Origin: Stegostoma tigrinum
Taxonomy: Eukaryota
Assembly: GCF_030684315.1 (NCBI RefSeq)
Contig: NC_081357.1
Coordinates: 41,031,517-41,095,516 of the forward strand
DNA length: 64,000 bases
Direction of reading: 5' to 3'
Shown: piece after piece, positions 1 through 64,000 of the stretch
Layout: each line of letters opens with the position of its first letter
Numbering within the stretch: position 1 is the stretch's first letter
Notes under the pieces: generated by a model
Seen by the model: the letters and a program-made list of their open reading frames with translations, nothing else
Database searches by the model: none
Told to the model about the DNA's origin: nothing
Position numbers and translations under genes: made by a program

Positions 1-1188
1 GAAACATTTAATCTGTTCTGTTCTTCATCCAATCATGGAGCTTCCTTTTTGTTCTTCTGCAGTCATCTCCCACACTCCACGAAAGCAGGTTACGTTTCTA
101 ACTCTTAGCAGTTTTGCTGAAAAGTCAGACTCTGTGTCTCTGTTCACACAAAGAGTCAGATCTACTGTTTACAGGACTTTCTGCTTTCATAGTTTTTCAG
201 CCTCTGTTGTACTTAACTTTTGTATACAAAGGTCTCTAATTCACAAATGAGACCAAAACAGGGTGGAAGCAGAGAAGAAAGTGCAAAAAGCATTGGAAGA
301 CATGTGGGAGAACAATGGGAGGTGAAATTAATAGGGTTGAGGTATCCAGCTGCTTATTTGGCTCTGGTTGAAGATAGTTTGAGATCCATTAAAGGTTAAC
401 TGATTTTATTAGAAGAGTGTCAAGAAGCTTTTTTGTCTGTTCTCCTAAGGGAGGAGAAAGAATACCTCCAAAGTTGAAAAGCAAAGGACTTGTTTCTTTA
501 GTGTTCCAAGACTGCTCGAGGTGATTTACTCAAGTTTCATAAAGTGTAATTTACACGAACTCTCAAATGTGTGTTGAAAACATGAACTTAATTTCATCAC
601 CCCTCTTCCTCTTACGTATGCAACTGTACTTTGCTAGATTTTCAAAACAGAGTTACATTCCAGCACAGTTTCAATAGTTCCAGAGTATGATAAAGTACCC
701 TGTTATTTCTAGTTCATGATGGAATACCAACTAAAGAACCTGTACCTTCACAAACCCCATTAACACCAAGATAATTGTTCAGAAAGGAATACAAATATTA
801 AATATTAAATGATTAAGCCAGATTTTTATATAACACATTAATGTAGAAACAAACAACATTGCATCTTAAAACTGAAATACATTCATAAAAAACAAACACA
901 GGTACAGCAATTTTTTAATATTGAAACTGACAGAGATATGATGAATATACACAATATTTTGTCAGTTAAGATACTTCACCAGCACTGGAAGCCAGTGGCA
1001 ATTTTGTAGTTTCAATGCTATAATTTATGATTTCATTGTTATCCAGTAAATATTGTTCTGTACCTCTGACATTTGTAGCATCACACTTTAGGTATTAGCC
1101 AGGAAAAGCAAGGAAACTGATCGTATGCTTTCCAAGATATATATACACACAAAAGCAGCCAAAACCTGTTTATGTAGCAGTAACCTAC

Positions 1189-1329
1189 TTCATCTGTAGC
1201 ATTCTTGTTCTGTTTGAATTCTTGTCTTGCCCAATTCTTAAGATATTGTTTATCTCCTTCATTTGGAATTTGATGAATTACTTTCAGTATCTTCCTGTAC
1301 AAAGTCAGAACCTTCTGTCGATGCAAGAA
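1189..1329 (-). CDS. LYRM2: LYRM2 exon 2 (FLHRQKVLTLYRKILK...WARQEFKQNKNATDE); exon 3 not found in window
   Basis: LYR tripeptide plus downstream EF; ttctag acceptor, GAA|gtagg donor; lies downstream of MDN1 as in human. Confidence 0.92.
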
Positions 1330-2399
1330 CTAGAAAATGACAATTAACATAATCAGACTCAATTTGTAATACCGAGTAAAAACAAAATAACATATGCTCA
1401 TTTTAAATAAAGCATGATGTTCTTTTTGCAAGGTACATTTTTCCATTTTTGATACTGACATCGAAGACTATAATTTAGATTACATGCAGAATAAAATTTA
1501 TTCTGCTCCATCAAATTCAAATTCAACCTCAGAACAGCAACTTCTCCATATAATTGGAATCACTGGACAATGCCAGTCTCATTGCCGGTCACAGACGAAC
1601 AAGGATGACAAACACAGTCAGAAAACTTTTAGAGCCATCCAGTCCATCAATTCATAAAGTCAGCATGATTCCAGAACTGAAACAGGTCAGCCAGCCTGCT
1701 GGGTCTATGCCGGCTCTTGTCAGATCTATGCCAGCTCTTGCTTGGAACAACTCATCTATTCCACAACTGACCCCTTTCCCCTGCATTTTGTCTCTCTCCA
1801 GCTAATTACCAAAATCTTTTTTGAAAATCTCAATTGAATCTGTCTTTACAAAAACTTACAGGCTGTGTGTCCACATCATTCACTCGCTGCAGAACAAGTT
1901 TTCGCTGGTGTCTTTTGTGAATCCCATTAAATCTTGTGTTATCAGCTTCTCAATTGTTCTGTCAACTGGACGTTATCCCTGTCTAGTCTGTCCAAACCCC
2001 TTATGACTTTAAACACTTCTATCCAAAATTTTCTTGATCTTTTCTTCTGTTATCTATTTACACATGGTGGCTCTCTGAAAAAGCTAACTGCTAAGTCTCA
2101 TCTGTGACGAGTTTCCAAATTATGACTTGCAAAAATGTATCCTGTCTCAGTGAGGCTAAATACCAGGTTTACATCCTGTTGAACAGGGTTATTATAGCGA
2201 CAACCTTCCAGTCATATGATATAAATTCCATATCGAAGGATTTTAAATGATTATTGTAAAAGCCTTTGCAATTTCTTCTGCTTCCCAGCTGCATTCTAGA
2301 TAACTGAGTATCAGAGCTTAGTGTCTTTTAAAATGCTTCTTATTAATACTTCCTTGACTATAACTATCTGAAAATAATTCCAGGGCTTGTGACTCAGAG

Positions 2400-2800
2400 G
2401 GAGGGACACTACCGCCGTGCCACGGGTGCTGGCTGCAGTCTTCTCCGAAAGTGAGCAGACACAGCGTCGAGAAGGCGGATGGAGCTTAAACTCGGACCTT
2501 CCTGCCCAGAGGTAGGGGAATAGGGGTCTGCAGGGGAAAGGCTCCTGTTTCCGTGCTCGGAAGCGGAGGGTCCCCGGGATTGTCTCCACGCTCTGCTCCC
2601 ATTGTGATGTCACTGAGTTTGGAACGCGGGGTGAACGGGCACGCGGCTCTCACCTGCCTCAGGCTCAAAGCACCAGGCAGTAACCTGGCCGCCGCCATCT
2701 GCATGTCGCACCTTGATGCGCTCACAGGCAGGCCCCACCTCCACCCCGGGGGCGGGGACAGCTCAGACAGACGCTTGAGGCCAAAGGAAATGCTGTGGAT
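2400..2800 (-). promoter_or_regulatory. LYRM2: CpG-rich LYRM2 promoter/first-exon region; GC box GGGGCGGGG (2749-2757), YY1-like AGATGGCGGC over the ATG
   Basis: Local GC/CpG enrichment against an AT-rich background; motifs read directly. Confidence 0.7.
2654..2698 (-). CDS. LYRM2: LYR motif-containing protein 2, coding exon 1 (MAAARLLPGALSLRQ)
   Basis: ATG at 2698, CAG|gtgaga donor; resembles human LYRM2 N-terminus MAASRLPPATLTLKQ. Confidence 0.88.
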
Positions 2801-2892
2801 TCCGGAAGACCTGCAATGTAAACAAAAACACCCCGCAGCAAATGATATCGGTAAGAACAAAAGTGAAGTAAGGCACAGGAAGAGGCCCTCTA

Positions 2893-3126
2893 TAATAAGA
2901 TAATAAAATGTGAGGCTGGATGAACACAGCAGGCCAAGCAGCATCTCAGGAGCACAAAAGCTGACGTTTCGGGCCTAGACCCTTCATCAGAGAGCTCTCT
3001 GATGAAGGGTCTAGGCCCGAAACGTCAGCTTTTGTGCTCCTGAGATGCTGCTTGGCCTGCTGTGTTCATCCAGCCTCACATTTTATTATCTTGGAATCTC
3101 CAGCATCTGCAGTTCCCATTATCTCT
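2893..3126. mobile_element. Fold-back Penelope-like terminal fragment with hammerhead cores on both strands
   Basis: Perfect IR 2897-2994/2995-3092; 13-bp TSD aagaggccctcta (2880-2892, 3127-3139); near-identical to terminus of GIY-YIG element at 12360. Confidence 0.88.
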
Positions 3127-3546
3127 AAGAGGCCCTCTAACCCTGTGCCGATCAACATGCCCTGACTAAACCGGAGGAAAACCTTCTGCCCTTAATCGGT
3201 CGGTATCCCTCTATTCCCTCCATATTCATGTCCCCATTCAGATGACTCTTAAATGTTTTTAATATGCCTGCTTCCACCACCTCCTCTGGTAGTGCATTCC
3301 AGGTTGCTACTGTAAAACCTTCCCTCGCACATTTCCCATAAACTTTCTTTCTCTGATCTTGAACCTGTTTCCCCTTGTAAATGAAACTTCAGCCCTGAGA
3401 AAAGCCTCTGTCTGTGGGTGTCATAATTTTGTAAACTTCTATCAGGTCTCCTCTCAGTCACCATCTTTGCAGTGAAAACAGTTCCCTAATCTTTTTAACC
3501 TTTCCTCATAGCCAATGCCCTCTAGACCTGGCAATATCCTGGTGAA

Positions 3547-3785
3547 GAGATAGTAAGAACTGCCGATGCTGGAATCTGAAATAACACAGTATGGACCTGG
3601 AGGAACAATCCTATCAACATCCCACCGAGCTTGCCCAGCCCCACCCTCCACTATTTATTTCAGAACTCCCTTCCCCATTTCTGAGGAAGGGTCCTAACCC
3701 AAAACGTCAGTTTTCCTGCTCCTCTGATGCTGCCTGGCCTGCTGTGTTCATCCAGCTCCACACTGTGTTATCTATTAATATAGAA
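3547..3785. mobile_element. Penelope-terminus-derived insert, partly inverted, degenerate hammerhead
   Basis: ctgaggaagggtcctaacccaaaacgtc core-like motif; ggtgaa TSD at 3541-3546 and 3786-3791. Confidence 0.65.
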
Positions 3786-5059
3786 GGTGAACTTTCTCTG
3801 CCCTCTGTCCAAAGCTTCCATGTCCTTCCTAGTAATGTGACAACTAAAACTTTACATAATACTCCAAATACGGCCTAACACATGTTTTATATAGCTGCAA
3901 CATGGTTTCTCGAGTCTTCTACTACATGCCCCGGCCAATGAAGGCAAGCATGCCATGTGCCTTCTTAATCACTTTAGCCACCAGTGTTGCCATGTTTAGG
4001 GGAACTGTCGACCTGCAGACCAAGGTCTATCTGTATATTACAGGTTCTGCCATTTACAGTATAATTCACACCTAAATTTTATCCTCCAAAATGCATCACC
4101 TCACATTGGGCTGAATTAAACTCAGTCTGCCATATCTGTGCCCAAGTCACCAACCTGTCTATATCCTGTTGTATCCATTCACAATCGTCTGCACTATCAG
4201 CAACTCTGCCAATTTGCTAATCAGATCACCCATGTTTTCCTCCAGATCGTTTATATGTAAACAAGAGGACCTAAGACTGTTCTGTGTGAAACATCACTTG
4301 TTATTGGTCTCCATTTTGAAAAACACCCTTCCACTGCCACCCTCTGCCTTCTATGACAATACCAGTTTTGTATCCATCTAGCTAGCCCACCCTGAATCCT
4401 ATGTGGCTTTAGTTTTTGTACTAATCTGCCATATGGGACTTTATCAAATGCCTTACTAAAATCCATATAAATGACATCCACAGCCTTTCCCTTATCAGTT
4501 ATCTTTGTCACCTCTTGAAAAAATACAATCAGATTGGAGAGACGTGACCTTCTCCAGACAAAACCAGCCTGTCACTGACTATTTTCTTCCAAATATATCC
4601 TGTCCCTCAGTATTTTCTCCAAGAGTTTCCCACCACAGACATCAGGCTCACTGACCTATAATTTCCTGCATCATACATGCTTCCTTCTTTAAACATAGGA
4701 ACAACATTGGCTAATCTCCAGTCCTCTGGAGCCTCTCCTCTGATCAAAGAGGATGTGAAGATGAATCTCCAGGTGTTGGTAGAGAGAAAGACTTTCCACT
4801 TACATCAGAATATAATGTTACAATCAGTCTGGGACTCCCCCCTTTGACATAAGGCAGCAATTCAGAATCCAGAAATATTTTCAAGGGTGTGGGGGAAAGC
4901 TGCTGTTAATTAATGTAATTCGCCAACTGTTGTTGATTGCTCTTAGATCAAGCAGCTTTCTAAGACTTTTATGGATTCTTGTTGCACTGTTGATTAGAAA
5001 TATGGTAGTTCAGTTAAAATTTGCAACAATCATTACCGAAGGATTTGGCTTTTTTTGAG

Positions 5060-5460
5060 TTTGGTTTATTGTTGTTATAGGTACCGAAATACAGTGAAGT
5101 GTTGTTTTGCATGCTATACAGGCAGATCATACTGTACAAAATGCATCAGGGTAGCAGAACAGAGTTCGGAATACAGTGTTACAGCCGCAGAGAAGGCACA
5201 CAGAGAGACTAATATTAACATTTGAGACATTGTTCAAGAGTCTGATAACAGCAGACAAGCTGTTCTTGAATCTGTTTGTATGTGTATTCAAATTTTTATA
5301 TCTGCTGCCTAACAGAAGAGGGTGGAAGAGAGTATGACCGTTGTACGAGACGTCTTTGAATATGTTGGTTGCTTTCCCAAGCCAGTGAGAAATATAGATG
5401 GAGCCACTGGATGGAAGGCTGTTTTGAGTGATGGACTGGACTGTGTTCATGACTTTGGAC
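5060..5460 (-). mobile_element. LINE 3' fragment (Rex1/Babar-like)
   Basis: Peptide GHTLFHPLLLGSRYKNL..TNRFKNS..AVIRLLN resembles the ORF2 C-terminus of this LINE type. Confidence 0.6.
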
Positions 5461-7478
5461 ATGTTTTGTCATTTTACTGATAACAAAACAATGGTGTTTA
5501 TGCTGACCTTGACAATAGCTGCCCCAAGACTGATCCTGGAGTCTAATTCTGAAGCTTGCTACTGTTTAAAGGATATTTTTGGGTAGAAGGATGCTGCTAC
5601 GATTCCTCGATTGTGTATAAAAGGTCCTATTTGGTTTAGTGGTAATAATTCAACTACTGTTCAATCTTACATGAACAGCCTGTTAATATGTGACACTCTA
5701 TTGCAATTATGCACAAGTTATCTTAGTCTTAGTAAAATTGTCTCTGGGAGGACTGTGGATATAGGTCTGCCGTCCACAAAATCTAAAAAGGTATTCTGTC
5801 TTATAACCACTGAAACCAGTGTGACAGCAGATTGTGTGGAACCTAATACAGTCTCCAACCCTTTCAGAACCATTATCTTATACATGACATGGTACCCAAC
5901 AATGGCATTCTCAAGTAATCCAAATGTGCAATCACTTTGTTTGATGACTGTGGGAATTCTTCAAAAGTTATACACAGCTTTTACTGAAAGATTACCTGAT
6001 ATAAAACAAAATTTTCACTAAACCAGTCAAGGTAACCACACAGCACTAATCTTAGATAACCTCCAATACTCTAAAACACTTATTCACAACCAGTTAAATG
6101 TGACAACAGGCAAATTGAAATTAATTACAAATACGTCATCACATGTTAAACAGTAAATACGACTAAAACAGATTTTATGAATTGGCTCTGCAGTCCATTC
6201 AACAAATTATCAACTGCAAAGTCTTTCAAAGCTCCATTTTCCAAAAAATTCAGCTCCTCTTTTAGGATTTAGTAGAACCACTTAAACTCTGCTTATGGTG
6301 AATATACACCAACAAACCCACTAATGCTACCTTCTGCTTATTCTCAGCTTCTGGATCCAGCCTCCATCTTTTTCAGCCTGCCTGTACTGCACCACTTGGA
6401 CTATCATCTAAGCTCATGTGGCAGTATCTTTTTAGATTGTTTCAGTTCATTTCAGTCTCCCCAGAAATGTTGGTATCCAATGCAATTTCAATTCTAGCTT
6501 TCTTAGAACCTGCAAGTGTCAATTTACTGTGTTTCCCTTTTCAAATAGGATCTGTTAAAAAAAACTTTTAAACCATGGAATAATCCAAGGGATATTTTTT
6601 CAGTAAGTGGTTCAGATAGCAAAGAAACAATTTAAAGGGGGAAAAAAAAAAACTCTTATTGAACAGGTCTGGGAGATTAGAGTCGCTCAGTATAAATTTC
6701 CTAATCCGTGCTGGATTCTGGTTACTTCCTTTGCCAACTGTGATTTTGAATGTTAGGTGTACTGCAAAATTACATCCACATTGCTCCCAGAAATGAAATT
6801 GATATTAAACAATCACATCAGCAACTCACTATAAAGTCTGTTCCCAATCCTGGCATATTCAATATACAATCTAATCACAAGCTCAAGAAATTTAACAATA
6901 AAGCTTGCTTGGCATGAGACCAAGTCTATATTGGTTATTTGTTCACTTGATACTAATACAGACACTAATAAAGTGATTTTGCATCCTTTTAAATTCTGTT
7001 AATACACTCAGGACACACACCAGGAAGGATGTTTTACTGCACGTTAATGAAATCAGTAATTCATCCTTAACTGAAGTACTCCTATCCAATGCTGGGTGCC
7101 AGACTCTGGAAAGAATGCCAGGAGGTTGCAAAGTTCATGTACTACAAAAAGGAGAGCAAGATCTTGTTATTTTAGGCATTGGCTAATGGGAAATAGATCA
7201 AGACACCTAAATGTAGCTTTTTCCTACCACAGCCAATGGAGAAAGATAGTATCTATCACTGCCTAGGCTCAAAAAGGAAATAAGTAATGTGCCTTGAGCA
7301 CACAATCACACTGTGATTTGAAATAAAATACTGGAATATTTTAAACAACATATTTGAAGTTTTCTATTCCAAAACATGTTTGCATTCAAAAGAAATTCCC
7401 AACATTAAAATGGATTACGTGTCATCAAAAGAACCAATATCTTTAAGAAGCAGAATGGAACAAGCATTTAGTAACTGA

Positions 7479-7484
7479 TTTATT
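7479..7484 (-). promoter_or_regulatory. MDN1: Probable MDN1 polyadenylation signal AATAAA
   Basis: ~390 nt after stop; UGUA motifs just upstream, U/GU-rich sequence downstream. Confidence 0.65.
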
Positions 7485-7869
7485 GACATACAAAAAGATA
7501 CAAAGGTTCATACTTGGGATTGTACTCTATTTCCAAATAGCACATTAACAGTTTCATTTAAACGGTCACATTTGTAAATAATATCCACATTACCAAACAA
7601 CATCTGATACTCAAACCTCAGACAGGCTCTCACATTTCGTACATTAAACTGTGCCTTTGGCACAAACCACCATGAACACAGTGGTACAGTTCTCAATGTG
7701 AACAGAGCTTTTCACATTAATTTTAACATCACATTCTCAGTCACAGAACAAAGGTTTCTCTTGCTGCTAATGTGCATTACTTAGTACATTAAATATTACA
7801 GTATGTGCATTAAATGATCTGAGATAACAATGAACAATATGGAACATGTCAACTCTGCATTCCACTCTG

Positions 7870-8055
7870 TTAATGATCAGCTGCCGTCACTAGTTCAAAC
7901 CACTGTCTAAGAGCATCACTGAGTGTTTCTGGAAGGGCATTCACATTTCGTAGAATTATGTAGAATGGGAATGGGAATTCTTCCATATATGATCTAATTT
8001 CTGGACTTTCACCTTGATCCTTGAATATAGGGACTTTAATGTCCAAAATGGAATC
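7870..8055 (-). CDS. MDN1: MDN1 last coding exon (DSILDIKVPIF...DALRQWFELVTAADH*)
   Basis: ccag acceptor, TAA stop at 7872-7870. Confidence 0.96.
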   Translation of the reverse strand, partial: DSILDIKVPIFKDQGESPEIRSYMEEFPFPFYIILRNVNALPETLSDALRQWFELVTAADH

Positions 8056-11000
8056 CTGGAAGTGTAAACAAGAACAGAAGTTACAAGACTGCAAAAGAAT
8101 TACTTCCACGCCATTCTTCAGCCAAGTTAAACAATAACTTTACTAGCATGATACTAACATTGTGATGCAACGACAAGAATTGCTAATTTAATGTACATGA
8201 ACTTTGTCTCATCAATAAGCAACTAAAAATTAGCAAACTCTTCATTCAATAGTATAACTTGAATATGATCCAAAGCATGTGACATTATGTCTACTTCCCC
8301 CATCTCACTGACAAGTGGATGATGTTTTATAGAATTATACAAACTACAGAATCAATTAGTTCATTTACTGAGCTTTCAATGGGAGCAATTTGAGTTTATT
8401 TCTAGTAATTATATAGCTCTTACCTTCGAGTCAGGATTGTCCAGCACAACAAAGATGACAAAAATATTGCTGCGTCGAGCAGTCTCAACAGCTGCTGTAA
8501 CTCGCTCTTTCCCTTCCAAGAACAGACCTCGTCCGTCAGACACTATCAACAGTAACTGTGCTATTTCTGCCAAAAAAAAAGTACATTTTCACGATTCTGG
8601 GATTTATTTCACCACTTTGTTTATATACAAAAGGCTAATCAAATTTTCTTTTAGAAATTGTATTAGTTTAAAACATCGCATAAAATGACTTTTTGCCTCA
8701 CTAACCATTGAAACACCTCTATCATTTCAACATACCACTGCTAGAATCCCTACAAAAAAAAAACTGTTTTCTCTCATGTGCCATTTAAACCATTCACGGC
8801 ACTTCCTGAAAACTGGTGTGATAGCTTACTGCCATCATAAATCTTCATTTGGAACCCTACTGGGTGATTCAACAATGTCAGTATGACTAATTCCTTGATG
8901 ATGGGATTCTGCATTCATTTACTTTCAGTCGAGAGTGATCAAGAAGTAGATATCAATGCTCAATTTGTTCCACGCTTCCACTCTCACGGAATATAGGATT
9001 TTCATGTTCTTTATAGTAGTGGGCAAAATTACAAATTGAAGCCTCAGAACAGAGCTAACTTTTGGCTTGAGAGCACAGCAACACCTGCACAATTAATCTG
9101 AGTCAAAACACAAGAGTACTCAACCTATACCCTTCAATATTTTCACATGTACAAGAAAATGCACAAGACGTTGGTATAATTTCTCAGTGCATCTTTCAGA
9201 AAAGCCCAGACGACATCTTAGTGAGGTTCAGTGCAGTGTGTACATTGTTATCATTGTTCAACATTTACAGTGCAAGTTGGCAAAAAAACAACTGTCTTTC
9301 ACATATCTAACAAAAGATGATTGTGGCAGAGAAGTGGAGAAGGCTTCTTGAATGTGGACAGCAAGTAATAAATTAGTGTTAAAACTCTGACCTGGTTTTC
9401 CCAACTGGGACTGGTCCTGTGCTGCAATAAACATGTTGGCAGCAGATTCCAGAAACTGCAACAGAAGTTGGAAATCAGAATTACCAGCATTACTTTATCC
9501 TTCACAAAATATGACGTTGGAAAAGTGTAAGCAATTATGATCCAAGGGATGAAATTTTCAGTTCTTAGCTCAATTCTCATTCAATGTATTTATTTCCTCA
9601 AAGAAAATTTTGTCTGATTAGTCTTATAGTCTGCATTAATTATTATTGTTTGATTTAGAAAATGAGATTATAAGATATCTCCATCATTCATACAATGGTT
9701 TAAAATGCTCAAAGCAATTAGTTTATGATAATACTGACAAATTAATACTATTACAAAATGGTCTAATTCCCCACCCAACAATCTCTTCCTGGGAATGTGA
9801 TTTTAGTTGCAGAAGAGATTAACTATAATTGGCCCTAGTGCTGAGGAGGCAAAACAATTTAGACTGGGCTACATCCGCCATACAAAGCTTAAATAAACAC
9901 AAACACGCAGTTTTTCTTAGCACACATTGCTTCTTGTAAACAATTACTATTAGTATGAGCACCAACCTGAGCTATCTTAGTTTTCTTCTGTTGGAACTGA
10001 CAGCTCCTCAGTATTCTTGCTCCTGACTGATCATTGAACAGCTCATGGAATGGATGCAGCAACTGGACATTCTCTCCAAAGCTGACAATTGTCAAGAGGA
10101 TGGAAGTTAGTTAACAAGAATGTTAACAAGGACAGTGTAAACATGCAAGAAAATTGACAACCATGAACACAACTTCGGTGAGACAGCAAATAACATGGTA
10201 CCAGAATGTGTCAAATAACAGCACTGTAGTCTCTTAAGAAATAGCAAGTATGTTTAAAAAGAAACACCTGACACTGTCAAAATCAAGATCAGAACAAACA
10301 TGAAAATCATAAGACGCAATGAAATGGGATAGATTTGTCATGGTGATGGTAGGTTACAAGAAATCTGTAACATTTATAGGTGCATATGCAAATAAATGTT
10401 GGACTTTGGTTCTTGTGTTTCTACTAGGCTGCACTGTTATTTTGCATGCAATTCATTTGAAAGTTGGCCAAACATCTGCAAAATATTGGGGATTTCAAGT
10501 ACAAATCAAGACCTTCAAGTTTTTGTGCCAATTTAAAAGATATTACGCCGGGAAACCAGCCCAACCCACATAATCAAAGATACGAACCAGAGTCAACAAT
10601 AGGCCACTGTATCCCAACAGTGTGCTTGACCAATCAATAAGAACATCGCTGATTTGCTTTTAACATTAACTCTATACTGTTGCATATTCCCGATAATCTT
10701 TCACCCCCTTGGTATTCAAGAAGCTAGTTACCTCTGGCTTAAAAATATTTAAAGATTTAGCATCCACTGCCTTTCAAGAAGAAAATTCTAAAGACACTCA
10801 GACCTCAGGAAAAAAAAAGTTTCTTTACTTATTTCACCTGGGTGCCTCCTTATTTTTAAATTATGACCCCTTAGCTTTCGACTCTCCTGCAAGAGGAAAT
10901 ATGCTTTCATCACCCACCCGGTCAAGTCCCCTCAGGATCTTATATGTTTCAATTAAGTCACCACTGACACTTCTAAACTCCAGAAGATATTGGCCTAGTC

Positions 11001-14000
11001 TGTCCAGCCTTTCCACATAAGGTAATCCACTCAGTCCAGGTATTCGCCTAATAAACTGTCTCTGAATTGCTTCCATCACAATAAACCCTTCCATAGGTAT
11101 GGTGACCAGTACTGCAAACAGATGTGGTCTGTGGTATAACTGAAGCATAACTTCCATTCTCTTGCATCGATTATCCACACAATATAAGATATCGTACTAG
11201 CTTGCTTGACTACTTGCTGCACCTGCATACTAACCATCTGTGGTAGATCTCGTTCTAATATATAACCGTCAAGATAATATGTTTCTTTTTTATTCATTCT
11301 GCCAAGATGGACGATTGCTGTTTTCCACATTGTACTTCATTTGCCGGATTTTCAATGCAGGTTTGCATTAATTGTGTCTATTTGAGGGACTCTGAAGAGA
11401 CTCTCAAAATGTATGTTTTTGTTTAAAGTGCAATGACACTAATAGGCATCTTTCTAAAACACTAATGGATGCCTGCTAAGAAACTGACAAATGCATACTA
11501 ATAAAGTGAAGAAATTGGTCCGTTTGATATTTTTAGATTATTTTGAGTTATTTAAAATAAGATTACTCAAAAGGTAATGAACAATATATTCAGCTAAAAT
11601 GATTTCTTTAAGTGATAAATCAATTTAGTTGCATTACTAAATAGAGTACAATTGACAAGTATACACTGATCAGAACGGTGCCAGATGGATCTCATTGACT
11701 ATGAGATCTACGATTGGTGTTGTTAACCTGGGCCAATCAGGGAACCCTATCTGAGAGATATAAACAGGAGATTCAGAGAGTCTCTACATTATAGGGACTG
11801 GGGCACAGAATGAACACACGTACGCATGTAAATAAAGGGTGAGTTGGTGACAGGATATCTGCTTCCTTGGAATTATTTCAAATACTGCTTCATGCATGAA
11901 TAAAGCAATAACAATTCCAAAGTACAGTTCAATTGAGATGGTTTACAAACTGCTTTTTATTTTTAATGCAAAGCAGTTCGAGCAAGAAACTTGAACCATA
12001 AAGTCAATTTTTTAAAAATTAACTACTTTGACCACAGTTTGGACTCACATCTGTACTTGTGTCCAAAGAAGAAACTAAATAACCAAGGCAGAAGCCTACA
12101 CTTAAAAAATGTTCTAGCATCCTAGGCCTTATAAAACACATAGTTCTCTCATTATCATCAACCGTCAGAGATTTAACATAGAGCATTAAGGCTTGATTTT
12201 TGAGACAAAAGAAAATAATTTACAAGTAATCTGTAACATTAAAATGCTTCAAATGAGGCAGGGAGGATGAACACTTATTCACATAAGTCATCATACATAA
12301 AAACATAATAGGCATATCCCTACAATGTGGCATTCCAACCGGAACTCCATCAACAAACAGATAATGGGAACTGCAGATGCTGGAGAATCCAAGACAACAA
12401 AATGTGAGGCTGGATGAACACAGCAGGCCAAGGAGCATCTCAGGAGCACAAAAGCTGACGTTTCGGGCCTAGACCCTTCATCAGAGAGGGGGATGGGGTG
12501 AGGGTTCTGGAATAAATAGGGAGAGAGGGGGAGGCGGACCGAAGATGGAGAGAAAAGAAGATAGGTGGAGAGAGTATAGGTGGGGAGGTAAGGAGGGGAT
12601 AAGTCAGTCCAGGGAAGACGGACAGGTCAAGGAGGTGGGATGAGGTTAGTAGGTAGATGGGGGTGCGGCTTGGGGTGGGAGGAAGGGATGGGTGAGAGGA
12701 AGAACAGGTTAGGGAGGCGGAGACAGGTTGGACTGGTTTTGGGATGCAGTGGGTGGAGGGGAAGAGCTGGGCTGGTTGTGTGGTGCAGTGGGGGGAGGGG
12801 ACGAACTGGGCTGGTTTAGGTATGCAGTTGGGGAAGGGGAGATTTTGAAACTGGTGAAGTCCACATTGATACCATTAGGCTGCAGGGTTCCCAGGCGGAA
12901 TATGAGTTGCTGTTCCTGCAGCCTTCGGGTGGCATCATTGTGGCACTGCAGGAGGCCTGTGATGGACATGTCATCTAAAGAATGGGAGGGGGAGTGGAAA
13001 TGGTTTGCGACTGGGAGGTGCAGTAGTTTGTTGCGAACTGAGCGGAGGTGTTCTGCAAAGCGGTCTCCAAGCTTCCGCTTGGTTTCCCCAATGTAGAGGA
13101 GGCCACACCGGGTACAGTGGATGCAGTATACCACATTGGTAGATGTGCAGGTGAACCTCTGCTTAATGTGGAATGTCATCTTGGGGCCTGGGATAGGGAT
13201 GAGGGGGGAGGTGTGGGGGCAAGTGTAGCATTTCCTGCGGTTGCAGGGGAAGGTGCCGGGTGTGGTGGGGTTGGAGGGCAGTGTGGAGCGAACAAGGGAG
13301 TCACGGAGAGAGTGGTCTCTCCGGAAAGCAGACAGGGGTGGGGATGGAAAAATGTCTTGGGTGGTGGGGTCGGATTGTAGATGGCGGAACATCAACAAAC
13401 ACATTGGTTTGGAGCCCATCTACCATCCTCTGAGAAAAAGAACAGGAGATGACATCACCAATGCAGGAAATGACATCACCAACCCAAGGAAAGCTAAACA
13501 GGTAACTAGAAAGCGGGACCTAACACCAGCGCTTCACCGGAGGCTCACTGATGATGTTACCTAGAATGGTGACGATACGTCTGAAAACTAACCTTCCAGC
13601 TCAGCGAGCAAACTCCCATCTACAATGTAGTATCGAATACACCCTTAATAAGGGGACTAAATCACCACCTTTCACTAGTCCAATTAAAAATGTTATCAAT
13701 CTGAAAAAGTCAACTGTCTTTTGAGATGGGGTGAAACCAGTAATTTCTGTTTTTTATGTCTTCAATAAGTTACAAGTACAAATGCCTGTTGATATCATCC
13801 ACCTTGTTTTCATGTATGCTTACCTACACACGGCAACCTGTCCCACCTCTAGAAGTGACAGCGAATTTCCAATCACAGCCAATGATTCAAAGGCTAGCTA
13901 CAAGAAATAAAATCAAAACACATGAGCATGTTTAGGATATTCCTGGAGTTGGTCAAACTAATTTGGCAATTCAAAACTCCAAAATAAATCCAAGAAATTG

Positions 14001-17000
14001 AAACTTTTTACAAAAGATTGATTCTAATTGTGCCTCGTGGAACCTATCTTTATTTGCAGAGAATCCATTGCATTTGTGTCTATAATGAATGACGGCGATA
14101 TTTTTGATCGTCAGAATTACAGTTGAGCAAAACTTATCCCGACAGTTATAAATTTCTTTTCCAGACCTTTATTGGATGGCTATCAGGATTGGAAACATTG
14201 GTCAATTTTGCATCTATTTAATCTTGATACTAACAGCACCACACTTGTGCAACCATACAGCAGATGAGCTAATACTACACAAATCAAAAGATCGAATCTT
14301 GACATTTTCCTGGCAGTTTTACTTCAATATCACACTGGTTACTAATCCAGCTATTAGGAGGAACAAACTACTGATTTACCTTATGTAAATATTATATCAT
14401 TTTTTCTTTAGGCAGAACATCCAAAACAGCTGCTTTACTGGACATGGCAGCAGGAATATTTAAATGTATGGAGGCAGTTTCAAAAGGGGCCAAGAAGTGG
14501 GCTTTAAATTAAGGAAACATGGTATTCCATGTGATAAACAGTTTATATATTATGTATACCGTGTACATGCAAGTAAAAGTTGATCTCATGTAAAAGTCAA
14601 CCCCCTACTGGCCAAAAAATCTTGAATTTTCCACGTATGTCATGTAAAAGTCAACCCTAGTTCTTCACAGATAATAGATCAACATTTGAGAGTCAAGGTA
14701 TTATCCTGTACATAAATGTTACGATGAGGAAATGATCAGTGAGACTGCATAACAGTCAACATTAGAACAATACAGCACAGAACAGGCCCTTCGGCCCTCG
14801 ATGTTGCGCTGACCTGTGAACTAATCTAAGCCCCTCCCCCTACCCTATCCCATCATTATCCATATGCCTGACCACTTTTCTTTACCAGAAATAAAACCTT
14901 AAAATGTTAGATTGAAAACTGAAACAACAGTAGATGAGAGAAAACAAACGAAAATGGAAGCAAGTTTCAGGCACTCGTGGAATACAATCAGATACCTAGC
15001 TGAGGTTTTGAAACTTCATCATCATTTTGTGTAAAAATGCTCTCCAGAGAAAACAAAAAATATACAGCAGGATTTAACGATTATGAAGCTTTATTTGGTG
15101 CTGAAGATGTTGAACAGTGTGATTTTGCAGGATTTTAATGAACTTTTGTAATTGAAATGCTTAAGATATACCATGTAATTGTAATTTAAAGGCGTATTAT
15201 ATTTCTACTTCACTTTTTGTATGTATAAATGAAAGCTACTAATTCATTTTTGTTTCATTGTCTTTATCCAGTATTTACCATAATTCATTGTGTTTTTCTT
15301 TTCTTTATTCACTTAGAGATTAATTGGGCTTTTGCTAATGATATGGTATTTTGGACTGTAGCATGAATTTCAGTCCCTCAAAAGTAGTATCCATGTAATA
15401 GTCAACCCTATAAATTAAACCTTAAAAATAGTCAAAAAATCTCAACTTTTACATGAGTATATACAGTAAATTTACAGTCAAATGCTATGGGTGAAAATGA
15501 ATTTGAAAGAATCTGTACTATTATAGGTCACAGGTCACTGGTCACTAAATTCTCTGAACTCATAAATGTCTGATTCTGTTTGCAATTCTGCAAATTAACC
15601 TTTAACTTTCTAACAACATACCTGTTTGGAATGATTGTCAACCATACTAGAAGAATCATCGATAGCCAGACAAATCTGATATTGCCGCTTGCTTGGTTTT
15701 GTTCTGCGAAGCCAGATTTTATCTTTACGAAACTGACTGGCAATGTAGGGAATGACCTTTCGCATGTTTAATCGCTTTCCAGTTCGATAATCACCTCTGT
15801 GTACAAACATTTGTAAGTGGGGGATAAAGAAATAATTATGCCACTATTTTCCCCGAAAAACTTTAATGAACAGTAAACAAAATTAAAATAGTACTGACAG
15901 ATCTCTCTAAAATAAAGGAACTGTTTTATATGACTACTGTTCGACAGATGTCACATACCCAGCTATATGATATATCATACGTACAAGTAACTAGGCTCTG
16001 GTGATTTCTATGGAGCGAGTTCCATCTATCTTGAAATTAATTTAAATCTAGTGCTCAGTCAAGGGAGTCAACAGTTGTCCAGCAGTAGTGATGTCAGGAA
16101 ACAAAATAAACAGCATCTTACATTGAAGAATTCTCTTAGCATACCAGAAAGAAAAAAAAAAGATTATGATTTACTTACTATACATTTTAGAGAACAAAAT
16201 ATAATTGGAGTATATGTAAATACTGTGTAGTGATTATAACATGGTCAGCCAGATGTATCTCACAGAATGAGTTCCCTGATTGGGGCTATTGATGTAGTCC
16301 AATCAGGGATCCCTGGCTGACAGATAAGAACAAGTGTTCAGACATGCTGTTCACTCAGAGAACTGGCTCTGAGGGAATTGGATCAGTGTCAAGAATTGTC
16401 CATGTGCAAATAACGGGTGACTTGGTTATGGGATACTGGTCTCTGTGGAGTTATTTCAAACTGAAATATCAAACAAAAATCACCCAATTTAAAATTTAAA
16501 AAATATAAAAAGTCCAGTTTCAGCAAAGTTATTCAGAAGTAAATGTAACTTATTATGACATTAAAACCCCAGTTACACTTCTTTTTTGTAGGGAAGTGTA
16601 ACTCTTAGGGGATTTTACACAGCATCTTCACAGTACAAAAGTGGAATTTAATCAGTTCAATGACTTAACAAAGATTGCGGTCATCACTGACAGTAACTTC
16701 TGAATTTCACGTTTAATTATACACATGAAGATGGCAGAGGTTGCTATTGATTTCACAGGATAATATAGCAAATGCTGGCACTTCTGTTGTCATTATAACA
16801 GAATTTGGACCAACTGACTGGACAGATCACTTCCTTTAAAATCAAGCAAAGGAGTTGGTGGCCACCTAGAGAAACTGAATGGAGTCTCACTGAGAGGTAA
16901 TAGCAAACTTCAGCCCTGGTCCAGATATTTAACAATGTAATGGGTAACAAAAGACAAATTAAATATAAGTGAGTAATGTTACTTCAGATGAATAAATTAG

Positions 17001-20000
17001 TGGAAGGCACGAATGCTGTACACAAAACAATAGCTCCTTAGGTCTTTTATGAAATGAAATCTCTAACAAATACACAGTGGAAGCTCTATTCTGGAGATAT
17101 ATCTTAAACACAAAGGGTTAGTCTCTTGAAGTACCCATATCATCATACACTATATCGATGAGAGAAAGGAGGAATGGGAATCATTTAAAGTTACATTCTG
17201 AAACCTTTTAATTTGAGAAATAAAGCATTGTCCTGTAAGAATCAAAGACACTAAATAATAATTATCAGGGTCTACTCCACACTTGCTTTGGTGTTTGAGA
17301 AATCCAAATCTGTGGTCCACAAAAGATCCGAAGGAGAAAAAGCTAGCTACAATTTTAGTACTAATTTTAGATTCTAATTCGATCATCTGTAATCTTAAAC
17401 TGATTATCAGTTATGTTGATTCCATTATTATCCTGTGACTAAAAACAACCTTGTAATTTCCACATTAACAGAAAACAACAGTGATGAGCACACTGACCTG
17501 AGTTTAGCTGCTTGGGTGGGTTCTAATATAAGCCGAAGCTGTTCACATAGTTGCTGTGACAGGGGAGCTGTCAAGGCCTGGTACTGCTGCCACATCTCAG
17601 CAGCAGCTTTCTCCTGGTAGTAACAAAAATAAATATGAGAAAAAAAGAATCAAGTGTAGTGGGAAAATTTTTTTTAGCAATAATGTTCCCAATATTGGCA
17701 GGTTATCAGTTCTACAGAATTGGGTTCATGTGTGATAGCAGACATGGAAGTGTCCTAAGGATCGACAGCTCGGTCTTCCATGATATTCCAAACTTTACTG
17801 TTAGAATCTAATATTGTAGAAATGGAGGACATTTCAAAAAAAAAGGGGACTCTTTTCAAATGAGAAGGGTATTTTTCCCCCTCAGGAGGTAGTCATGAGT
17901 CTTGTGCAGGAATGTGGAATTGAGGTCATAGTCTAAATGAATGACAAGAACATACAGATTGTTTGGTCAAATGGCCTATATTGGCTCCGAATACACGTTT
18001 GTATTATCAGAGCATCTACAACAGACATCCCACAAACAATATTTAGAGCTTGAAGATGCAAACTTAGAACAAACTTCACTTCTGCTACCCATGGTATGCA
18101 ATGACACCACAGACTAAATAAAAGTGAATTTATAAAAAATTTAAGAACTCAAAACTTTTATACCTTGTAATTTTGAATTCCTCCATTTGAGCTTTCAAGA
18201 AATCTGCACATTTTGCAGCACAGTGAATGAAAAATCTTTTCAAACACAACCAAGTGAAAAATTTTGTTGAAATAATTTATTCTGAACAGTACCATTTACA
18301 TCTCTCTCCCTACCCTTCCTCTTAAGTGTAGCGAGGGTACACTTCCCTCCCTATTCAATTTAGTATAGCACCACATGACCAGCAACATCCCAAAGTTCTC
18401 CGAGTGGCCAACCTACCCACCAATAGATTCAGTTATGCTTATTGTGATGCAAGTTGTGTGGTTTGTACATATTTTAATATCAATTATTTTAGAGCTTGGA
18501 TCTTAAACTAATGGCATGTGAATTTTAGGGTTTAATGATTAACTTGCAGACTTTCTGAAGCGATAATGGGAATTTCTTGGCAGTGAGAGTGTTTCATGAG
18601 CAGACAAAGTACACATTGAAAAGCATCACAGTGTGGAGATTGCTTTCAGATAGAAGAATCAAAAATTCATTTTGCTTTGGTGCAAAATTGATAAGCTTGG
18701 AAAGTTCCAGGCCCCTCTCAGTTTGCAGAAGTTCTGGTTGAAGCTGGATGTATAAAAGAGTTTCTCCCAGAGGGTTTTAGGTTGAAAGTTCCAGATCAGA
18801 AGTATGTGAGTAGAATCAATTATTTGAAAGCTCAGTTATGTGACTAATCAAGAAAAATGTTATCAATCTCTCAAAACTGGGAACTGAGAGAAACAGTTAC
18901 ATATAAAGTAGATATTATAGAGAAGGTAATGAATTTTCTCCAATGTTTGAGTACTATAAAATGGTGATATTTGGACAGATTGTATTGTATTTTACCATGT
19001 TTTATGTAAATGATGTTAATCTGAGATCTGACTTGTCCACTAGTAACATCAGCTAGGATCAGAGCAATGTCAATGGCAATCACCATTACTGGTATCTCTG
19101 CTGTTTGGAGCTATTCAACATGAAATCAGTGGAAAATGTTAGGCCACACTATAGGAAGGATGTGGAGGCTTTTCAGAGGATGCAAAAGAGGTTTGCCAGG
19201 ATGTTGCCTGGATCAGAATGTATTAGCTAAAAGGAGAGTTCAGACAAACTTGGTCTGATTTGTTACAGCATTGGAAGCTGAAGGGTGACCTGAAAGAATT
19301 ATTTGAGAGGCATGGACAAGGTGGACAGTTGGACTATTTTTCCCAGGGTGGAAATATTAAATACTAGAGGGCATTGTTTTTAAAAAAGAGAGGGAAGGTT
19401 TAACAGAAGCATGTGAGGCAAGTTTTTCTTTTAAAACATAAAGATGTTAAGTGCCTGGGACACATTGCCAGGGCAGTGGTAGAAGCAGATAGAATAGCAA
19501 TGTTTAAGAGGCATTTCGGCAGACATGTGGGCAGGCAGGGAGCAGAGGGACACAGATCATGTGCAGGCAAATGCATGACATCATGGTCGGCACAGATATG
19601 GGGGGCCAAAGGACCTGTTCTTGTGCTGAACTCTTTCAAGAGCCTACCCTATTTACCTCTCTGTGCCCAAGCTAGCTTAAGCATCCTCTCTAAAAATTCT
19701 TTCCGCAAGCAGCTAACTTGGTAGAGAGGAGCTCATATCTAGGACCTAATTATCCATGAGTGGCTGGTTGGGGGTTATTGAAGTTAAAGCAGTTATATTA
19801 CCCTTCAACTTTCACCAATCTTGAGTTTAAACAACATAACAGTGCTTAATATTTCTATATTTCCTGAAACTTTTCTTGGTTGGATTAATTTATTCAGCTA
19901 ATAATTGACCCAAATACGTTGGAAGACTGTATTACAGCAGCATACCATGAAAGATGCGCTAAAGGATCACTGGGAATTCTCAATACACACCTACCTCCCA

Positions 20001-23000
20001 AATGCTCAGGCAGTTTGGTGTTTCCAGTGAGTGATCACCTTGCAACTGGAACCCTCTGAGAATCTGCTCCAACTTCTGGGCAACTATACAACTGACATCC
20101 TGACTCACCATTGACAACCCGACCTAAAATCCAGCCTTTTCCAGCCAACCCAAAATGACAATCCTGACCTACCCTAAACCCTCACCCACTTACCTTGCAC
20201 ATTTAAAAGCCTCTCCTTATCCTGCCCAAGTGTCTTATGCCGTTTAAACTCCAGAATACAGCAGCTACTACAGTAAAAAGGGGAGAGGGGCCCAGGATTG
20301 GCCTCTGGCAGTGATCTTCTGCTGTGTTAGAAAGCTCCCTGAACGAGTATGCTGTGCACTTCTCCAGAGGCCCAAATCAGAAGTTTGGGCCTGAAAAATG
20401 GAGATATACAGAAGTGGAGGAGAAAAGAAGCAGAATAGCAATCAGACTATGACTATCAGTTGCTGGAACATTTGGTTCATTTGAACACAATAGTGCGTAG
20501 GACATGCTAAAAGGGCTGGGTTTCGATTTCATGTCTTAACATGCTTTAAAAGCGAGAGAAAAAAAAGCAAGAAATCTGGGGCATGTTAAACCTTTTCAAA
20601 ATGTGCCATTTTACTGATAAAGGATTTAAAAATGAATCTGCCTTCGGTCTTTAAAATAAAATTCTTCTCCCTTTATTAGTCAGTTCCTTAATTCTTGTCC
20701 TTTACTTACCTCTTCTGGACTTCCAGACTTCTCATTTCGCCAAGCATCGAGCTGCTGTTCCAGCTGCTTACGTAGTTGTGCTGGGTCAGGAACAACTCTC
20801 TGGAAAACAAATTGTGTCACTTAACTAGAAAATGGTAGAACTCAAAGGCATTGCTCAAACATACTGAGCAATGATTCATTCACTACCTGCACCGGATTGC
20901 AACCATGAATTCGCCTTGGTGGTAAAGTGCATTTGGACTGAACAAGAATGTGTACGCAAAGGAGTATGCAGGGTTCTCTTCTATTTCCAGAGTCCATTAA
21001 CTAGTTTGCAATGTACTGCTGTTTTGTAAATGGGAATATACTTATCTCAGTGACAACCAAATACAGATCATGTGTCTCACCATCATTTCCCCACATCTTT
21101 TTGATCCCTCTGCGTGCTTACCATTTCCCAATGGGTTCAGAAAAAGCAGCTGCAGTGAGGTTGATGCCTCATCCAATACTCAAAACCACCTGAATTTCCC
21201 TCATGCCAAGGCCTTCAATTTCCCAAAGGCTCAGTTTGTTTAAGAACTAATGGTTGAAAACTACCACTTCGAATTTTTCTCAACATCTTGTAAATCAATA
21301 ATGTACTATGATCCTTTTCTTCCTAAAGTAATTTATTTAGCAGTATCACATTAAAGTAGCAGCTTGTGCTTTATGCTTATTTGCCATATAATCCAAAATG
21401 ACCATCGAGTGACCATCATTCGAAAATCTTCTTTTTCAGCTTTATGTTTATGGAATGGAAAGGTGCTAAACTTTTATAAAAGTAAAAGCAAAATTCTGTG
21501 TATGCTGGAAATGTGAAATGAAAACAAAGTGCTGGAGAAACTCAGCAGGTCTGGTAGTCTCTGTGAAGAGGGAAACAGAGTTAAGCTTAAAGGTCAATGA
21601 AAGAAGTATAAAATAATACACAAATAAGAATATTTGCTTTCCCTGCCACTTTTGCAAAAGCACAAAAATCATTTTCTAGGCCCCTTCAGATATGAATGCA
21701 TTACTGCACTTGATATGCTAATTCGGTTTCTCTCTCCACAGATGCTGGTAAACCTGCTGAGTTTCTCCAACACTTTCTGCTTTTGTCTGTAAGCTTCCAT
21801 ACTTTTTCAAAGTCCTCAGTTAGCAGATCATGCTTGGTGTGAATGGTAGACTCTCTGCTCCTTTCAGGAATCTCTTCATTTTCTGATTCTGAGTCATCTC
21901 TTGCAGCATCCACCTCTTTAGGTTTGGGAAGCTGAAACTCTCCTTCAAGATTGCTGTCAGATCCTGCAAACATACCAGATAGGTTTCAACTGACTTAAGA
22001 GTTTAAAATAAATCTTTAAAGCCTTGATTTTCACAGTTCTTGATAGGCAAAAATAATTTGCAGCCAGTGAAGTGGTTTTCAAGAAGAGTTAACAATATAA
22101 AAAAAACGCAATAGCCATTTTGCACACAAACTCAAATATAACAAAAAGGCAACACATCAATTAATATGGAACACAGGAACAGGAGTAGGCACTGCAGCCC
22201 CCTAAGCCTGTTTTGCCAATGACACCAAGGCTGATCTATGGCCTAGGTCGATATACCTGCCTTCGGTCCATATGCCTTAATGTCTTAGCTTAACAAAAAT
22301 GTATCTATCTCGGGTTCAAAACTAACAACTGATTCAGCATCTACTGCAATTTGTGGAAGAGTTCCAAATATCTACCATCCTTTGTGTCAAATTGCTTCTT
22401 AACATCTCTCCTGAACTACGTCCCTGATTCTCAGACCATGCACCCTAGTTCTAGAAACTCCAACCATGGAATTAGTTTATCTTTATCTTCCCTGTTTTTT
22501 CCTTTTAATGTCTTGGAGACTTTGATCAGATTACGCCTTAACTTATTAAATTCTACAGAAGACTGGAAGGAGAGCCTAGTGGGTAAGACAGTAGAACAAC
22601 AATGGCAGGAGTTTCTGGATGTAATTGAGGACACAGTACAGAGGTTCATCCCACAGAAAAGAAAGATTACCCGGGGTGTGATTAGACAGCCATGGCTGAC
22701 AAAGGAAGTCAGGAAATATATCAAAGAAAAAGAGACAGCCTATAAAGTGGCTAAGAGCACTGGGAAATCAGAAGATTGGGAAGGCTACAAAAACAAACAG
22801 AGGATAACAAAGAGAGAAATAAGGAAGGAGAGGATCAAATATGAAGGTAGGCTAGCTAGTAATATTAGAAATGATAGTAAAAGTTTCTTTCAATATGTAA
22901 GAAACAAACGAGAGGCAAAAGGAAACATTGGGCCGCTCCAAATTGATGATGGAAGGCTAGCGATGGGAGATAAGGAAATAGCTTAAGAACTTAATAGGTA

Positions 23001-26000
23001 CTTTGCGTCAGTCTTCACAGTGGAAGACATGAGTAGTATGCCAACAATTAGGGAGAGTCAGGGGGCAGAGTTGAGCATGGCAGGCATTACAAAACAGAAA
23101 GTGCTAGAAAAGCTAAAAGGTCTAAAAATTGATAAATCTCCTGGCCCCGATGGGCTACATCCTCGAGTTCTGAGAGAGGTGACTGAGGAAATAGTGGAGG
23201 CTTTGGCTGTGATGTTTCAAAAGTCACTGGAGTCTGGGAATGTCCCAGATGATTGGAAAATTGCTGTTGTAACCCCTTGTTTAAGAAAGGATCAAGGCAA
23301 AAGATGGAAAATTATAGGCCGATTAGCCTAACCTCAGTAGTTGGTAAAATTCTAGATTCCATTGTTAAGGATGAGATTTCTAAATTCCTGGAAGTGCAGG
23401 GTCAGATTAGAACAAGTCAGCATGGATTTAGTAAAGGGATGTTGTGCCTGATAAACCTGTTAGAATTCTTTGAAGAGGTAAAAAGTATGTTAGACTAGGG
23501 AAACCCAGTAGATGTTATCTATCTAGACTTCCAAAAGGCCTTTGATAAAGTGCCTCATGGGAGGCTGCTGAGCAAGGTGAGGGCCCATGGTGTTCAAGGT
23601 GAGCTATTGGCTTGGATGGAGGATTGGCTGTCTGACAGAAGGCAGAGTGTTGGGATAAAAGGCTCTTTTTGAGAATAGCAACTGGTGGCGAGTGGTGTCC
23701 CACAGGGTTCAGTGTTGAGGCCGCAGCTGTTCATCCTATATATTAATGATCTGGATGAAGAGACTGGAGACATTCTGGTGAAGTTTGCAGATGATACAAA
23801 GATAGGTGGACAGGCAGGTAGTGCTGAGGAGGTGGGGAAGCTGCAGAAAGATTTACACAGTTGAGGAGAGTGGTCCAGGAAATGGCTAAAGAAATTCAAC
23901 GTGAGCAAATGCGAGGTTTTGCACTTTGGAAAAAAGAATACAGGCATGGACTATTTTCTAAATGGTGAGAAAATTCGTAAAGCAGAAGTACAAAGGAATC
24001 TGGGAGTGTTGGTCCAGGATTCTCTAAAAGTTAGCTTGCAGGTAGAGTCCGTGATTAAGAAAGTAAATGTAATGTTGTTGTTTATCTCAAGAGGGTTGGA
24101 ATATAAAAGCAGTGATGTGCTTCTGACACTTTATATAGCTCTAGTTAGGCCCATTTAGAATACTGTGTCCAATTTTGGGCTCCACATCTCAGGAAGGACA
24201 TACTGGTCCTGGAGCGTGTCCAGCGGAGATTCACACAGGTGCTCCCTGGAATGGTAGTTTTAACGTATGATGAACGGCTAAGGATCCTGGGATTGTATTC
24301 ATTAGAGTTTAGAAGGTTGAGGGGAGATCTAATAGAAACTTACAAGATAATGTATGGCTTAGAAAGGGTGGACGCTGGGAAGTTGTTTCCGTTAGGCCGG
24401 GAGACTAGGACCCGTGGGTACAGCCTTAGAATTAGAGGGGGTAAATTTAAAACTGAACTGCAGAGACATTTCTTCAGCCAGAGAGTGGTGGGCTTGTGGA
24501 ATTCATTGCCACGGAGTGCAGTGGAGGCTGGGATGTTAGATGCCTTCAAGGCAGAGATCGACAAATTCTTGGTCTCACAAGGTATCAAGGGTTACGGGGA
24601 GAGTGCAGGGAAGTGGAGTTGAAATGCCCATCAGCCATGATTTAAATGGCGGAGTGGACTCAATGGGCCGAATGGCCTTACTTCCACTCCTATGTCTTAT
24701 GGTCTAAGACAGGCCAAATTTATGTAATCTCTCCTCATATCTGGACTTGAGGAATTAAGTTATGATTCTTGTAAACCTATGTTGTACTTCCTCCAAGAAC
24801 AATATTTCCTTTCTAAAGTGTGGTGCCCTGCTCCCAGTACTCCAAGGTGAGGTCTAACTAGGGTTGTGTATAACCGAAATATCACTTCTACATCCTTACT
24901 TTCCTGTCACCTACTTGTAAACGCCAACATTACATTAGCCTTCCAAATTATTTTTGTACTGTTTATATTTTTAAAGATCTATGCACTTGTACCCCCAAGT
25001 CTTGCTGGACATCCACTGAATTTAATGGTCAACGAGAATTGAATATTTAACTTCTTTTCTGTTGATGAAAATGACTCATGTTCTGCGTGTTGGATTTCAT
25101 ACAAAAATGAGTTTTTAGGAGGAGATTATTGGACAACACCAAAATTGGGCCAGCCAAGTTAGCAACTAACAATACTCCAAATCCCCAGTTGTCACAATCA
25201 GCTAATTATTGTTTTAGAAAAAGCAAATTCATACTTTCAATGCAACAATGTCATAGTAACGAATGGAATTAATAGCAGAAATAGGCTATTTTGCCCCTCA
25301 AACTTGCTCCACCGTTCAACCAACACAAATGTATTTCCATTGTGACTTAAAAGTGGCGAGTAAAGCTGCACGCAGTATTTGGGATGGACTCTCGCCAATG
25401 CCTGTGTAATGCAGTGTAATATTGTTTTGTGTTTAATTCTTTTTGTAACAAAAGGTAGCATTCCATTAGCTGCCTTAGTTACTCACTGTGACTGCAAACT
25501 AACTTTGTGTCACTCATGCACTGGAACACCTGGAACCCTGTGCACCTCATAATTCTTCAGCTGTTCTGCTTTTGAGTAGTTCTCTGCTTAATGAGAACAA
25601 CTTCACATTTTCCCACTCTGTACTCCATCTGCCAGATTTTTGCCCAGTCGTTTAACTTATCTGTAATCCTCATAGACTCTTCACAACATACTCTCTTACC
25701 TAGTTTCGGCATGGTTCATGATTTTCAGTGTGTCATGTCGTATCTTGAAATTTAGATACTGGCTTGTTAGTTTGCATTAAAAGTAAAATAAAATTTGAAG
25801 TTACAGTGTACAGGGATTCCCCGCATTGCGAATGGGTTTGGTTCTACAGACCATTTGCAAGTCATACTGCATTTCAGGACAATGGAAAGCAGCCATTTGT
25901 ACAAGGAATGTTTATCTGTTGGCCCTTTAAACTTTAAACCATGTATGGGATCGGTTTCTAAGTACAAGCATTTGTAAGTCAAATGTTCATAAGGCAGGGA

Positions 26001-29000
26001 CCCTTTCTATACTATAATTGTGTGTCTAACTACCTGGCGCATTTGTAGATGAGAACTTTTTCTCTGGCTTCAGCTCTTGTACATCCACGCTTTGCAATTC
26101 CTCTTCCTGATCAGTTTCCATTTCAACAGATTCAGTCTCTTCTTCGATCTCCTTTTCCTGTTGAGATCCACCTGAACTTTGTTGCTCTGCTGTGGCTACA
26201 TCTAAAATGAGCAATTTGTAAAATTAGAATAAGGTGATACATTGACTCCATGTACATCTTTCTCCTGAAATCATTTTGTCATTGAGACAAAGATTCTTTT
26301 TCACAGGTTTCTGAATTTGAATAATTCTGAACTCACCAAATGTTTGAGCGTCAAAGGATTCACCGCCTTCTTTGATATGTTCATAAACATCTGCCTCCGT
26401 CACTTTTTGTTCTGACTGGGCCATGTCCTGTTGGGCCGCAATACTGGCTTCCACCATCTTCAGTCGCTTGCTCACATGTTCATTGTGATCACCCAATGTT
26501 CTTTCGGCATCTGTATGACCGGGTTTCCTTTTGTAACTCTTGAGAAAGAACACAGTTTTAGTTTTTCAAAACATTAGAAAGATAACTTGTGTTTCTTACA
26601 TTGTAAAACATTGTGCAACAAAATTTATCTGGATGCTACTTAATCCAATAGACATGAGGACATATTGGGGAGGGGTTACTTTAGACACGTATCCACATCT
26701 CCCGAAGCTTGATTGCCACCCAAAGCACAAGGACCACATTTATTCTTTGTATGTAGATTAACAAACAGGAGAAGATTCTGTTTTAAACTAAAGCAGTGTG
26801 GAAGATGATGTTGCGTATTTAAAACAATGACTTATTGGAATTCATTGTGGGATTATCTACAATGGTACCTTCAAGTAGTGGGGAAGGATGCCAAACATCC
26901 CAGATTTGTTTGTTTGTTTGTTTAGGGGTGGTTTGCCAACTGACAGATTTTTGATTTTTTTTTCAATCAGAGCCAATTGTGTTGAGTTCAGGAGTGTTCA
27001 GCCTACTAACAACATTTTGATTGATTCCTGGGTGATTGGCTAGTGTTATGTCAAGACGGTACAGCAGAAACATCCAGCTTGAAAGATCTCTCCCTTCTGT
27101 AAGTGGAGAAAGCTACTGTCTCTCTGCAGACTCCCTTCTTCAAAGGCAAAGGCAAAGGGGAAAAACCACCTTCAGGGAAACTGACATTGAATGACAGATT
27201 CAGAAATTGAGTGTCCACAACCTCTCATCCCCAAAGAGTAGAAAGGAATTGGAAGGGACTGAAGGCAATCAATTCATCTCTGCCTATAATCCAGAATGGT
27301 GCCAGAACTGTGCTTCACTAACTTTTTTGTTCCTTCCTGCCCATAATGTGTGCATCTTGCCTGGTCTCTGTGAACCGTTTGCCTATGTACGCGGATGTCT
27401 TATAGACTCCTTCCTGAGCTCAACAGAGTGCTGTGTAATTCATTAGTGCAGTCCCAGAGTCCACTATTGCATATGGAAAAATTCAACAGATTTAATTTCC
27501 TGCAGTAAAACAACTTGCATTGTATCCTGTTAGACCTTTTCCTGTATCATTCAAACAAAAATAATGAGAATGTTTCTTCCCACAAGTTACTGCAAGCTAG
27601 TAGCAGCAAAGGAAAGGCACTAGGGCATCTGGAGCTTGATGAACAGTATCTAGAATGTATCTTCTGAACCGATGACATGAGAAAGTCTGAGAAGTAAATA
27701 CAGAAATGACTGGGGATGAGGGGAAAATTCAATGCTCACTCAGGTACTAAAAAACAAGGAGAGAAAAAATATGTTTGGGCTGACAGACAAGAAACAAACA
27801 AGGAATTTTTTTTTTAAAAAATCATTTTTGAACTCAACAATTTGCTAGAGAAGGGATAAGACTCCACATTTCACCTAGCACTCACTTTCTGGACAGAGGG
27901 TGGGTGACTGGCAGTGACTAACAATTATCAAGCCATTAACGGCAATTGCACTATTTAAACTTATCCCAGAGCCAAAGTCTTAATGACCCATTAAAGTGCA
28001 GAAGTACAGTAACTTCATGAAACTGAGGGAGAAGTCAAAATCAAGATGACATTTTCAGAAGCTAACAGAGTGATACAAATCGTCTGGAAACTTGTGACAA
28101 TCAATTGCTGGCATCTCTCTTCCACGCCATGGGTTCCTGGCTCATTTGGACATTAAATGGCAGTGTCATTTGGATGACATTATATTTTTGTAAATTTTCA
28201 GTCAATGCCTCTGGTATTTCATTGAAATAGGTCCTGCTATTACCCCAAAATAGTTTGGCAAAATGTAGAACATCAAAAAAGATTAAGCACAGTGGTGGTA
28301 AGGTTTTACTGCACAGTGAAAGTGCAGATTGAAAACAAAAAACATTGGAAATCACAGGTCAGGCAGCATCTGTGGTGAGAGAACAAGCTAACGTTCTGAG
28401 TCGAGATGATTCTTCATCAGAGCTGATGAAGAGCCATCTAGACTTGAAACATTAGCCTGCTCTCTCTCCATGGATGCTGCCTGACCTGTTGTGATTTCCA
28501 GCATGTTTTGTTTTTCAGTACAGATACCAATAGTATTTTGCTCCTACATTGTGAAAATGAAGACTTGTTTTTGAACAAACCTAAAAAAAATTTATGGTTA
28601 ACATGCAAACTTCATAGCTGATTAATAAGTACTAAATTGCATTTATTGTTGGAACTGCAGGTCTGGCAGCACCTGTGAAGAAAAAGAAATCAGAGTTAAT
28701 GTTTCGGGTCCGGTGACCCTTCCTCAGCATCCACAGTTTTTATTTTGCATTTATAGTTGCTTGGTTAGAGACAACAGTCAATCAAAATAAGTGCTCAAAG
28801 CTCCTGCTGTAATTGAAAACATACAGAAGTAATGCTACAAAAATACACAACTCCATAACATAAAAAAGTAATCATAAAAGTACGACATCTACATGTTTGT
28901 CAAAACAAAATGTTGCCCACCAGTGGAACTGTGGTTTTACCTGCGTTTTGTCCAGGGATTGTTTTTGAGCTGCAACCCGCGCCATCAGTTTGGACTCGTG

Positions 29001-32000
29001 ACCCTCGGACTGGTTCGCATCTGCAGCCCCGCTTCCTTGTTCCTGCAAAACCCAACATAAAATAAATTGCAGGCTGGATATCAGAACCAGAACCATTGCT
29101 TATGGGTCAGTGTTTTTATTGGGAAAGGTGTACTTTATGGTTTTAGATCAGGTTAGTTTCGTCAGTAAAATACACCTCTCCCAATAAACAACTCAACATT
29201 CTGAGATTCATGATTTCATTTCCATGAAGTTTCTCAATTTCTTGTCCAAATCTTTTAGCGTACTGAAAGATAATTTAAAACAATGACTGAAACTCAGAAG
29301 AATAAGCATTGGAAACAGACAGGTCACCATATAACCAAGGCAGGAGGAAGCACCTGGCTTTCATCCTCCAAATTAAATTTAAGGATAATACTACTTTCTT
29401 AGAAAGTTTGATAACTCCATTAACAGAGTAATTACTTGCCAAAAAAAAGTTGCAATTAATGGCATTGGATGATATTTTAACAGTGTTAACATTCACTTAC
29501 TTATCACTTCTCATCAGGCCACAACTTTTCTTTATCCCCCATATAACCCTTGATTCTCTTACTGGTTGAAAAATCAGTCTGTCTCAGCCTTGAATATTCT
29601 TAACAACCCAGCCTTTACAACCCTCCATAGTAAACAATTTAACAGGTTCACTCCCCTCTGAAAATAACTGTTCTCATCTGTCGTAACGAGGTAACTTCTT
29701 GGAGATTAACATTTGCTTCAAGAGTCTCCCATTAGGGGAAATATCCTTTCTGCATCTACCTTGTCAAATGCCCAAGAATCTTGAATATTTCATTCTTCCA
29801 TGTTCCATCGTGTACAGGCATGATCTACTCAACCTTACTCACAAACTAGTTCCTCCATAGCTGGGACTAAGCTATTGAAATTTCACTGGATTGCTTCCAT
29901 TGCCAATATATCGTCCTGAAGATAAAGGGGTCTTAGACAGTTCACAGTACTCCAGGTATGGTCTAATTAGTGCCTTGTAAAGTTTTAGCAAGACATCCCT
30001 ATTTTAATATTCCATTCTCTTTGGAATAAAGGCCTATATTCCATTTTTCTAATAGCATTTGTGATTTATGCACGAGGATCCCCAAATCCCTCTGTGCTGA
30101 AGCTTTCTGCAGTCTTTCTCCAATTAAATAACATTCAGCTCATCTATTCTTTCTACCACAGTGCATACCCTTATATTCCCATTACTTCCCATCCACCACG
30201 TTTTTATCCCCTCACTTATATCTCTTCAAAGGCTTATTTTGCTATCCTCCCCACTTGTCTTTCCACCTATTTTCGTACATTCTACAAACTTGGCAATGGT
30301 ATGTTCACTCCCTTCATCCGCGTCATTAATAATGTGTATAATTCTGGTCCCAGCACTGATCCACATTGCACACCACTAGACACAGGTTGCTATCCTTATC
30401 CCAATTCTTCCATTAGTTAACCAATCCTCTAACCTTGCTAATAAACCACCTTTAGTATCATAGGCTCTTATTTTAATTAGCCTTTTGTGCAGTACCTTAA
30501 ACACCTCTCTGAAATCCAGACATATCATGTAGACTGGTTACTCTTTATCTATCCTGCTTGTTACCTCCTCAAAAGAATTACTAATTGCCAATGCACCATC
30601 TGAGTTTTCTTCCTGGCAAGCTAGTCACCTGTTGGGCCATGGCCCATATACATGAATTAACCTTCTTTAGGCACAGACAAAACAGAGGATGAGGATTGAT
30701 AATGAAGTGAAGTAGGTTTCTCAGTTATGGCAGTCCAGCTGCCCATCATAATGCCCATCATAAAAATGTAGATGGGAAAGATTCTATTTAAAAAATTAAA
30801 GAGGACACAAAGACCTTTGGAAGTTTGAGAATGCATGTTTTTTACTTGCATTGACAAAGATGCACATAGCATTTCACTCATTCCTTGACTAAGTAATCTA
30901 ATTGTACCTCCTTAGCTTTGTCCTTCTCTGATGCAGATCCAGCTAATTCCACGGCTGTATCACTCTGAAGGTTCTCCTCACCGGTCTTCCCTTCAGCCTC
31001 ATGCTCTATTCGTTGCTCAGTCTGAGGAACATCCTGGTCTTCTTGTGTGTCCTCATCCACCTGAAATCAAAATCACGGTGATAACATGGAACCTAACTTC
31101 CAATGTGATGAGAACAAGTAATTTTACAAAATAATGATGAGGTCTCAAAGAAAAATCATTAATTACTAGAAGATTAATTCATATATTTTCAACTATGGTC
31201 AGCTGCATTGCGTGACAGACCAAGAACAGACCAATACCACAGCAATCTGTAATTTCACAGTGCAGTGTATTACTCACACAAAACCAGCTCCAGCACAAGG
31301 CCAGGCACAGCATTTAATACATCTCCAAATCAGGCATTACTTAATGAAACAGGAGCATGGAGCTTTGTGCATGCCAAACATGTAACAGCTAGGGTTGATT
31401 AATGCCACAATTAATAGACCAAAGATCCTGTTGACAATGGTTGTTTGAGAATCAGGTCACTGATACGGTGGAGAATGTTACATGAATCCTGCCCTGGAGT
31501 ATTAACATTGACTTTTGCATCCTGAACTGAGGCTCAAGACCTAGAACCTTCTGGCACAGGAGTGTGTGATACGTGAATCACAGCTTTCCATTTCTCCCTG
31601 CACTGCTAAATAAGCAAAGAAGAGTGAAATGACATACTGTTGGCTGTTGCCCCTCATTGCAGAGAGCTTCTTGGTCTTTCTTGGCAGGTTCTCGCTGGTC
31701 ATCTTCTTTTGGTTTCTGTTGGTTTATGTCCTCAGTGTCACCATCTTCCCCATTATCCTGATCTTCCCCAATATCTTCTTCCTTGCCCTCGCTCTGTTCA
31801 TTGGCTTTCCCCTCATTTTCCTTATCCATTTGTGGATCATCTTCTTGTTCTTGCTCAGCATGCTCCTCTTCTGTCTCAGCAGTCTCTTCCATTGTCTCAT
31901 CAGCATCTGGGTTTTTCTCTTGGAAATCTTTTAGCTTTTCCTCTATATCGAAGGGATTATCTCCTTTAAAGATGTATAAAAAGGGATAGTGAAAATGAGA

Positions 32001-35000
32001 CACACAGAACCTGCAATTTTGCAAATTGATAAATATTACAAAAGTAGCATTTAAAATTGGCATAAGCAGGAGAGAAAAACCATGGATTAAACAATAGAAA
32101 AACAGACCAGATACAAAATTTATGATTCTTCCAAGAAGTTTAAGCCTTAAAACTGGTTTTCTTCAATACGAAGGCTACAGTTAGCATCAAGTGGAGCAGC
32201 AAGTAGAGTTCCGAGATCTTTTCAATCGATGAGGAATGAGTGAGAAGATATAGGAGTTTTTATGATGTAGGTTCACTATCAAGAGTTCATATGGAGCTAA
32301 GTGCCTTTTAACTGGAAAACACAAGTTCTTGATCACTGTTCAGGTGATCTCCGTTGAAAAATAGCATGCAGCTAAACACTGACATTGATTGGCAAGAGTA
32401 GAATTATTCATTGCACCCCAGCAAGGAGTCAATGTCTTGAGAAAAGAGAAAGGCATGCTGCTTTGCATGACCTGGGACTGAATTTATTCACTAAGCTACC
32501 TGAAGGCAAGATAAAAGGGTGTCACAATCTATTATTGTAAAATCTATTAATCTAGAAATTCTTTGCACAGATTACAGCCAATTTACCTCCTTCTTCCTGA
32601 TCCTCATCACTTTTTTCTCCATCTTCGCTTTCCAAATTGAGGTCTTCAGGCAAGTCCAAGGCCTCTGTCTCTGGCTGTTTATCTTGATTGCCTTGGTAAG
32701 GATCTACTTCATTTTCATCATATTCACGCTAATATAAAGAATAGATTAGTAAACTCCTGTCAGACTAGCATGTCAAATTTGTCATGTAACTAATAAAATC
32801 ACTGGTGCAGGCACAGGTTTATTCTCCATGCACTACGTCAATGTGACAATATCCAAGTGAGATAATGTTACATTATAGTGACTTGTATCTTCCATTTTAT
32901 GAAGAATGTTTCATGCGAACATATTGCACTACTAACGAGATCCATATTGTTATCTAAATGATTAATACTTGTAGAAAGTAAAAATTTTATTTCTGTGATG
33001 TCTAATGATTTACTTTTTGTCTTTGGAAAAAGAATTTCACCCTGCATTTGGACTATAGGTCGGCCCTGATTTAAGGATGTTCAACATACCAATGTTCCTA
33101 CTTACAAATGTGATCCTATATTAACATAATGGATCTGGCATGTTCACTTGTACTTACAAACAGCTATTTTACATTGTATTCTGGTTTGCATACCAAATCG
33201 ACTTAAACGTACTTGGGAGCTGAACCCATTCATAACCTGGGAATGCCTGTAGTTTCACTTCACACAACAATGCAAACTTTAAACGTAAATAAGGTGTTTG
33301 TATTCAGGCTTTGTCTGTTCCTTGCCCAATAACTCAGAATTTCCCACAATCTGAAGGACTTAGGAAGTGAACTTGGGGCTTTGCCAGTCACTGGTCATAA
33401 ACCAAACATTTTGGTCCTTGTGCTCATATCCATAGTGGAGACGTTTTGGCAAAATAGACATTAATACCTCATCCAACTGCTCATGAATTTTCTCTCTGCC
33501 TTCTTCCCCTCTCTCCTCCTCCTTCTCTTGCTCCTCCTGTCTCTTTTTGTCATTCTCGCTTTTGTTTGCTACATCCATGTTGTCATCTTTAGCAACGAGT
33601 TCAGACTTCTCCTGTGGATAGAAAACCAGTTGAAGCATATGCTTACAGATGGAATTGATAACTAACCCAAGTGAAGAGCTCCTCCAAAAAAAGCAGAGGT
33701 GGGCAGTAGGGGAATATGAACAGCCAGTGTTTGAAGCTATGCATCTTTTAAATTATCCAATTCATGATACGTGTGTAAAATGGTAAAGAAGTGACTGTTA
33801 ATTGATGACATCACAAGACAAAGAGACCAGTGTCATCATTCCACATGCAAAGGAAACATTTGGAAGTGTAGCCAATTCTGTTTTCTGCTAAAATCTTTCC
33901 TACTAGAATTGATTATTCACTAATATAGTATACAGATAGGGTCAGAGTTTGTACTTATAACTTGTAGTCACTTCATAAGTCAACATTTTCAGGAACAGCA
34001 AGACATTCCCTGTCGTTTCTTCGGTTCAGAAAAAGGAATAAAACAAAGGTGAATCAAGGAGTTAAGAAGAAGCAAGATAATTATCACCAATTATCTTTTT
34101 CACCCCAAATCCTGTTACGATAAAAGGAAAATGAAACAAAGAGAAAAGTCTATATGTTAAGTATTCATTGAGCATTTGTCTTCAGTAAGAATGGAAACAA
34201 AGATGACTAAACTATTCACTGTTGCAATCTCAACAGCTTTCACAATGAACAGATGTATTTAGAACTGAAGTTACTTAATTAAAAGTGAATTTCATAGATT
34301 TAAAACGTTCAGCGTCCTACCCCATCCATTCCAGGGCCAGTATCTTCAGCCTCATCATGAACACTATCTTCATCATCATCATCCCCCCATAATCTTTCAT
34401 CTAGTTTATCAGCCTCTGCATTTTCGAGATCACCCATCTGTTTATCCAGTTCTTCCTCATCGCTATCCGATTCCTCATCATTGTCATCCTTTCCTGTAGA
34501 GACAATTCAGCCAATTAAATACAAGACAATAAACATAAGACCATAAGAAATAGGAACAGGAGTGGGTTGTTCTGCCCTTCGAGCCTGCTCTGCCATTCAA
34601 TAGGACAATGGTTGATCCAAAATTCCTCAGCTTCACTGACCCTGGATTCCCGTTCTGATCAAGAACCTACCTTAGCCTTAAATACACATAAGGACTCTGC
34701 CCCCGCAGCTCTCTGTTTCGGAGACTCTCAACTTTCCAAAGAAATATTTCCTCGTCAGAGTCTTAAATTGCCCTTAATTCTGAGACTATGCCCTCTGGTT
34801 CTAGACTCTTCCATGAGGGGGAACATCCCATCAGCAGTTACCCAATCAAGTCCCTTAAGAATCCTATATGTTTCAAAGAGATCACCTATCATTTTTCTAA
34901 ACTCCAGGGAGTAAAATCGCAACCTACTTAAACTTCCTCATTAGACAATCCCTCCATACCGGGGATCATCCTAGTGAACCTTTCACTGAACTGCCTCCAA

Positions 35001-38000
35001 TGGAATTTCCTTCCTTTAATAAGGGGACCAAAATTGCTCACAGTACTCTAGATGTGGTCTCATCAACATCTTGTATAGTTGCAGTAAGACTTCTCCACTC
35101 TGATACTCCAATCCCCTTGAAATATGTGTCAACATTCCATTAGCCTTACTGATTATCTGCTGCACCTGAGTGCTGGCTTTCTGTGTTTCACGTACAAGTA
35201 CCCCTAAATCCCTCTAACTGGTTGGTTGTCATTTGAGAACAAGATAGAACATGGTGGTGGCTACATTAGTCTGTCTCCTGAATCATTGTGATTTAATAAA
35301 ATGGAGACCATTTGGCCCATTGTGTCTGTAGTGGTTCTCTGAACATTTTAACTCACGCCGGTCTCCTATCTTTTCCCCATAATCCTGCACATTATTTAAA
35401 CAGGATTACTCATCCAATCTTTCTTGAATGCCTCAGTTGGATCTGCCTCCACCACATTTCCACGCTGTGTGTTCCATAAACTAATTCTTTACTATTAGTT
35501 AGACCATTCAAAAGAAAAGCAGCTTGTATTGTGATGAATTTAACTTCCTTCTACCATCAAACAGGAACCTGTCCCCCATGTGGAACATTTAGCAATATTT
35601 TTTGGTCTAAATCAAATTTTCTGAAAGATTATGGATGATATTCAAACTTTGTTTTGCACAACAAACACTGTCACAAATCTTGAGATTAGAGCCACATCCG
35701 AGTTCAGATTTCACCTCAGTTGGCCATCAACAGCAGCCACCCACAACACCATAATTCCATCATGAACTTGCTTGTGTTTACAATTAATACATTATCTGCA
35801 GTGAACAGATAGAGTCAACGTACAATTGGAATAGTTAAGATGGCATAAATTATAAAATCCAACAGGTTTACAGAAGTCAGTTTATCAGTTTCATTGCTCG
35901 AATTAATTTATTCACAGCACTGTCAAACCTCATGCAAGAAAGATGACAATCTCAAACTAGCAAGTTCTCAGGATGCCAAAATCAAACTCCAGCCAGCTTG
36001 GTTCCGAACATTTAAAAAAAGTTTGAGTTTCTTTATTGCCTTGTTCCATGTTAGCTTAATAGCAGCAAGTGAAATGGCTCTGTGGCATATGAGGCCACTT
36101 TTACTGCTGCTGCAATTGCAACATTATATCACACATCAAATGGAATTAGTGCTATTTAAAATTAGTAATGCGCACTTTCATGAACGTTTCTATTACATTT
36201 AAAACTGAAATGTTAACGGAAAATCACTGTGCTGAAGTTAATTCTTGACAGTTGCTACCAGACCTGCTCAGAATTTCCACATTTTGTTCTCATGTTGGAT
36301 TTCTAGCATCGGCAGTGTGTTTTTTAAAACTGATTAAACAGTGCGTACTGTGTGTCACTCAGCAACTTACCTGGTTCTTTGGTATCTCCATCGTGAAGTT
36401 TTCCTTGGAAGTCCTCAGTCATTTCTATGGCATTCTCTTCCTCTTTAATATCAGCCATATTGTCTGTGTCTTCTTGCTTTTTTTGGTCTTTGCAGAAGGT
36501 ATCTTCCACCTAAAGAAAGGACAAACACATGCACGTTGCTGAGGAAAGTGAACAGAAGGCATCAAAAAGGAAGACAATAGGACACACAGTGCCACAACTT
36601 TGCTATCACAGATCTCCAATTCTTGAACATTTTCCTCCAACCTTTTCTCCCCATAAAGCACTTAACTCATACCCAACTGTGTCCCAAAAATAATTGAATT
36701 TAAAATAACCCTGATCTCTACAATTAATTTCCATGAAGTTATTAAGCATGTTGAACTGCTTAGAGAGTCCCCCAAAAGGCATCCACTCTTTAGCAGTGGT
36801 CCAGGGAAGGTGAATATTGTCCAGTTTTCTTGAACTGACAGAAGTGCAGCCAAACTCAACACCCACCCTCTGCCCAGGACTTTCCAGCAGTACAACTGGT
36901 TGGTTTTCATGTCCTTTGCTCTTTACTTATTTCTGTAATAGAAACGTTCATGAAAGTGCACGTTACTAATTTTAAATAGCGATCTCTGCACTAATTCCAT
37001 TTGATGTGTGATATAATGTTGCAATTGCAACAGCAGTAAAAGTGGCCTCATATGCCACAGAGCCATTTCACTCGAAATTCGAACTTTTTAAAAAATATTC
37101 GGAACGAAGCTGGCTGGGAGTTGGATTTTGGCATCCTGAGAACTTGCTAGTTTGAGATTGTCATCTTTCTTGCATGAGGTTTGATAGTGCTGTGAATAAA
37201 TAGTTGATGTAGTCAATATAAATGAAGAGTATTTCAGGGATCAGAAAGTGAACCTAGAATTTTCTTATCTCACTGAATTATACATTGCTTATTTCAACTG
37301 CATCATGGGGATCTCTCGCCATGAGAACGAGCACACAGTGTAGACGTTTCATGTTGCGTTTGTCGCATGCTATCAATTGTTGTGTAGCACATGTAACTGC
37401 ACATGTGCAAAAGCTCAACATGGATTTTAAGTAAAAGGCAGTGGTAATTTTTCCCTTTTATAAGACATTGATTTAAAAAGCAGGGTCCTCTGGAAGTAGC
37501 AGAAGCAACTAGTGCAAAAGGTTAGAAAGGAGGACTTCCAGTACTACCCAGTCACAGAAATGGTTATTTAATTCTTAAATCAGATTCTGAACTACCATTC
37601 CCAAGCCCTACAGCGCTTCAGTTTACAATTAGCATAACCAGCAACAAATGTGTCCAAATAAATTTCTTCTCAAGCACTGATCATTTTTCTACAATTGTAA
37701 CCTCACTTACATAGAGGGCCTATTTCTATGAAACCTTAATGTTTTATGTTAAGATGTTGAAAAAAAAAACACATACCTGGTCTTCATTTTCAATCCTGTC
37801 ACTGACATCCTTCACACCTTCACCTTCTCCAATTCCTCCACTCTCATTATCATGGAATTGGGTTGAACCTTCGCCCATCGCATCCTCCATTAACTCTTCG
37901 GGGAGGCAGAATCCCTGCCAAGTAATACCACACTTCATCATATCCTCACCCGAGATTTTTAAAATATTCCTTAAGAGTAAAGTTTAGTCTTGGTCCCTTT

Positions 38001-41000
38001 CTCTAACCACACTATAAAACAATTGCAAAATGTAATGACATTTCGAGAATAAAATCCCAATTTTGTTATAAACAAAAGTCTCACCTCCATAATACAAAAA
38101 TATCTAGACACTGTGATCAGCAAATTTCTCATACCAAAATGAGGTGAAATCAAAAACCTAAAGATAAACTAGATTTTTTTTAATATAAACCAGCAACTAA
38201 ACGTGGAAAAGGAATAATCGAACCTCTACCTTCAATGCACATTTATTGTTTCCCAGTGGTTGACTAGCTGTCACACTACAATATAAAAAGAAGTAATTCT
38301 TGCTAAAACTATACAAAGCACTAGTTTTGGGTCCCTTATTAAGGAAGGACAAGCCGGCAGCAGAGGTACTCCTATGAAGTTTCACTAGGCTGATACTGGA
38401 TATAGAGGGACTTATGACGAAAGTTTGAGTAGGTCAGGCCTGTACTTACTGGAGTTTAGAAGATTAAATAGCAACTACATTTGAAACATACAAGGTTCTG
38501 AACTGACTTGAGATAGAGAACAGATGAAGATGGTTGTTTTCCCTTGTGGGGAGCCTAGGATCTGAGGGCATAGTCTCAGAGTAAGGAGCTGTCCATCTAA
38601 GGCAGAGGAGGGGAGCAAATTTGTGGAGCTCTTTACCTTAATGGGCTGAAGAGGCAGGGTCATAAAGTATGTTCAAGACTGTGATAGACGGGTTTTAATC
38701 AGTAAGGGAATCGAAGGTTATGGGGCCAGTAAGTGGAGGTGAGGATTATCAGATCAGCCATGATCTCATTGAACAATGGAGAAGACTCAATGGGCTGACT
38801 TCATTGTCTTATGTAAAGGTATTTTTCAGTGGAGAGTGTGTGTGCGCAAGAGAATGAGATTTGGAAGGGAGTTAGAGGAGAAAAAAAAAGAGCTGGAAAG
38901 ACAATACAGAAAAAGGTCATCCTTGACATTTTATAATAGAACATTTTAAAATGAAGAATTAAAAAAACCTAAACACATTAAGTAAGAGTACAAGAAAGGT
39001 TTATCCTTAACCTTACCTGCACTGCAAGGTCTGTGAATAATTGAGATAAAACAGACAGTAATTTTCCACTGCTCCTATGAGTTGCCATTGAAACAGTTAG
39101 GTAGTATAGAACCAACTCGGAGTAGGTCGTCAGCATGGGAAGGAGCTGCACAATCCAGTGGCAATTTTGGTTGAATAACTAACGAAGAGAAAGAACAGAC
39201 AGACAATTGGACTGGAAAATCTATACATTGTTTCCTTTCCAGCATGAACAGAAACCACTCTTTGCTAAATTAGCAAAATTATAGATACTGAAATCTGAAA
39301 AGCAAATTCAGCAGAAACCACACAATCTCTTTACAAATTAAAATTGATAAAATGGAAACAATAACAAGGACACTATTCTGAGCTCCTAGCTCCTCATCAT
39401 GCAGGTCACAGGGGAAGCTTATTATGTCAAGATGCCTAAACTAAATCACTGAGACTGTCAGAAAGTGTGCTTCAGTGATTAACACCACCAGGCTACTTGG
39501 GAAAAGGGCTTTGCCAAGTATTTGCCAATCAAAATCTGGGGATGTAATCCTTCAGTTTTTCTTTCCACTTGGGCTTTTCAAAATTCTACTGAGAATAACA
39601 AATCTAAACTATATTCAAGTAAAATTATATTAACGTAGTACTATTTTAATAAGGTACAGAGTCCTGATCCTATATTTATCCTCTCTCAGAAAGCCAGAAG
39701 GTACAGCATTGACATGCCAAACTGCAGCATATTTTAACAATGTGCCAGAAGAGAACTGTTCTTCGAAAACACAACTACAATAAACGGGAGGTTTCCAATA
39801 CTTCTTGCAAAGTGAAATACTGAGTGTTCTTGTATACATCAAGGAGGGTTAATCAAATTATTATTTTGGCCAGGCATATGCATAATGCAAACTTAGGGTC
39901 TGTTATCTGCCTCGAAGAAATTAGTAAACTATTATTTTGTTATAACTAATTATGTATATTTATATACTCTATCGATAGTTAATTCTGTTAGCTGTTTTGT
40001 TTTCACAGCAATAGACTTTGACTTGCTCAGCACAAATCTGACTTAATACAGTAAACCTGCTGATGTAAAAGGCACAAACATATTATAATCTCAGCATAAA
40101 ACCCATAACAAACCTGGTACTGTTGGAGTGTACATTCCTGACGATAATCCTTCAGTTTTTCAAGGAGGTCAGAAACAATGCTAATAACTTTCACCAAATT
40201 TAAAGATGTGATGTCGCTTGATAATCGCTGTCCCAAACATTTACTCAGGTACCCAGTCTGAATTTTGTTCGGCTCCTCCTCATCCAAATTGCCTTTATTT
40301 CCTACATAATTAAGACATTAATTTTAATATGCAGTCACTATTTTCTGCTACTTGCAACAAATCACTCCACCCGCCTTCAGTGAATAAGTCACAAAATTAC
40401 TCAAATCTTTGACATAATGAAACCAAACTGCCAAAAAACACACTGGTTATTTGGTATCATAACATTATTAAAGGTACATAATTAAACTGAACCTGACTCA
40501 ATTTAAGAGTTACATGTACTCAGCTGTTAGTTATAATTCTTTACATACATGACCTCTGGTAACCACCTTTGAGAACCACAAATGCCAATTCCTAACTTTC
40601 TTGTTTGAATTTGGTCTTATGTAGAGGGGTGCCAGAGCAGCCTCTTGTTGACAGGAAACTCAAAAGGTTATTTGACACTGTAGTGGAGATAGTGATAATT
40701 TGTTTTTAAATTCAGTTTGGGATGCAAGTATCACTGGCAAGACTGCCACTTTTTCCCCATCTCTACTTGCTCTTGAAGTTGGTAAGCCACGTTCTTAAAC
40801 AGCTGTAGTCTGTAAGGTGTAGGTACACCCATGGTTAGGAAGAGAATTCTAGGTTTTCAAATCGGAGCTCCATTAATTCCTGTCCAAATTAACAGCATTC
40901 TTTCCTGTCCTTCCCTCCCCTAAATTACCCTTCTCCAACTCCAATTCTATTTAAATGAGAAGGATCCAGTTGTGAACTAACGAAGAACATTAACACTTAA

Positions 41001-44000
41001 TCAGAAATCTTGCCTTGTTCTTTTTCATTCTCCTCTTGCTGCCGCTTTACCACAGCCTGTACAGCGCAAAGTACAGTATTAATTGCTGGCTCCACTTGCA
41101 GATTGAAGTCTACTAGCAAACTCACACTGGAATCTAGTGATTACAGAACACAAAAACAGCAACAGATAATTTAAAATGCATTGCTTGGTCAATTTTCTTC
41201 TTGTAAAATAGAACAAAAAAAGGTGTTTCACATTTCATTCTCACCATCAAATGTCAAATTCAGTAGATTTTTCTCCCATGATGCAAATTCAGCTGTAGCA
41301 CAACTGACTTCGTCCTTAATATACTCGAGGCTCTTGAACAGTGCTGGGCAGTAAGATGCATTCCCAGAAGCAGCAGCAGCAGCAAACATGGTCTGTATAT
41401 CTTGCAGCTGAACCATGGCTCTATTCAAACAACTAATCCCCAGTGAACAGGTCTCAAAACATGTCCTGGCAAAATAACATCACATTTATGTTTATAGTCA
41501 GAAAAATAAGCAACTGAAACAGAAATGTGGCATCCATTTTCTTATACTTGTACTAAACTTGAGAAGTGGCAAGTAACAGACATTCCATAAAAATGCCAGG
41601 GAATGTCTATCTCCAGCAAGAGAAATTGTAAGCATCTTTCATTGATGCTCAAAGGCAACATTACCGTCAATTTCTAAAACATCATAATTCTGGGGGTCAC
41701 TATTAACCAGAAACTGAACAGGACCAGCCATGTTGACACCGTGAGGCTGTTGACTTGCTTACCAAGCTGGCTTGCTCTCATTCAGACGTTTGGTCACCAT
41801 GCTAGGTGACATCATCAATGGAGCCTCCGGAAACGATGTTGTTCTATTCTGCTTGGAACTTATACCAAATGGTCCATTATGGGGAGTAGTGTCATTCCTG
41901 GTTTTGATCTGTATGGGTTAGTTTATAAGGTCCAATTCTGTATGTTTGTTGATTGCACTATGGGTTGCCTTGTTCCAGTTAAATTGATAGCCTTCATTGT
42001 CTGAACGTACCACTAGTAAGGAGAGTTCGTGGTGCAGTTTTGCTGCTATCTGATGTTCATGTATTCCGATGGCTGGTTTCTTTCTTATCTGTCCAATATC
42101 ATGGTTGTGGCAGTCATTGCATGGTATTTTGTAAACCACATTGGTTCTGCATGTTGTGGGAATGTGGTCTTTAATCCTTGAGAGTGTTGTCCTGGAGTGG
42201 CTATGGGATTGTGTGCCACCGTAATTCCTAGTGGTCTTAGTTTTGTAAGTCTTGGTAGCCATAGTAACCCAAACCAAACCTAGACATGCACGGGAATTCC
42301 TGGAGGCATGGTTCTCCACCCATAATGCAACAAACATAGAATTAGACCCCATATACAAACCCAAGCAGATCAAAACCGGGATTGACACTACTCATCATAA
42401 CAGATTGGACAGTATAAATTCCAAGTGGAGTAGAATAACATCGCTTCATCGGAGACTCCACTCATGGTGTCACCTAACATGGTGACAAAATGTCTGAACA
42501 AAAACAAGCCAGCTCAGTGAGCAAGTCAACACCCACATCCACAACCTGAGCTACAGAGCTTTGGCAAAAGTTTAAATGTAAACAGTGTGGCTACCAGAGC
42601 TGGTTAGATGCCAGGAATTCAGTCATGACTAACATGTCATAACCTCTCAAAATCTTGTCCGCCATCTGCAAGATAAGAGTCAGGAGAGCGATGGAATACT
42701 TTCCACTTGTGTAGGTGAGTGCATCTCCATTAGTTTAACACCAACCAGTTCGATCAGCACCCCATCTACCCCCTTCATCTTTCACTCCTTCCAGTGCCAT
42801 TTACAAGAGATGCAGTGCAGCGATTCACTATGGCCTATAAGAGATGTAGGGAATTGGGAACACACTCACTTGCATCTGCACCTCCATCCATCCACCATCT
42901 CTTGCTCAAAATCCTGATATTTTAACTGCAGCAGGAATGTTTGTTGAAGCATAAATATTGGTCAGAAAACTGGGGATAACTCCCCCGATATTCTTTAAAA
43001 TACAAGCAAGGGATCTTGAACATCTAGCCACCCACGTGGGCAGATTTACTGATTAACATAGTACAGAAAATGCCCTTTGGCCCACTGAGTCTGCACCTAC
43101 ATAACTACCACTAAAAGTGCACTAATCTCAATTTCCTGCACATGCCCCACACCACTGAATGATATGATGTTTGAAGTACAACCTTTTAAAATAAGAAATG
43201 TGGGTGAATAAAGTTTCTGGCCTCCAGCACCTTCCCAAACAGTGGATACCAGATTCCCATGACCTGCTGAGTGAACGACGTTTTTTGCTCAAATCCACTC
43301 TGAATCTCTGGCCCTTTAGCCTAAAGCTATGCCCTCTTGTGACTGACCCCTCAACCAAGGGGAACAGCTGCTCTCTATTTCACCTTGTCCATTCCCCTCA
43401 AACTTATACACCTCAATCATGATCCCCCTCACATCCAGTCTTCTCTGCTCTAAAGAGAACAATCCAAGCCTATGTAGTCTCTCCTTACAACTCTATTTCT
43501 CCATCCCAGACTTCCTCTGTATCCCCTCTGGTGTGATCACAGCCTTCAAGTAGTGAGGTAACCAGAACTGTACACAGTACTCCAGCTGTGGCCTGACCAA
43601 CTCTGTGTACAACTTCAACAGTACCTCCTTGCTCTTATACTCTATGCCAGAACAGATGAAAGCAATGTCCCAAATGCCTTCTTAAAAGTCTTATTCATGT
43701 GCTCTGCTGACTTCAGGGACCTGTGAATAATTACTCCAAGATCCCTCTATTCCTCTAAGTTACTTAGTGTCTTGCCATTCATTGAATACTCCCGCATCCT
43801 GTTTCTCTTCTGAGGTGCAGGTCAGGGCCTTGGTTCAGTAGGTCATCCAAAATAAACCTCTGACACCACAGCATTCCTTCAGTACTGCACTGGAGTGTCA
43901 GACTTAATATTTTGTGTTTGGGTTTCCAGAATGCAATTTGAATGCAGAGCATTCCAACTCACAGCCAAGTTACATTGTCATTAGGCAAGTGTACCATCTG

Positions 44001-47000
44001 CTGAGACACAACTGATTTTATATAGAATACCTTACTTACTTACTGTGTTACCAACATGATTGTTTTTAAATTACGGAAAGATTTACCATGAATATAGCAA
44101 AGTTTTGCTGGTATGCTGACTCATCTCATCCACTTGTGCCTTTACCGCTTTAACTTCCTTCAACATGTTTTCCACTTGCTGAGTCACCTGTTGCCAGGTG
44201 GGATCTCCTTGCTGCATTTTACAAGCACTGGGCAAGTAATCTTCAACCAAGGGTGTGGGGAACCTCAAATGGGGCCGGACAAAATCCTCAGGTAATGATG
44301 ATGCTGCTGCCATTTGTGCATTTCCTGGGTCCATTTGATCAGTGGGTTTGTCCTGCAGTTCATCATATGTTTCAAATGGTTTCTCTCTTGGACAACACTG
44401 CAAAAACCACAAAAGCTGCTCCAAGGCTATCACAAACTTCATAGACAGGGTGCGCAGTTGGTCCATCCAAAGTCTGACATCAGCCTGTGGTGGAAGTGCC
44501 ACAGCATGGTCCTTGAAATCTGCCAGACTTTTCTGAATCTTGTGTAGACTTTTAATCAGATATCTAATAAACAAGAGAAAGGGATTTAAATCACAGCTCG
44601 AATTCGAAAAAGGACAGACAAATAATGGGCAAAGTAATGACAATGCAATTTTTAAGTAAATAAGTTGCTAAACATTGAAGTTATTATGTAAGGCTACTTA
44701 AAAAAAACACACACACACAAACAATTGGAAAATTATAGTGTTACTGAACAAAAATGAAGCCATTAAAACATTTTAAATGCAGAGTCACACAACATACCTT
44801 AAGCTGACCCACTGCTCAGTTAGCCCAGTTAGGCACTGTCTTTGTTTGATCAAAAGTTTCAGCAGATGAGCTGTAAATCCTTGGCAACGTTCAACATTGC
44901 CCAGGCTAAGTTCCTACAAAAGCCAAGCAAACATCATGAAAACAGAAGACTAGAATATGACAAGACAGCAATCTCTTGCCAATGATTTCAAAACTAGTGG
45001 GAAAAGAAGATCTGAAGCAATAAAACTAAATTGAGCTAGCGTTATTGTTCTTGAGAATGATTAATTTTGTATTTTTCTGAGCCCTTCATTTCTTATTCAG
45101 TTCATTAAGATTTAATCCAATTATTAATGAATATATCCCACAACACTAGTGTCCGTTAATTGAGGTGGGCAATTTATTCAAGTTGTCAACTCAGGTTCAA
45201 CAAGGTTTTCTTTCAAGAAAATTCTGTTCATGGCGAATAATTAAATGATTAGATCCATTATTATTCAGTATTTGATCCACCACCTTCCTAAACCTGACTG
45301 CCATTACTTTAAAACATGGATCACATTGCATACATGCTGATCTTTTCTCTTCTCCAAAGCAGACAGATTCAGTATTTGCCGTGCAGTGATTTAAATCTTA
45401 CAAATAATCTCTGATCTTGCTATAAATCCTTTCCATTGTTTCTAATTGTTATAGCCACAACAACTGGAGTTTAGCATCGCAGCCTGAACATTTTGAAAAG
45501 AAGTTTTTAAAAATAAAAAGTTATTTTCAAGGATGTGGATGATAATGCTGAGGCAGGATATATTGCCTATTCTTTGTTGCCTTAAAAATTAATCAACTTA
45601 TAAATTAGGAGCAGGTGCAGGTGATGGACAGTGGGCCAAATGCTAGGAAATGAGATTGGAGTAGTTAGGTGGCTGTTTTTGACCAGTGGGAGACCAAGTA
45701 GAAGTGGGAGGTTTCCCTCCTTAAACCACTTTTTGTTCTAAAGAAAAGCAACGTGCATTTTTTGTTTTTCTAGCTACAAAGCTCAACATTGCAAGTGGGC
45801 AACTCGGGATTTGAACTCTCCACTTCTGAGTTGCTAGTACAGTTGCAGAAACAGTTACCACTACATCCTTGCTTTTAAGGATCTATTTATTCACATAACT
45901 TATGAGCCCTAAAGCGCAATAATGCTTTTGTAATTTGATAAATTGCACCAGTAACTTTCTCCACTTTTTGGCAATATCTCCAATTTCACACTGCACTGAT
46001 GTGAATACACCTATCCAGATGCTAATGTGACAATCTAATCACTAAGTGGTTCTATACCAATTCCTGACCAACTAAAGACAGATGGAAATTACTGTAGTCA
46101 AAGACAACTAGGTTGAAATTCTGCCTGTTAATGTTCAGAGTCACTGTGACCATCATTACCTTGGCAGGAGTACGCATTGCCACCTGGAGGGCAGCACGAC
46201 GCGCAACAGACTGATAGAAAAACTTCTGACAGTCTTCCCATGCAGCAGAAATTTCAGCAAGCAACCTGCAACATTAACAAATGTCAATACTACATATTTA
46301 AAACCACAGTATTACTCAGAACACAGACCTTTTTAACAAAATAGTATTCTGTAGTATCAAAGAGCTTCTTTTAAACTCAATTCTGGCATTTTAAAATAAT
46401 TTTCCAGCACTAGTTATGCCAATATTACCTGCCAATATCTATTTACAATTACAATGCTTCCTATTCACTCCTTCAGGAAGAAAAATAATTTTGTTATGAG
46501 AAACACATCGGAGTAAAGTATCAAATTCTTAGTTTTGTAAATTTTCATCCTCAATTGCAAAATAACGGCTGTTAAAACTAAACATTATCAGATACAAGAA
46601 TGTAAAGTGGGCCAAACCTGAGTGGAGGCCCTTGAATGTGTGTTACTAGCCTACTTCAGAGTCTGAAATGGCGGTAAGTTCAGAGGACCCCCACAGACAT
46701 CTTGTCTAGAATGTAAATGTTGAGATGGCAGGAAGGGGGAGCAGTTTCCCCTCCCAGCCAGCTTGCTCAATTACTTTAGATCTCATGAACTGTAGATGCT
46801 GGAGTCAGAGATAACACTGCATGGAGCTGAAGGAAAACAGCAGGTCAGGCAGCATCAGAGCAGCAGGAAAGTTGATATTTCAGGTTGGGACCCTTCTTCA
46901 GAAACTATTTTTTATGTTATGAATTGTCAAGTCAACTTTCCTCCTCCTCTGATGCTGCCTGGCCTGCTGTGGTCCTCCAGCTCCACACGGTTACCTCTTG

Positions 47001-50000
47001 CTCAATGACTTGTCCTTCTCACCACCTCCAGGGGAGGAGGGGGGTGGGGGATGGTAGAGGGAGAGATTTACTAGAAGGATGTGGACACTTTGGAGAGGGT
47101 ACAGAAAGAGGCCTACCAGGATGTTAATAAAAACCAAAAGGGCTGCGGATGCTATAAATCAGGAACAAAAACAGAAATTGATGGAAAAGCTCAGCAGGTC
47201 CGGCAGCATCCGAGAGAGAAAACACAGTTAACATTTCGGATCCGGTGGCACTTCCTCAGGACTGTTCTGAGGAAGGATCACCGGATCTGAAACATAAAAT
47301 CTGATTTTCTCTTCACAGATGCTGCCAGACCTGCTGAGCTTTTCCAGCAATTTCTGCTTTTCTTCTTTTTTTTCTAAAACCAGGATGCTTTTTTTTTAAA
47401 ACCAGCCGGGTAGGGGGAATTTTAATTATGAGAAAAGGTTGGATAGACTGGGTTTGTTTTCAATGAAACGCAGGAGGTTGCGGAGCAACCCAAAAGAAGC
47501 TTAAAAGATTATGAATGACATGGATAGAGGGGAAAGTATGAGGCTTTTTCCCTCACAGTGGGATGATCAATTACTAGGGGACACGGGTTCAACGAGCAGT
47601 GGTGGGGGTGGGTGGTTAAAAGAAATGTACAAGGCAGGTTTTTGACACAAAAGGCAAGAGTGTGCCTGGAACATACTGCCAGAGGTAGTGATGCAAACAG
47701 ACACAGTAACAGTATTTAGAAAGCACTTGGACGAAAACATGAGTAGGAAGGGAAGAGAGGGATACGGATCTAAGTGAAGACTGTTTTAATATGGAATGAC
47801 AAAATGTGTTGGTGTGGGCTTGGAGGGCCAAAAGGCCTGTTCCTGTGCTGCACTGTTCTTTGTTCTCATATAGTTTCATTTTCCAATTAAGTAAAACTCT
47901 CAGTCACAAAACTAGATTTCCCTGACAATATTATCTACAATTTAATCTAAAAGCAATGTTTCACACCTTTCTGCAATTGAGAACCTTGGCATTTCCTGTA
48001 GTCAAAGTGAGAGACCTACTCCCAGAGCTACATTAAAATAAGTCCTTCTTCAGCCACAGAAACATAAGAGCTTCACTCGAGGCCAGTTTTGCCGATTTTT
48101 CCACTTGTCCCACCCACTGACTGCATTGAAGTTTCCACTTATTCACTTCATACAGCAGACATTAAGAATTAGTTGAGCACTAGTGAAGGACAAGTTTACA
48201 TCTTAGCAACCCAAGGCCCTGCATACTGCTGCTTGTCGCCTCCTTTACCACAAACAATTTTTGTATAGTTAACAAAATTAAAGATTATGTTCTCATATTA
48301 AATTTCACCAGGAACTGGCAGCTCACATGTTATCCAGCTCATCACCACTGCTAATCAGATTTACAGCTGTCTTCACATCAAGTGGATGCAGGCAAAATAC
48401 ATCCGGAGGGTCATCTGTTCGAGACCAAGCTAGTCCTTTACGGTAAGACAGACCTGAAAAGGAGGAGAGGAAGTACAATACACTGTATTTTAGAATGCTG
48501 TGCACCCAGTTGACTGCAGTTTCTCAGTCTGGAGTTCTTCACACTCCATCTCGCGATTCATCTGAGCTCTCTTCCCCACAAAGCCACTTCAGAACATCCC
48601 ATCATAACCATTCAAATCCTGCCATGGCAGATGGTGGAATTTGAATTCAATAAAATATCTGGAATTAAGAATCTAACGATAACCACAAATCCATTGTTGA
48701 CTGTTGGAAAAACTCATCTGATTCACTAATGCCCTTTAGGGAAAGAAACGGCCATCCTTACCTGGTCTGGCCGACATGTGACTCCAGACCCACAGCAAAT
48801 GTGGTTGACTCTAACTGTCCTCTGGGCAGTTAGGGATGGGCAAAAAGTGCTGCCTGGCTAGTGAACCCTCATCCCGTTAATGAAGAAACAATTAAAAAAA
48901 AGCAATAATTTGGAGCAAGCAGTCAGTGAAGCAAAGTCTCAATGGCAATAAAGCCACTTGATATAGTCCATGCACAACCTTTTTGACTAGCTCTTTTCTA
49001 AACTGGGGCCTGCTTTCAACTAATTAGGTCTTAGCTTTTTGACAATCAAGGCACCTAGAACTACAAGATGGAAATATGAATTGAATTCAAAAGGTAAAGT
49101 CATACAGATGCCACTTGGCATCAAATTCAGTTTCATTTGTAACCCCAGACATGAACTACTCCATGTATTTAATACACAGCCTTAATTAAAATGCATAGGC
49201 TCCTGCTAATGGTACTGGGCAAGACTTCAACCACTGAATAATAGTACACATTATAGGATATAAAACTTCTGTTTAGAGTTTGCACATTCTAACTATTTAT
49301 ATCAATCCTGTCATTTATTTAAGGCCATAGTTTTCGTGGAATAAATCCTGATGTTATAGTTTATCAGGGTTAAGGGAAAGTCCTCAAACGCTTGTAGATG
49401 TCTAGCTCCAGTCCAGAGGAAAATAACAAAATGACAATTAAACACCAAAGCCCTTGGGAGAATCTGCACAAAACTATTCTAGAAATCAATACAGTGCTTG
49501 AAGCTTACCAATTTCAGTGAGATGTTTGAAGAGATCTGCCAAGGCCCTTTGCTTCTGCATCAGAATATGTTTGATTTCCGATCGCTGCTTGTCCTTATCA
49601 GCCATTTGGTCAACAGTAAGACTTTGGAGATCTCGTACAGTAGTGATGACATTACCTACCAGAATCAAGAGACAGCTCATAATTCTTTGGGTTGACTGGG
49701 AAGGTTTATCAGTGGTTAAAATAACAGGCACCTTAAGATTTCCCTAATTTCATTGTTGACAAATACCCGTTGTTAAGAACTACTCATACTCAATGTTGAA
49801 TATTTTGTAGTTGGGATGATCATCAAATTTACCTATGCATACTGTTAATGTAGCCAACAATATAAAGTATATGCAAACTATTCAACATGCTGTCAACAAA
49901 CATGAATAACTAGGAACTCCAGAAGCTACATTTGAGAAAATAAAACTCTGAACACTTTGCACATAAAGATAGCAAAGCGAAATGTAGGGTTAGTGGGCTG

Positions 50001-53000
50001 AATTTTCAAACAGTAGTAGAAACTCTGTGGACCTTTGTAAATGGTAGTTGAGAACCTGATCTGGAAGTCCAGACCCAATTTCTGATGGTGGGAGGTATCT
50101 CACGTTTGGTAGCTAAAGTGAGCAATGCATGGCTCACACCAGGAAAACCCAAACTCAGCAGGGCCAACTGAATTCATAACAAATTTAGAAAGACTCTATT
50201 TTCACTATAGCAAGGGCCTGGACCTGCATTTGGAAACTACATATTTTTAAAATAGTCATAGATGCTTGTAAAAGGCAAACGAGGTCTGTCGAACTCATAA
50301 GCTGAGAAGTTACTTTAGTCCGCAGCCCTTTCACAAATGGGGACACAAAGAGATTGCCTGTGTCAGTGAGAGTTGAAAAAAATCTCAGCTCTTGCAATTA
50401 TGGAAGCTATTTGTTGACATTTATCCAGGGCTATAGTTGTATTATTACTAATGTTTGGCTGCTTTCCATAAACTGTAACTACTTCAGGAGTGAGGTCCTT
50501 AGTTTGCAGTTTGATTGTCCTCTCAGCGATTATTAAACGAAGAGCCGTCTTAGGTTACAGTTATGAATCTTAAAAAACTGTCTTTTTGCTAAAAGAATTA
50601 TATACTGAGAGGGTTTAAGAGTTGGGCTTTCACACGAGACTTCTAAAAAATATATATACACATACGTACAATAAATATTATACAGTAGATATTCAGACCT
50701 TTATTAAATGTCATCTCTACATGGCTCCTGTGGATACTGTTGAGTTGGAATGTAGGTGTACGGGTGGGAGGGTAGGAGGTACAGGCTTGGATTGTCATGC
50801 ATTTGCAATAAATTGGTATGGAGGCAATATGAGTTGAGGGATAGAGGGCTTAAAATTTAAGGAAACATTTGGGACCAAGTCCCTGTAAACCAAAGTGGAT
50901 CTGTTAAGCATCCTGTCTCAGCGCTCAGTGGCTGACTGCAATCTGCTTCAGGCAGAGGCGGGTCCCACTGCATCCTCCATCTGTCTATGGTCGGATGGGG
51001 GGTAAAACAAAAATCAGGTCTGACCCGGACACTTTCTCCAGATGGCGTGTGGAGGAGCAAAACTTCTAGACTCTCGCTAACTGCCTCGGCAGCAAGCGAC
51101 GCGACATTTCACCATAGTCACTTGATGCTGCTTAACTGTGACGAGCTGACAACATTGGTTCATATTTTGATTTCAGATTTTTAGCATTTGCATCAGCTTG
51201 CTTTATTTGGGAAATTTTTGGTATGCATGAATAAGAATCCTGCTGTACTTTAAAGACTACAGGACTGGGGTCAAAGTTTGAATTTGGAACATTCATGAAA
51301 TTGTCAAAAGGCTAAAGCCTTTGTTGTTAATTATCACAGTGGTACCAACTCCTAAGAAACTCTATTAATAATCTTCACCAGATCAAACATTTATTTATGT
51401 TTCTTAAAAATTATGGTTCTTTCCTGCACTTGATTCCATTGAAATGGAGATGGATGTAAAATTGTAATAAAATGAAGGGCATATAATCACCCAATAAACT
51501 CCTGGAAACCATTTCTTCTGCATTACAATCACTGCTTGGTTTAGTGCTTTGTCATTTCTTTATTCAACACTTTTTTTTTAATAAAAAGCAAGTTTCACCA
51601 ACTGAACATTTGTTTCTTTTTATTACTGTGTGTTTGCATTAGAACTATATTCAGACCACAGTGAATTCGTATTAACTAAATGCATCAACAGGGAATCGTA
51701 TCTTCATGGCCTTTGATACCTGTAAATTGATCCAGGTTTTCCACAAAACTGGGAAGAGAATTTGTCGTCATAAGCTCCAGACACATTTTCCTCATCCGCT
51801 TACTAAGTGCTGGGAGTCGGTGCTGAAGAGAACTCCCTTCACCCGAGGCGTTATCTTTTCCAATGTCAGGAGAAAACACCTGCAATAGCGTTTGATGGTT
51901 AAAAACTACGACAGTTTACTGTACAAATTTCAACAATGCTTAGACTGAATAAAGAACTGTACTGTTGCTCACTTCTGTCCCCGTAAGAGGGGAAAAAAAA
52001 ACCTGTTACACATGCAACGACATCGAGGTCGCACAGATAAGTTTAATTGTAGCTGTGTTGGTAATAAGAAAGGCCATTAAAGAGCATTTCAAAATCCAGC
52101 TTCGGAATTCCAAACAATGACCAAATGTAAATACTACACACTCACTGCTTTTATAGCAAGGTGATCTTATTTTGAAAGTGACTCATGCTGTGCACCAAAG
52201 TTTGTCATTTAAATTCTTATGTGCTGCTGCAAATCAACAAACTTAAAATATTAAAGTGTTTGTCTTTTCAAACAAAAAAAAGGAAAGCCAATGTCTTTGC
52301 AGAGTGAAAGAATAAGCAGGCAATAGCACTGCCACAAATTTTCAGGTAGCAAAGGCAGGCGTAAAACTCAGATGCAACCTACTGGCATGGAAGAAATTAT
52401 TCTCATACGGAATAGGACAGGGGAGCTACAGATACACCACAGGCATTTAATATATTTGAAAGTCACTAATATCATCTCAGACAAATGGTATGTACAGCAA
52501 GACTTATGTTCACAACCTGAATTCCCAACAGAAAGCCTGTTCACTTCAACACATTGAAGGAGAGAAATTAACAATGGATGGCAACAAGGTGGGCAGCAAC
52601 TGGCTATGCAGTAGCAAGATCTGAGGCCTCTGAAAAGCGCTAAAGGGATGATCGGATAAGGAGAAATCAGTATTTCTTTTTTAAAACTCATCATGGAATG
52701 CTCATCAAATATTTACGGCATTTTAGTGAGCTGTGTACAGCTTTCAAATGGGACAAGACCACATAACAGCAGTAGAATATTCTTTCACACCAGTGCTGAA
52801 TCAATGCCCCTTCTTAAAAACTGGTCACTTGGACTCAACGTGACTAAGAGCTTACATTGGGACTCTCTCTTAAAGGTGATCCATGGGATAATTGAAAGGA
52901 GCAAACGAAAAGCACCATGGAAGTAACAGATTTGTAATTTTGTTAGGCAAAATATAATATGAACTCTACAAGTATTTAAATCAAAATTTAAGCAAGGTAA

Positions 53001-56000
53001 AAAGAGTTCAAATGGAAAGTTTATATTTGCTGCAAATCAAAATGAAAGTCCCAGACAGTTGCTGTAATTTCTTGAATCATGTCGTTTCAACAGAAAGATC
53101 ATTTTCAATAATAGTTATGTCATAGCTTCTTTTCACTGAACTGTTGATCAATAGATGGTGCAATTATAGCTACTCCAACAACTTCCATGTGTGTACCTGC
53201 GTGACGTGACACTTCTCTAGAGAGAACTTTCTAAGTACACAATTCAGCTTCTCCAGCCTGGTTTGTTTCTGTTGGTCAATATTATCCAAGCTCCCAGAAC
53301 TTCCCATTTCTGTTAATGCAGGACAACATGGATTGTTGAGCACAGCTTCAAACTTCTTCATAAACTTAAAGAGTGTTCTGTGGACACACAAAGTAAGTTA
53401 CAATGAAACAATTTTGTTGAAGACGAACCATAATATCAGGCCTTAAATGTTTGCATTATGGGAATAGATGTATAAATGTGGCTTGAATTCCCTCAGGTCC
53501 AAGAGTTTGAGTGTCATCCAAAATGTTGGCAAATCAATTTAACGGATGTGATGGCTTTCTTACATGGGGAACCCAAATCAAGAGGAATCTTTAATAATTT
53601 ATGCTAGAGCATGCAGAAGTGAAATCTAGAAGTGAAATCAAGAAATGCTTTACCCATTTCTACTTAGATTTTTTTTTTGATTTTCTTTCTCAAAATTGAT
53701 TATGCATCAAAATTGAAAGTATAACAGTTTACTTCGATCTAATGTAGTAATGTAAAAACAGCAAAGGGTATGGAATAAAATTAGATAAATTGGATTGAGT
53801 GCCTGAATTTTGTCCAATTTGAATAATATCCCTTTATTTGTATAAATGCAATGTCACACAAAGTTTAATATTATAACAAACTGTTCTCCAGTGAAGCTTC
53901 TGTCATTCACATTCAACAGCCTGAAACTATTTGTTTGAAGTTGTCAGCTATTTATTTTTATATTTAACCTGAAAGAACTGCTCAAATCACCAACTGAGAA
54001 GGCACCTAGGTATCTAGTCAGTGCTGCTCACACTAAAATCAGCTTTACTTTCTGAAGACTCCCTCCTTATACAGACAGGGCCGCCAAACAACACTGCTGG
54101 AGACTGGAAACTCGGGCAGAGAACTGTGCTAATAAACGTATGCCCCCCTGCACCTTAATGGGGCTTTACATCTTTAGCAGTGGTAGTTGCTGGATACCAA
54201 TGTAGAATGCCAAAAATCTACAGTCAAGAGATTGTATAGAATGTACAACACAGAAACCGGCTAATGAGTTCAACTGGTCCAGTGATTATGCTTCGTATGT
54301 AACCAACTTCAATATGACAATCCCTCTGCATCTCTCCTGTTAATTTAGCCTTCCTTTGAACATACCTATGTTGTCTGCCACAGCTACGCCTTTTGGTATC
54401 AAGTGCTAAACCCTAATCACTCTTTACATAAATGTTTCTCCTAAACTTCAAAATGACCACCTTATATTTATGACCTGAAATAAAACAAAGAACTATGGGG
54501 GGTGTTGGAGATCTGAAACATAAAATGCCAGCGAAACTCGGCATTCTGCTGTTATTTTCCTTCCCACTGATGTTGCGAGACCTACTGAATGTTACCAGCA
54601 ACTTCTGTTTTTGTGCTATATTTGTGGCCCATGGTTTGGGATTCTCCTACGTACTGAAACAATTTTTTATATGTCTATCCTGTCTTTACTCATCTTCATT
54701 TGGTCATCCCTCATTGTTTTCTGGAGAAAAGACATATTAAACAACAATGTTGTGGAACAATGCAAATTCTAATTTTCCTCCAATGACCACACTCCTGGGT
54801 TGTGGAGCTGTCCACTATCTGAGATGATTATGAGTAATGCGCTTCTTTTTTAAAAGGAAATTCATCAATACAGACAGGTTACAATCCACTAGGACCTGAA
54901 AAGGTGGACGTTCTGGCCCAGAGGTAGCGGCACCACCACAGCGTCCCAAGAGCTGCCACAGTCACGTGCACTTTACAGGATGGAACTGATCCCTATAACT
55001 GAGCTACATGACATATTTCATCTTTAGAAAACCTTTTGCACCAACTCGTCTATTGAGGAAGTGAAATTGAAGAATTAAGGGTTTTTCTTTTTTAAATGTT
55101 CTGCGAGTATATGTTAATAATAGACTATCTGTATGACCTTAACTGACTACAACTACCTCACAGGTAGAAACATCCCTAAATTGAAGGGACATGTACTGAA
55201 TCCAGACAGACATCAGTTCCATCACATACAGGAGGCTCATTGCATGTCAGAAATATGATGCATACAGGCAGAACCCAGGTTGCTAACACTGTTTCGTTCT
55301 GGAAACCATTTGAGAGTTGATTTGTAGACAAGTTGGACCACAATGCAGGACAATGTGAAAAAGCCATTTGTAAGTATGGGAAACGTTCACATGTCAGATC
55401 TTTAAAGTACATCCCTGTATGGGATCGCGTTTGTAAATGTGAGAGTGTTCATAAGTTGGATATTCATAAATTAGGGACACCCTACACATCTGCAGCCTAT
55501 TTCAGCTGCAATCTGGTCTCCACTACACTGTCAGTTTATCACCTCTTTATTGTCACGAGCCACGAATTCAGAACTGTTTGAATATTCAGTTTTTGCGGAA
55601 CTTTTATGGTGCTGTGCACAAATGATTCTTCTAAACTGGTTTGATTTCTAATGAATTGTGCCACACTTGTTATGAACCGATACTTTCCTGGGGTTTACCA
55701 ATGCCCTCCAGGGAAAGAAATCTGCCATCCTTATCTGATCAGTGACATCTGGTCCTGAATGAGACCCAAGTGGTTGAGTCGGACAAGGCTCTCTGTGCAA
55801 TTAGGGATGAGCAAAATATACTGATTCAGCTTGGAGCACCTATGTCCCATGAAGAATAAAGCAAACATCTTGACATTACCTGTGCGTTTTCTCTACTGAT
55901 TGCTTCACGGACCAGAAACTGGCATCATTCCATCGACTAATCTTAACAAAGTCCTGTATACAGACATATCTGAATTACTACAGGAATTCTAAGGGTAAGT

Positions 56001-59000
56001 TTAGCCACTAATTCAATACTTAGAGCACAAAAAAAGGAAAAAAAATTGCACAAGTTAGACAGACTGCAAACAGTCTGAGAAGTGAGTAGGAGCATTTTAG
56101 CACTTTGAGTCAACTGAAAAGCATGTAAATGCCTCATTAAAATCACCGTCACTGCAATGCACATTAAATATACAAGATACTTAAAAGTAACATTCGCTCT
56201 AAAACACCAATCACTACACAATGTAATGAATTAACCTTCAATCACTGACATAATTTGTCAACTTCATTAATACAATCAGTACCATTTTGGTAACTGGGTA
56301 GGACACCTCTGAACCCCGTGAAACGCATAGAGAAAAGCCGAACACAATATTTCCTCATTACAGAGAGGCAGATACACGTTCAAATTTAACTTCACTCAGT
56401 TCCCATTCTGAACCACGTTGGCAAGGGTATGCAGCTTGAAGTCATGCACCTTCCAGCTAGGATTGAAGGGAAAGTAGAGACAGAAGTGGGATCCCAGCTC
56501 AATAATTCTATTACCTGCTACCATGTTATTGGCCATTACCAGCATTTGATCAGCACTACTTCTTCTACTGTTGCTACATAAAAGGCAATCAACTGAAAAA
56601 AATTGAGAGTAGTTTCTCAAAACTCTAGCAAAAATATATACTTTAGGCATTAAATGAGGATAAAACTGTAAAGCAACGCAGTCAGAGACTACAAACACGT
56701 TACTTTCCAATTGCACATATCTCTGAGCCAAAATGCAATCTGCTTTAAAGAAGCACTTAAAGAAATAGTCACAGTGGAGCATCACTATCTTTTCATTGTT
56801 ACCTTCAATTCTTTCTCAATTGGATGCCGGAGCTCAGTTATTTTAACTCGAACATTCTCTGAAAATTGATTGTAGTAGTTGTACAAATTCCAGAGTAAAC
56901 TGCACAGGTCATCTGTGACAAATAATTTTCTGGTTAACACTCAACTTTATCCAGATTGGGTTGTAACTAAAGCCAACCTTAATGAAAGAAATATTTGCAA
57001 ACAATGTTGGACACTGCTTCACAATGGCTCATAAAACATACAAAAACTTCATTTGCATTGCTTCTGTTCATTTTCAATGCTCTCTCACCAAAAAAAATTG
57101 GGATATTCAAGTAGTAGGCACACCAAAATGCTTTAACTGCCAAATCACAGTGGGAAAATTACTATTTCCATACTTTCACTTTCATGGAAATACTGAATAA
57201 GACCTCAGACTAACTTTATACTAAAACTTGTCATAATGTCCTATCCGTACTAAAACTCGTCAAAGTCCTATCCATACTAAAATCATTTCATTTTATAGAA
57301 AACCTCTATACCATTTCACCCAGATATCCAGGGGCTACTGGTCCCAAAACATATGGGCTTTGGAAGGATTCAAGTATAATTAAAAACCAAAAGAAATGCA
57401 GATGCCGTAAATCAGAAACAAAAATCGAAATTGCTGAAAAAGCTCAGCAGGTTTTGTGGAGAGAAATCAGTTAATGAGGTTTTGGGTCACGTTGCTTCTT
57501 AATTACGAGAAAAAAAGCATTAAGACCCAACTTCTTAAACATTTTCAAAGTATTTCAACACATTTTGAATTACCTTTTCCCTCCTGCTGTGGCACTGCTA
57601 TAACATGACAGTGAAATGCCAACAGCATGGACAGGCGAAAATGAAACTCTCCCAGGGTAGCTCCTTCAACAAAAGTTTGCAGTGTGGTGATCACTTCTGG
57701 CAGCTTCATTTGCTGTTCCACCCCTGTCCAGATTAATAAAAGCATAAACTTTATTAAACAAGCATCATTCAGCCTCACTACAAAGAATACAATAAAATTC
57801 AGAAATAAAACCAGAATACGCCAGAAATACTCAAGAAATCAGGCAGCACATGCAGACAGAAATAAAGTTAACCTTTCAGGTCAAATGGCTTTTCGTCAGA
57901 ACTGAAGGAAGAAAGAAAATCAAGAGGTTTTAAAGCGAGTTGAAGACGGAATAAAGAACAAAAAAGGGAAGGTCTGCAATGAAAGGTGTAGGGCAGGAGG
58001 GATTAATGAACAGAAGCTTTCATGAGGCAAAAGCCAAACAGTGTCATAATGGATATTGTAAACAAATAGAAAAAGTGATGACAGAAGATTATGAACAACA
58101 GCTTTGCTTCATCAGTAGTTTTTACTATGTGCATGAGAACAAATTACTGTTGGCAAACTAATAAAAACACACACAAATTTGTAACCTAAAATTTGTCTAT
58201 TACCTCTAAATTAGATAGAGTCATTCCTAGAACAAAAGTAAAATGAAAGTGTTTGTTGCAGGCTATTTAAGAGTTTAACAGCACTGCATCACAAAATCTT
58301 GTAGAGAATCACAATTTAGCAGAATCTTCCCTGGTCCAGCAAAAGCTACTGCTATAAGAGCAAGGCAGAGGCTGATATGAGTTTGCAGCAAGCTACACAG
58401 AGGGTGATAAATACCTGAAATACACTGTCAGAGGTGGTGGTAGAAGTGGATACAATAGCAACACTTAAGAGGCATCTTGACAGATACTGTTGGTTCTGAT
58501 ATAGTGATACTTCCGTTCTCTTGAGATCTTGCATTATAAGAAAGTCATGCAACAGTCATGCCACTTAAACTAATGGGGCTGGAAAGGTCACGTTCCACAA
58601 ATAGCAGTTTAAATTCTTCAAATCGTGTTGAAGAAACACACCTTATATCAGAACTGACTGTATATGAATAGGCAGGGAATAGAGGGAATCAGACCCCATA
58701 GAGGCAGAAGGTTTTGTAGTTTAAAAAGGCATTGTGTGTTGACACAGTCTTGGTGGGTCAAAGGGTCTGTTCCTGTGCTTTACTGTTCTTTGTTACTCAC
58801 CTCCCAACTAATCAAAGCCTGTCATAATGCTATTGGAGCTGCACACTATCAGCTCAATACCACCCTGGGCTTAGTATCTCATCTGTCACTTTAATCTTTC
58901 ACACTCTCTACTATTGGAATCCAATAGCAGATGCATTCACCATCTACAAGATGCACTGCAGCAACTCGCAAGCACTGAAATGACTGGCCTGCAACAACCA

Positions 59001-59192
59001 CATTCATTTTTCCTTGTTTAGGCAGCACTACCACCACCACAACTATCTCAAAGGAAAAGTGCAACAAACACATGGGGAACAACGACCATCTCTAAACACA
59101 CAATCCACCGTGAAAATATATTACTGTTGTTTGCAACTTGCTACTTTAAAATCCTGGGACTTAAGATTTAATAGAACAGTGGAAGCACCTCC

Positions 59193-59243
<51 letters not shown>

Positions 59244-60070
59244 CCTTCAAAGGCAATAAACGCTGACTTTGATAGCAATAACCACTCTATGATTTAATAC
59301 GATCACCACATATAGATAACACTGAACCAGAAACAGTTAGCTTTGATTTTGTTCAGTTCAATCGCACCCAAGATACTCTTTTAATTCAACAGTGAAATGA
59401 CTCATTATAACTACCTGATCAAATTTTCAAATAGCAAATATGACAGGCCTGAATGTTCAACTTTAACACTGTAGACTGGACGTATTCTGAAATGTTTTTA
59501 CATGGATAAACTGCCTTCAGAAATTTTGCTGTAAACAATAAAATAATTGCAATGCCAATCTACCTTGCAGATTTTCTTCCACACGTTCCTGAAGATATTT
59601 TTCAATTAACTGGTAGATCGAAAACCAGTGCTTGGTCGATTTCTCCATGTGCCTTTTGATCACAACGTTAAGACTACTAGACCAGCAACTGCAGATGGAG
59701 ATTAAACACAAGTCATGAGTTATAGAAGGCTGGGGAGCAAAGATTAAGCTTCTGCTTCATATGTAATGTAGTAGAATCAGAAAAAAATTTTAAAAACTGT
59801 TTTAAAAGAATTAGAAGATAACCTAAGATTCACACCCATGACTGCTATCTCATGGCTTCTGTGGAAACGGGCAGTGGGAATGTCGGTCAAGGACACAGTA
59901 ATACAAGCTCTCTGGATGTCAATGAGACCACTCAACAGTCTAAAGGTCAAGTGGGCTGGAAACGTGGGAGTGATACATTTACAACGTCTCACTGTATTCC
60001 TTTTAGATTTGTCGACAAAGATCAATGAGAGTGTGAGCCAAGGGTGTGGGTGTGTAAGTGGTGTATGTGT

Positions 60071-60149
<79 letters not shown>

Positions 60150-63076
60150 GGGGAGTGGAAGAGATATCTGACACCTTGACTCATGCCCCAGCATACCTGA
60201 AAATTTTAGAAGAGAAGGTGCAAAACTGGTAGAATAAAATGTAAGCACCAAGGATTGTACTGATTCAAGATTTTGGTCACCCCATAGCATGTTGTAACTA
60301 ACACCACAAAAAGCCCAGGTAACCTACTGAAACAAATTTTTGAGTGTTGCATCAACATCTTGCAGGACAATTATTCATTCTTCTTGATCTAAATCATACA
60401 GTTTGACAATACAGATTTGTAGTTTTAAAGCCAATATTGGTAAAATAAATTAGATTGGGTTACTTTCAAATGTTCGTATGAGAGGGGTGGTAGTTATTAT
60501 ACAAAAGGATTTACTTGCAACAATTTCAATTCCCAGGAATCTGCTGCCATAGGAAAAAGTGGAAATGAAGCCACTGACCACATGTCTAACATAGTTCAGT
60601 AATGATTCTTACTTCAGCTCCAGTTTGCGCCATTGGATGATCAGTTGGCTGACAGCATCAAGGTGCTGCCTTAAGGACACCGATCGACTAGCAGTTGCCT
60701 CCCAGTCCTACAGAACAAAAATGGTTAGGGATTTTCCGAACAAGAATAGTGATGAACAAACACTGGAATATAAATTTTGTCAGTTTGAGAGAGCAGGACA
60801 ATGGGAGGGGAAGAATGACTCACCTGGGATTTGCTCAAGAGGATCTCCATGCCGTTTAAGAATTTCGCCAGAGGACTAGAAACAGGAAAGCTTCTGACTC
60901 TGTCCATTACAACCAAAAGCTGTAAAACAAAAATCAGCCTGTCTTGAATTTCACATCAAAAATGTGCCAGGCGTTCCATGAAGAACTATTGGCATATTGT
61001 AAATTTCAGACATGCATTTGCTGCCAAATTGAGGCTAAAATACTTGTAATAGATCTGTCATAAAGCATCAGAACAAAATAATGTAAGACAGCAGTAACTG
61101 TTATAAAATATACACCAGATCTAGGTAAATGTCAAATCCAATCTGAAATTATCCTTAAGCAGTTCAGTCTGAATTTACATATTGTCTGCAGATGTTATGT
61201 AGTGAATATATTTCACATTTTTGTCTTAAATTAGCAATACTGTAGTGCTACAGACTTTCTGCGACAATTATCATAGCTCATTTCTCTTTCTCACATACCC
61301 TTATCTATCAAGCCTTGGTTTAAAAAATATCTTTTGCAGCTGATCAGAAAAATTCAGAAACAGTGTAGTTCAGATTGCTGAGGTATGTCTCTTTGTGCTA
61401 AACGTAATGATCCGTGTATTTGACTGTTAATTATTTAATACTTACAAGCACTTAACTATTTCCATTTTATATATATATAGCTGTTGTCCAGCAAGACTAT
61501 GGCGCAAGATTTCTAACAATATGTTAGCATTCAGAGACAATAATGACAGTAAGTGCTCACACTCACGTGCTTTCCTCAAACCAGGTGTACAACAGAAAGA
61601 GCTTCTATTCTGCAGCGACCCTGTACCTGATTTTGGAATGCTAACAACCTTATTGGAAAATCCTGAGATAGGAGCAGGGGTAGACCAAATGGTTCACCAA
61701 GCCTACTCTGCCTTTCAGCACAATCATAGCTGATCTTGAGCTTCAACTCCACTTTCCCATCTGCTTTCTGTATTCCTTAAGACAAAAAAGTTGTCTAAAC
61801 CAGCCTTAAACGTGTTCAACAATGGAACGTACCCAATTATTTGAAGTAGACAATTGCAAAGATTCACAATCCAGTGTGTGATCTGTCATCTCAGTTCTAA
61901 AGTGATCAATCACCCATCCTAAGGTTGCTGTCCTAAGCTGTTTTAAATTGGGGTGGCACGGTGGCTCAGTGGTTAGCACTGCAGCCTCACAGCGCCAGGG
62001 ATCCGGGTTCGATTCCAGCCTCAGGTAACCATCTGTGCGGAGTTTGCACATTCTCCCTGTGTCTGTGTGGGTTTCCTCCAGGTGCTCCGGTTTCCTCCCA
62101 CAGTCCAAAGATGCGCAGGTTAGGTGGATCGGCCATGCTAAATTGCCCGTAGTGTTCAGGGGTGTGTGGGTTATAGGGGGACGGGTCTGGGTGGGATGCT
62201 CCAATGGGTGGTGTGGTCTTGTTGGGCCTGTTCCACACTGTAGGGAATCTAATCTAATCTGAATTCTCCATCCAACAGATACAATCACATTGTTTACTAT
62301 ATAAAGAGATCAGAATTTTGTCAATGCAATGAGATCTCCTTTCATTCATCTAAAAACTAGAGAATCCAGGCCCAATTTACTCAGCCTCTCATTACAAGCC
62401 AACCCTGTCAGCCCCGAGATCAGTCCACTGAACCTTTGCTACATTGCCTCCACACACATATACCATTCCTTAAACACAGAAACTATTGATCCACCTAGCT
62501 TACCAGGTGTGACTTGGCCATAACCCTGCACAATTGTAGCAACTTCTACTCGTCTTCAAATCTCCCTGCACCAAATAACTTTCTCATTCCTTATTGCATC
62601 TATATGCCAACTTCTGTGGTCCCTACATGTGCAGATACAGTCTCTAAGGACATCAACTTTTACAAGTTTCAAACCTTAGAGACTGATCCACTAATGACAG
62701 AAAAGCAAATGGGAACAGAGTTGTCACCTTAACACAACAACTGACGGCAGAATCTTATGCTGAAACACACCAACAAAATGAAAAGGATTACGGTGGATGG
62801 TGTGAAAAGGTGCAGAATGCAACAACTGGATTCTCCTCACCTGCAGCAGAGCTGGATGGTCAGGCCAGTCCAGTAATAATTCTTTCACCTTTTGGGTGAA
62901 GCTTCTCAGGATGGGCTGGCACTTTTTAGCTTCCTGGATGTTTGGATGTTGGTAGAAATCATAGGTATCTTCCTGGGGCAGGATAAGCTCAGAAGTTTCT
63001 TCGCCCCCAACAGTGTTTTGGATGACAGAACTGATCAATAGCTGACTACCCTGAAGCTCTCCATTCAAGGAACTAT
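7870..63076 (-). CDS. MDN1: Midasin (MDN1/Rea1 AAA-ATPase, 60S biogenesis), 3' portion: 37 coding exons, 5' end beyond window
   Basis: Exons joined by hand with consistent phases give ~1900 codons resembling vertebrate midasin as I recall it (YDFYQHPN, DWE..ASR, GFCLP, GDYRTGKRLNMRKVIPYIASQFRKDKIWLRRT, DDSSSM, DALRQWFE). Confidence 0.97.
8424..8566 (-). CDS. MDN1: MDN1 exon (IAQLLLIVSDGRGLFLEGKERV...VVLDNPDSK)
   Basis: AG/GT, 143 nt, phase 1->0; MIDAS SDG. Confidence 0.95.
9392..9455 (-). CDS. MDN1: MDN1 exon (FLESAANMFIAAQDQSQLGKP)
   Basis: AG/GT, 64 nt, phase 0->1. Confidence 0.9.
9967..10081 (-). CDS. MDN1: MDN1 exon (FGENVQLLHPFHELF...FQQKKTKIAQ)
   Basis: AG/GT, 115 nt, phase 2->0. Confidence 0.95.
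10570..11350 (-). mobile_element. CR1 LINE 3' fragment
   Basis: IQRQFIRRIPGLSGLPYVERLDRLGQYLLEFRSVSGDLIETYKIL. Confidence 0.85.
11660..11880 (+). mobile_element. Solo LTR-like element (same family as 16226-16458)
   Basis: CCAAT, TATAAA, AATAAA in order; ends ttatttca; similar to second copy. Confidence 0.55.
12360..13389 (-). mobile_element. 5'-truncated Penelope-like element with GIY-YIG endonuclease C-terminus
   Basis: NVVYCIHCTRCGLLYIGETKRKLGDRFAEH...PVANHF; TSD catcaacaaaca 12348-12359/13390-13401. Confidence 0.92.
12457..12484 (-). ncRNA. Minimal hammerhead ribozyme core (Penelope type)
   Basis: CUGAUGA-A-GGGUC-UA-GGCCC-GAAA-CGUC on minus strand. Confidence 0.7.
13824..13897 (-). CDS. 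MDN1: MDN1 exon (LAFESLAVIGNSLSLLEVGQVAVC)
   Basis: AG/GT, 74 nt, phase 0->2. Confidence 0.94.
14559..15466 (+). mobile_element. Non-autonomous pogo/Tc2-like DNA transposon with CR1 tail inserted (~14764-14870)
   Basis: Imperfect TIRs CCGTGTACATGCAAGTAAAAGTTGA / rc CTGTATATACTCATGTAAAAGTTGA, TA on both sides; internal catgtaaaagtcaaccc repeats. Confidence 0.8.
15622..15796 (-). CDS. MDN1: MDN1 exon (GDYRTGKRLNMRKVIPY...LAIDDSSSMVDNHSKQ), MIDAS DxSxS
   Basis: AG/GT, 175 nt, phase 2->0. Confidence 0.97.
16226..16458 (+). mobile_element. Solo LTR
   Basis: TG...CA termini, flanks tactg/aactg (4/5 TSD), CCAAT box, degenerate polyA signal. Confidence 0.65.
17498..17613 (-). CDS. MDN1: MDN1 exon (EKAAAEMWQQY...LCEQLRLILEPTQAAKL)
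   Basis: AG/GT, 116 nt, phase 0->2. Confidence 0.95.
19135..19630 (+). mobile_element. CR1 LINE 3' fragment
   Basis: aggatgtggaggcttttcagaggatgcaaaagaggtttgccaggatgttgcctgg...; typical CR1 tail. Confidence 0.75.
20710..20799 (-). CDS. MDN1: MDN1 exon (RVVPDPAQLRKQLEQQLDAW...PEE)
   Basis: AG/GT, 90 nt, phase 0->0. Confidence 0.91.
21482..21795. mobile_element. Inverted pair of Penelope-terminus fragments
   Basis: gtgctggagaaactcagcaggt / acctgctgagtttctccaacac. Confidence 0.65.
21803..21963 (-). CDS. MDN1: MDN1 exon (SDSNLEG...PERSRESTIHT...FEK)
   Basis: AG/GT, 161 nt, phase 1->0. Confidence 0.9.
22564..24705 (+). mobile_element. 5'-truncated CR1 LINE ORF2 pseudogene inserted in an older antisense CR1 (~22165-25020)
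   Basis: KSPGPDGLHPRVL, ENYRPISLTSVVGKIL, FADDTK RT motif, GLYSLEFRRLRGDLIETYK; stops/frameshifts; aagac repeated at both junctions. Confidence 0.93.
25809..26012. mobile_element. Tigger-like MITE (relatives at ~33055-33251 and ~55264-55485)
   Basis: tacagg start, degenerate TIRs, shared internal ttgtaagt motifs. Confidence 0.55.
26034..26201 (-). CDS. MDN1: MDN1 exon (VATAEQQ...QELKPEKK...AP)
   Basis: AG/GT, 168 nt, phase 1->1. Confidence 0.91.
26337..26538 (-). CDS. MDN1: MDN1 exon (SYKRKPGHTDAERTLGD...YEHIK...DAQTF)
   Basis: AG/GT, 202 nt, phase 0->1. Confidence 0.93.
28331..28550. mobile_element. Fold-back Penelope-terminus element (older subfamily)
   Basis: Imperfect IR centred at 28421-28422 (ttcatcag-ag-ctgatgaa); degenerate 15-bp flanking duplication (12/15). 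Confidence 0.75.
28941..29042 (-). CDS. MDN1: MDN1 exon (EQGSGAADANQSEGHESKL...KTQ)
   Basis: AG/GT, 102 nt, phase 0->0. Confidence 0.92.
29490..30575 (-). mobile_element. Degenerate CR1 LINE fragment
   Basis: Antisense CR1 RT-region nucleotide motifs (ggtcccagcactgatcc, acagtactccaggtatggtct). Confidence 0.7.
30908..31060 (-). CDS. MDN1: MDN1 exon (VDEDTQ...QSDTAVELAGSASEKDKAKE)
   Basis: AG/GT, 153 nt, phase 0->0. Confidence 0.92.
31638..31963 (-). CDS. MDN1: MDN1 exon, D/E-rich region (DNPFDIEEK...GQQPT)
   Basis: AG/GT, 326 nt, phase 1->0. Confidence 0.9.
32587..32728 (-). CDS. MDN1: MDN1 exon (REYDENEVDPY...ALDLPEDLNL...)
   Basis: AG/GT, 142 nt, phase 0->1. Confidence 0.92.
33468..33611 (-). 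CDS. MDN1: MDN1 exon (EKSELVAKDDN...IHEQLDE)
   Basis: AG/GT, 144 nt, phase 0->0. Confidence 0.93.
34321..34493 (-). CDS. MDN1: MDN1 exon (KDDNDEE...LDKQMGDL...KLDERLWG...GPGMDG)
   Basis: AG/GT, 173 nt, phase 1->0. Confidence 0.93.
34530..35210 (-). mobile_element. CR1 LINE 3' fragment
   Basis: cataagaccataagaaataggaacaggagt tail; antisense ORF2 C-terminus. Confidence 0.75.
35906..37201. repeat. Long inverted repeat (35906-36197 / 36934-37201) flanking an MDN1 exon
   Basis: Arms are reverse complements over ~270 bp with a few substitutions and indels. Confidence 0.92.
36371..36509 (-). CDS. MDN1: MDN1 exon (VEDTF...NAIEMTEDFQGKLHDG...P)
   Basis: AG/GT, 139 nt, phase 0->1. Confidence 0.93.
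37777..37914 (-). CDS. MDN1: MDN1 exon (GFCLPEELMED...GGIGEGEGVKDVSDRIENEDQ)
   Basis: AG/GT, 138 nt, phase 0->0. Confidence 0.94.
38315..38812 (+). mobile_element. CR1 LINE 3' fragment
   Basis: ctggagtttagaagatt..., gatcagccatgatctcattgaa tail. Confidence 0.72.
39017..39178 (-). CDS. MDN1: MDN1 exon (LFNQNC...ATHRSSGKLLSVLSQLFTDLAVQ)
   Basis: AG/GT, 162 nt, phase 0->0. Confidence 0.92.
40114..40301 (-). CDS. MDN1: MDN1 exon (NKGNLDEEEPNKIQTGYLSK...QQYQ)
   Basis: AG/GT, 188 nt, phase 1->0. Confidence 0.88.
41014..41133 (-). CDS. MDN1: MDN1 exon (SSVSLLVDFNLQVEPAINTVLCAVQAVV...KEQ), GC donor
   Basis: ctag acceptor; AAG|gcaaga donor; 120 nt, phase 1->1. Confidence 0.85.
41245..41465 (-). CDS. 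MDN1: MDN1 exon (TCFETCSLGISCLNRAMVQ...LNLTFD)
   Basis: AG / G|gtgaga donor, 221 nt, phase 2->1. Confidence 0.88.
41740..42560. mobile_element. Penelope-like element with inverted 3' ends (minus arm with GIY-YIG, plus arm from ~42255)
   Basis: TNVVYKIPCNDCHNHDIGQ (minus); REFLEAWFS...IELDPIY (plus); both ends carry a degenerate gtcacc..ggtgac hammerhead stem. Confidence 0.85.
42925..44010 (-). mobile_element. DeuSINE (SacSINE1-like) split by antisense CR1 fragment (~43050-43820)
   Basis: Deu-domain-like ctgacactccagtgcagtactgaaggaatgctg on minus strand; second part ~42930-43045. Confidence 0.6.
44087..44563 (-). CDS. MDN1: MDN1 exon (YLIKSLHKIQK...LWFLQCCP...TLLYS)
   Basis: AG/GT, 477 nt open, phase 2->2. 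Confidence 0.92.
44798..44913 (-). CDS. MDN1: MDN1 exon (ELSLGNVERCQGFTAHLLKLL...EQWVSL)
   Basis: AG/GT, 116 nt, phase 0->2. Confidence 0.92.
46160..46265 (-). CDS. MDN1: MDN1 exon (LLAEISAAWEDCQKFFYQS...TPAK)
   Basis: AG/GT, 106 nt, phase 2->0. Confidence 0.92.
46788..46998. mobile_element. Inverted Penelope-terminus fragments
   Basis: cagcaggtcaggcagcatcagag / ctctgatgctgcctggcctgctg. Confidence 0.65.
47124..47378. mobile_element. Fold-back Penelope-terminus element inserted in a plus-strand CR1 (~47070-47870)
   Basis: IR centred at 47263; CUGAGGA...GAAA motif; TSD accaggatg 47115-47123/47379-47387. Confidence 0.8.
48327..48453 (-). CDS. MDN1: MDN1 exon (LSYRKGLAWSR...ELDN)
   Basis: AG/GT, 127 nt, phase 1->2. 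Confidence 0.92.
48610..48895 (+). mobile_element. SINE-like repeat (related pieces at ~55700-55860 and 63925-64000 minus)
   Basis: Shared ccatccttacctggtctgg..acatgtgactcca block in several copies. Confidence 0.6.
49509..49655 (-). CDS. MDN1: MDN1 exon (NVITTVRDLQSL...KQRALADLFKHLTEI)
   Basis: AG/GT, 147 nt, phase 1->1. Confidence 0.93.
51720..51879 (-). CDS. MDN1: MDN1 exon (VFSPD...RLPALSKRMRKMC...LDQFT)
   Basis: AG/GT, 160 nt, phase 0->1. Confidence 0.92.
53197..53377 (-). CDS. MDN1: MDN1 exon (TLFKFMKKFEAVLNNPC...HVTQ)
   Basis: AG/GT, 181 nt, phase 2->0. Confidence 0.92.
55880..55953 (-). CDS. MDN1: MDN1 exon (DFVKISRWNDASFWSVKQSVEKTH)
   Basis: AG/GT, 74 nt, phase 0->2. Confidence 0.93.
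56803..56912 (-). CDS. MDN1: MDN1 exon (DLCSLLWNLYNYYNQF...IEKELK)
   Basis: AG/GT, 110 nt, phase 1->0. Confidence 0.92.
57574..57723 (-). CDS. MDN1: MDN1 exon (VEQQMKLPEVITTLQTFVEGATLGEFHFRL...)
   Basis: AG/GT, 150 nt, phase 1->1. Confidence 0.9.
58486..58662. mobile_element. Tigger-like MITE inside a CR1 tail
   Basis: tactgttggttctgatata ... tatatcagaactgactgta TIRs with TA ends. Confidence 0.7.
59194..59242. repeat. (CA)n microsatellite
   Basis: Direct read. Confidence 0.98.
59564..59688 (-). CDS. MDN1: MDN1 exon (CWSSSLNVVIKRHMEKSTKHWFSIYQL...)
   Basis: AG/GT, 125 nt, phase 2->1. Confidence 0.92.
60074..60153. repeat. (GA)n microsatellite followed by a poly-G run
   Basis: Direct read. 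Confidence 0.98.
60613..60707 (-). CDS. MDN1: MDN1 exon (DWEATASRSVSLRQHLDAVSQLIIQWRKLEL)
   Basis: AG/GT, 95 nt, phase 0->2. Confidence 0.93.
60824..60919 (-). CDS. MDN1: MDN1 exon (LLVVMDRVRSFPVSSPLAKFLNGMEILLSKSQ)
   Basis: AG/GT, 96 nt, phase 0->0. Confidence 0.93.
61950..62260 (+). mobile_element. HE1-like tRNA-derived V-SINE inserted in antisense CR1 (~61660-62640)
   Basis: A box tggctcagtgg, B box ggttcgattcc, V-domain gagtttgcacattctcc..gggtttcctcc..ggtttcctccca, (aatct)n tail. Confidence 0.9.
62841..63076 (-). CDS. MDN1: MDN1 exon (DSSLNG...YDFYQHPNIQE...PALLQ)
   Basis: ttag acceptor, CAG|gtgag donor; phase 1->0. Confidence 0.92.
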
Positions 63077-64000
63077 CTAATGTGAACAAATAATAGTTCA
63101 ATTAAAACAAACCAAATTAACATTTATATGATCAGTAATAAAGAGAGAATGCAATTGTAAATCACAGGTTAACTTTCAAATTTCAGGTGTTTGTCTCCCT
63201 CATTTACTTCAATTTTAATTATGTGGCTTTACAATTCAATTTGGGAAGAATTAATGGCATAAAATTTTGCTCTGGAAATCTTGTGCTCTTGTACAACTAG
63301 ATAATGGCTATTACTTTCATACATCTGAATGCATTAGGACAAAAGCTGAATTAAAGGTGTAAGTTTAAGAAGGCAGTTCCTAATTTTTTTAAAAACATGC
63401 TAATGAAGTGATTTCCACCGACTGGACTGTTTTGAAGTGCTGTCAGCAAACAGAGCTGTCATTTGGAATGCAAGATCCCCTAAATCAGTTTAATGATCTC
63501 TTAATCTTTAAGGGCTGGATGCCCTATCCCTACACGTAGGTTCCTAGCTCAGCTTTCAACAATTAATGGCAATCATCTACAGTTAGAAATATGAGATTTT
63601 ATCTGCAGTTGACAATATTTGTTGAGAGAGAAATATGAGAATTTAAAGCTGAAAAACACCAAGATCCATCTTCCAAAGTCCGGGTGGTTATAGAATAAAA
63701 AAGAAAATACACAGTGCACCAAACACAGTCATCATTTAGGAAGCAAGAAAGCTCCAACATTGGAGAAATTTTGCAGTCAGTCATCTGTTACTCCAAAGCA
63801 CAACATGACTTTTTAGTGTTTCATTTGATATGCACATTGCTGGCAAAGACTGCATTTATTGACCTTTTTTCCATTATCCTTGAACTAAGTGGCATACTAG
63901 GCAATTCCAAAAAGTAGTTAAGAGTCAACCCAATTACTGCGGATTTGGAGTCACATGTAGACCAGACCAGGTAAGGATGGCTGACTTCCTTCTTTGAAGG

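Follow-up and report, generated by a model that had tools for sequence, protein, structure and literature searches.

Penelope-like elements (PLEs) that carry an endonuclease leave a recognizable footprint, which in excerpts of three reports consists of an inverted, 5′-truncated copy, a tail of 30−40 bp on one side, and a target-site duplication (TSD) (PMC8557442, PMC3846280, PMC2377424). The pLTR of the fly Penelope contains the transcription start site (excerpt of PMC2377424), and the tandem and inverted integration products of PLEs are described as unexplained in an excerpt of PMC8557442. For the Poseidon element of Anolis carolinensis (PAc), the excerpted account of Frangieh et al. (2024, PMC11167929) reports that both target strands are cut and extended in vitro, that two internal start sites of reverse transcription (RT) bound the tail, and that hammerhead cleavage is unnecessary. 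Dimer cleavage of minimal hammerheads is low in vitro, according to part of PMC4209133, and a palindromic Harbinger repeat of Xenopus is, in the excerpt at hand, an ADAR target without a partner copy (PMC5625713). Among literature titles and abstract openings, we found no account of the family described below or of twin priming by PLEs; Repbase or Dfam may catalogue the family.

Here we analyze a palindromic insert beside LYRM2 in a 64-kb window, the whole stretch of DNA under study. The anatomy of the insert is of a known kind, namely, the published PLE footprint. It is very probably a 234-bp insertion composed of two head-to-head PLE hammerhead ends, likely recent, likely neutral, and likely primed from both nicks.

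Anatomy of the Insert

An initial annotation of this DNA had described a perfect, spacerless palindrome flanked by a 13-bp TSD, with one hammerhead core per strand and about 200 bp from the LYRM2 start codon. Our script and motif scan bear out each of these points (Table 1). The two 98-bp arms are exact reverse complements, the TSD copies are identical, and the palindrome lies 193−199 bp from the ATG (minus strand, 2704 or 2698). Among perfect palindromes in the window with arms of at least 9 nt, 2897−3092 is the sole case. Two features are absent from that annotation: on the left, the palindrome is preceded by a 4-nt linker, and a tail of 34 nt is found solely on the right, so that the insert measures 234 bp and is asymmetric. 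The annotation also leaves out the very high copy number described below. The presence of a core on both strands is a trivial consequence of the palindromic sequence. Extra AAT units like those of the linker occur in several of 30 close copies, and the linker is likely the product of primer slippage at initiation.

Table 1. Coordinates of the insert, its parts, and two neighboring features in the window (unit numbering: +1 is the C of CUGAUGA in the pLTR unit)
Feature	Positions	Strand	Basis
Left TSD, 13 bp	2880−2892		identical to 3127−3139
4-nt linker, repeats AAT units at the end of the short arm	2893−2896		sequence
Short inverted pLTR arm, unit −4 to +94, tail-less	2897−2994	−	script
Hammerhead core of inverted arm, minimal type I	2963−2990	−	motif scan
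Long pLTR arm, palindromic part, unit −4 to +94	2995−3092	+	script
Hammerhead core of long arm, minimal type I: CUGAUGA, extra A, short stem II, GAAA-CGUC	2999−3026	+	sequence
PLE tail, 34 nt, on one arm only	3093−3126	+	script
Right TSD, in the head of an older repeat with many copies	3127−3139		flank depth, BLAST
LYRM2 first coding exon, neighbor outside the element	2654−2704	−	next exon matches Complex1_LYR
Longer 5′-truncated copy with GIY-YIG end	12359−13380 (upper bound approximate)	−	frame and GIY-YIG match

If both arms were transcribed, their exact complementarity would produce the 98-bp hairpin that had been anticipated. The predicted RNA fold has an energy of −218.5 kcal/mol (z −27), and 0 of 200 shuffled sequences fold equally well.

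Hammerhead Motif

A scan of positions 1−8000 against Rfam at E values up to 10 returned no match to a hammerhead family, and the core was recognized by its motif together with the published description of minimal hammerhead ribozymes. Matches to Rfam miRNA families in the same interval were rejected as hairpin by-products that score below the gathering score. The assignment to the minimal type, with a palindromic ACGU in place of stem III, holds: the core letters, the extra base before stem II, the G-C first pair, and the palindromic 15.2−16.2 positions are all present. The short stem I, only 2 bp, had also been pointed out, and it recurs across 232 tabulated motifs, in which the first pair is U-A in 217 and the second is C-G in 169, U-G in 28, and U-A in 11.

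The predicted cut in the plus-strand core falls after 3026. In a lone arm, stem II has a predicted pairing probability of 0.72 and the 2-bp stem I has one of 0. Each transcript holds one core, and within the full hairpin the pairing probability of its helices is 0; the hammerhead of an RNA that spans both arms would, on this model, be locked by the hairpin. We also considered hammerhead-cut RNA as the template for new copies. Partner-arm ends do not pile up at the cleavage site; of 3,442 partner arms that end within the core region, 100 were listed, and 3 of these were placed there by eye, which is about the share expected from an even spread over 30 positions. There is thus no sign of cut RNA as template, and this candidate was rejected.

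Parent Element and Copy Number

The Penelope-like origin proposed in the initial annotation is substantiated by longer copies of the unit that carry RT and GIY-YIG sequences directly upstream. Judged from its sequence context, the unit is the pLTR, the end that carries the hammerhead, of a Penelope-like retroelement with an endonuclease. One long copy (L099) has an open frame of 1058 aa with matches to RVT_1 (E 6e-6) and to GIY-YIG (E 3e-3), neither of which reaches its Pfam cut-off. The frame contains YIDD and DKG as well as a CX4CX2C linker (CNRRKCYTC, ahead of the VVY...YIG motif), and it ends about 225 bp before a pLTR unit that is 98% identical. A CX2-5CxxC linker between RT and endonuclease defines the Neptune/Nematis group, to which the CX4CX2C linker points. 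Directly upstream of the long Penelope frame in this copy (L099:24−1337) lies a 438-aa RT frame that we take to belong to a CR1-like LINE.

The pLTR unit is downstream of an RT plus GIY-YIG frame in the long copies L099−L103, and three of these five have a unit with the tail at one end and, at the opposite end, an inverted unit without it. Within the window, the copy at 12359 (Table 1) is 97% identical to the arm plus tail and matches GIY-YIG at E 2e-4, its 22 bits falling just short of the 22.6-bit cut-off; it ties the stub unit to its RT/endonuclease parent. The family thus displays the characters of endonuclease-bearing PLEs: an ORF with RT and C-terminal GIY-YIG linked to the unit, pLTRs in tandem or inverted with 5′ truncation, a one-sided tail of 30−40 bp, and a TSD. 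Two other classes were set aside. A non-LTR retrozyme needs head-to-tail tandem units for circular RNA, and the insert is head-to-head; a MITE or fold-back DNA transposon would have symmetric terminal inverted repeats out to both ends, a fixed short TSD, and a transposase parent, whereas the tail here is one-sided, the TSD variable, and the parent RT-bearing.

In a DNA search, all 40 scored candidates (of 1,148) match nearly the whole 234-bp unit at 96−100% identity. The 3.2-Gb genome contains 92,176 exact copies of the 28-nt core and, by exact patterns, at least 16,310 short head-to-head pairs (14,558 + 1,113 + 639; reversed controls, 0), or about one per 196 kb. The junction pattern has 7,453 and 7,412 matches on the two strands.

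Several related arrangements were seen along the way. An older head-to-head insertion of the same PLE family lies 420 bp away at 3546−3773; it is about 82% alike and its core is damaged, 3546−3607 being an inverted tail-bearing stub whose partner direct arm ends at 3773. A decayed head-to-head pair of an older subfamily occupies 46787−46987, with its tail on the left arm. The pair at about 47130−47365 (cores at 47259 minus and 47267 plus) belongs to a different hammerhead-bearing family, so the head-to-head shape is not confined to one family; a related core is found at 28727−28702 on the minus strand. Elsewhere in the genome, C4:89989958−89991850 holds a retrozyme-like tandem array in which the pLTR and the ORF start recur about every 310 bp, with at least six matches listed.

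Ends, Tails, and Centers across the Family

Two samples were drawn from contig C1. The first comprises 56 consecutive junction loci, here called siblings, and the second 60 of the first 69 cores listed, the nine left out being five in short palindromes already taken and four second members of pairs. Among the siblings, short arms have a median end of +92, and the ends of long arms fall between +123 and +128. Only one tail is present in 53 of the 56 short pairs, and 38 loci have an exact TSD of 10−16 bp. Center strings are diverse, with 32 different ones in the 56 loci and 13 symmetric centers.

In the second sample, arms stop at −1 to −5 in 16 of 60 cases, compared with 7 of 60 across the much wider interval of −6 to −105 (p 1e-16), and others extend as far as −2656. 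An adjacent inverted match accompanies 29 of the 60 arms. Wherever both 3′ ends of a pair are visible, exactly one carries a tail (26 of 26), and the arm lengths are unrelated. In junctions with extra letters, G precedes the arm in 21 of 44, and in longer copies a TATA-like TATTTAT stands 30 nt upstream of −4; both features fit a transcription start and neither proves it. A splice acceptor was rejected as the cause of the −4 end, where there is no AG.

Copies that extend past the tail into the ORF start were expected, as full-length-like copies, to begin at −4. Most do not: of 30 (L164−L193), 4 begin at −2 to −4 and 21 inside the unit. Many tandem joints among copies past the tail link approximately +243 to approximately −90. 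The scarcity of −4 starts together with these joints indicates either a second RNA end or jumps between templates. We also note that 19 of the 30 copies end at +223 to +252 and that many are joined directly to about −90 of the following unit, which could mark a further RNA end or start site.

Proposed Twin Priming and Its Alternatives

We favor an explanation in which the insert was primed from both nicks. The protein of the element would nick both strands 13−16 bp apart, and each nick would prime RT inside the pLTR RNA, one at the far tail end (+125 to +128) and the other at the near end (approximately +92), which resembles the pair of start sites that the anole element uses in vitro. Both cDNAs would then run off an RNA 5′ end located 1−5 nt ahead of the hammerhead core; copies started in the 5′ pLTR and running off the transcript start at the hammerhead edge would resemble strong-stop DNA. 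That 5′ end is likely the transcription start of the element, given the TATA-like motif upstream, although it and the promoter are what we infer from sequence. The two cDNA ends would be joined, often with a few untemplated letters, and the center would therefore be made anew at each insertion. The arms would usually come from one source and sometimes from two unlike templates, and the hammerhead would be carried along passively in the joined product.

Taken as a whole, this five-step route may about equally well prove right or wrong. The general statement that PLEs integrate by symmetric twin priming, in which a protein dimer starts cDNA from each tail end and the products run off and are joined into palindromes, we put forward slightly more tentatively still. 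Counting against twin priming, 31 of the 60 sampled arms have no adjacent inverted partner at the BLAST thresholds used. Symmetric twin priming, if true, would have the 16,000 short palindromes as its joined products; it would account at once for inverted pLTRs, one-sided tails, and stub size, and it would make the genome a large source of self-folding dsRNA.

The strongest competitor is fold-back self-priming, in which one strand turns on itself and is copied into the mirror half; self-priming on an antisense template has already been proposed for the palindromes of rotifer Penelope elements, as an excerpt of PMC3846280 relates. Agreement between arms is what speaks for it. At one diagnostic site, both arms carry the variant in 1,113 pairs (126 expected if the arms were independent) and are mixed in 639 (2,613 expected); over six diagnostic sites, the arms agree in 88% of cases versus 60% in shuffles, and 18 further changes are common to both. 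About three-quarters of the pairs look single-source, as fold-back copying also predicts, and the two arms appear to derive mostly from a single source and sometimes from two. Subfamily concordance between arms can arise from timing alone. The 639 pairs with unlike arms tell against fold-back copying, as do the unrelated arm lengths of long pairs, the untemplated letters in many centers, and the fixed end of the short arm, whose slippage-like AAT repeats make it start-like rather than stop-like. On balance, we consider fold-back unlikely. The diagnostic site could itself be a hot spot for RT errors, and G-rich junctions may stem from end repair.

It is considerably less probable again that the insert is a nonautonomous palindromic mini-element of 230 bp (SINE-, MITE-, or retrozyme-like) that is copied whole through a hairpin RNA or DNA. 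Thousands of copies of near-equal size and the recurrence of one center string in 8 of the 56 sibling loci are what such an element would offer, but the 32 different centers, a size series that runs without a break from the same ends up to kilobase-long arms, a tail on one side only, and the TSD of 13−16 bp argue against it. Edited hairpin templates might also leave an excess of A-to-G changes, and no such ADAR footprint is found in the family copies (A-to-G 0.7% versus T-to-C 0.9%).

Neighboring Genes and Effect at the Locus

The exon that follows the first coding exon of LYRM2 matches Complex1_LYR (E 1.7e-12). The CpG-rich stretch at 2400−2900 adjoins the insert, which is located beyond it. 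Overlapping inverted sites at 2799−2808, upstream of the ATG, presumably are ETS-like (CCGGAA), and they likely form part of the core promoter, some 90 bp away from the insert, as one of its elements. On the other side, the putative last coding exon of an MDN1-like gene, recognized by its motifs, stops at 7872−7870. The element inserted into the head of an older repeat with high copy number (3127−3545, from flank depth and BLAST).

The initial annotation had suggested that this copy acts on LYRM2 through a cruciform, or through dsRNA made by upstream or MDN1 read-through transcription that is presented to ADAR or Dicer. The distance of about 200 bp from the ATG, the adjoining CpG-rich stretch, and the very stable predicted hairpin are in keeping with such a role, as is the heavy editing of frog palindromic Harbinger repeats and lizard Penelope in the excerpted PMC5625713. 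A special role for the locus is not supported: it is one of at least 16,310 pairs, about 51 of which would fall within 500 bp upstream of gene starts by chance placement (with an assumed 20,000 gene starts); at about one pair per 200 kb, a pair near a promoter is expected by chance. The insert is also apparently absent from the orthologous site of a related species, where the promoter is otherwise about 94% alike, and it landed in an older repeat. An MDN1 read-through transcript would have to cross three AATAAA hexamers over about 4.4 kb on the MDN1 strand (7479, 5065, and 3654) and would meet a fourth at the foot of the hairpin, where each arm has one (3082−3087 minus, 2902−2907 plus). An action on LYRM2 is therefore highly improbable, and from the abundance and youth of such insertions neutrality is likely.

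At the level of the family, formation of dsRNA from the stubs is plausible by analogy, because editing of self-folding repeats has precedent in the excerpt of PMC5625713. The thousands of near-perfect intronic hairpins could be a main ADAR substrate in the animal, as palindromic repeats are in the frog.

Age and Reality of the Insertion

That the insertion is young, as the initial annotation had inferred, agrees with its identical arms and with a site that is apparently empty in a related species. The arms are identical including CpG sites; among the siblings, 11 of 56 loci have identical arms and 45 have at least one arm difference. The comparison between species rests on a 4,157-nt orthologous contig (about 6% different) that follows the window from 1100 to 2889 with 107 other letters and then departs from it. 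Loose ends past 2889 resemble the right flank and differ from the arm; they were pooled from 3−6 contigs, among which are further copies of the flanking repeat. At two diagnostic sites, the letters of the older subfamily account for 93−97% of depth in the related species versus 4−6% here. As a separate observation, the loose ends of the related species at the 3127−3545 repeat suggest that about 8 bp is missing from the present genome.

Same-species contigs from two samples cover 2000 to 2914 without a difference, and one covers 3104−3294. The junction contigs carry only 22−23 letters inside the element, under the 31-letter rule, and none spans the center. Runs X12 and X14 yielded scattered short pieces only, with no splice joint among them, and one X14 contig extends 9 letters beyond the left TSD, too few to count. 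The sequencing runs listed for this sequence include no RNA run, which carries no weight as to expression; three raw-read runs, all bisulfite libraries, were left out of the comparison. Together, the same-species contigs and the related-species site indicate that the insert is likely real and younger than the split from that species. That its perfect symmetry is an assembly or polishing artifact is scarcely credible: no contig crosses the palindrome and the best-matching sample may be the assembly's own, but the TSD, one-sided tail, and linker break the symmetry, both junctions occur in contigs (the left in runs of two samples, the right in one record listed), sibling arms differ by independent changes, and 2 of the 56 siblings are likewise perfect and spacerless.

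Comparison with Known Systems

The same head-to-head inverted pLTR with a shorter inverted arm is seen in Pen2a_Av of Adineta vaga (PMC3846280), in the scheme of PMC8557442, and in Penelope of D. virilis (PMC2377424), as far as excerpts of these reports describe them. The published insertions and the present family also have in common a tail at one end (34 nt here), a TSD, and a parent with RT and C-terminal GIY-YIG. Unlike the insertions in those excerpts, the present insert consists of two pLTR stubs only, without an ORF, in a family with more than 16,000 occurrences whose arm ends pile up at the 5′ edge of the hammerhead.

Like the minimal hammerheads that Cervera and de la Peña (2014, PMC4209133, in excerpt) describe from metazoan PLEs, ours has the conserved core, the unpaired base between 9 and 10.1, the G10.1−C11.1 pair, and the palindromic 15.2−16.2 positions. 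Stem I is 2 bp here and in D. virilis, in contrast to 4−5 bp in Schistosoma; the present stem II of 4−5 bp is a difference from the hammerheads in that excerpt. Dual motifs on opposite strands are 100−700 bp apart in the same source, whereas the cores here are separated by 8 nt.

The excerpted Xenopus Harbinger repeat (PMC5625713) and the present stub are both self-folding sequences of about 200 bp. The former is a derivative of a DNA transposon with a palindromic consensus, whereas here the palindrome was likely built at each insertion.

The locus itself is of little importance, and the family provides a very large natural record of PLE integration. A comparable system is PAc, for which the excerpt of PMC11167929 gives RT start sites on either side of the tail, about as far from the hammerhead as here, and a predicted protein dimer, both likenesses to the present element; the excerpt does not address inverted products or run-off at an RNA 5′ end. 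PAc belongs to the Penelope/Poseidon clade, whereas the present element has a CX4CX2C linker of the Neptune/Nematis type. The regularities of the family, namely a single tail in each pair, arm stops at −1 to −5, and a minority of unlike arms, translate into sharp predictions for this existing in vitro system.

Follow-up and report, generated by a model that had tools for sequence, protein, structure and literature searches.

Penelope-like elements (PLEs) with a GIY-YIG endonuclease (EN+) form insertions with inverted pseudo-LTRs (pLTRs), which the main texts of three studies describe as having an inverted, 5'-truncated copy at the 5' end, an optional 30-40-bp tail at one end, palindromes at the junction, target site duplications (TSDs) of variable length and a hammerhead in the terminal repeat, the rotifer pLTR likewise having TATA and initiator-like motifs (PMC8557442, PMC3846280, PMC2377424). 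The short fold-backs analyzed here share the features of these insertions, from the inverted copy to the hammerhead, and inverted ends and tails of PLEs are published knowledge; a difference is that here both arms are cut down to the first 100-130 nt, with an edge just before the ribozyme. The route of PLE insertion, the RNA strand that is copied and the role of the hammerhead are open questions (PMC3846280, PMC8557442, PMC11167929).

The protein of Poseidon from the anole Anolis carolinensis cleaves and extends both strands in vitro, uses uncleaved RNA and starts reverse transcription at two adjacent internal sites that bound the tail; these properties, a predicted dimer and a ribozyme at the pLTR-ORF junction are shared with the picture developed below, but the Poseidon start sites lie inside the ORF whereas those here lie in the 5' UTR (PMC11167929). 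Short fold-backs and a map of RNA 5' ends are not known from that in vitro study. The minimal hammerheads of metazoan PLEs, like those here, have a CUGANGA/GAAA core, a short stem I and a palindromic 2-bp stem III, and occur as dispersed single motifs and as "dual min-HHRs close to each other in opposite strands" (PMC4209133); no hinge at the 5' edge of the motif is known from that account. In a fold-back transcript, the motif would pair with its own complement and could not fold. In full-length L1 and SVA insertions, an untemplated 5' G that marks run-off at the cap has been ascribed to cap copying (PMC3287187), and an extra G is found here as well.

A literature search of open-access main texts turned up no description of a hinge placed at the 5' edge of the ribozyme. 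In L1 twin priming, both target strands prime cDNA, the second primer sits at variable internal sites and a different segment is copied; here, priming at two fixed sites about 36 nt apart would copy the same segment, which gives a mirror image. Retrozymes are short and non-coding, with ribozymes in tandem direct repeats that give circular RNA, whereas the two ribozyme copies here are inverted and mutually complementary, with no tandem direct repeats. MITEs are short, non-coding, inverted-repeat elements with fixed-length TSDs; the fold-backs have no fixed-length TSD and show no sign of propagation as a unit.

Fold-backs and related arms in the window

We analyzed a window of 64,000 nt, the whole stretch of DNA under study, and numbered element positions from the first C of CUGANGA as 0. 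The features discussed are as follows.

2880..2892, left TSD of fold-back A, 13 bp (right copy 3127-3139)
2897..2994, minus strand, tail-less arm of A, covering the parent terminus between -4 and its inner 3' end (about +92)
2991..2998, hinge of A, 8 nt between the CUGAUGA cores, varying among copies
2995..3126, plus strand, tailed arm of A, -4 to about +128, with the tail at 3093-3126
2999..3026, plus strand, minimal hammerhead core of A (CUGAUGA, stem II, GAAAC, GUC; definition in PMC4209133)
3547..3773, head-to-head pair with unequal arms, from an older A-type subfamily
12359..13389, minus strand, 5'-truncated parent element of family A, with the GIY-YIG coding end, tail and a 12-bp TSD
21482..21790, two C-type arms, both ending 2 nt or less from the predicted ribozyme cut
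28331..28420, minus strand, tail-less arm of B
28423..28548, plus strand, tailed arm of B (hinge 28421-28422)
28640..28727, minus strand, unpaired C-type arm beginning at the CUGAGGA box
46788..46990, unequal pair, the tailed arm reaching to near -4 and the other arm starting near +24
47127..47259, minus strand, tailed arm of C
47267..47372, plus strand, tail-less arm of C (hinge 47260-47266)

A preliminary description of this DNA had reported three fold-backs with their axes 1-4 nt upstream of CUGAUGA or CUGAGGA, and all three are present as noted, with axes 4 nt (A, 2893-3126), 1 nt (B, 28331-28550) and 3.5 nt (C, 47124-47378) upstream. The arms of A (2897-2994 and 2995-3092) are 98 nt each and 100% complementary; those of B are 82% complementary across a 2-nt hinge, and C has a hinge of 7 nt. 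TSDs of 13, about 15 and 9 bp had been given: this holds for A and for C (exact, 47115-47123 and 47379-47387), but B has 13 bp with 2 mismatches (28316-28328 and 28551-28563). Each fold-back is asymmetric, with a tail of 32-36 nt on one arm that is absent from the other. In A, the predicted ribozyme cut falls after 3026, and the mirror copy of the core runs on the minus strand from 2990. The RNA fold of A (z = -30.6), together with 6,771 genome matches to the exact A-type joint pattern and 1,570 to the C-type pattern against 0 control matches for either, indicates that the fold-backs are not due to chance. The family B pattern gave 31 matches, many of them family A variants and unusable as a count, a poor performance that reflects the age of this family (about 80% identity).

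The arms at 3547, 21482 and 46788 had been taken for partial versions, but none is hinged just before CUGANGA. In the first (3547-3773), the right arm begins about 70 nt upstream of the box, retaining about 70 nt of upstream sequence that includes a TATA-like box (3652-3659), and the left arm ends about 65 nt downstream, so this pair is a counter-example to a fixed hinge. The second (21482-21790) has no CUGANGA in either arm and 135 nt of unrelated DNA between them, and the third (46788-46990) has about 25 nt of filler between its arms. Two weak Rfam matches to microRNAs in the 46836-46970 hairpin were far under the gathering scores and were dismissed as hairpin artefacts; the Rfam scan returned no match to a hammerhead model, and a search of the PDB for a host-gene exon returned no match.

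The arms match the terminus of an RT/GIY-YIG element at 97% identity. The family A parent encodes RT followed by a C-terminal GIY-YIG in a single ORF, and its terminal block is found again at the 3' end. A 795-aa frame at one locus (L283) matches Pfam RVT_1 (E 2.4e-6) and GIY-YIG (E 0.009), and the window copy matches GIY-YIG (E 2e-4), all under the curated cut-offs. A CX4CXXC motif in the linker is present in the family A protein P0001 and in the window ORF; CX2-5CXXC in the RT-EN linker is a feature of the Neptune clade that Nematis has too (PMC8557442), and the family A parent has, in contrast to Poseidon, a Neptune-type linker. Upstream of B-type cores, tblastn with P0001 as the query found related coding sequence in 4 of 25 loci, and upstream of C-type cores in 10 of 20, with four anchorless C loci scored as misses and 34-61% identity for the B and C matches. 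Judged from these coding matches, the parents of A, B and C are EN+ PLEs, in agreement with the preliminary attribution of the fold-backs to PLE termini that carry a minimal hammerhead and to the activity of a Penelope RT/GIY-YIG. The element is ordered as TATA-like box, hinge position, hammerhead, inner end (+92), tail end (+128) and ATG (about +166); in the window copy the box is at 12518-12511 and the hammerhead starts at 12484. The pLTR with its hammerhead occurs in tandem at L293, and at L295 and L306 it starts at the ribozyme and runs on into the ORF. Among 30 loci with the front part of the ORF, two near-full-length copies start at -1 and one reads through as a tandem.

The minimal hammerhead motif (CUGANGA, stem II, GAAA, palindromic stem III, NUH and a short stem I) is present in all families, and the sequences of stems I and II differ among families yet pair, although stem I of family A is just 2 bp. 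Single copies gave no hammerhead shape in ViennaRNA (z near 0), a result in keeping with the view that such motifs work as dimers.

Tails, edges and promoter-like signs

The 3' ends of 112 young family A arms are bimodal, with 56 at the inner position and 54 at the end of the tail, and all 25 head-to-head pairs combine one tailed with one tail-less arm (p = 6e-8), a strict rule that distinguishes them from the inverted-pLTR insertions described previously. This anatomy is the same in pairs at all arm lengths up to 1.9 kb. Among ordinary head-to-head RT/GIY-YIG Penelope-like insertions, the fold-backs form the shortest class, and the evidence does not support a self-copying unit.

The suggestion that 5' ends heap up just before CUGANGA is borne out: of the 112 arms, 45 have their 5' end at -6..+5, against 4 at -40..-7 (p = 4e-22). 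The hinge had also been supposed to be fixed, and here a preferred edge exists but both ends lie at it in just 10 of 25 pairs; the hinge position is preferred, not fixed. Unpaired arms and near-full-length copies share the edge with paired arms (26 of 62 unpaired arms begin 10 nt or less from the box). The ends are scattered over -6..+5 rather than confined to a single base, with some at -6/-7, a fine distribution based on the 112 arms and the first 100 matches listed from two pattern searches. For family C, a 950-kb sample held 27 arms, 11 of which end within -6..+5, and 2 pairs, too few for a pair test, one of them without a clear tailed and tail-less arrangement. The ribozyme cut was rejected as the source of the hinge, as it is predicted about 32 nt downstream. 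Junctions start at the predicted cut in 26 of 100 matches listed versus 4-14 at neighboring positions (by eye), and this minority of arms suggests that the ribozyme shapes some ends.

In four families, a TATA-like box lies about 30 nt upstream of the edge and an initiator-like motif at the edge. The boxes read TATTTAT in A and older A, CATAAAT in B (a perfect match in 9 of 25 contexts) and TATAAA in C and start 29-32 nt before -4, where pyrimidine-A or TCT-like initiators are found; the spacers from box to -4 are dissimilar among families. This layout is not universal, since Drosophila virilis Penelope has an internal, TATA-less promoter (PMC2377424) and a ribozyme that follows an intron, some 120 nt away from the start (PMC2377424, PMC4209133). 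At -5 in family A, where the parent has C, the joint matches show G in 3,388 cases (A at -6 excluded), A in 1,386 and T in 1,139, and a G stands before 15 of 19 ends located at -4 versus 2 of 11 at -5/-6 (by eye, p = 0.002). Nine of 30 inspected G matches are accounted for by parent variants (5) or the mirror arm (4), and G is frequent before other ends too (26/88); after correction, the excess is moderate. The signal is weak in family C, where 50 joints show about 5 G in front of AGTT, compared with 4 A and 1 T (by eye). On these sequence signs, fold-back hinges would likely record a predicted RNA start 4-5 nt before CUGANGA.

Origin of the fold-backs

We consider it probable that each fold-back arises from two cDNAs, primed from both nicked strands, that each extend to the capped 5' end of the RNA, where copying runs off the template, and are then end-joined. 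The RNA would start at -4/-5 and be capped, with the ribozyme transcribed first. The protein would nick both strands about 14 nt apart, as the TSDs and the in vitro work on a related element suggest, and the observed pairing of ends at +128 and +92 would result from priming of one strand at each position. Priming at the copy near the RNA 5' end would yield cDNAs of about 96 and 132 nt that stop at the cap and in many cases carry one extra base, and priming at the 3' copy would yield long arms with scattered ends. Joining through micro-homology, small deletions or fillers would make the hinge variable. The product lacks the putative upstream promoter and, if transcribed, would form a hairpin in which both ribozyme cores are buried; unless an internal promoter serves it, it would be a dead end.

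The edge itself could instead be a polymerase stop or an RNA-processing boundary (a stall at the folded ribozyme, a bound protein, the upstream C-rich tract or a splice acceptor), and in favor of such a boundary, every family has its edge at the 5' strand of stem I. The 3' end of the D. virilis intron at the 5' end of helix I (PMC4209133) and the pyrimidine tract with AG at -4/-3 in B and C point the same way, but family A and its older subfamily lack AG at that point, the joints contain no constant upstream exon, and 31 of 112 arms pass the edge by more than 10 nt. An RT traveling 3' to 5' would already have unwound the ribozyme before its 5' edge, and a stall leaves the TATA-like spacing and the extra G unexplained. 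We therefore regard this account as unlikely; the boundary is better explained as an RNA 5' end that coincides with the first stem of the ribozyme than as an effect of the ribozyme.

Two further explanations had been raised in the preliminary description, and the evidence speaks against both. If a single cDNA or antisense RNA folded at the ribozyme and copied itself into a second arm, as proposed with an antisense template for head-to-head palindromes of rotifer Penelope (PMC3846280), arms should resemble each other within a locus, and they do (2.5% apart versus 4.3-5.0% between loci), with some hinges being perfect palindromes. Most hinges, however, have fillers or offsets, the second arm always ends at an alternative 3' end also used by unpaired copies, and the two arms of L230 belong to two different subfamilies. 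A self-copy cannot gain a tail, nor be 5'-shorter while it is the sole tail bearer; yet 5 of 8 clearly unequal pairs have a tail-less arm that exceeds its partner in length, which contradicts self-copying for unequal pairs. Given also the 25 tailed and tail-less pairs, we find such a snap-back improbable, and in contrast to the rotifer proposal the evidence here favors a sense, capped template. Hardly more credible, and if anything slightly less so, is a non-autonomous class of roughly 230-bp units copied whole in trans by a Penelope protein, despite fixed outer ends, thousands of copies with TSDs, a few recurrent hinges and the precedent of non-autonomous PLE derivatives such as MRC1 (PMC8557442). 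Forty-nine young copies carry 37 different hinges, the most frequent in up to 4 of the 49, and copies with the same hinge are barely closer to each other (4.1% apart, 16 pairs) than others are (4.6%). Non-CpG variants are mirrored on both arms (47 versus 6.9 expected; 0 of 2,000 permutations reach 47), one-arm-only variants are almost never common to copies outside subfamily sites, the anatomy is independent of arm length, and the unit lacks a TATA-like box and as RNA is a predicted hairpin of -205 kcal/mol. The template RNA may nonetheless come from short, promoter-bearing truncated copies. Gene conversion between arms could alternatively account for the mirrored variants, and post-insertion mutation at palindrome tips could inflate hinge diversity; the joints are probably made afresh in each insertion rather than inherited. 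MITEs or TIR DNA transposons that merely resemble Penelope ends, which would be similarly short, non-coding and inverted-repeat, have a negligible chance of being involved and were ruled out by the identity of the arms with the parent and by TSDs that, as had been noted, vary in length (exact TSDs of 9-17 bp in 28 of 30 copies, with most TSDs at 13-16 bp), the ends also being unequal by the tail.

Implications for Penelope-like elements

The fold-backs themselves are by-products of a known element. With two cDNAs run off a capped RNA, these stubs yield predictions at the level of single bases: the RNA should start at -4/-5, opposite strands should be primed at +92 and +128, the two nicks should lie about 14 nt apart, and a small share of ends should fall at the ribozyme cut. 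The stubs also account for thousands of perfect hairpins in the genome that could be misfiled as MITEs or microRNA precursors. More tentatively, with chances that we place a little short of even, PLE integration could be two-ended by design, one dimeric complex priming both nicked strands at two fixed, offset sites on a capped sense RNA, with the hammerhead as the first 33 nt, placed to cut off its own cap. If this is true, the positions of the start site, of the two priming sites and, in fewer cases, of the ribozyme cut in vivo can be read from tens of thousands of stubs; the question of a sense versus an antisense template would be settled, and the ribozyme would gain a role in decapping.

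Penelope-terminus fold-backs and their parent elements

Three inserts in the window (A, B, and C, which also name their element families) are fold-backs of Penelope termini with axes just upstream of the CUGANGA box of a hammerhead motif, as the preliminary description had noted. In each of them a tail of 32 to 36 nt is present on just one arm. The target site duplications (TSDs) vary in length as described for A and C, but that of B is 13 bp with two mismatches rather than ~15 bp. Three other inserts had been listed as partial versions of the same architecture, but none is hinged at the box.

Features of the window (element positions numbered from the first C of CUGANGA, taken as 0; the hinge is the sequence between the two cores)
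2893-3126: fold-back A; arms 98 nt, 100% complementary; hinge 8 nt; TSD 13 bp; axis 4 nt upstream of the box
28331-28550: fold-back B; hinge 2 nt; TSD 13 bp with two mismatches; axis 1 nt upstream of the box
47124-47378: fold-back C; hinge 7 nt; TSD 9 bp; axis 3.5 nt upstream of the box
3547-3773: partial case; one arm retains ~70 nt of upstream sequence; hinge not at the box
21482-21790: partial case without a box; hinge not at the box
46788-46990: partial case; arm ends near -4 and near +24; hinge not at the box
31578-32162, 33360-33752, 44083-44667, 62724-63101, minus strand: host-gene exons
22333-24622 and 29989-30420: decayed LINE coding fragments

The fold-backs are genuine and abundant. 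Full-length look-alikes of each insert occur on many contigs of the 3.2-Gb genome (a first screen gave 407, 3,643, and 7,395 candidates, of which 40 per insert were scored), and the exact joint pattern has 6,771 genomic matches of the A type and 1,570 of the C type, against 0 for the control. The arms of fold-back A share 97% identity with one terminus, that of a 5'-truncated element (12359-13389, minus strand) encoding a GIY-YIG domain; a longer family-A copy has the reverse transcriptase (RT), a CX4CXXC linker, and GIY-YIG all in one frame, and this linker suggests membership of the Neptune type by the definition in the available text of PMC8557442. Related coding sequence lies upstream of the termini at 4 of 25 B loci and 10 of 20 C loci. 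In near-full-length copies the ribozyme spans 0 to ~+33, followed by the inner end (~+92), the tail end (~+128), and an ATG (~+166); because this terminal block runs on into the ORF, it lies at both the front and the back of the full transcript. The motif agrees with the minimal hammerhead of metazoan Penelope-like elements, as far as the available text of PMC4209133 describes it. A fold-back transcript is predicted to form a -205 kcal/mol hairpin enclosing both cores, so that fold-back units carry the motif while its activity would be unlikely.

The family-A parent at 12359-13389 adjoins, and probably lies inside, a terminus of a second Penelope-like family (13390-13625, with that family's hammerhead at 13548). 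An unequal head-to-head pair of the second family, whose hammerhead differs in its longer stem II, occupies 41742-42537, and one long arm contains decayed GIY-YIG-like coding sequence. Four young family-A copies (L019, L029, L233, and L026) are inserted in older Penelope-like termini at or around the hammerhead, suggesting that this region is a preferred target. The inverted arms at 35906-37201 (~290 bp, 96 to 99% complementary in three blocks) are not a Penelope terminus and enclose ~740 bp of unique sequence, seemingly with host exons. The elements of the window sit within introns of a large minus-strand host gene that we take, from its exon peptides, to resemble midasin (MDN1); a PDB search with an exon peptide returned no match. 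The LINE fragments are presumably of CR1/L2 type, judging from their peptides.

Arm ends and the nature of the edge

Family-A arms were mapped in 10-kb stretches sampled at even spacing (950 kb in total) and in 368 kb of flanks of retrieved loci, retaining arms with at least 90% identity that reached +80 and whose 5' end lay at least 60 nt within the stretch. Among the 112 arms, 45 had 5' ends at -6 to +5 versus 4 at -40 to -7 (edge test, P = 4e-22), with 35 at +6 to +110 and 28 upstream of -40; the 950-kb sample by itself gave 38 and 4, respectively, among 93 arms. The 3' ends were bimodal, with 56 at the inner end, 54 at the tail end, and 2 between them. Of the mapped arms, 50 formed 25 head-to-head pairs, with arm lengths from ~50 nt to >2 kb, and 5' ends lay within 10 nt of the box on both arms in 10 pairs, on one in 7, and on neither in 8. 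The proposed fixed hinge before CUGANGA therefore holds as a preferred end (the edge) but describes both ends in only a minority of pairs. Since unpaired arms also start at the box (26 of 62), as do near-full-length copies (among 30 loci with the front part of the ORF, two start at -1, one is tandem, and the rest stop further downstream), the edge is a trait of cDNA ends generally and not of fold-backs. Published work already describes truncated copies in inverted orientation, in line with the preliminary description, as well as palindromes at the junctions and the tail (available text of PMC8557442, PMC3846280, and PMC2377424), and opposite-strand pairs of minimal hammerheads are mentioned in the available text of PMC4209133; the literature searched, with the repeat libraries Dfam and Repbase outside it, yielded no description of an accumulation of ends at the ribozyme 5' edge.

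The edge does not coincide with the ribozyme cut, predicted to fall after +27. By eye, among the first 100 of 2,795 matches listed, 26 junctions start exactly at +28, compared with counts of 12, 11, and 8 for +25, +26, and +27 and of 4, 6, and 14 for +29, +30, and +31; microhomology with the other arm could account for 6 of the 26, and only 3 of the 112 mapped arms end at +27 to +30. A minor class of ribozyme-cut templates is thus plausible, if weakly supported.

A transcription start is suggested by a TATA-like word beginning 29 to 32 nt before -4 in four families with differing spacer sequences (the spacer is shorter at window position 3652) and by the initiator-like or TCT-like context of -4. 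At -5, where the parent has C, G was in excess, being found in 3,388 matches (A at -6 excluded), versus A in 1,386 and T in 1,139 (C at -6 excluded). Thirty loci with G at -5 comprised 5 parent variants, 4 cases explained by the mirror arm, and 21 junctions, some sharing the G with the partner sequence. Scored by eye in the first 100 of 21,653 matches listed, G preceded 15 of 19 ends at -4 versus 2 of 11 at -5 or -6 (P = 0.002), the other 70 being left out because they were parent variants, ended short, or belonged to other subfamilies. Untemplated 5' G in L1 and SVA is ascribed to cap copying in the available text of PMC3287187. Against a cap-derived G here, 26 of 88 other ends are also preceded by G, and family C shows the signal only weakly. 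The edge might instead be a splice acceptor, as described for Drosophila virilis in the available text of PMC4209133; the AG in B and C fits, but family A does not, and a constant upstream exon was not found in the joints.

Joining of the arms

Each of the 25 pairs combines an arm that has the tail with an arm that lacks it (P = 6e-8 versus free choice), and in 5 of the 8 pairs whose 5' ends differ by >15 nt it is the tail-less arm that is longer, a product that the self-copying fold-back of one cDNA cannot yield. Both results speak against the snap-back reverse transcription first suggested for these inserts; the available text of PMC3846280 favored antisense-template self-priming and left the question undecided. 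Most pairs have the same subfamily in both arms, but in at least one locus (L230) the arms come from two. An exact TSD flanks 28 of 30 young copies (9 to 17 bp, mostly 13 to 16). The tail rule and TSDs match the anole Poseidon protein, which, according to the available text of PMC11167929, cleaves and extends both strands and has two internal start sites bounding the tail.

The alternative suggestion, a ~230-bp nonautonomous unit copied as such, fits poorly with the hinges. Among 49 family-A copies there were 37 hinges, including deletions that extend into the box and filler derived from neighboring arm sequence, and same-hinge copies were 4.1% apart versus 4.6% for others (54 loci, chosen by similarity or pattern rather than randomly, were supplied; 2 were skipped for an unclear tail and 3 dropped as duplicate or gapped). 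The proposed comparison of arms within and between loci also favors new joints, as 47 non-CpG variants were mirrored on both arms versus 6.9 expected with arms shuffled among loci, an excess reached in 0 of 2,000 permutations. One-arm-only variants common to several loci were few and mostly subfamily sites, and the hinge position is identical in subfamilies with different upstream letters and in families B and C. Together, these observations favor a fresh joint formed with every insertion event; conversion between arms and subsequent damage to the palindrome tip could contribute to the mirrored variants and the hinge diversity. In family C joints genome-wide, the commonest hinge carries A or T at its center with tail orientation unchanged, as expected from 3-nt annealing of two identical cDNA ends followed by repair of the central mismatch in either direction.

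A proposed mechanism and its implications

Anatomy, edge, tail rule, and hinge diversity are the observed parts of the mechanism. We propose that a capped RNA likely starts 4 to 5 nt before CUGANGA and that the element protein would nick both strands ~14 nt apart, with one cDNA primed at +128 and the other at +92, on either one RNA or two. At the front copy of these sites, the cDNAs would reach and copy the cap after ~132 and ~96 nt, or stop short, and then be end-joined head to head; at the rear copy, the same reaction would give the pairs of long, unequal arms already familiar. Some templates may come from short truncated copies that bear a promoter.

The hairpin at 46836-46970 gives weak hits to models of microRNA precursors (mir-1791 at E = 8e-4, well short of the gathering score), and fold-backs of this kind could yield hairpin small RNAs or false microRNA calls.
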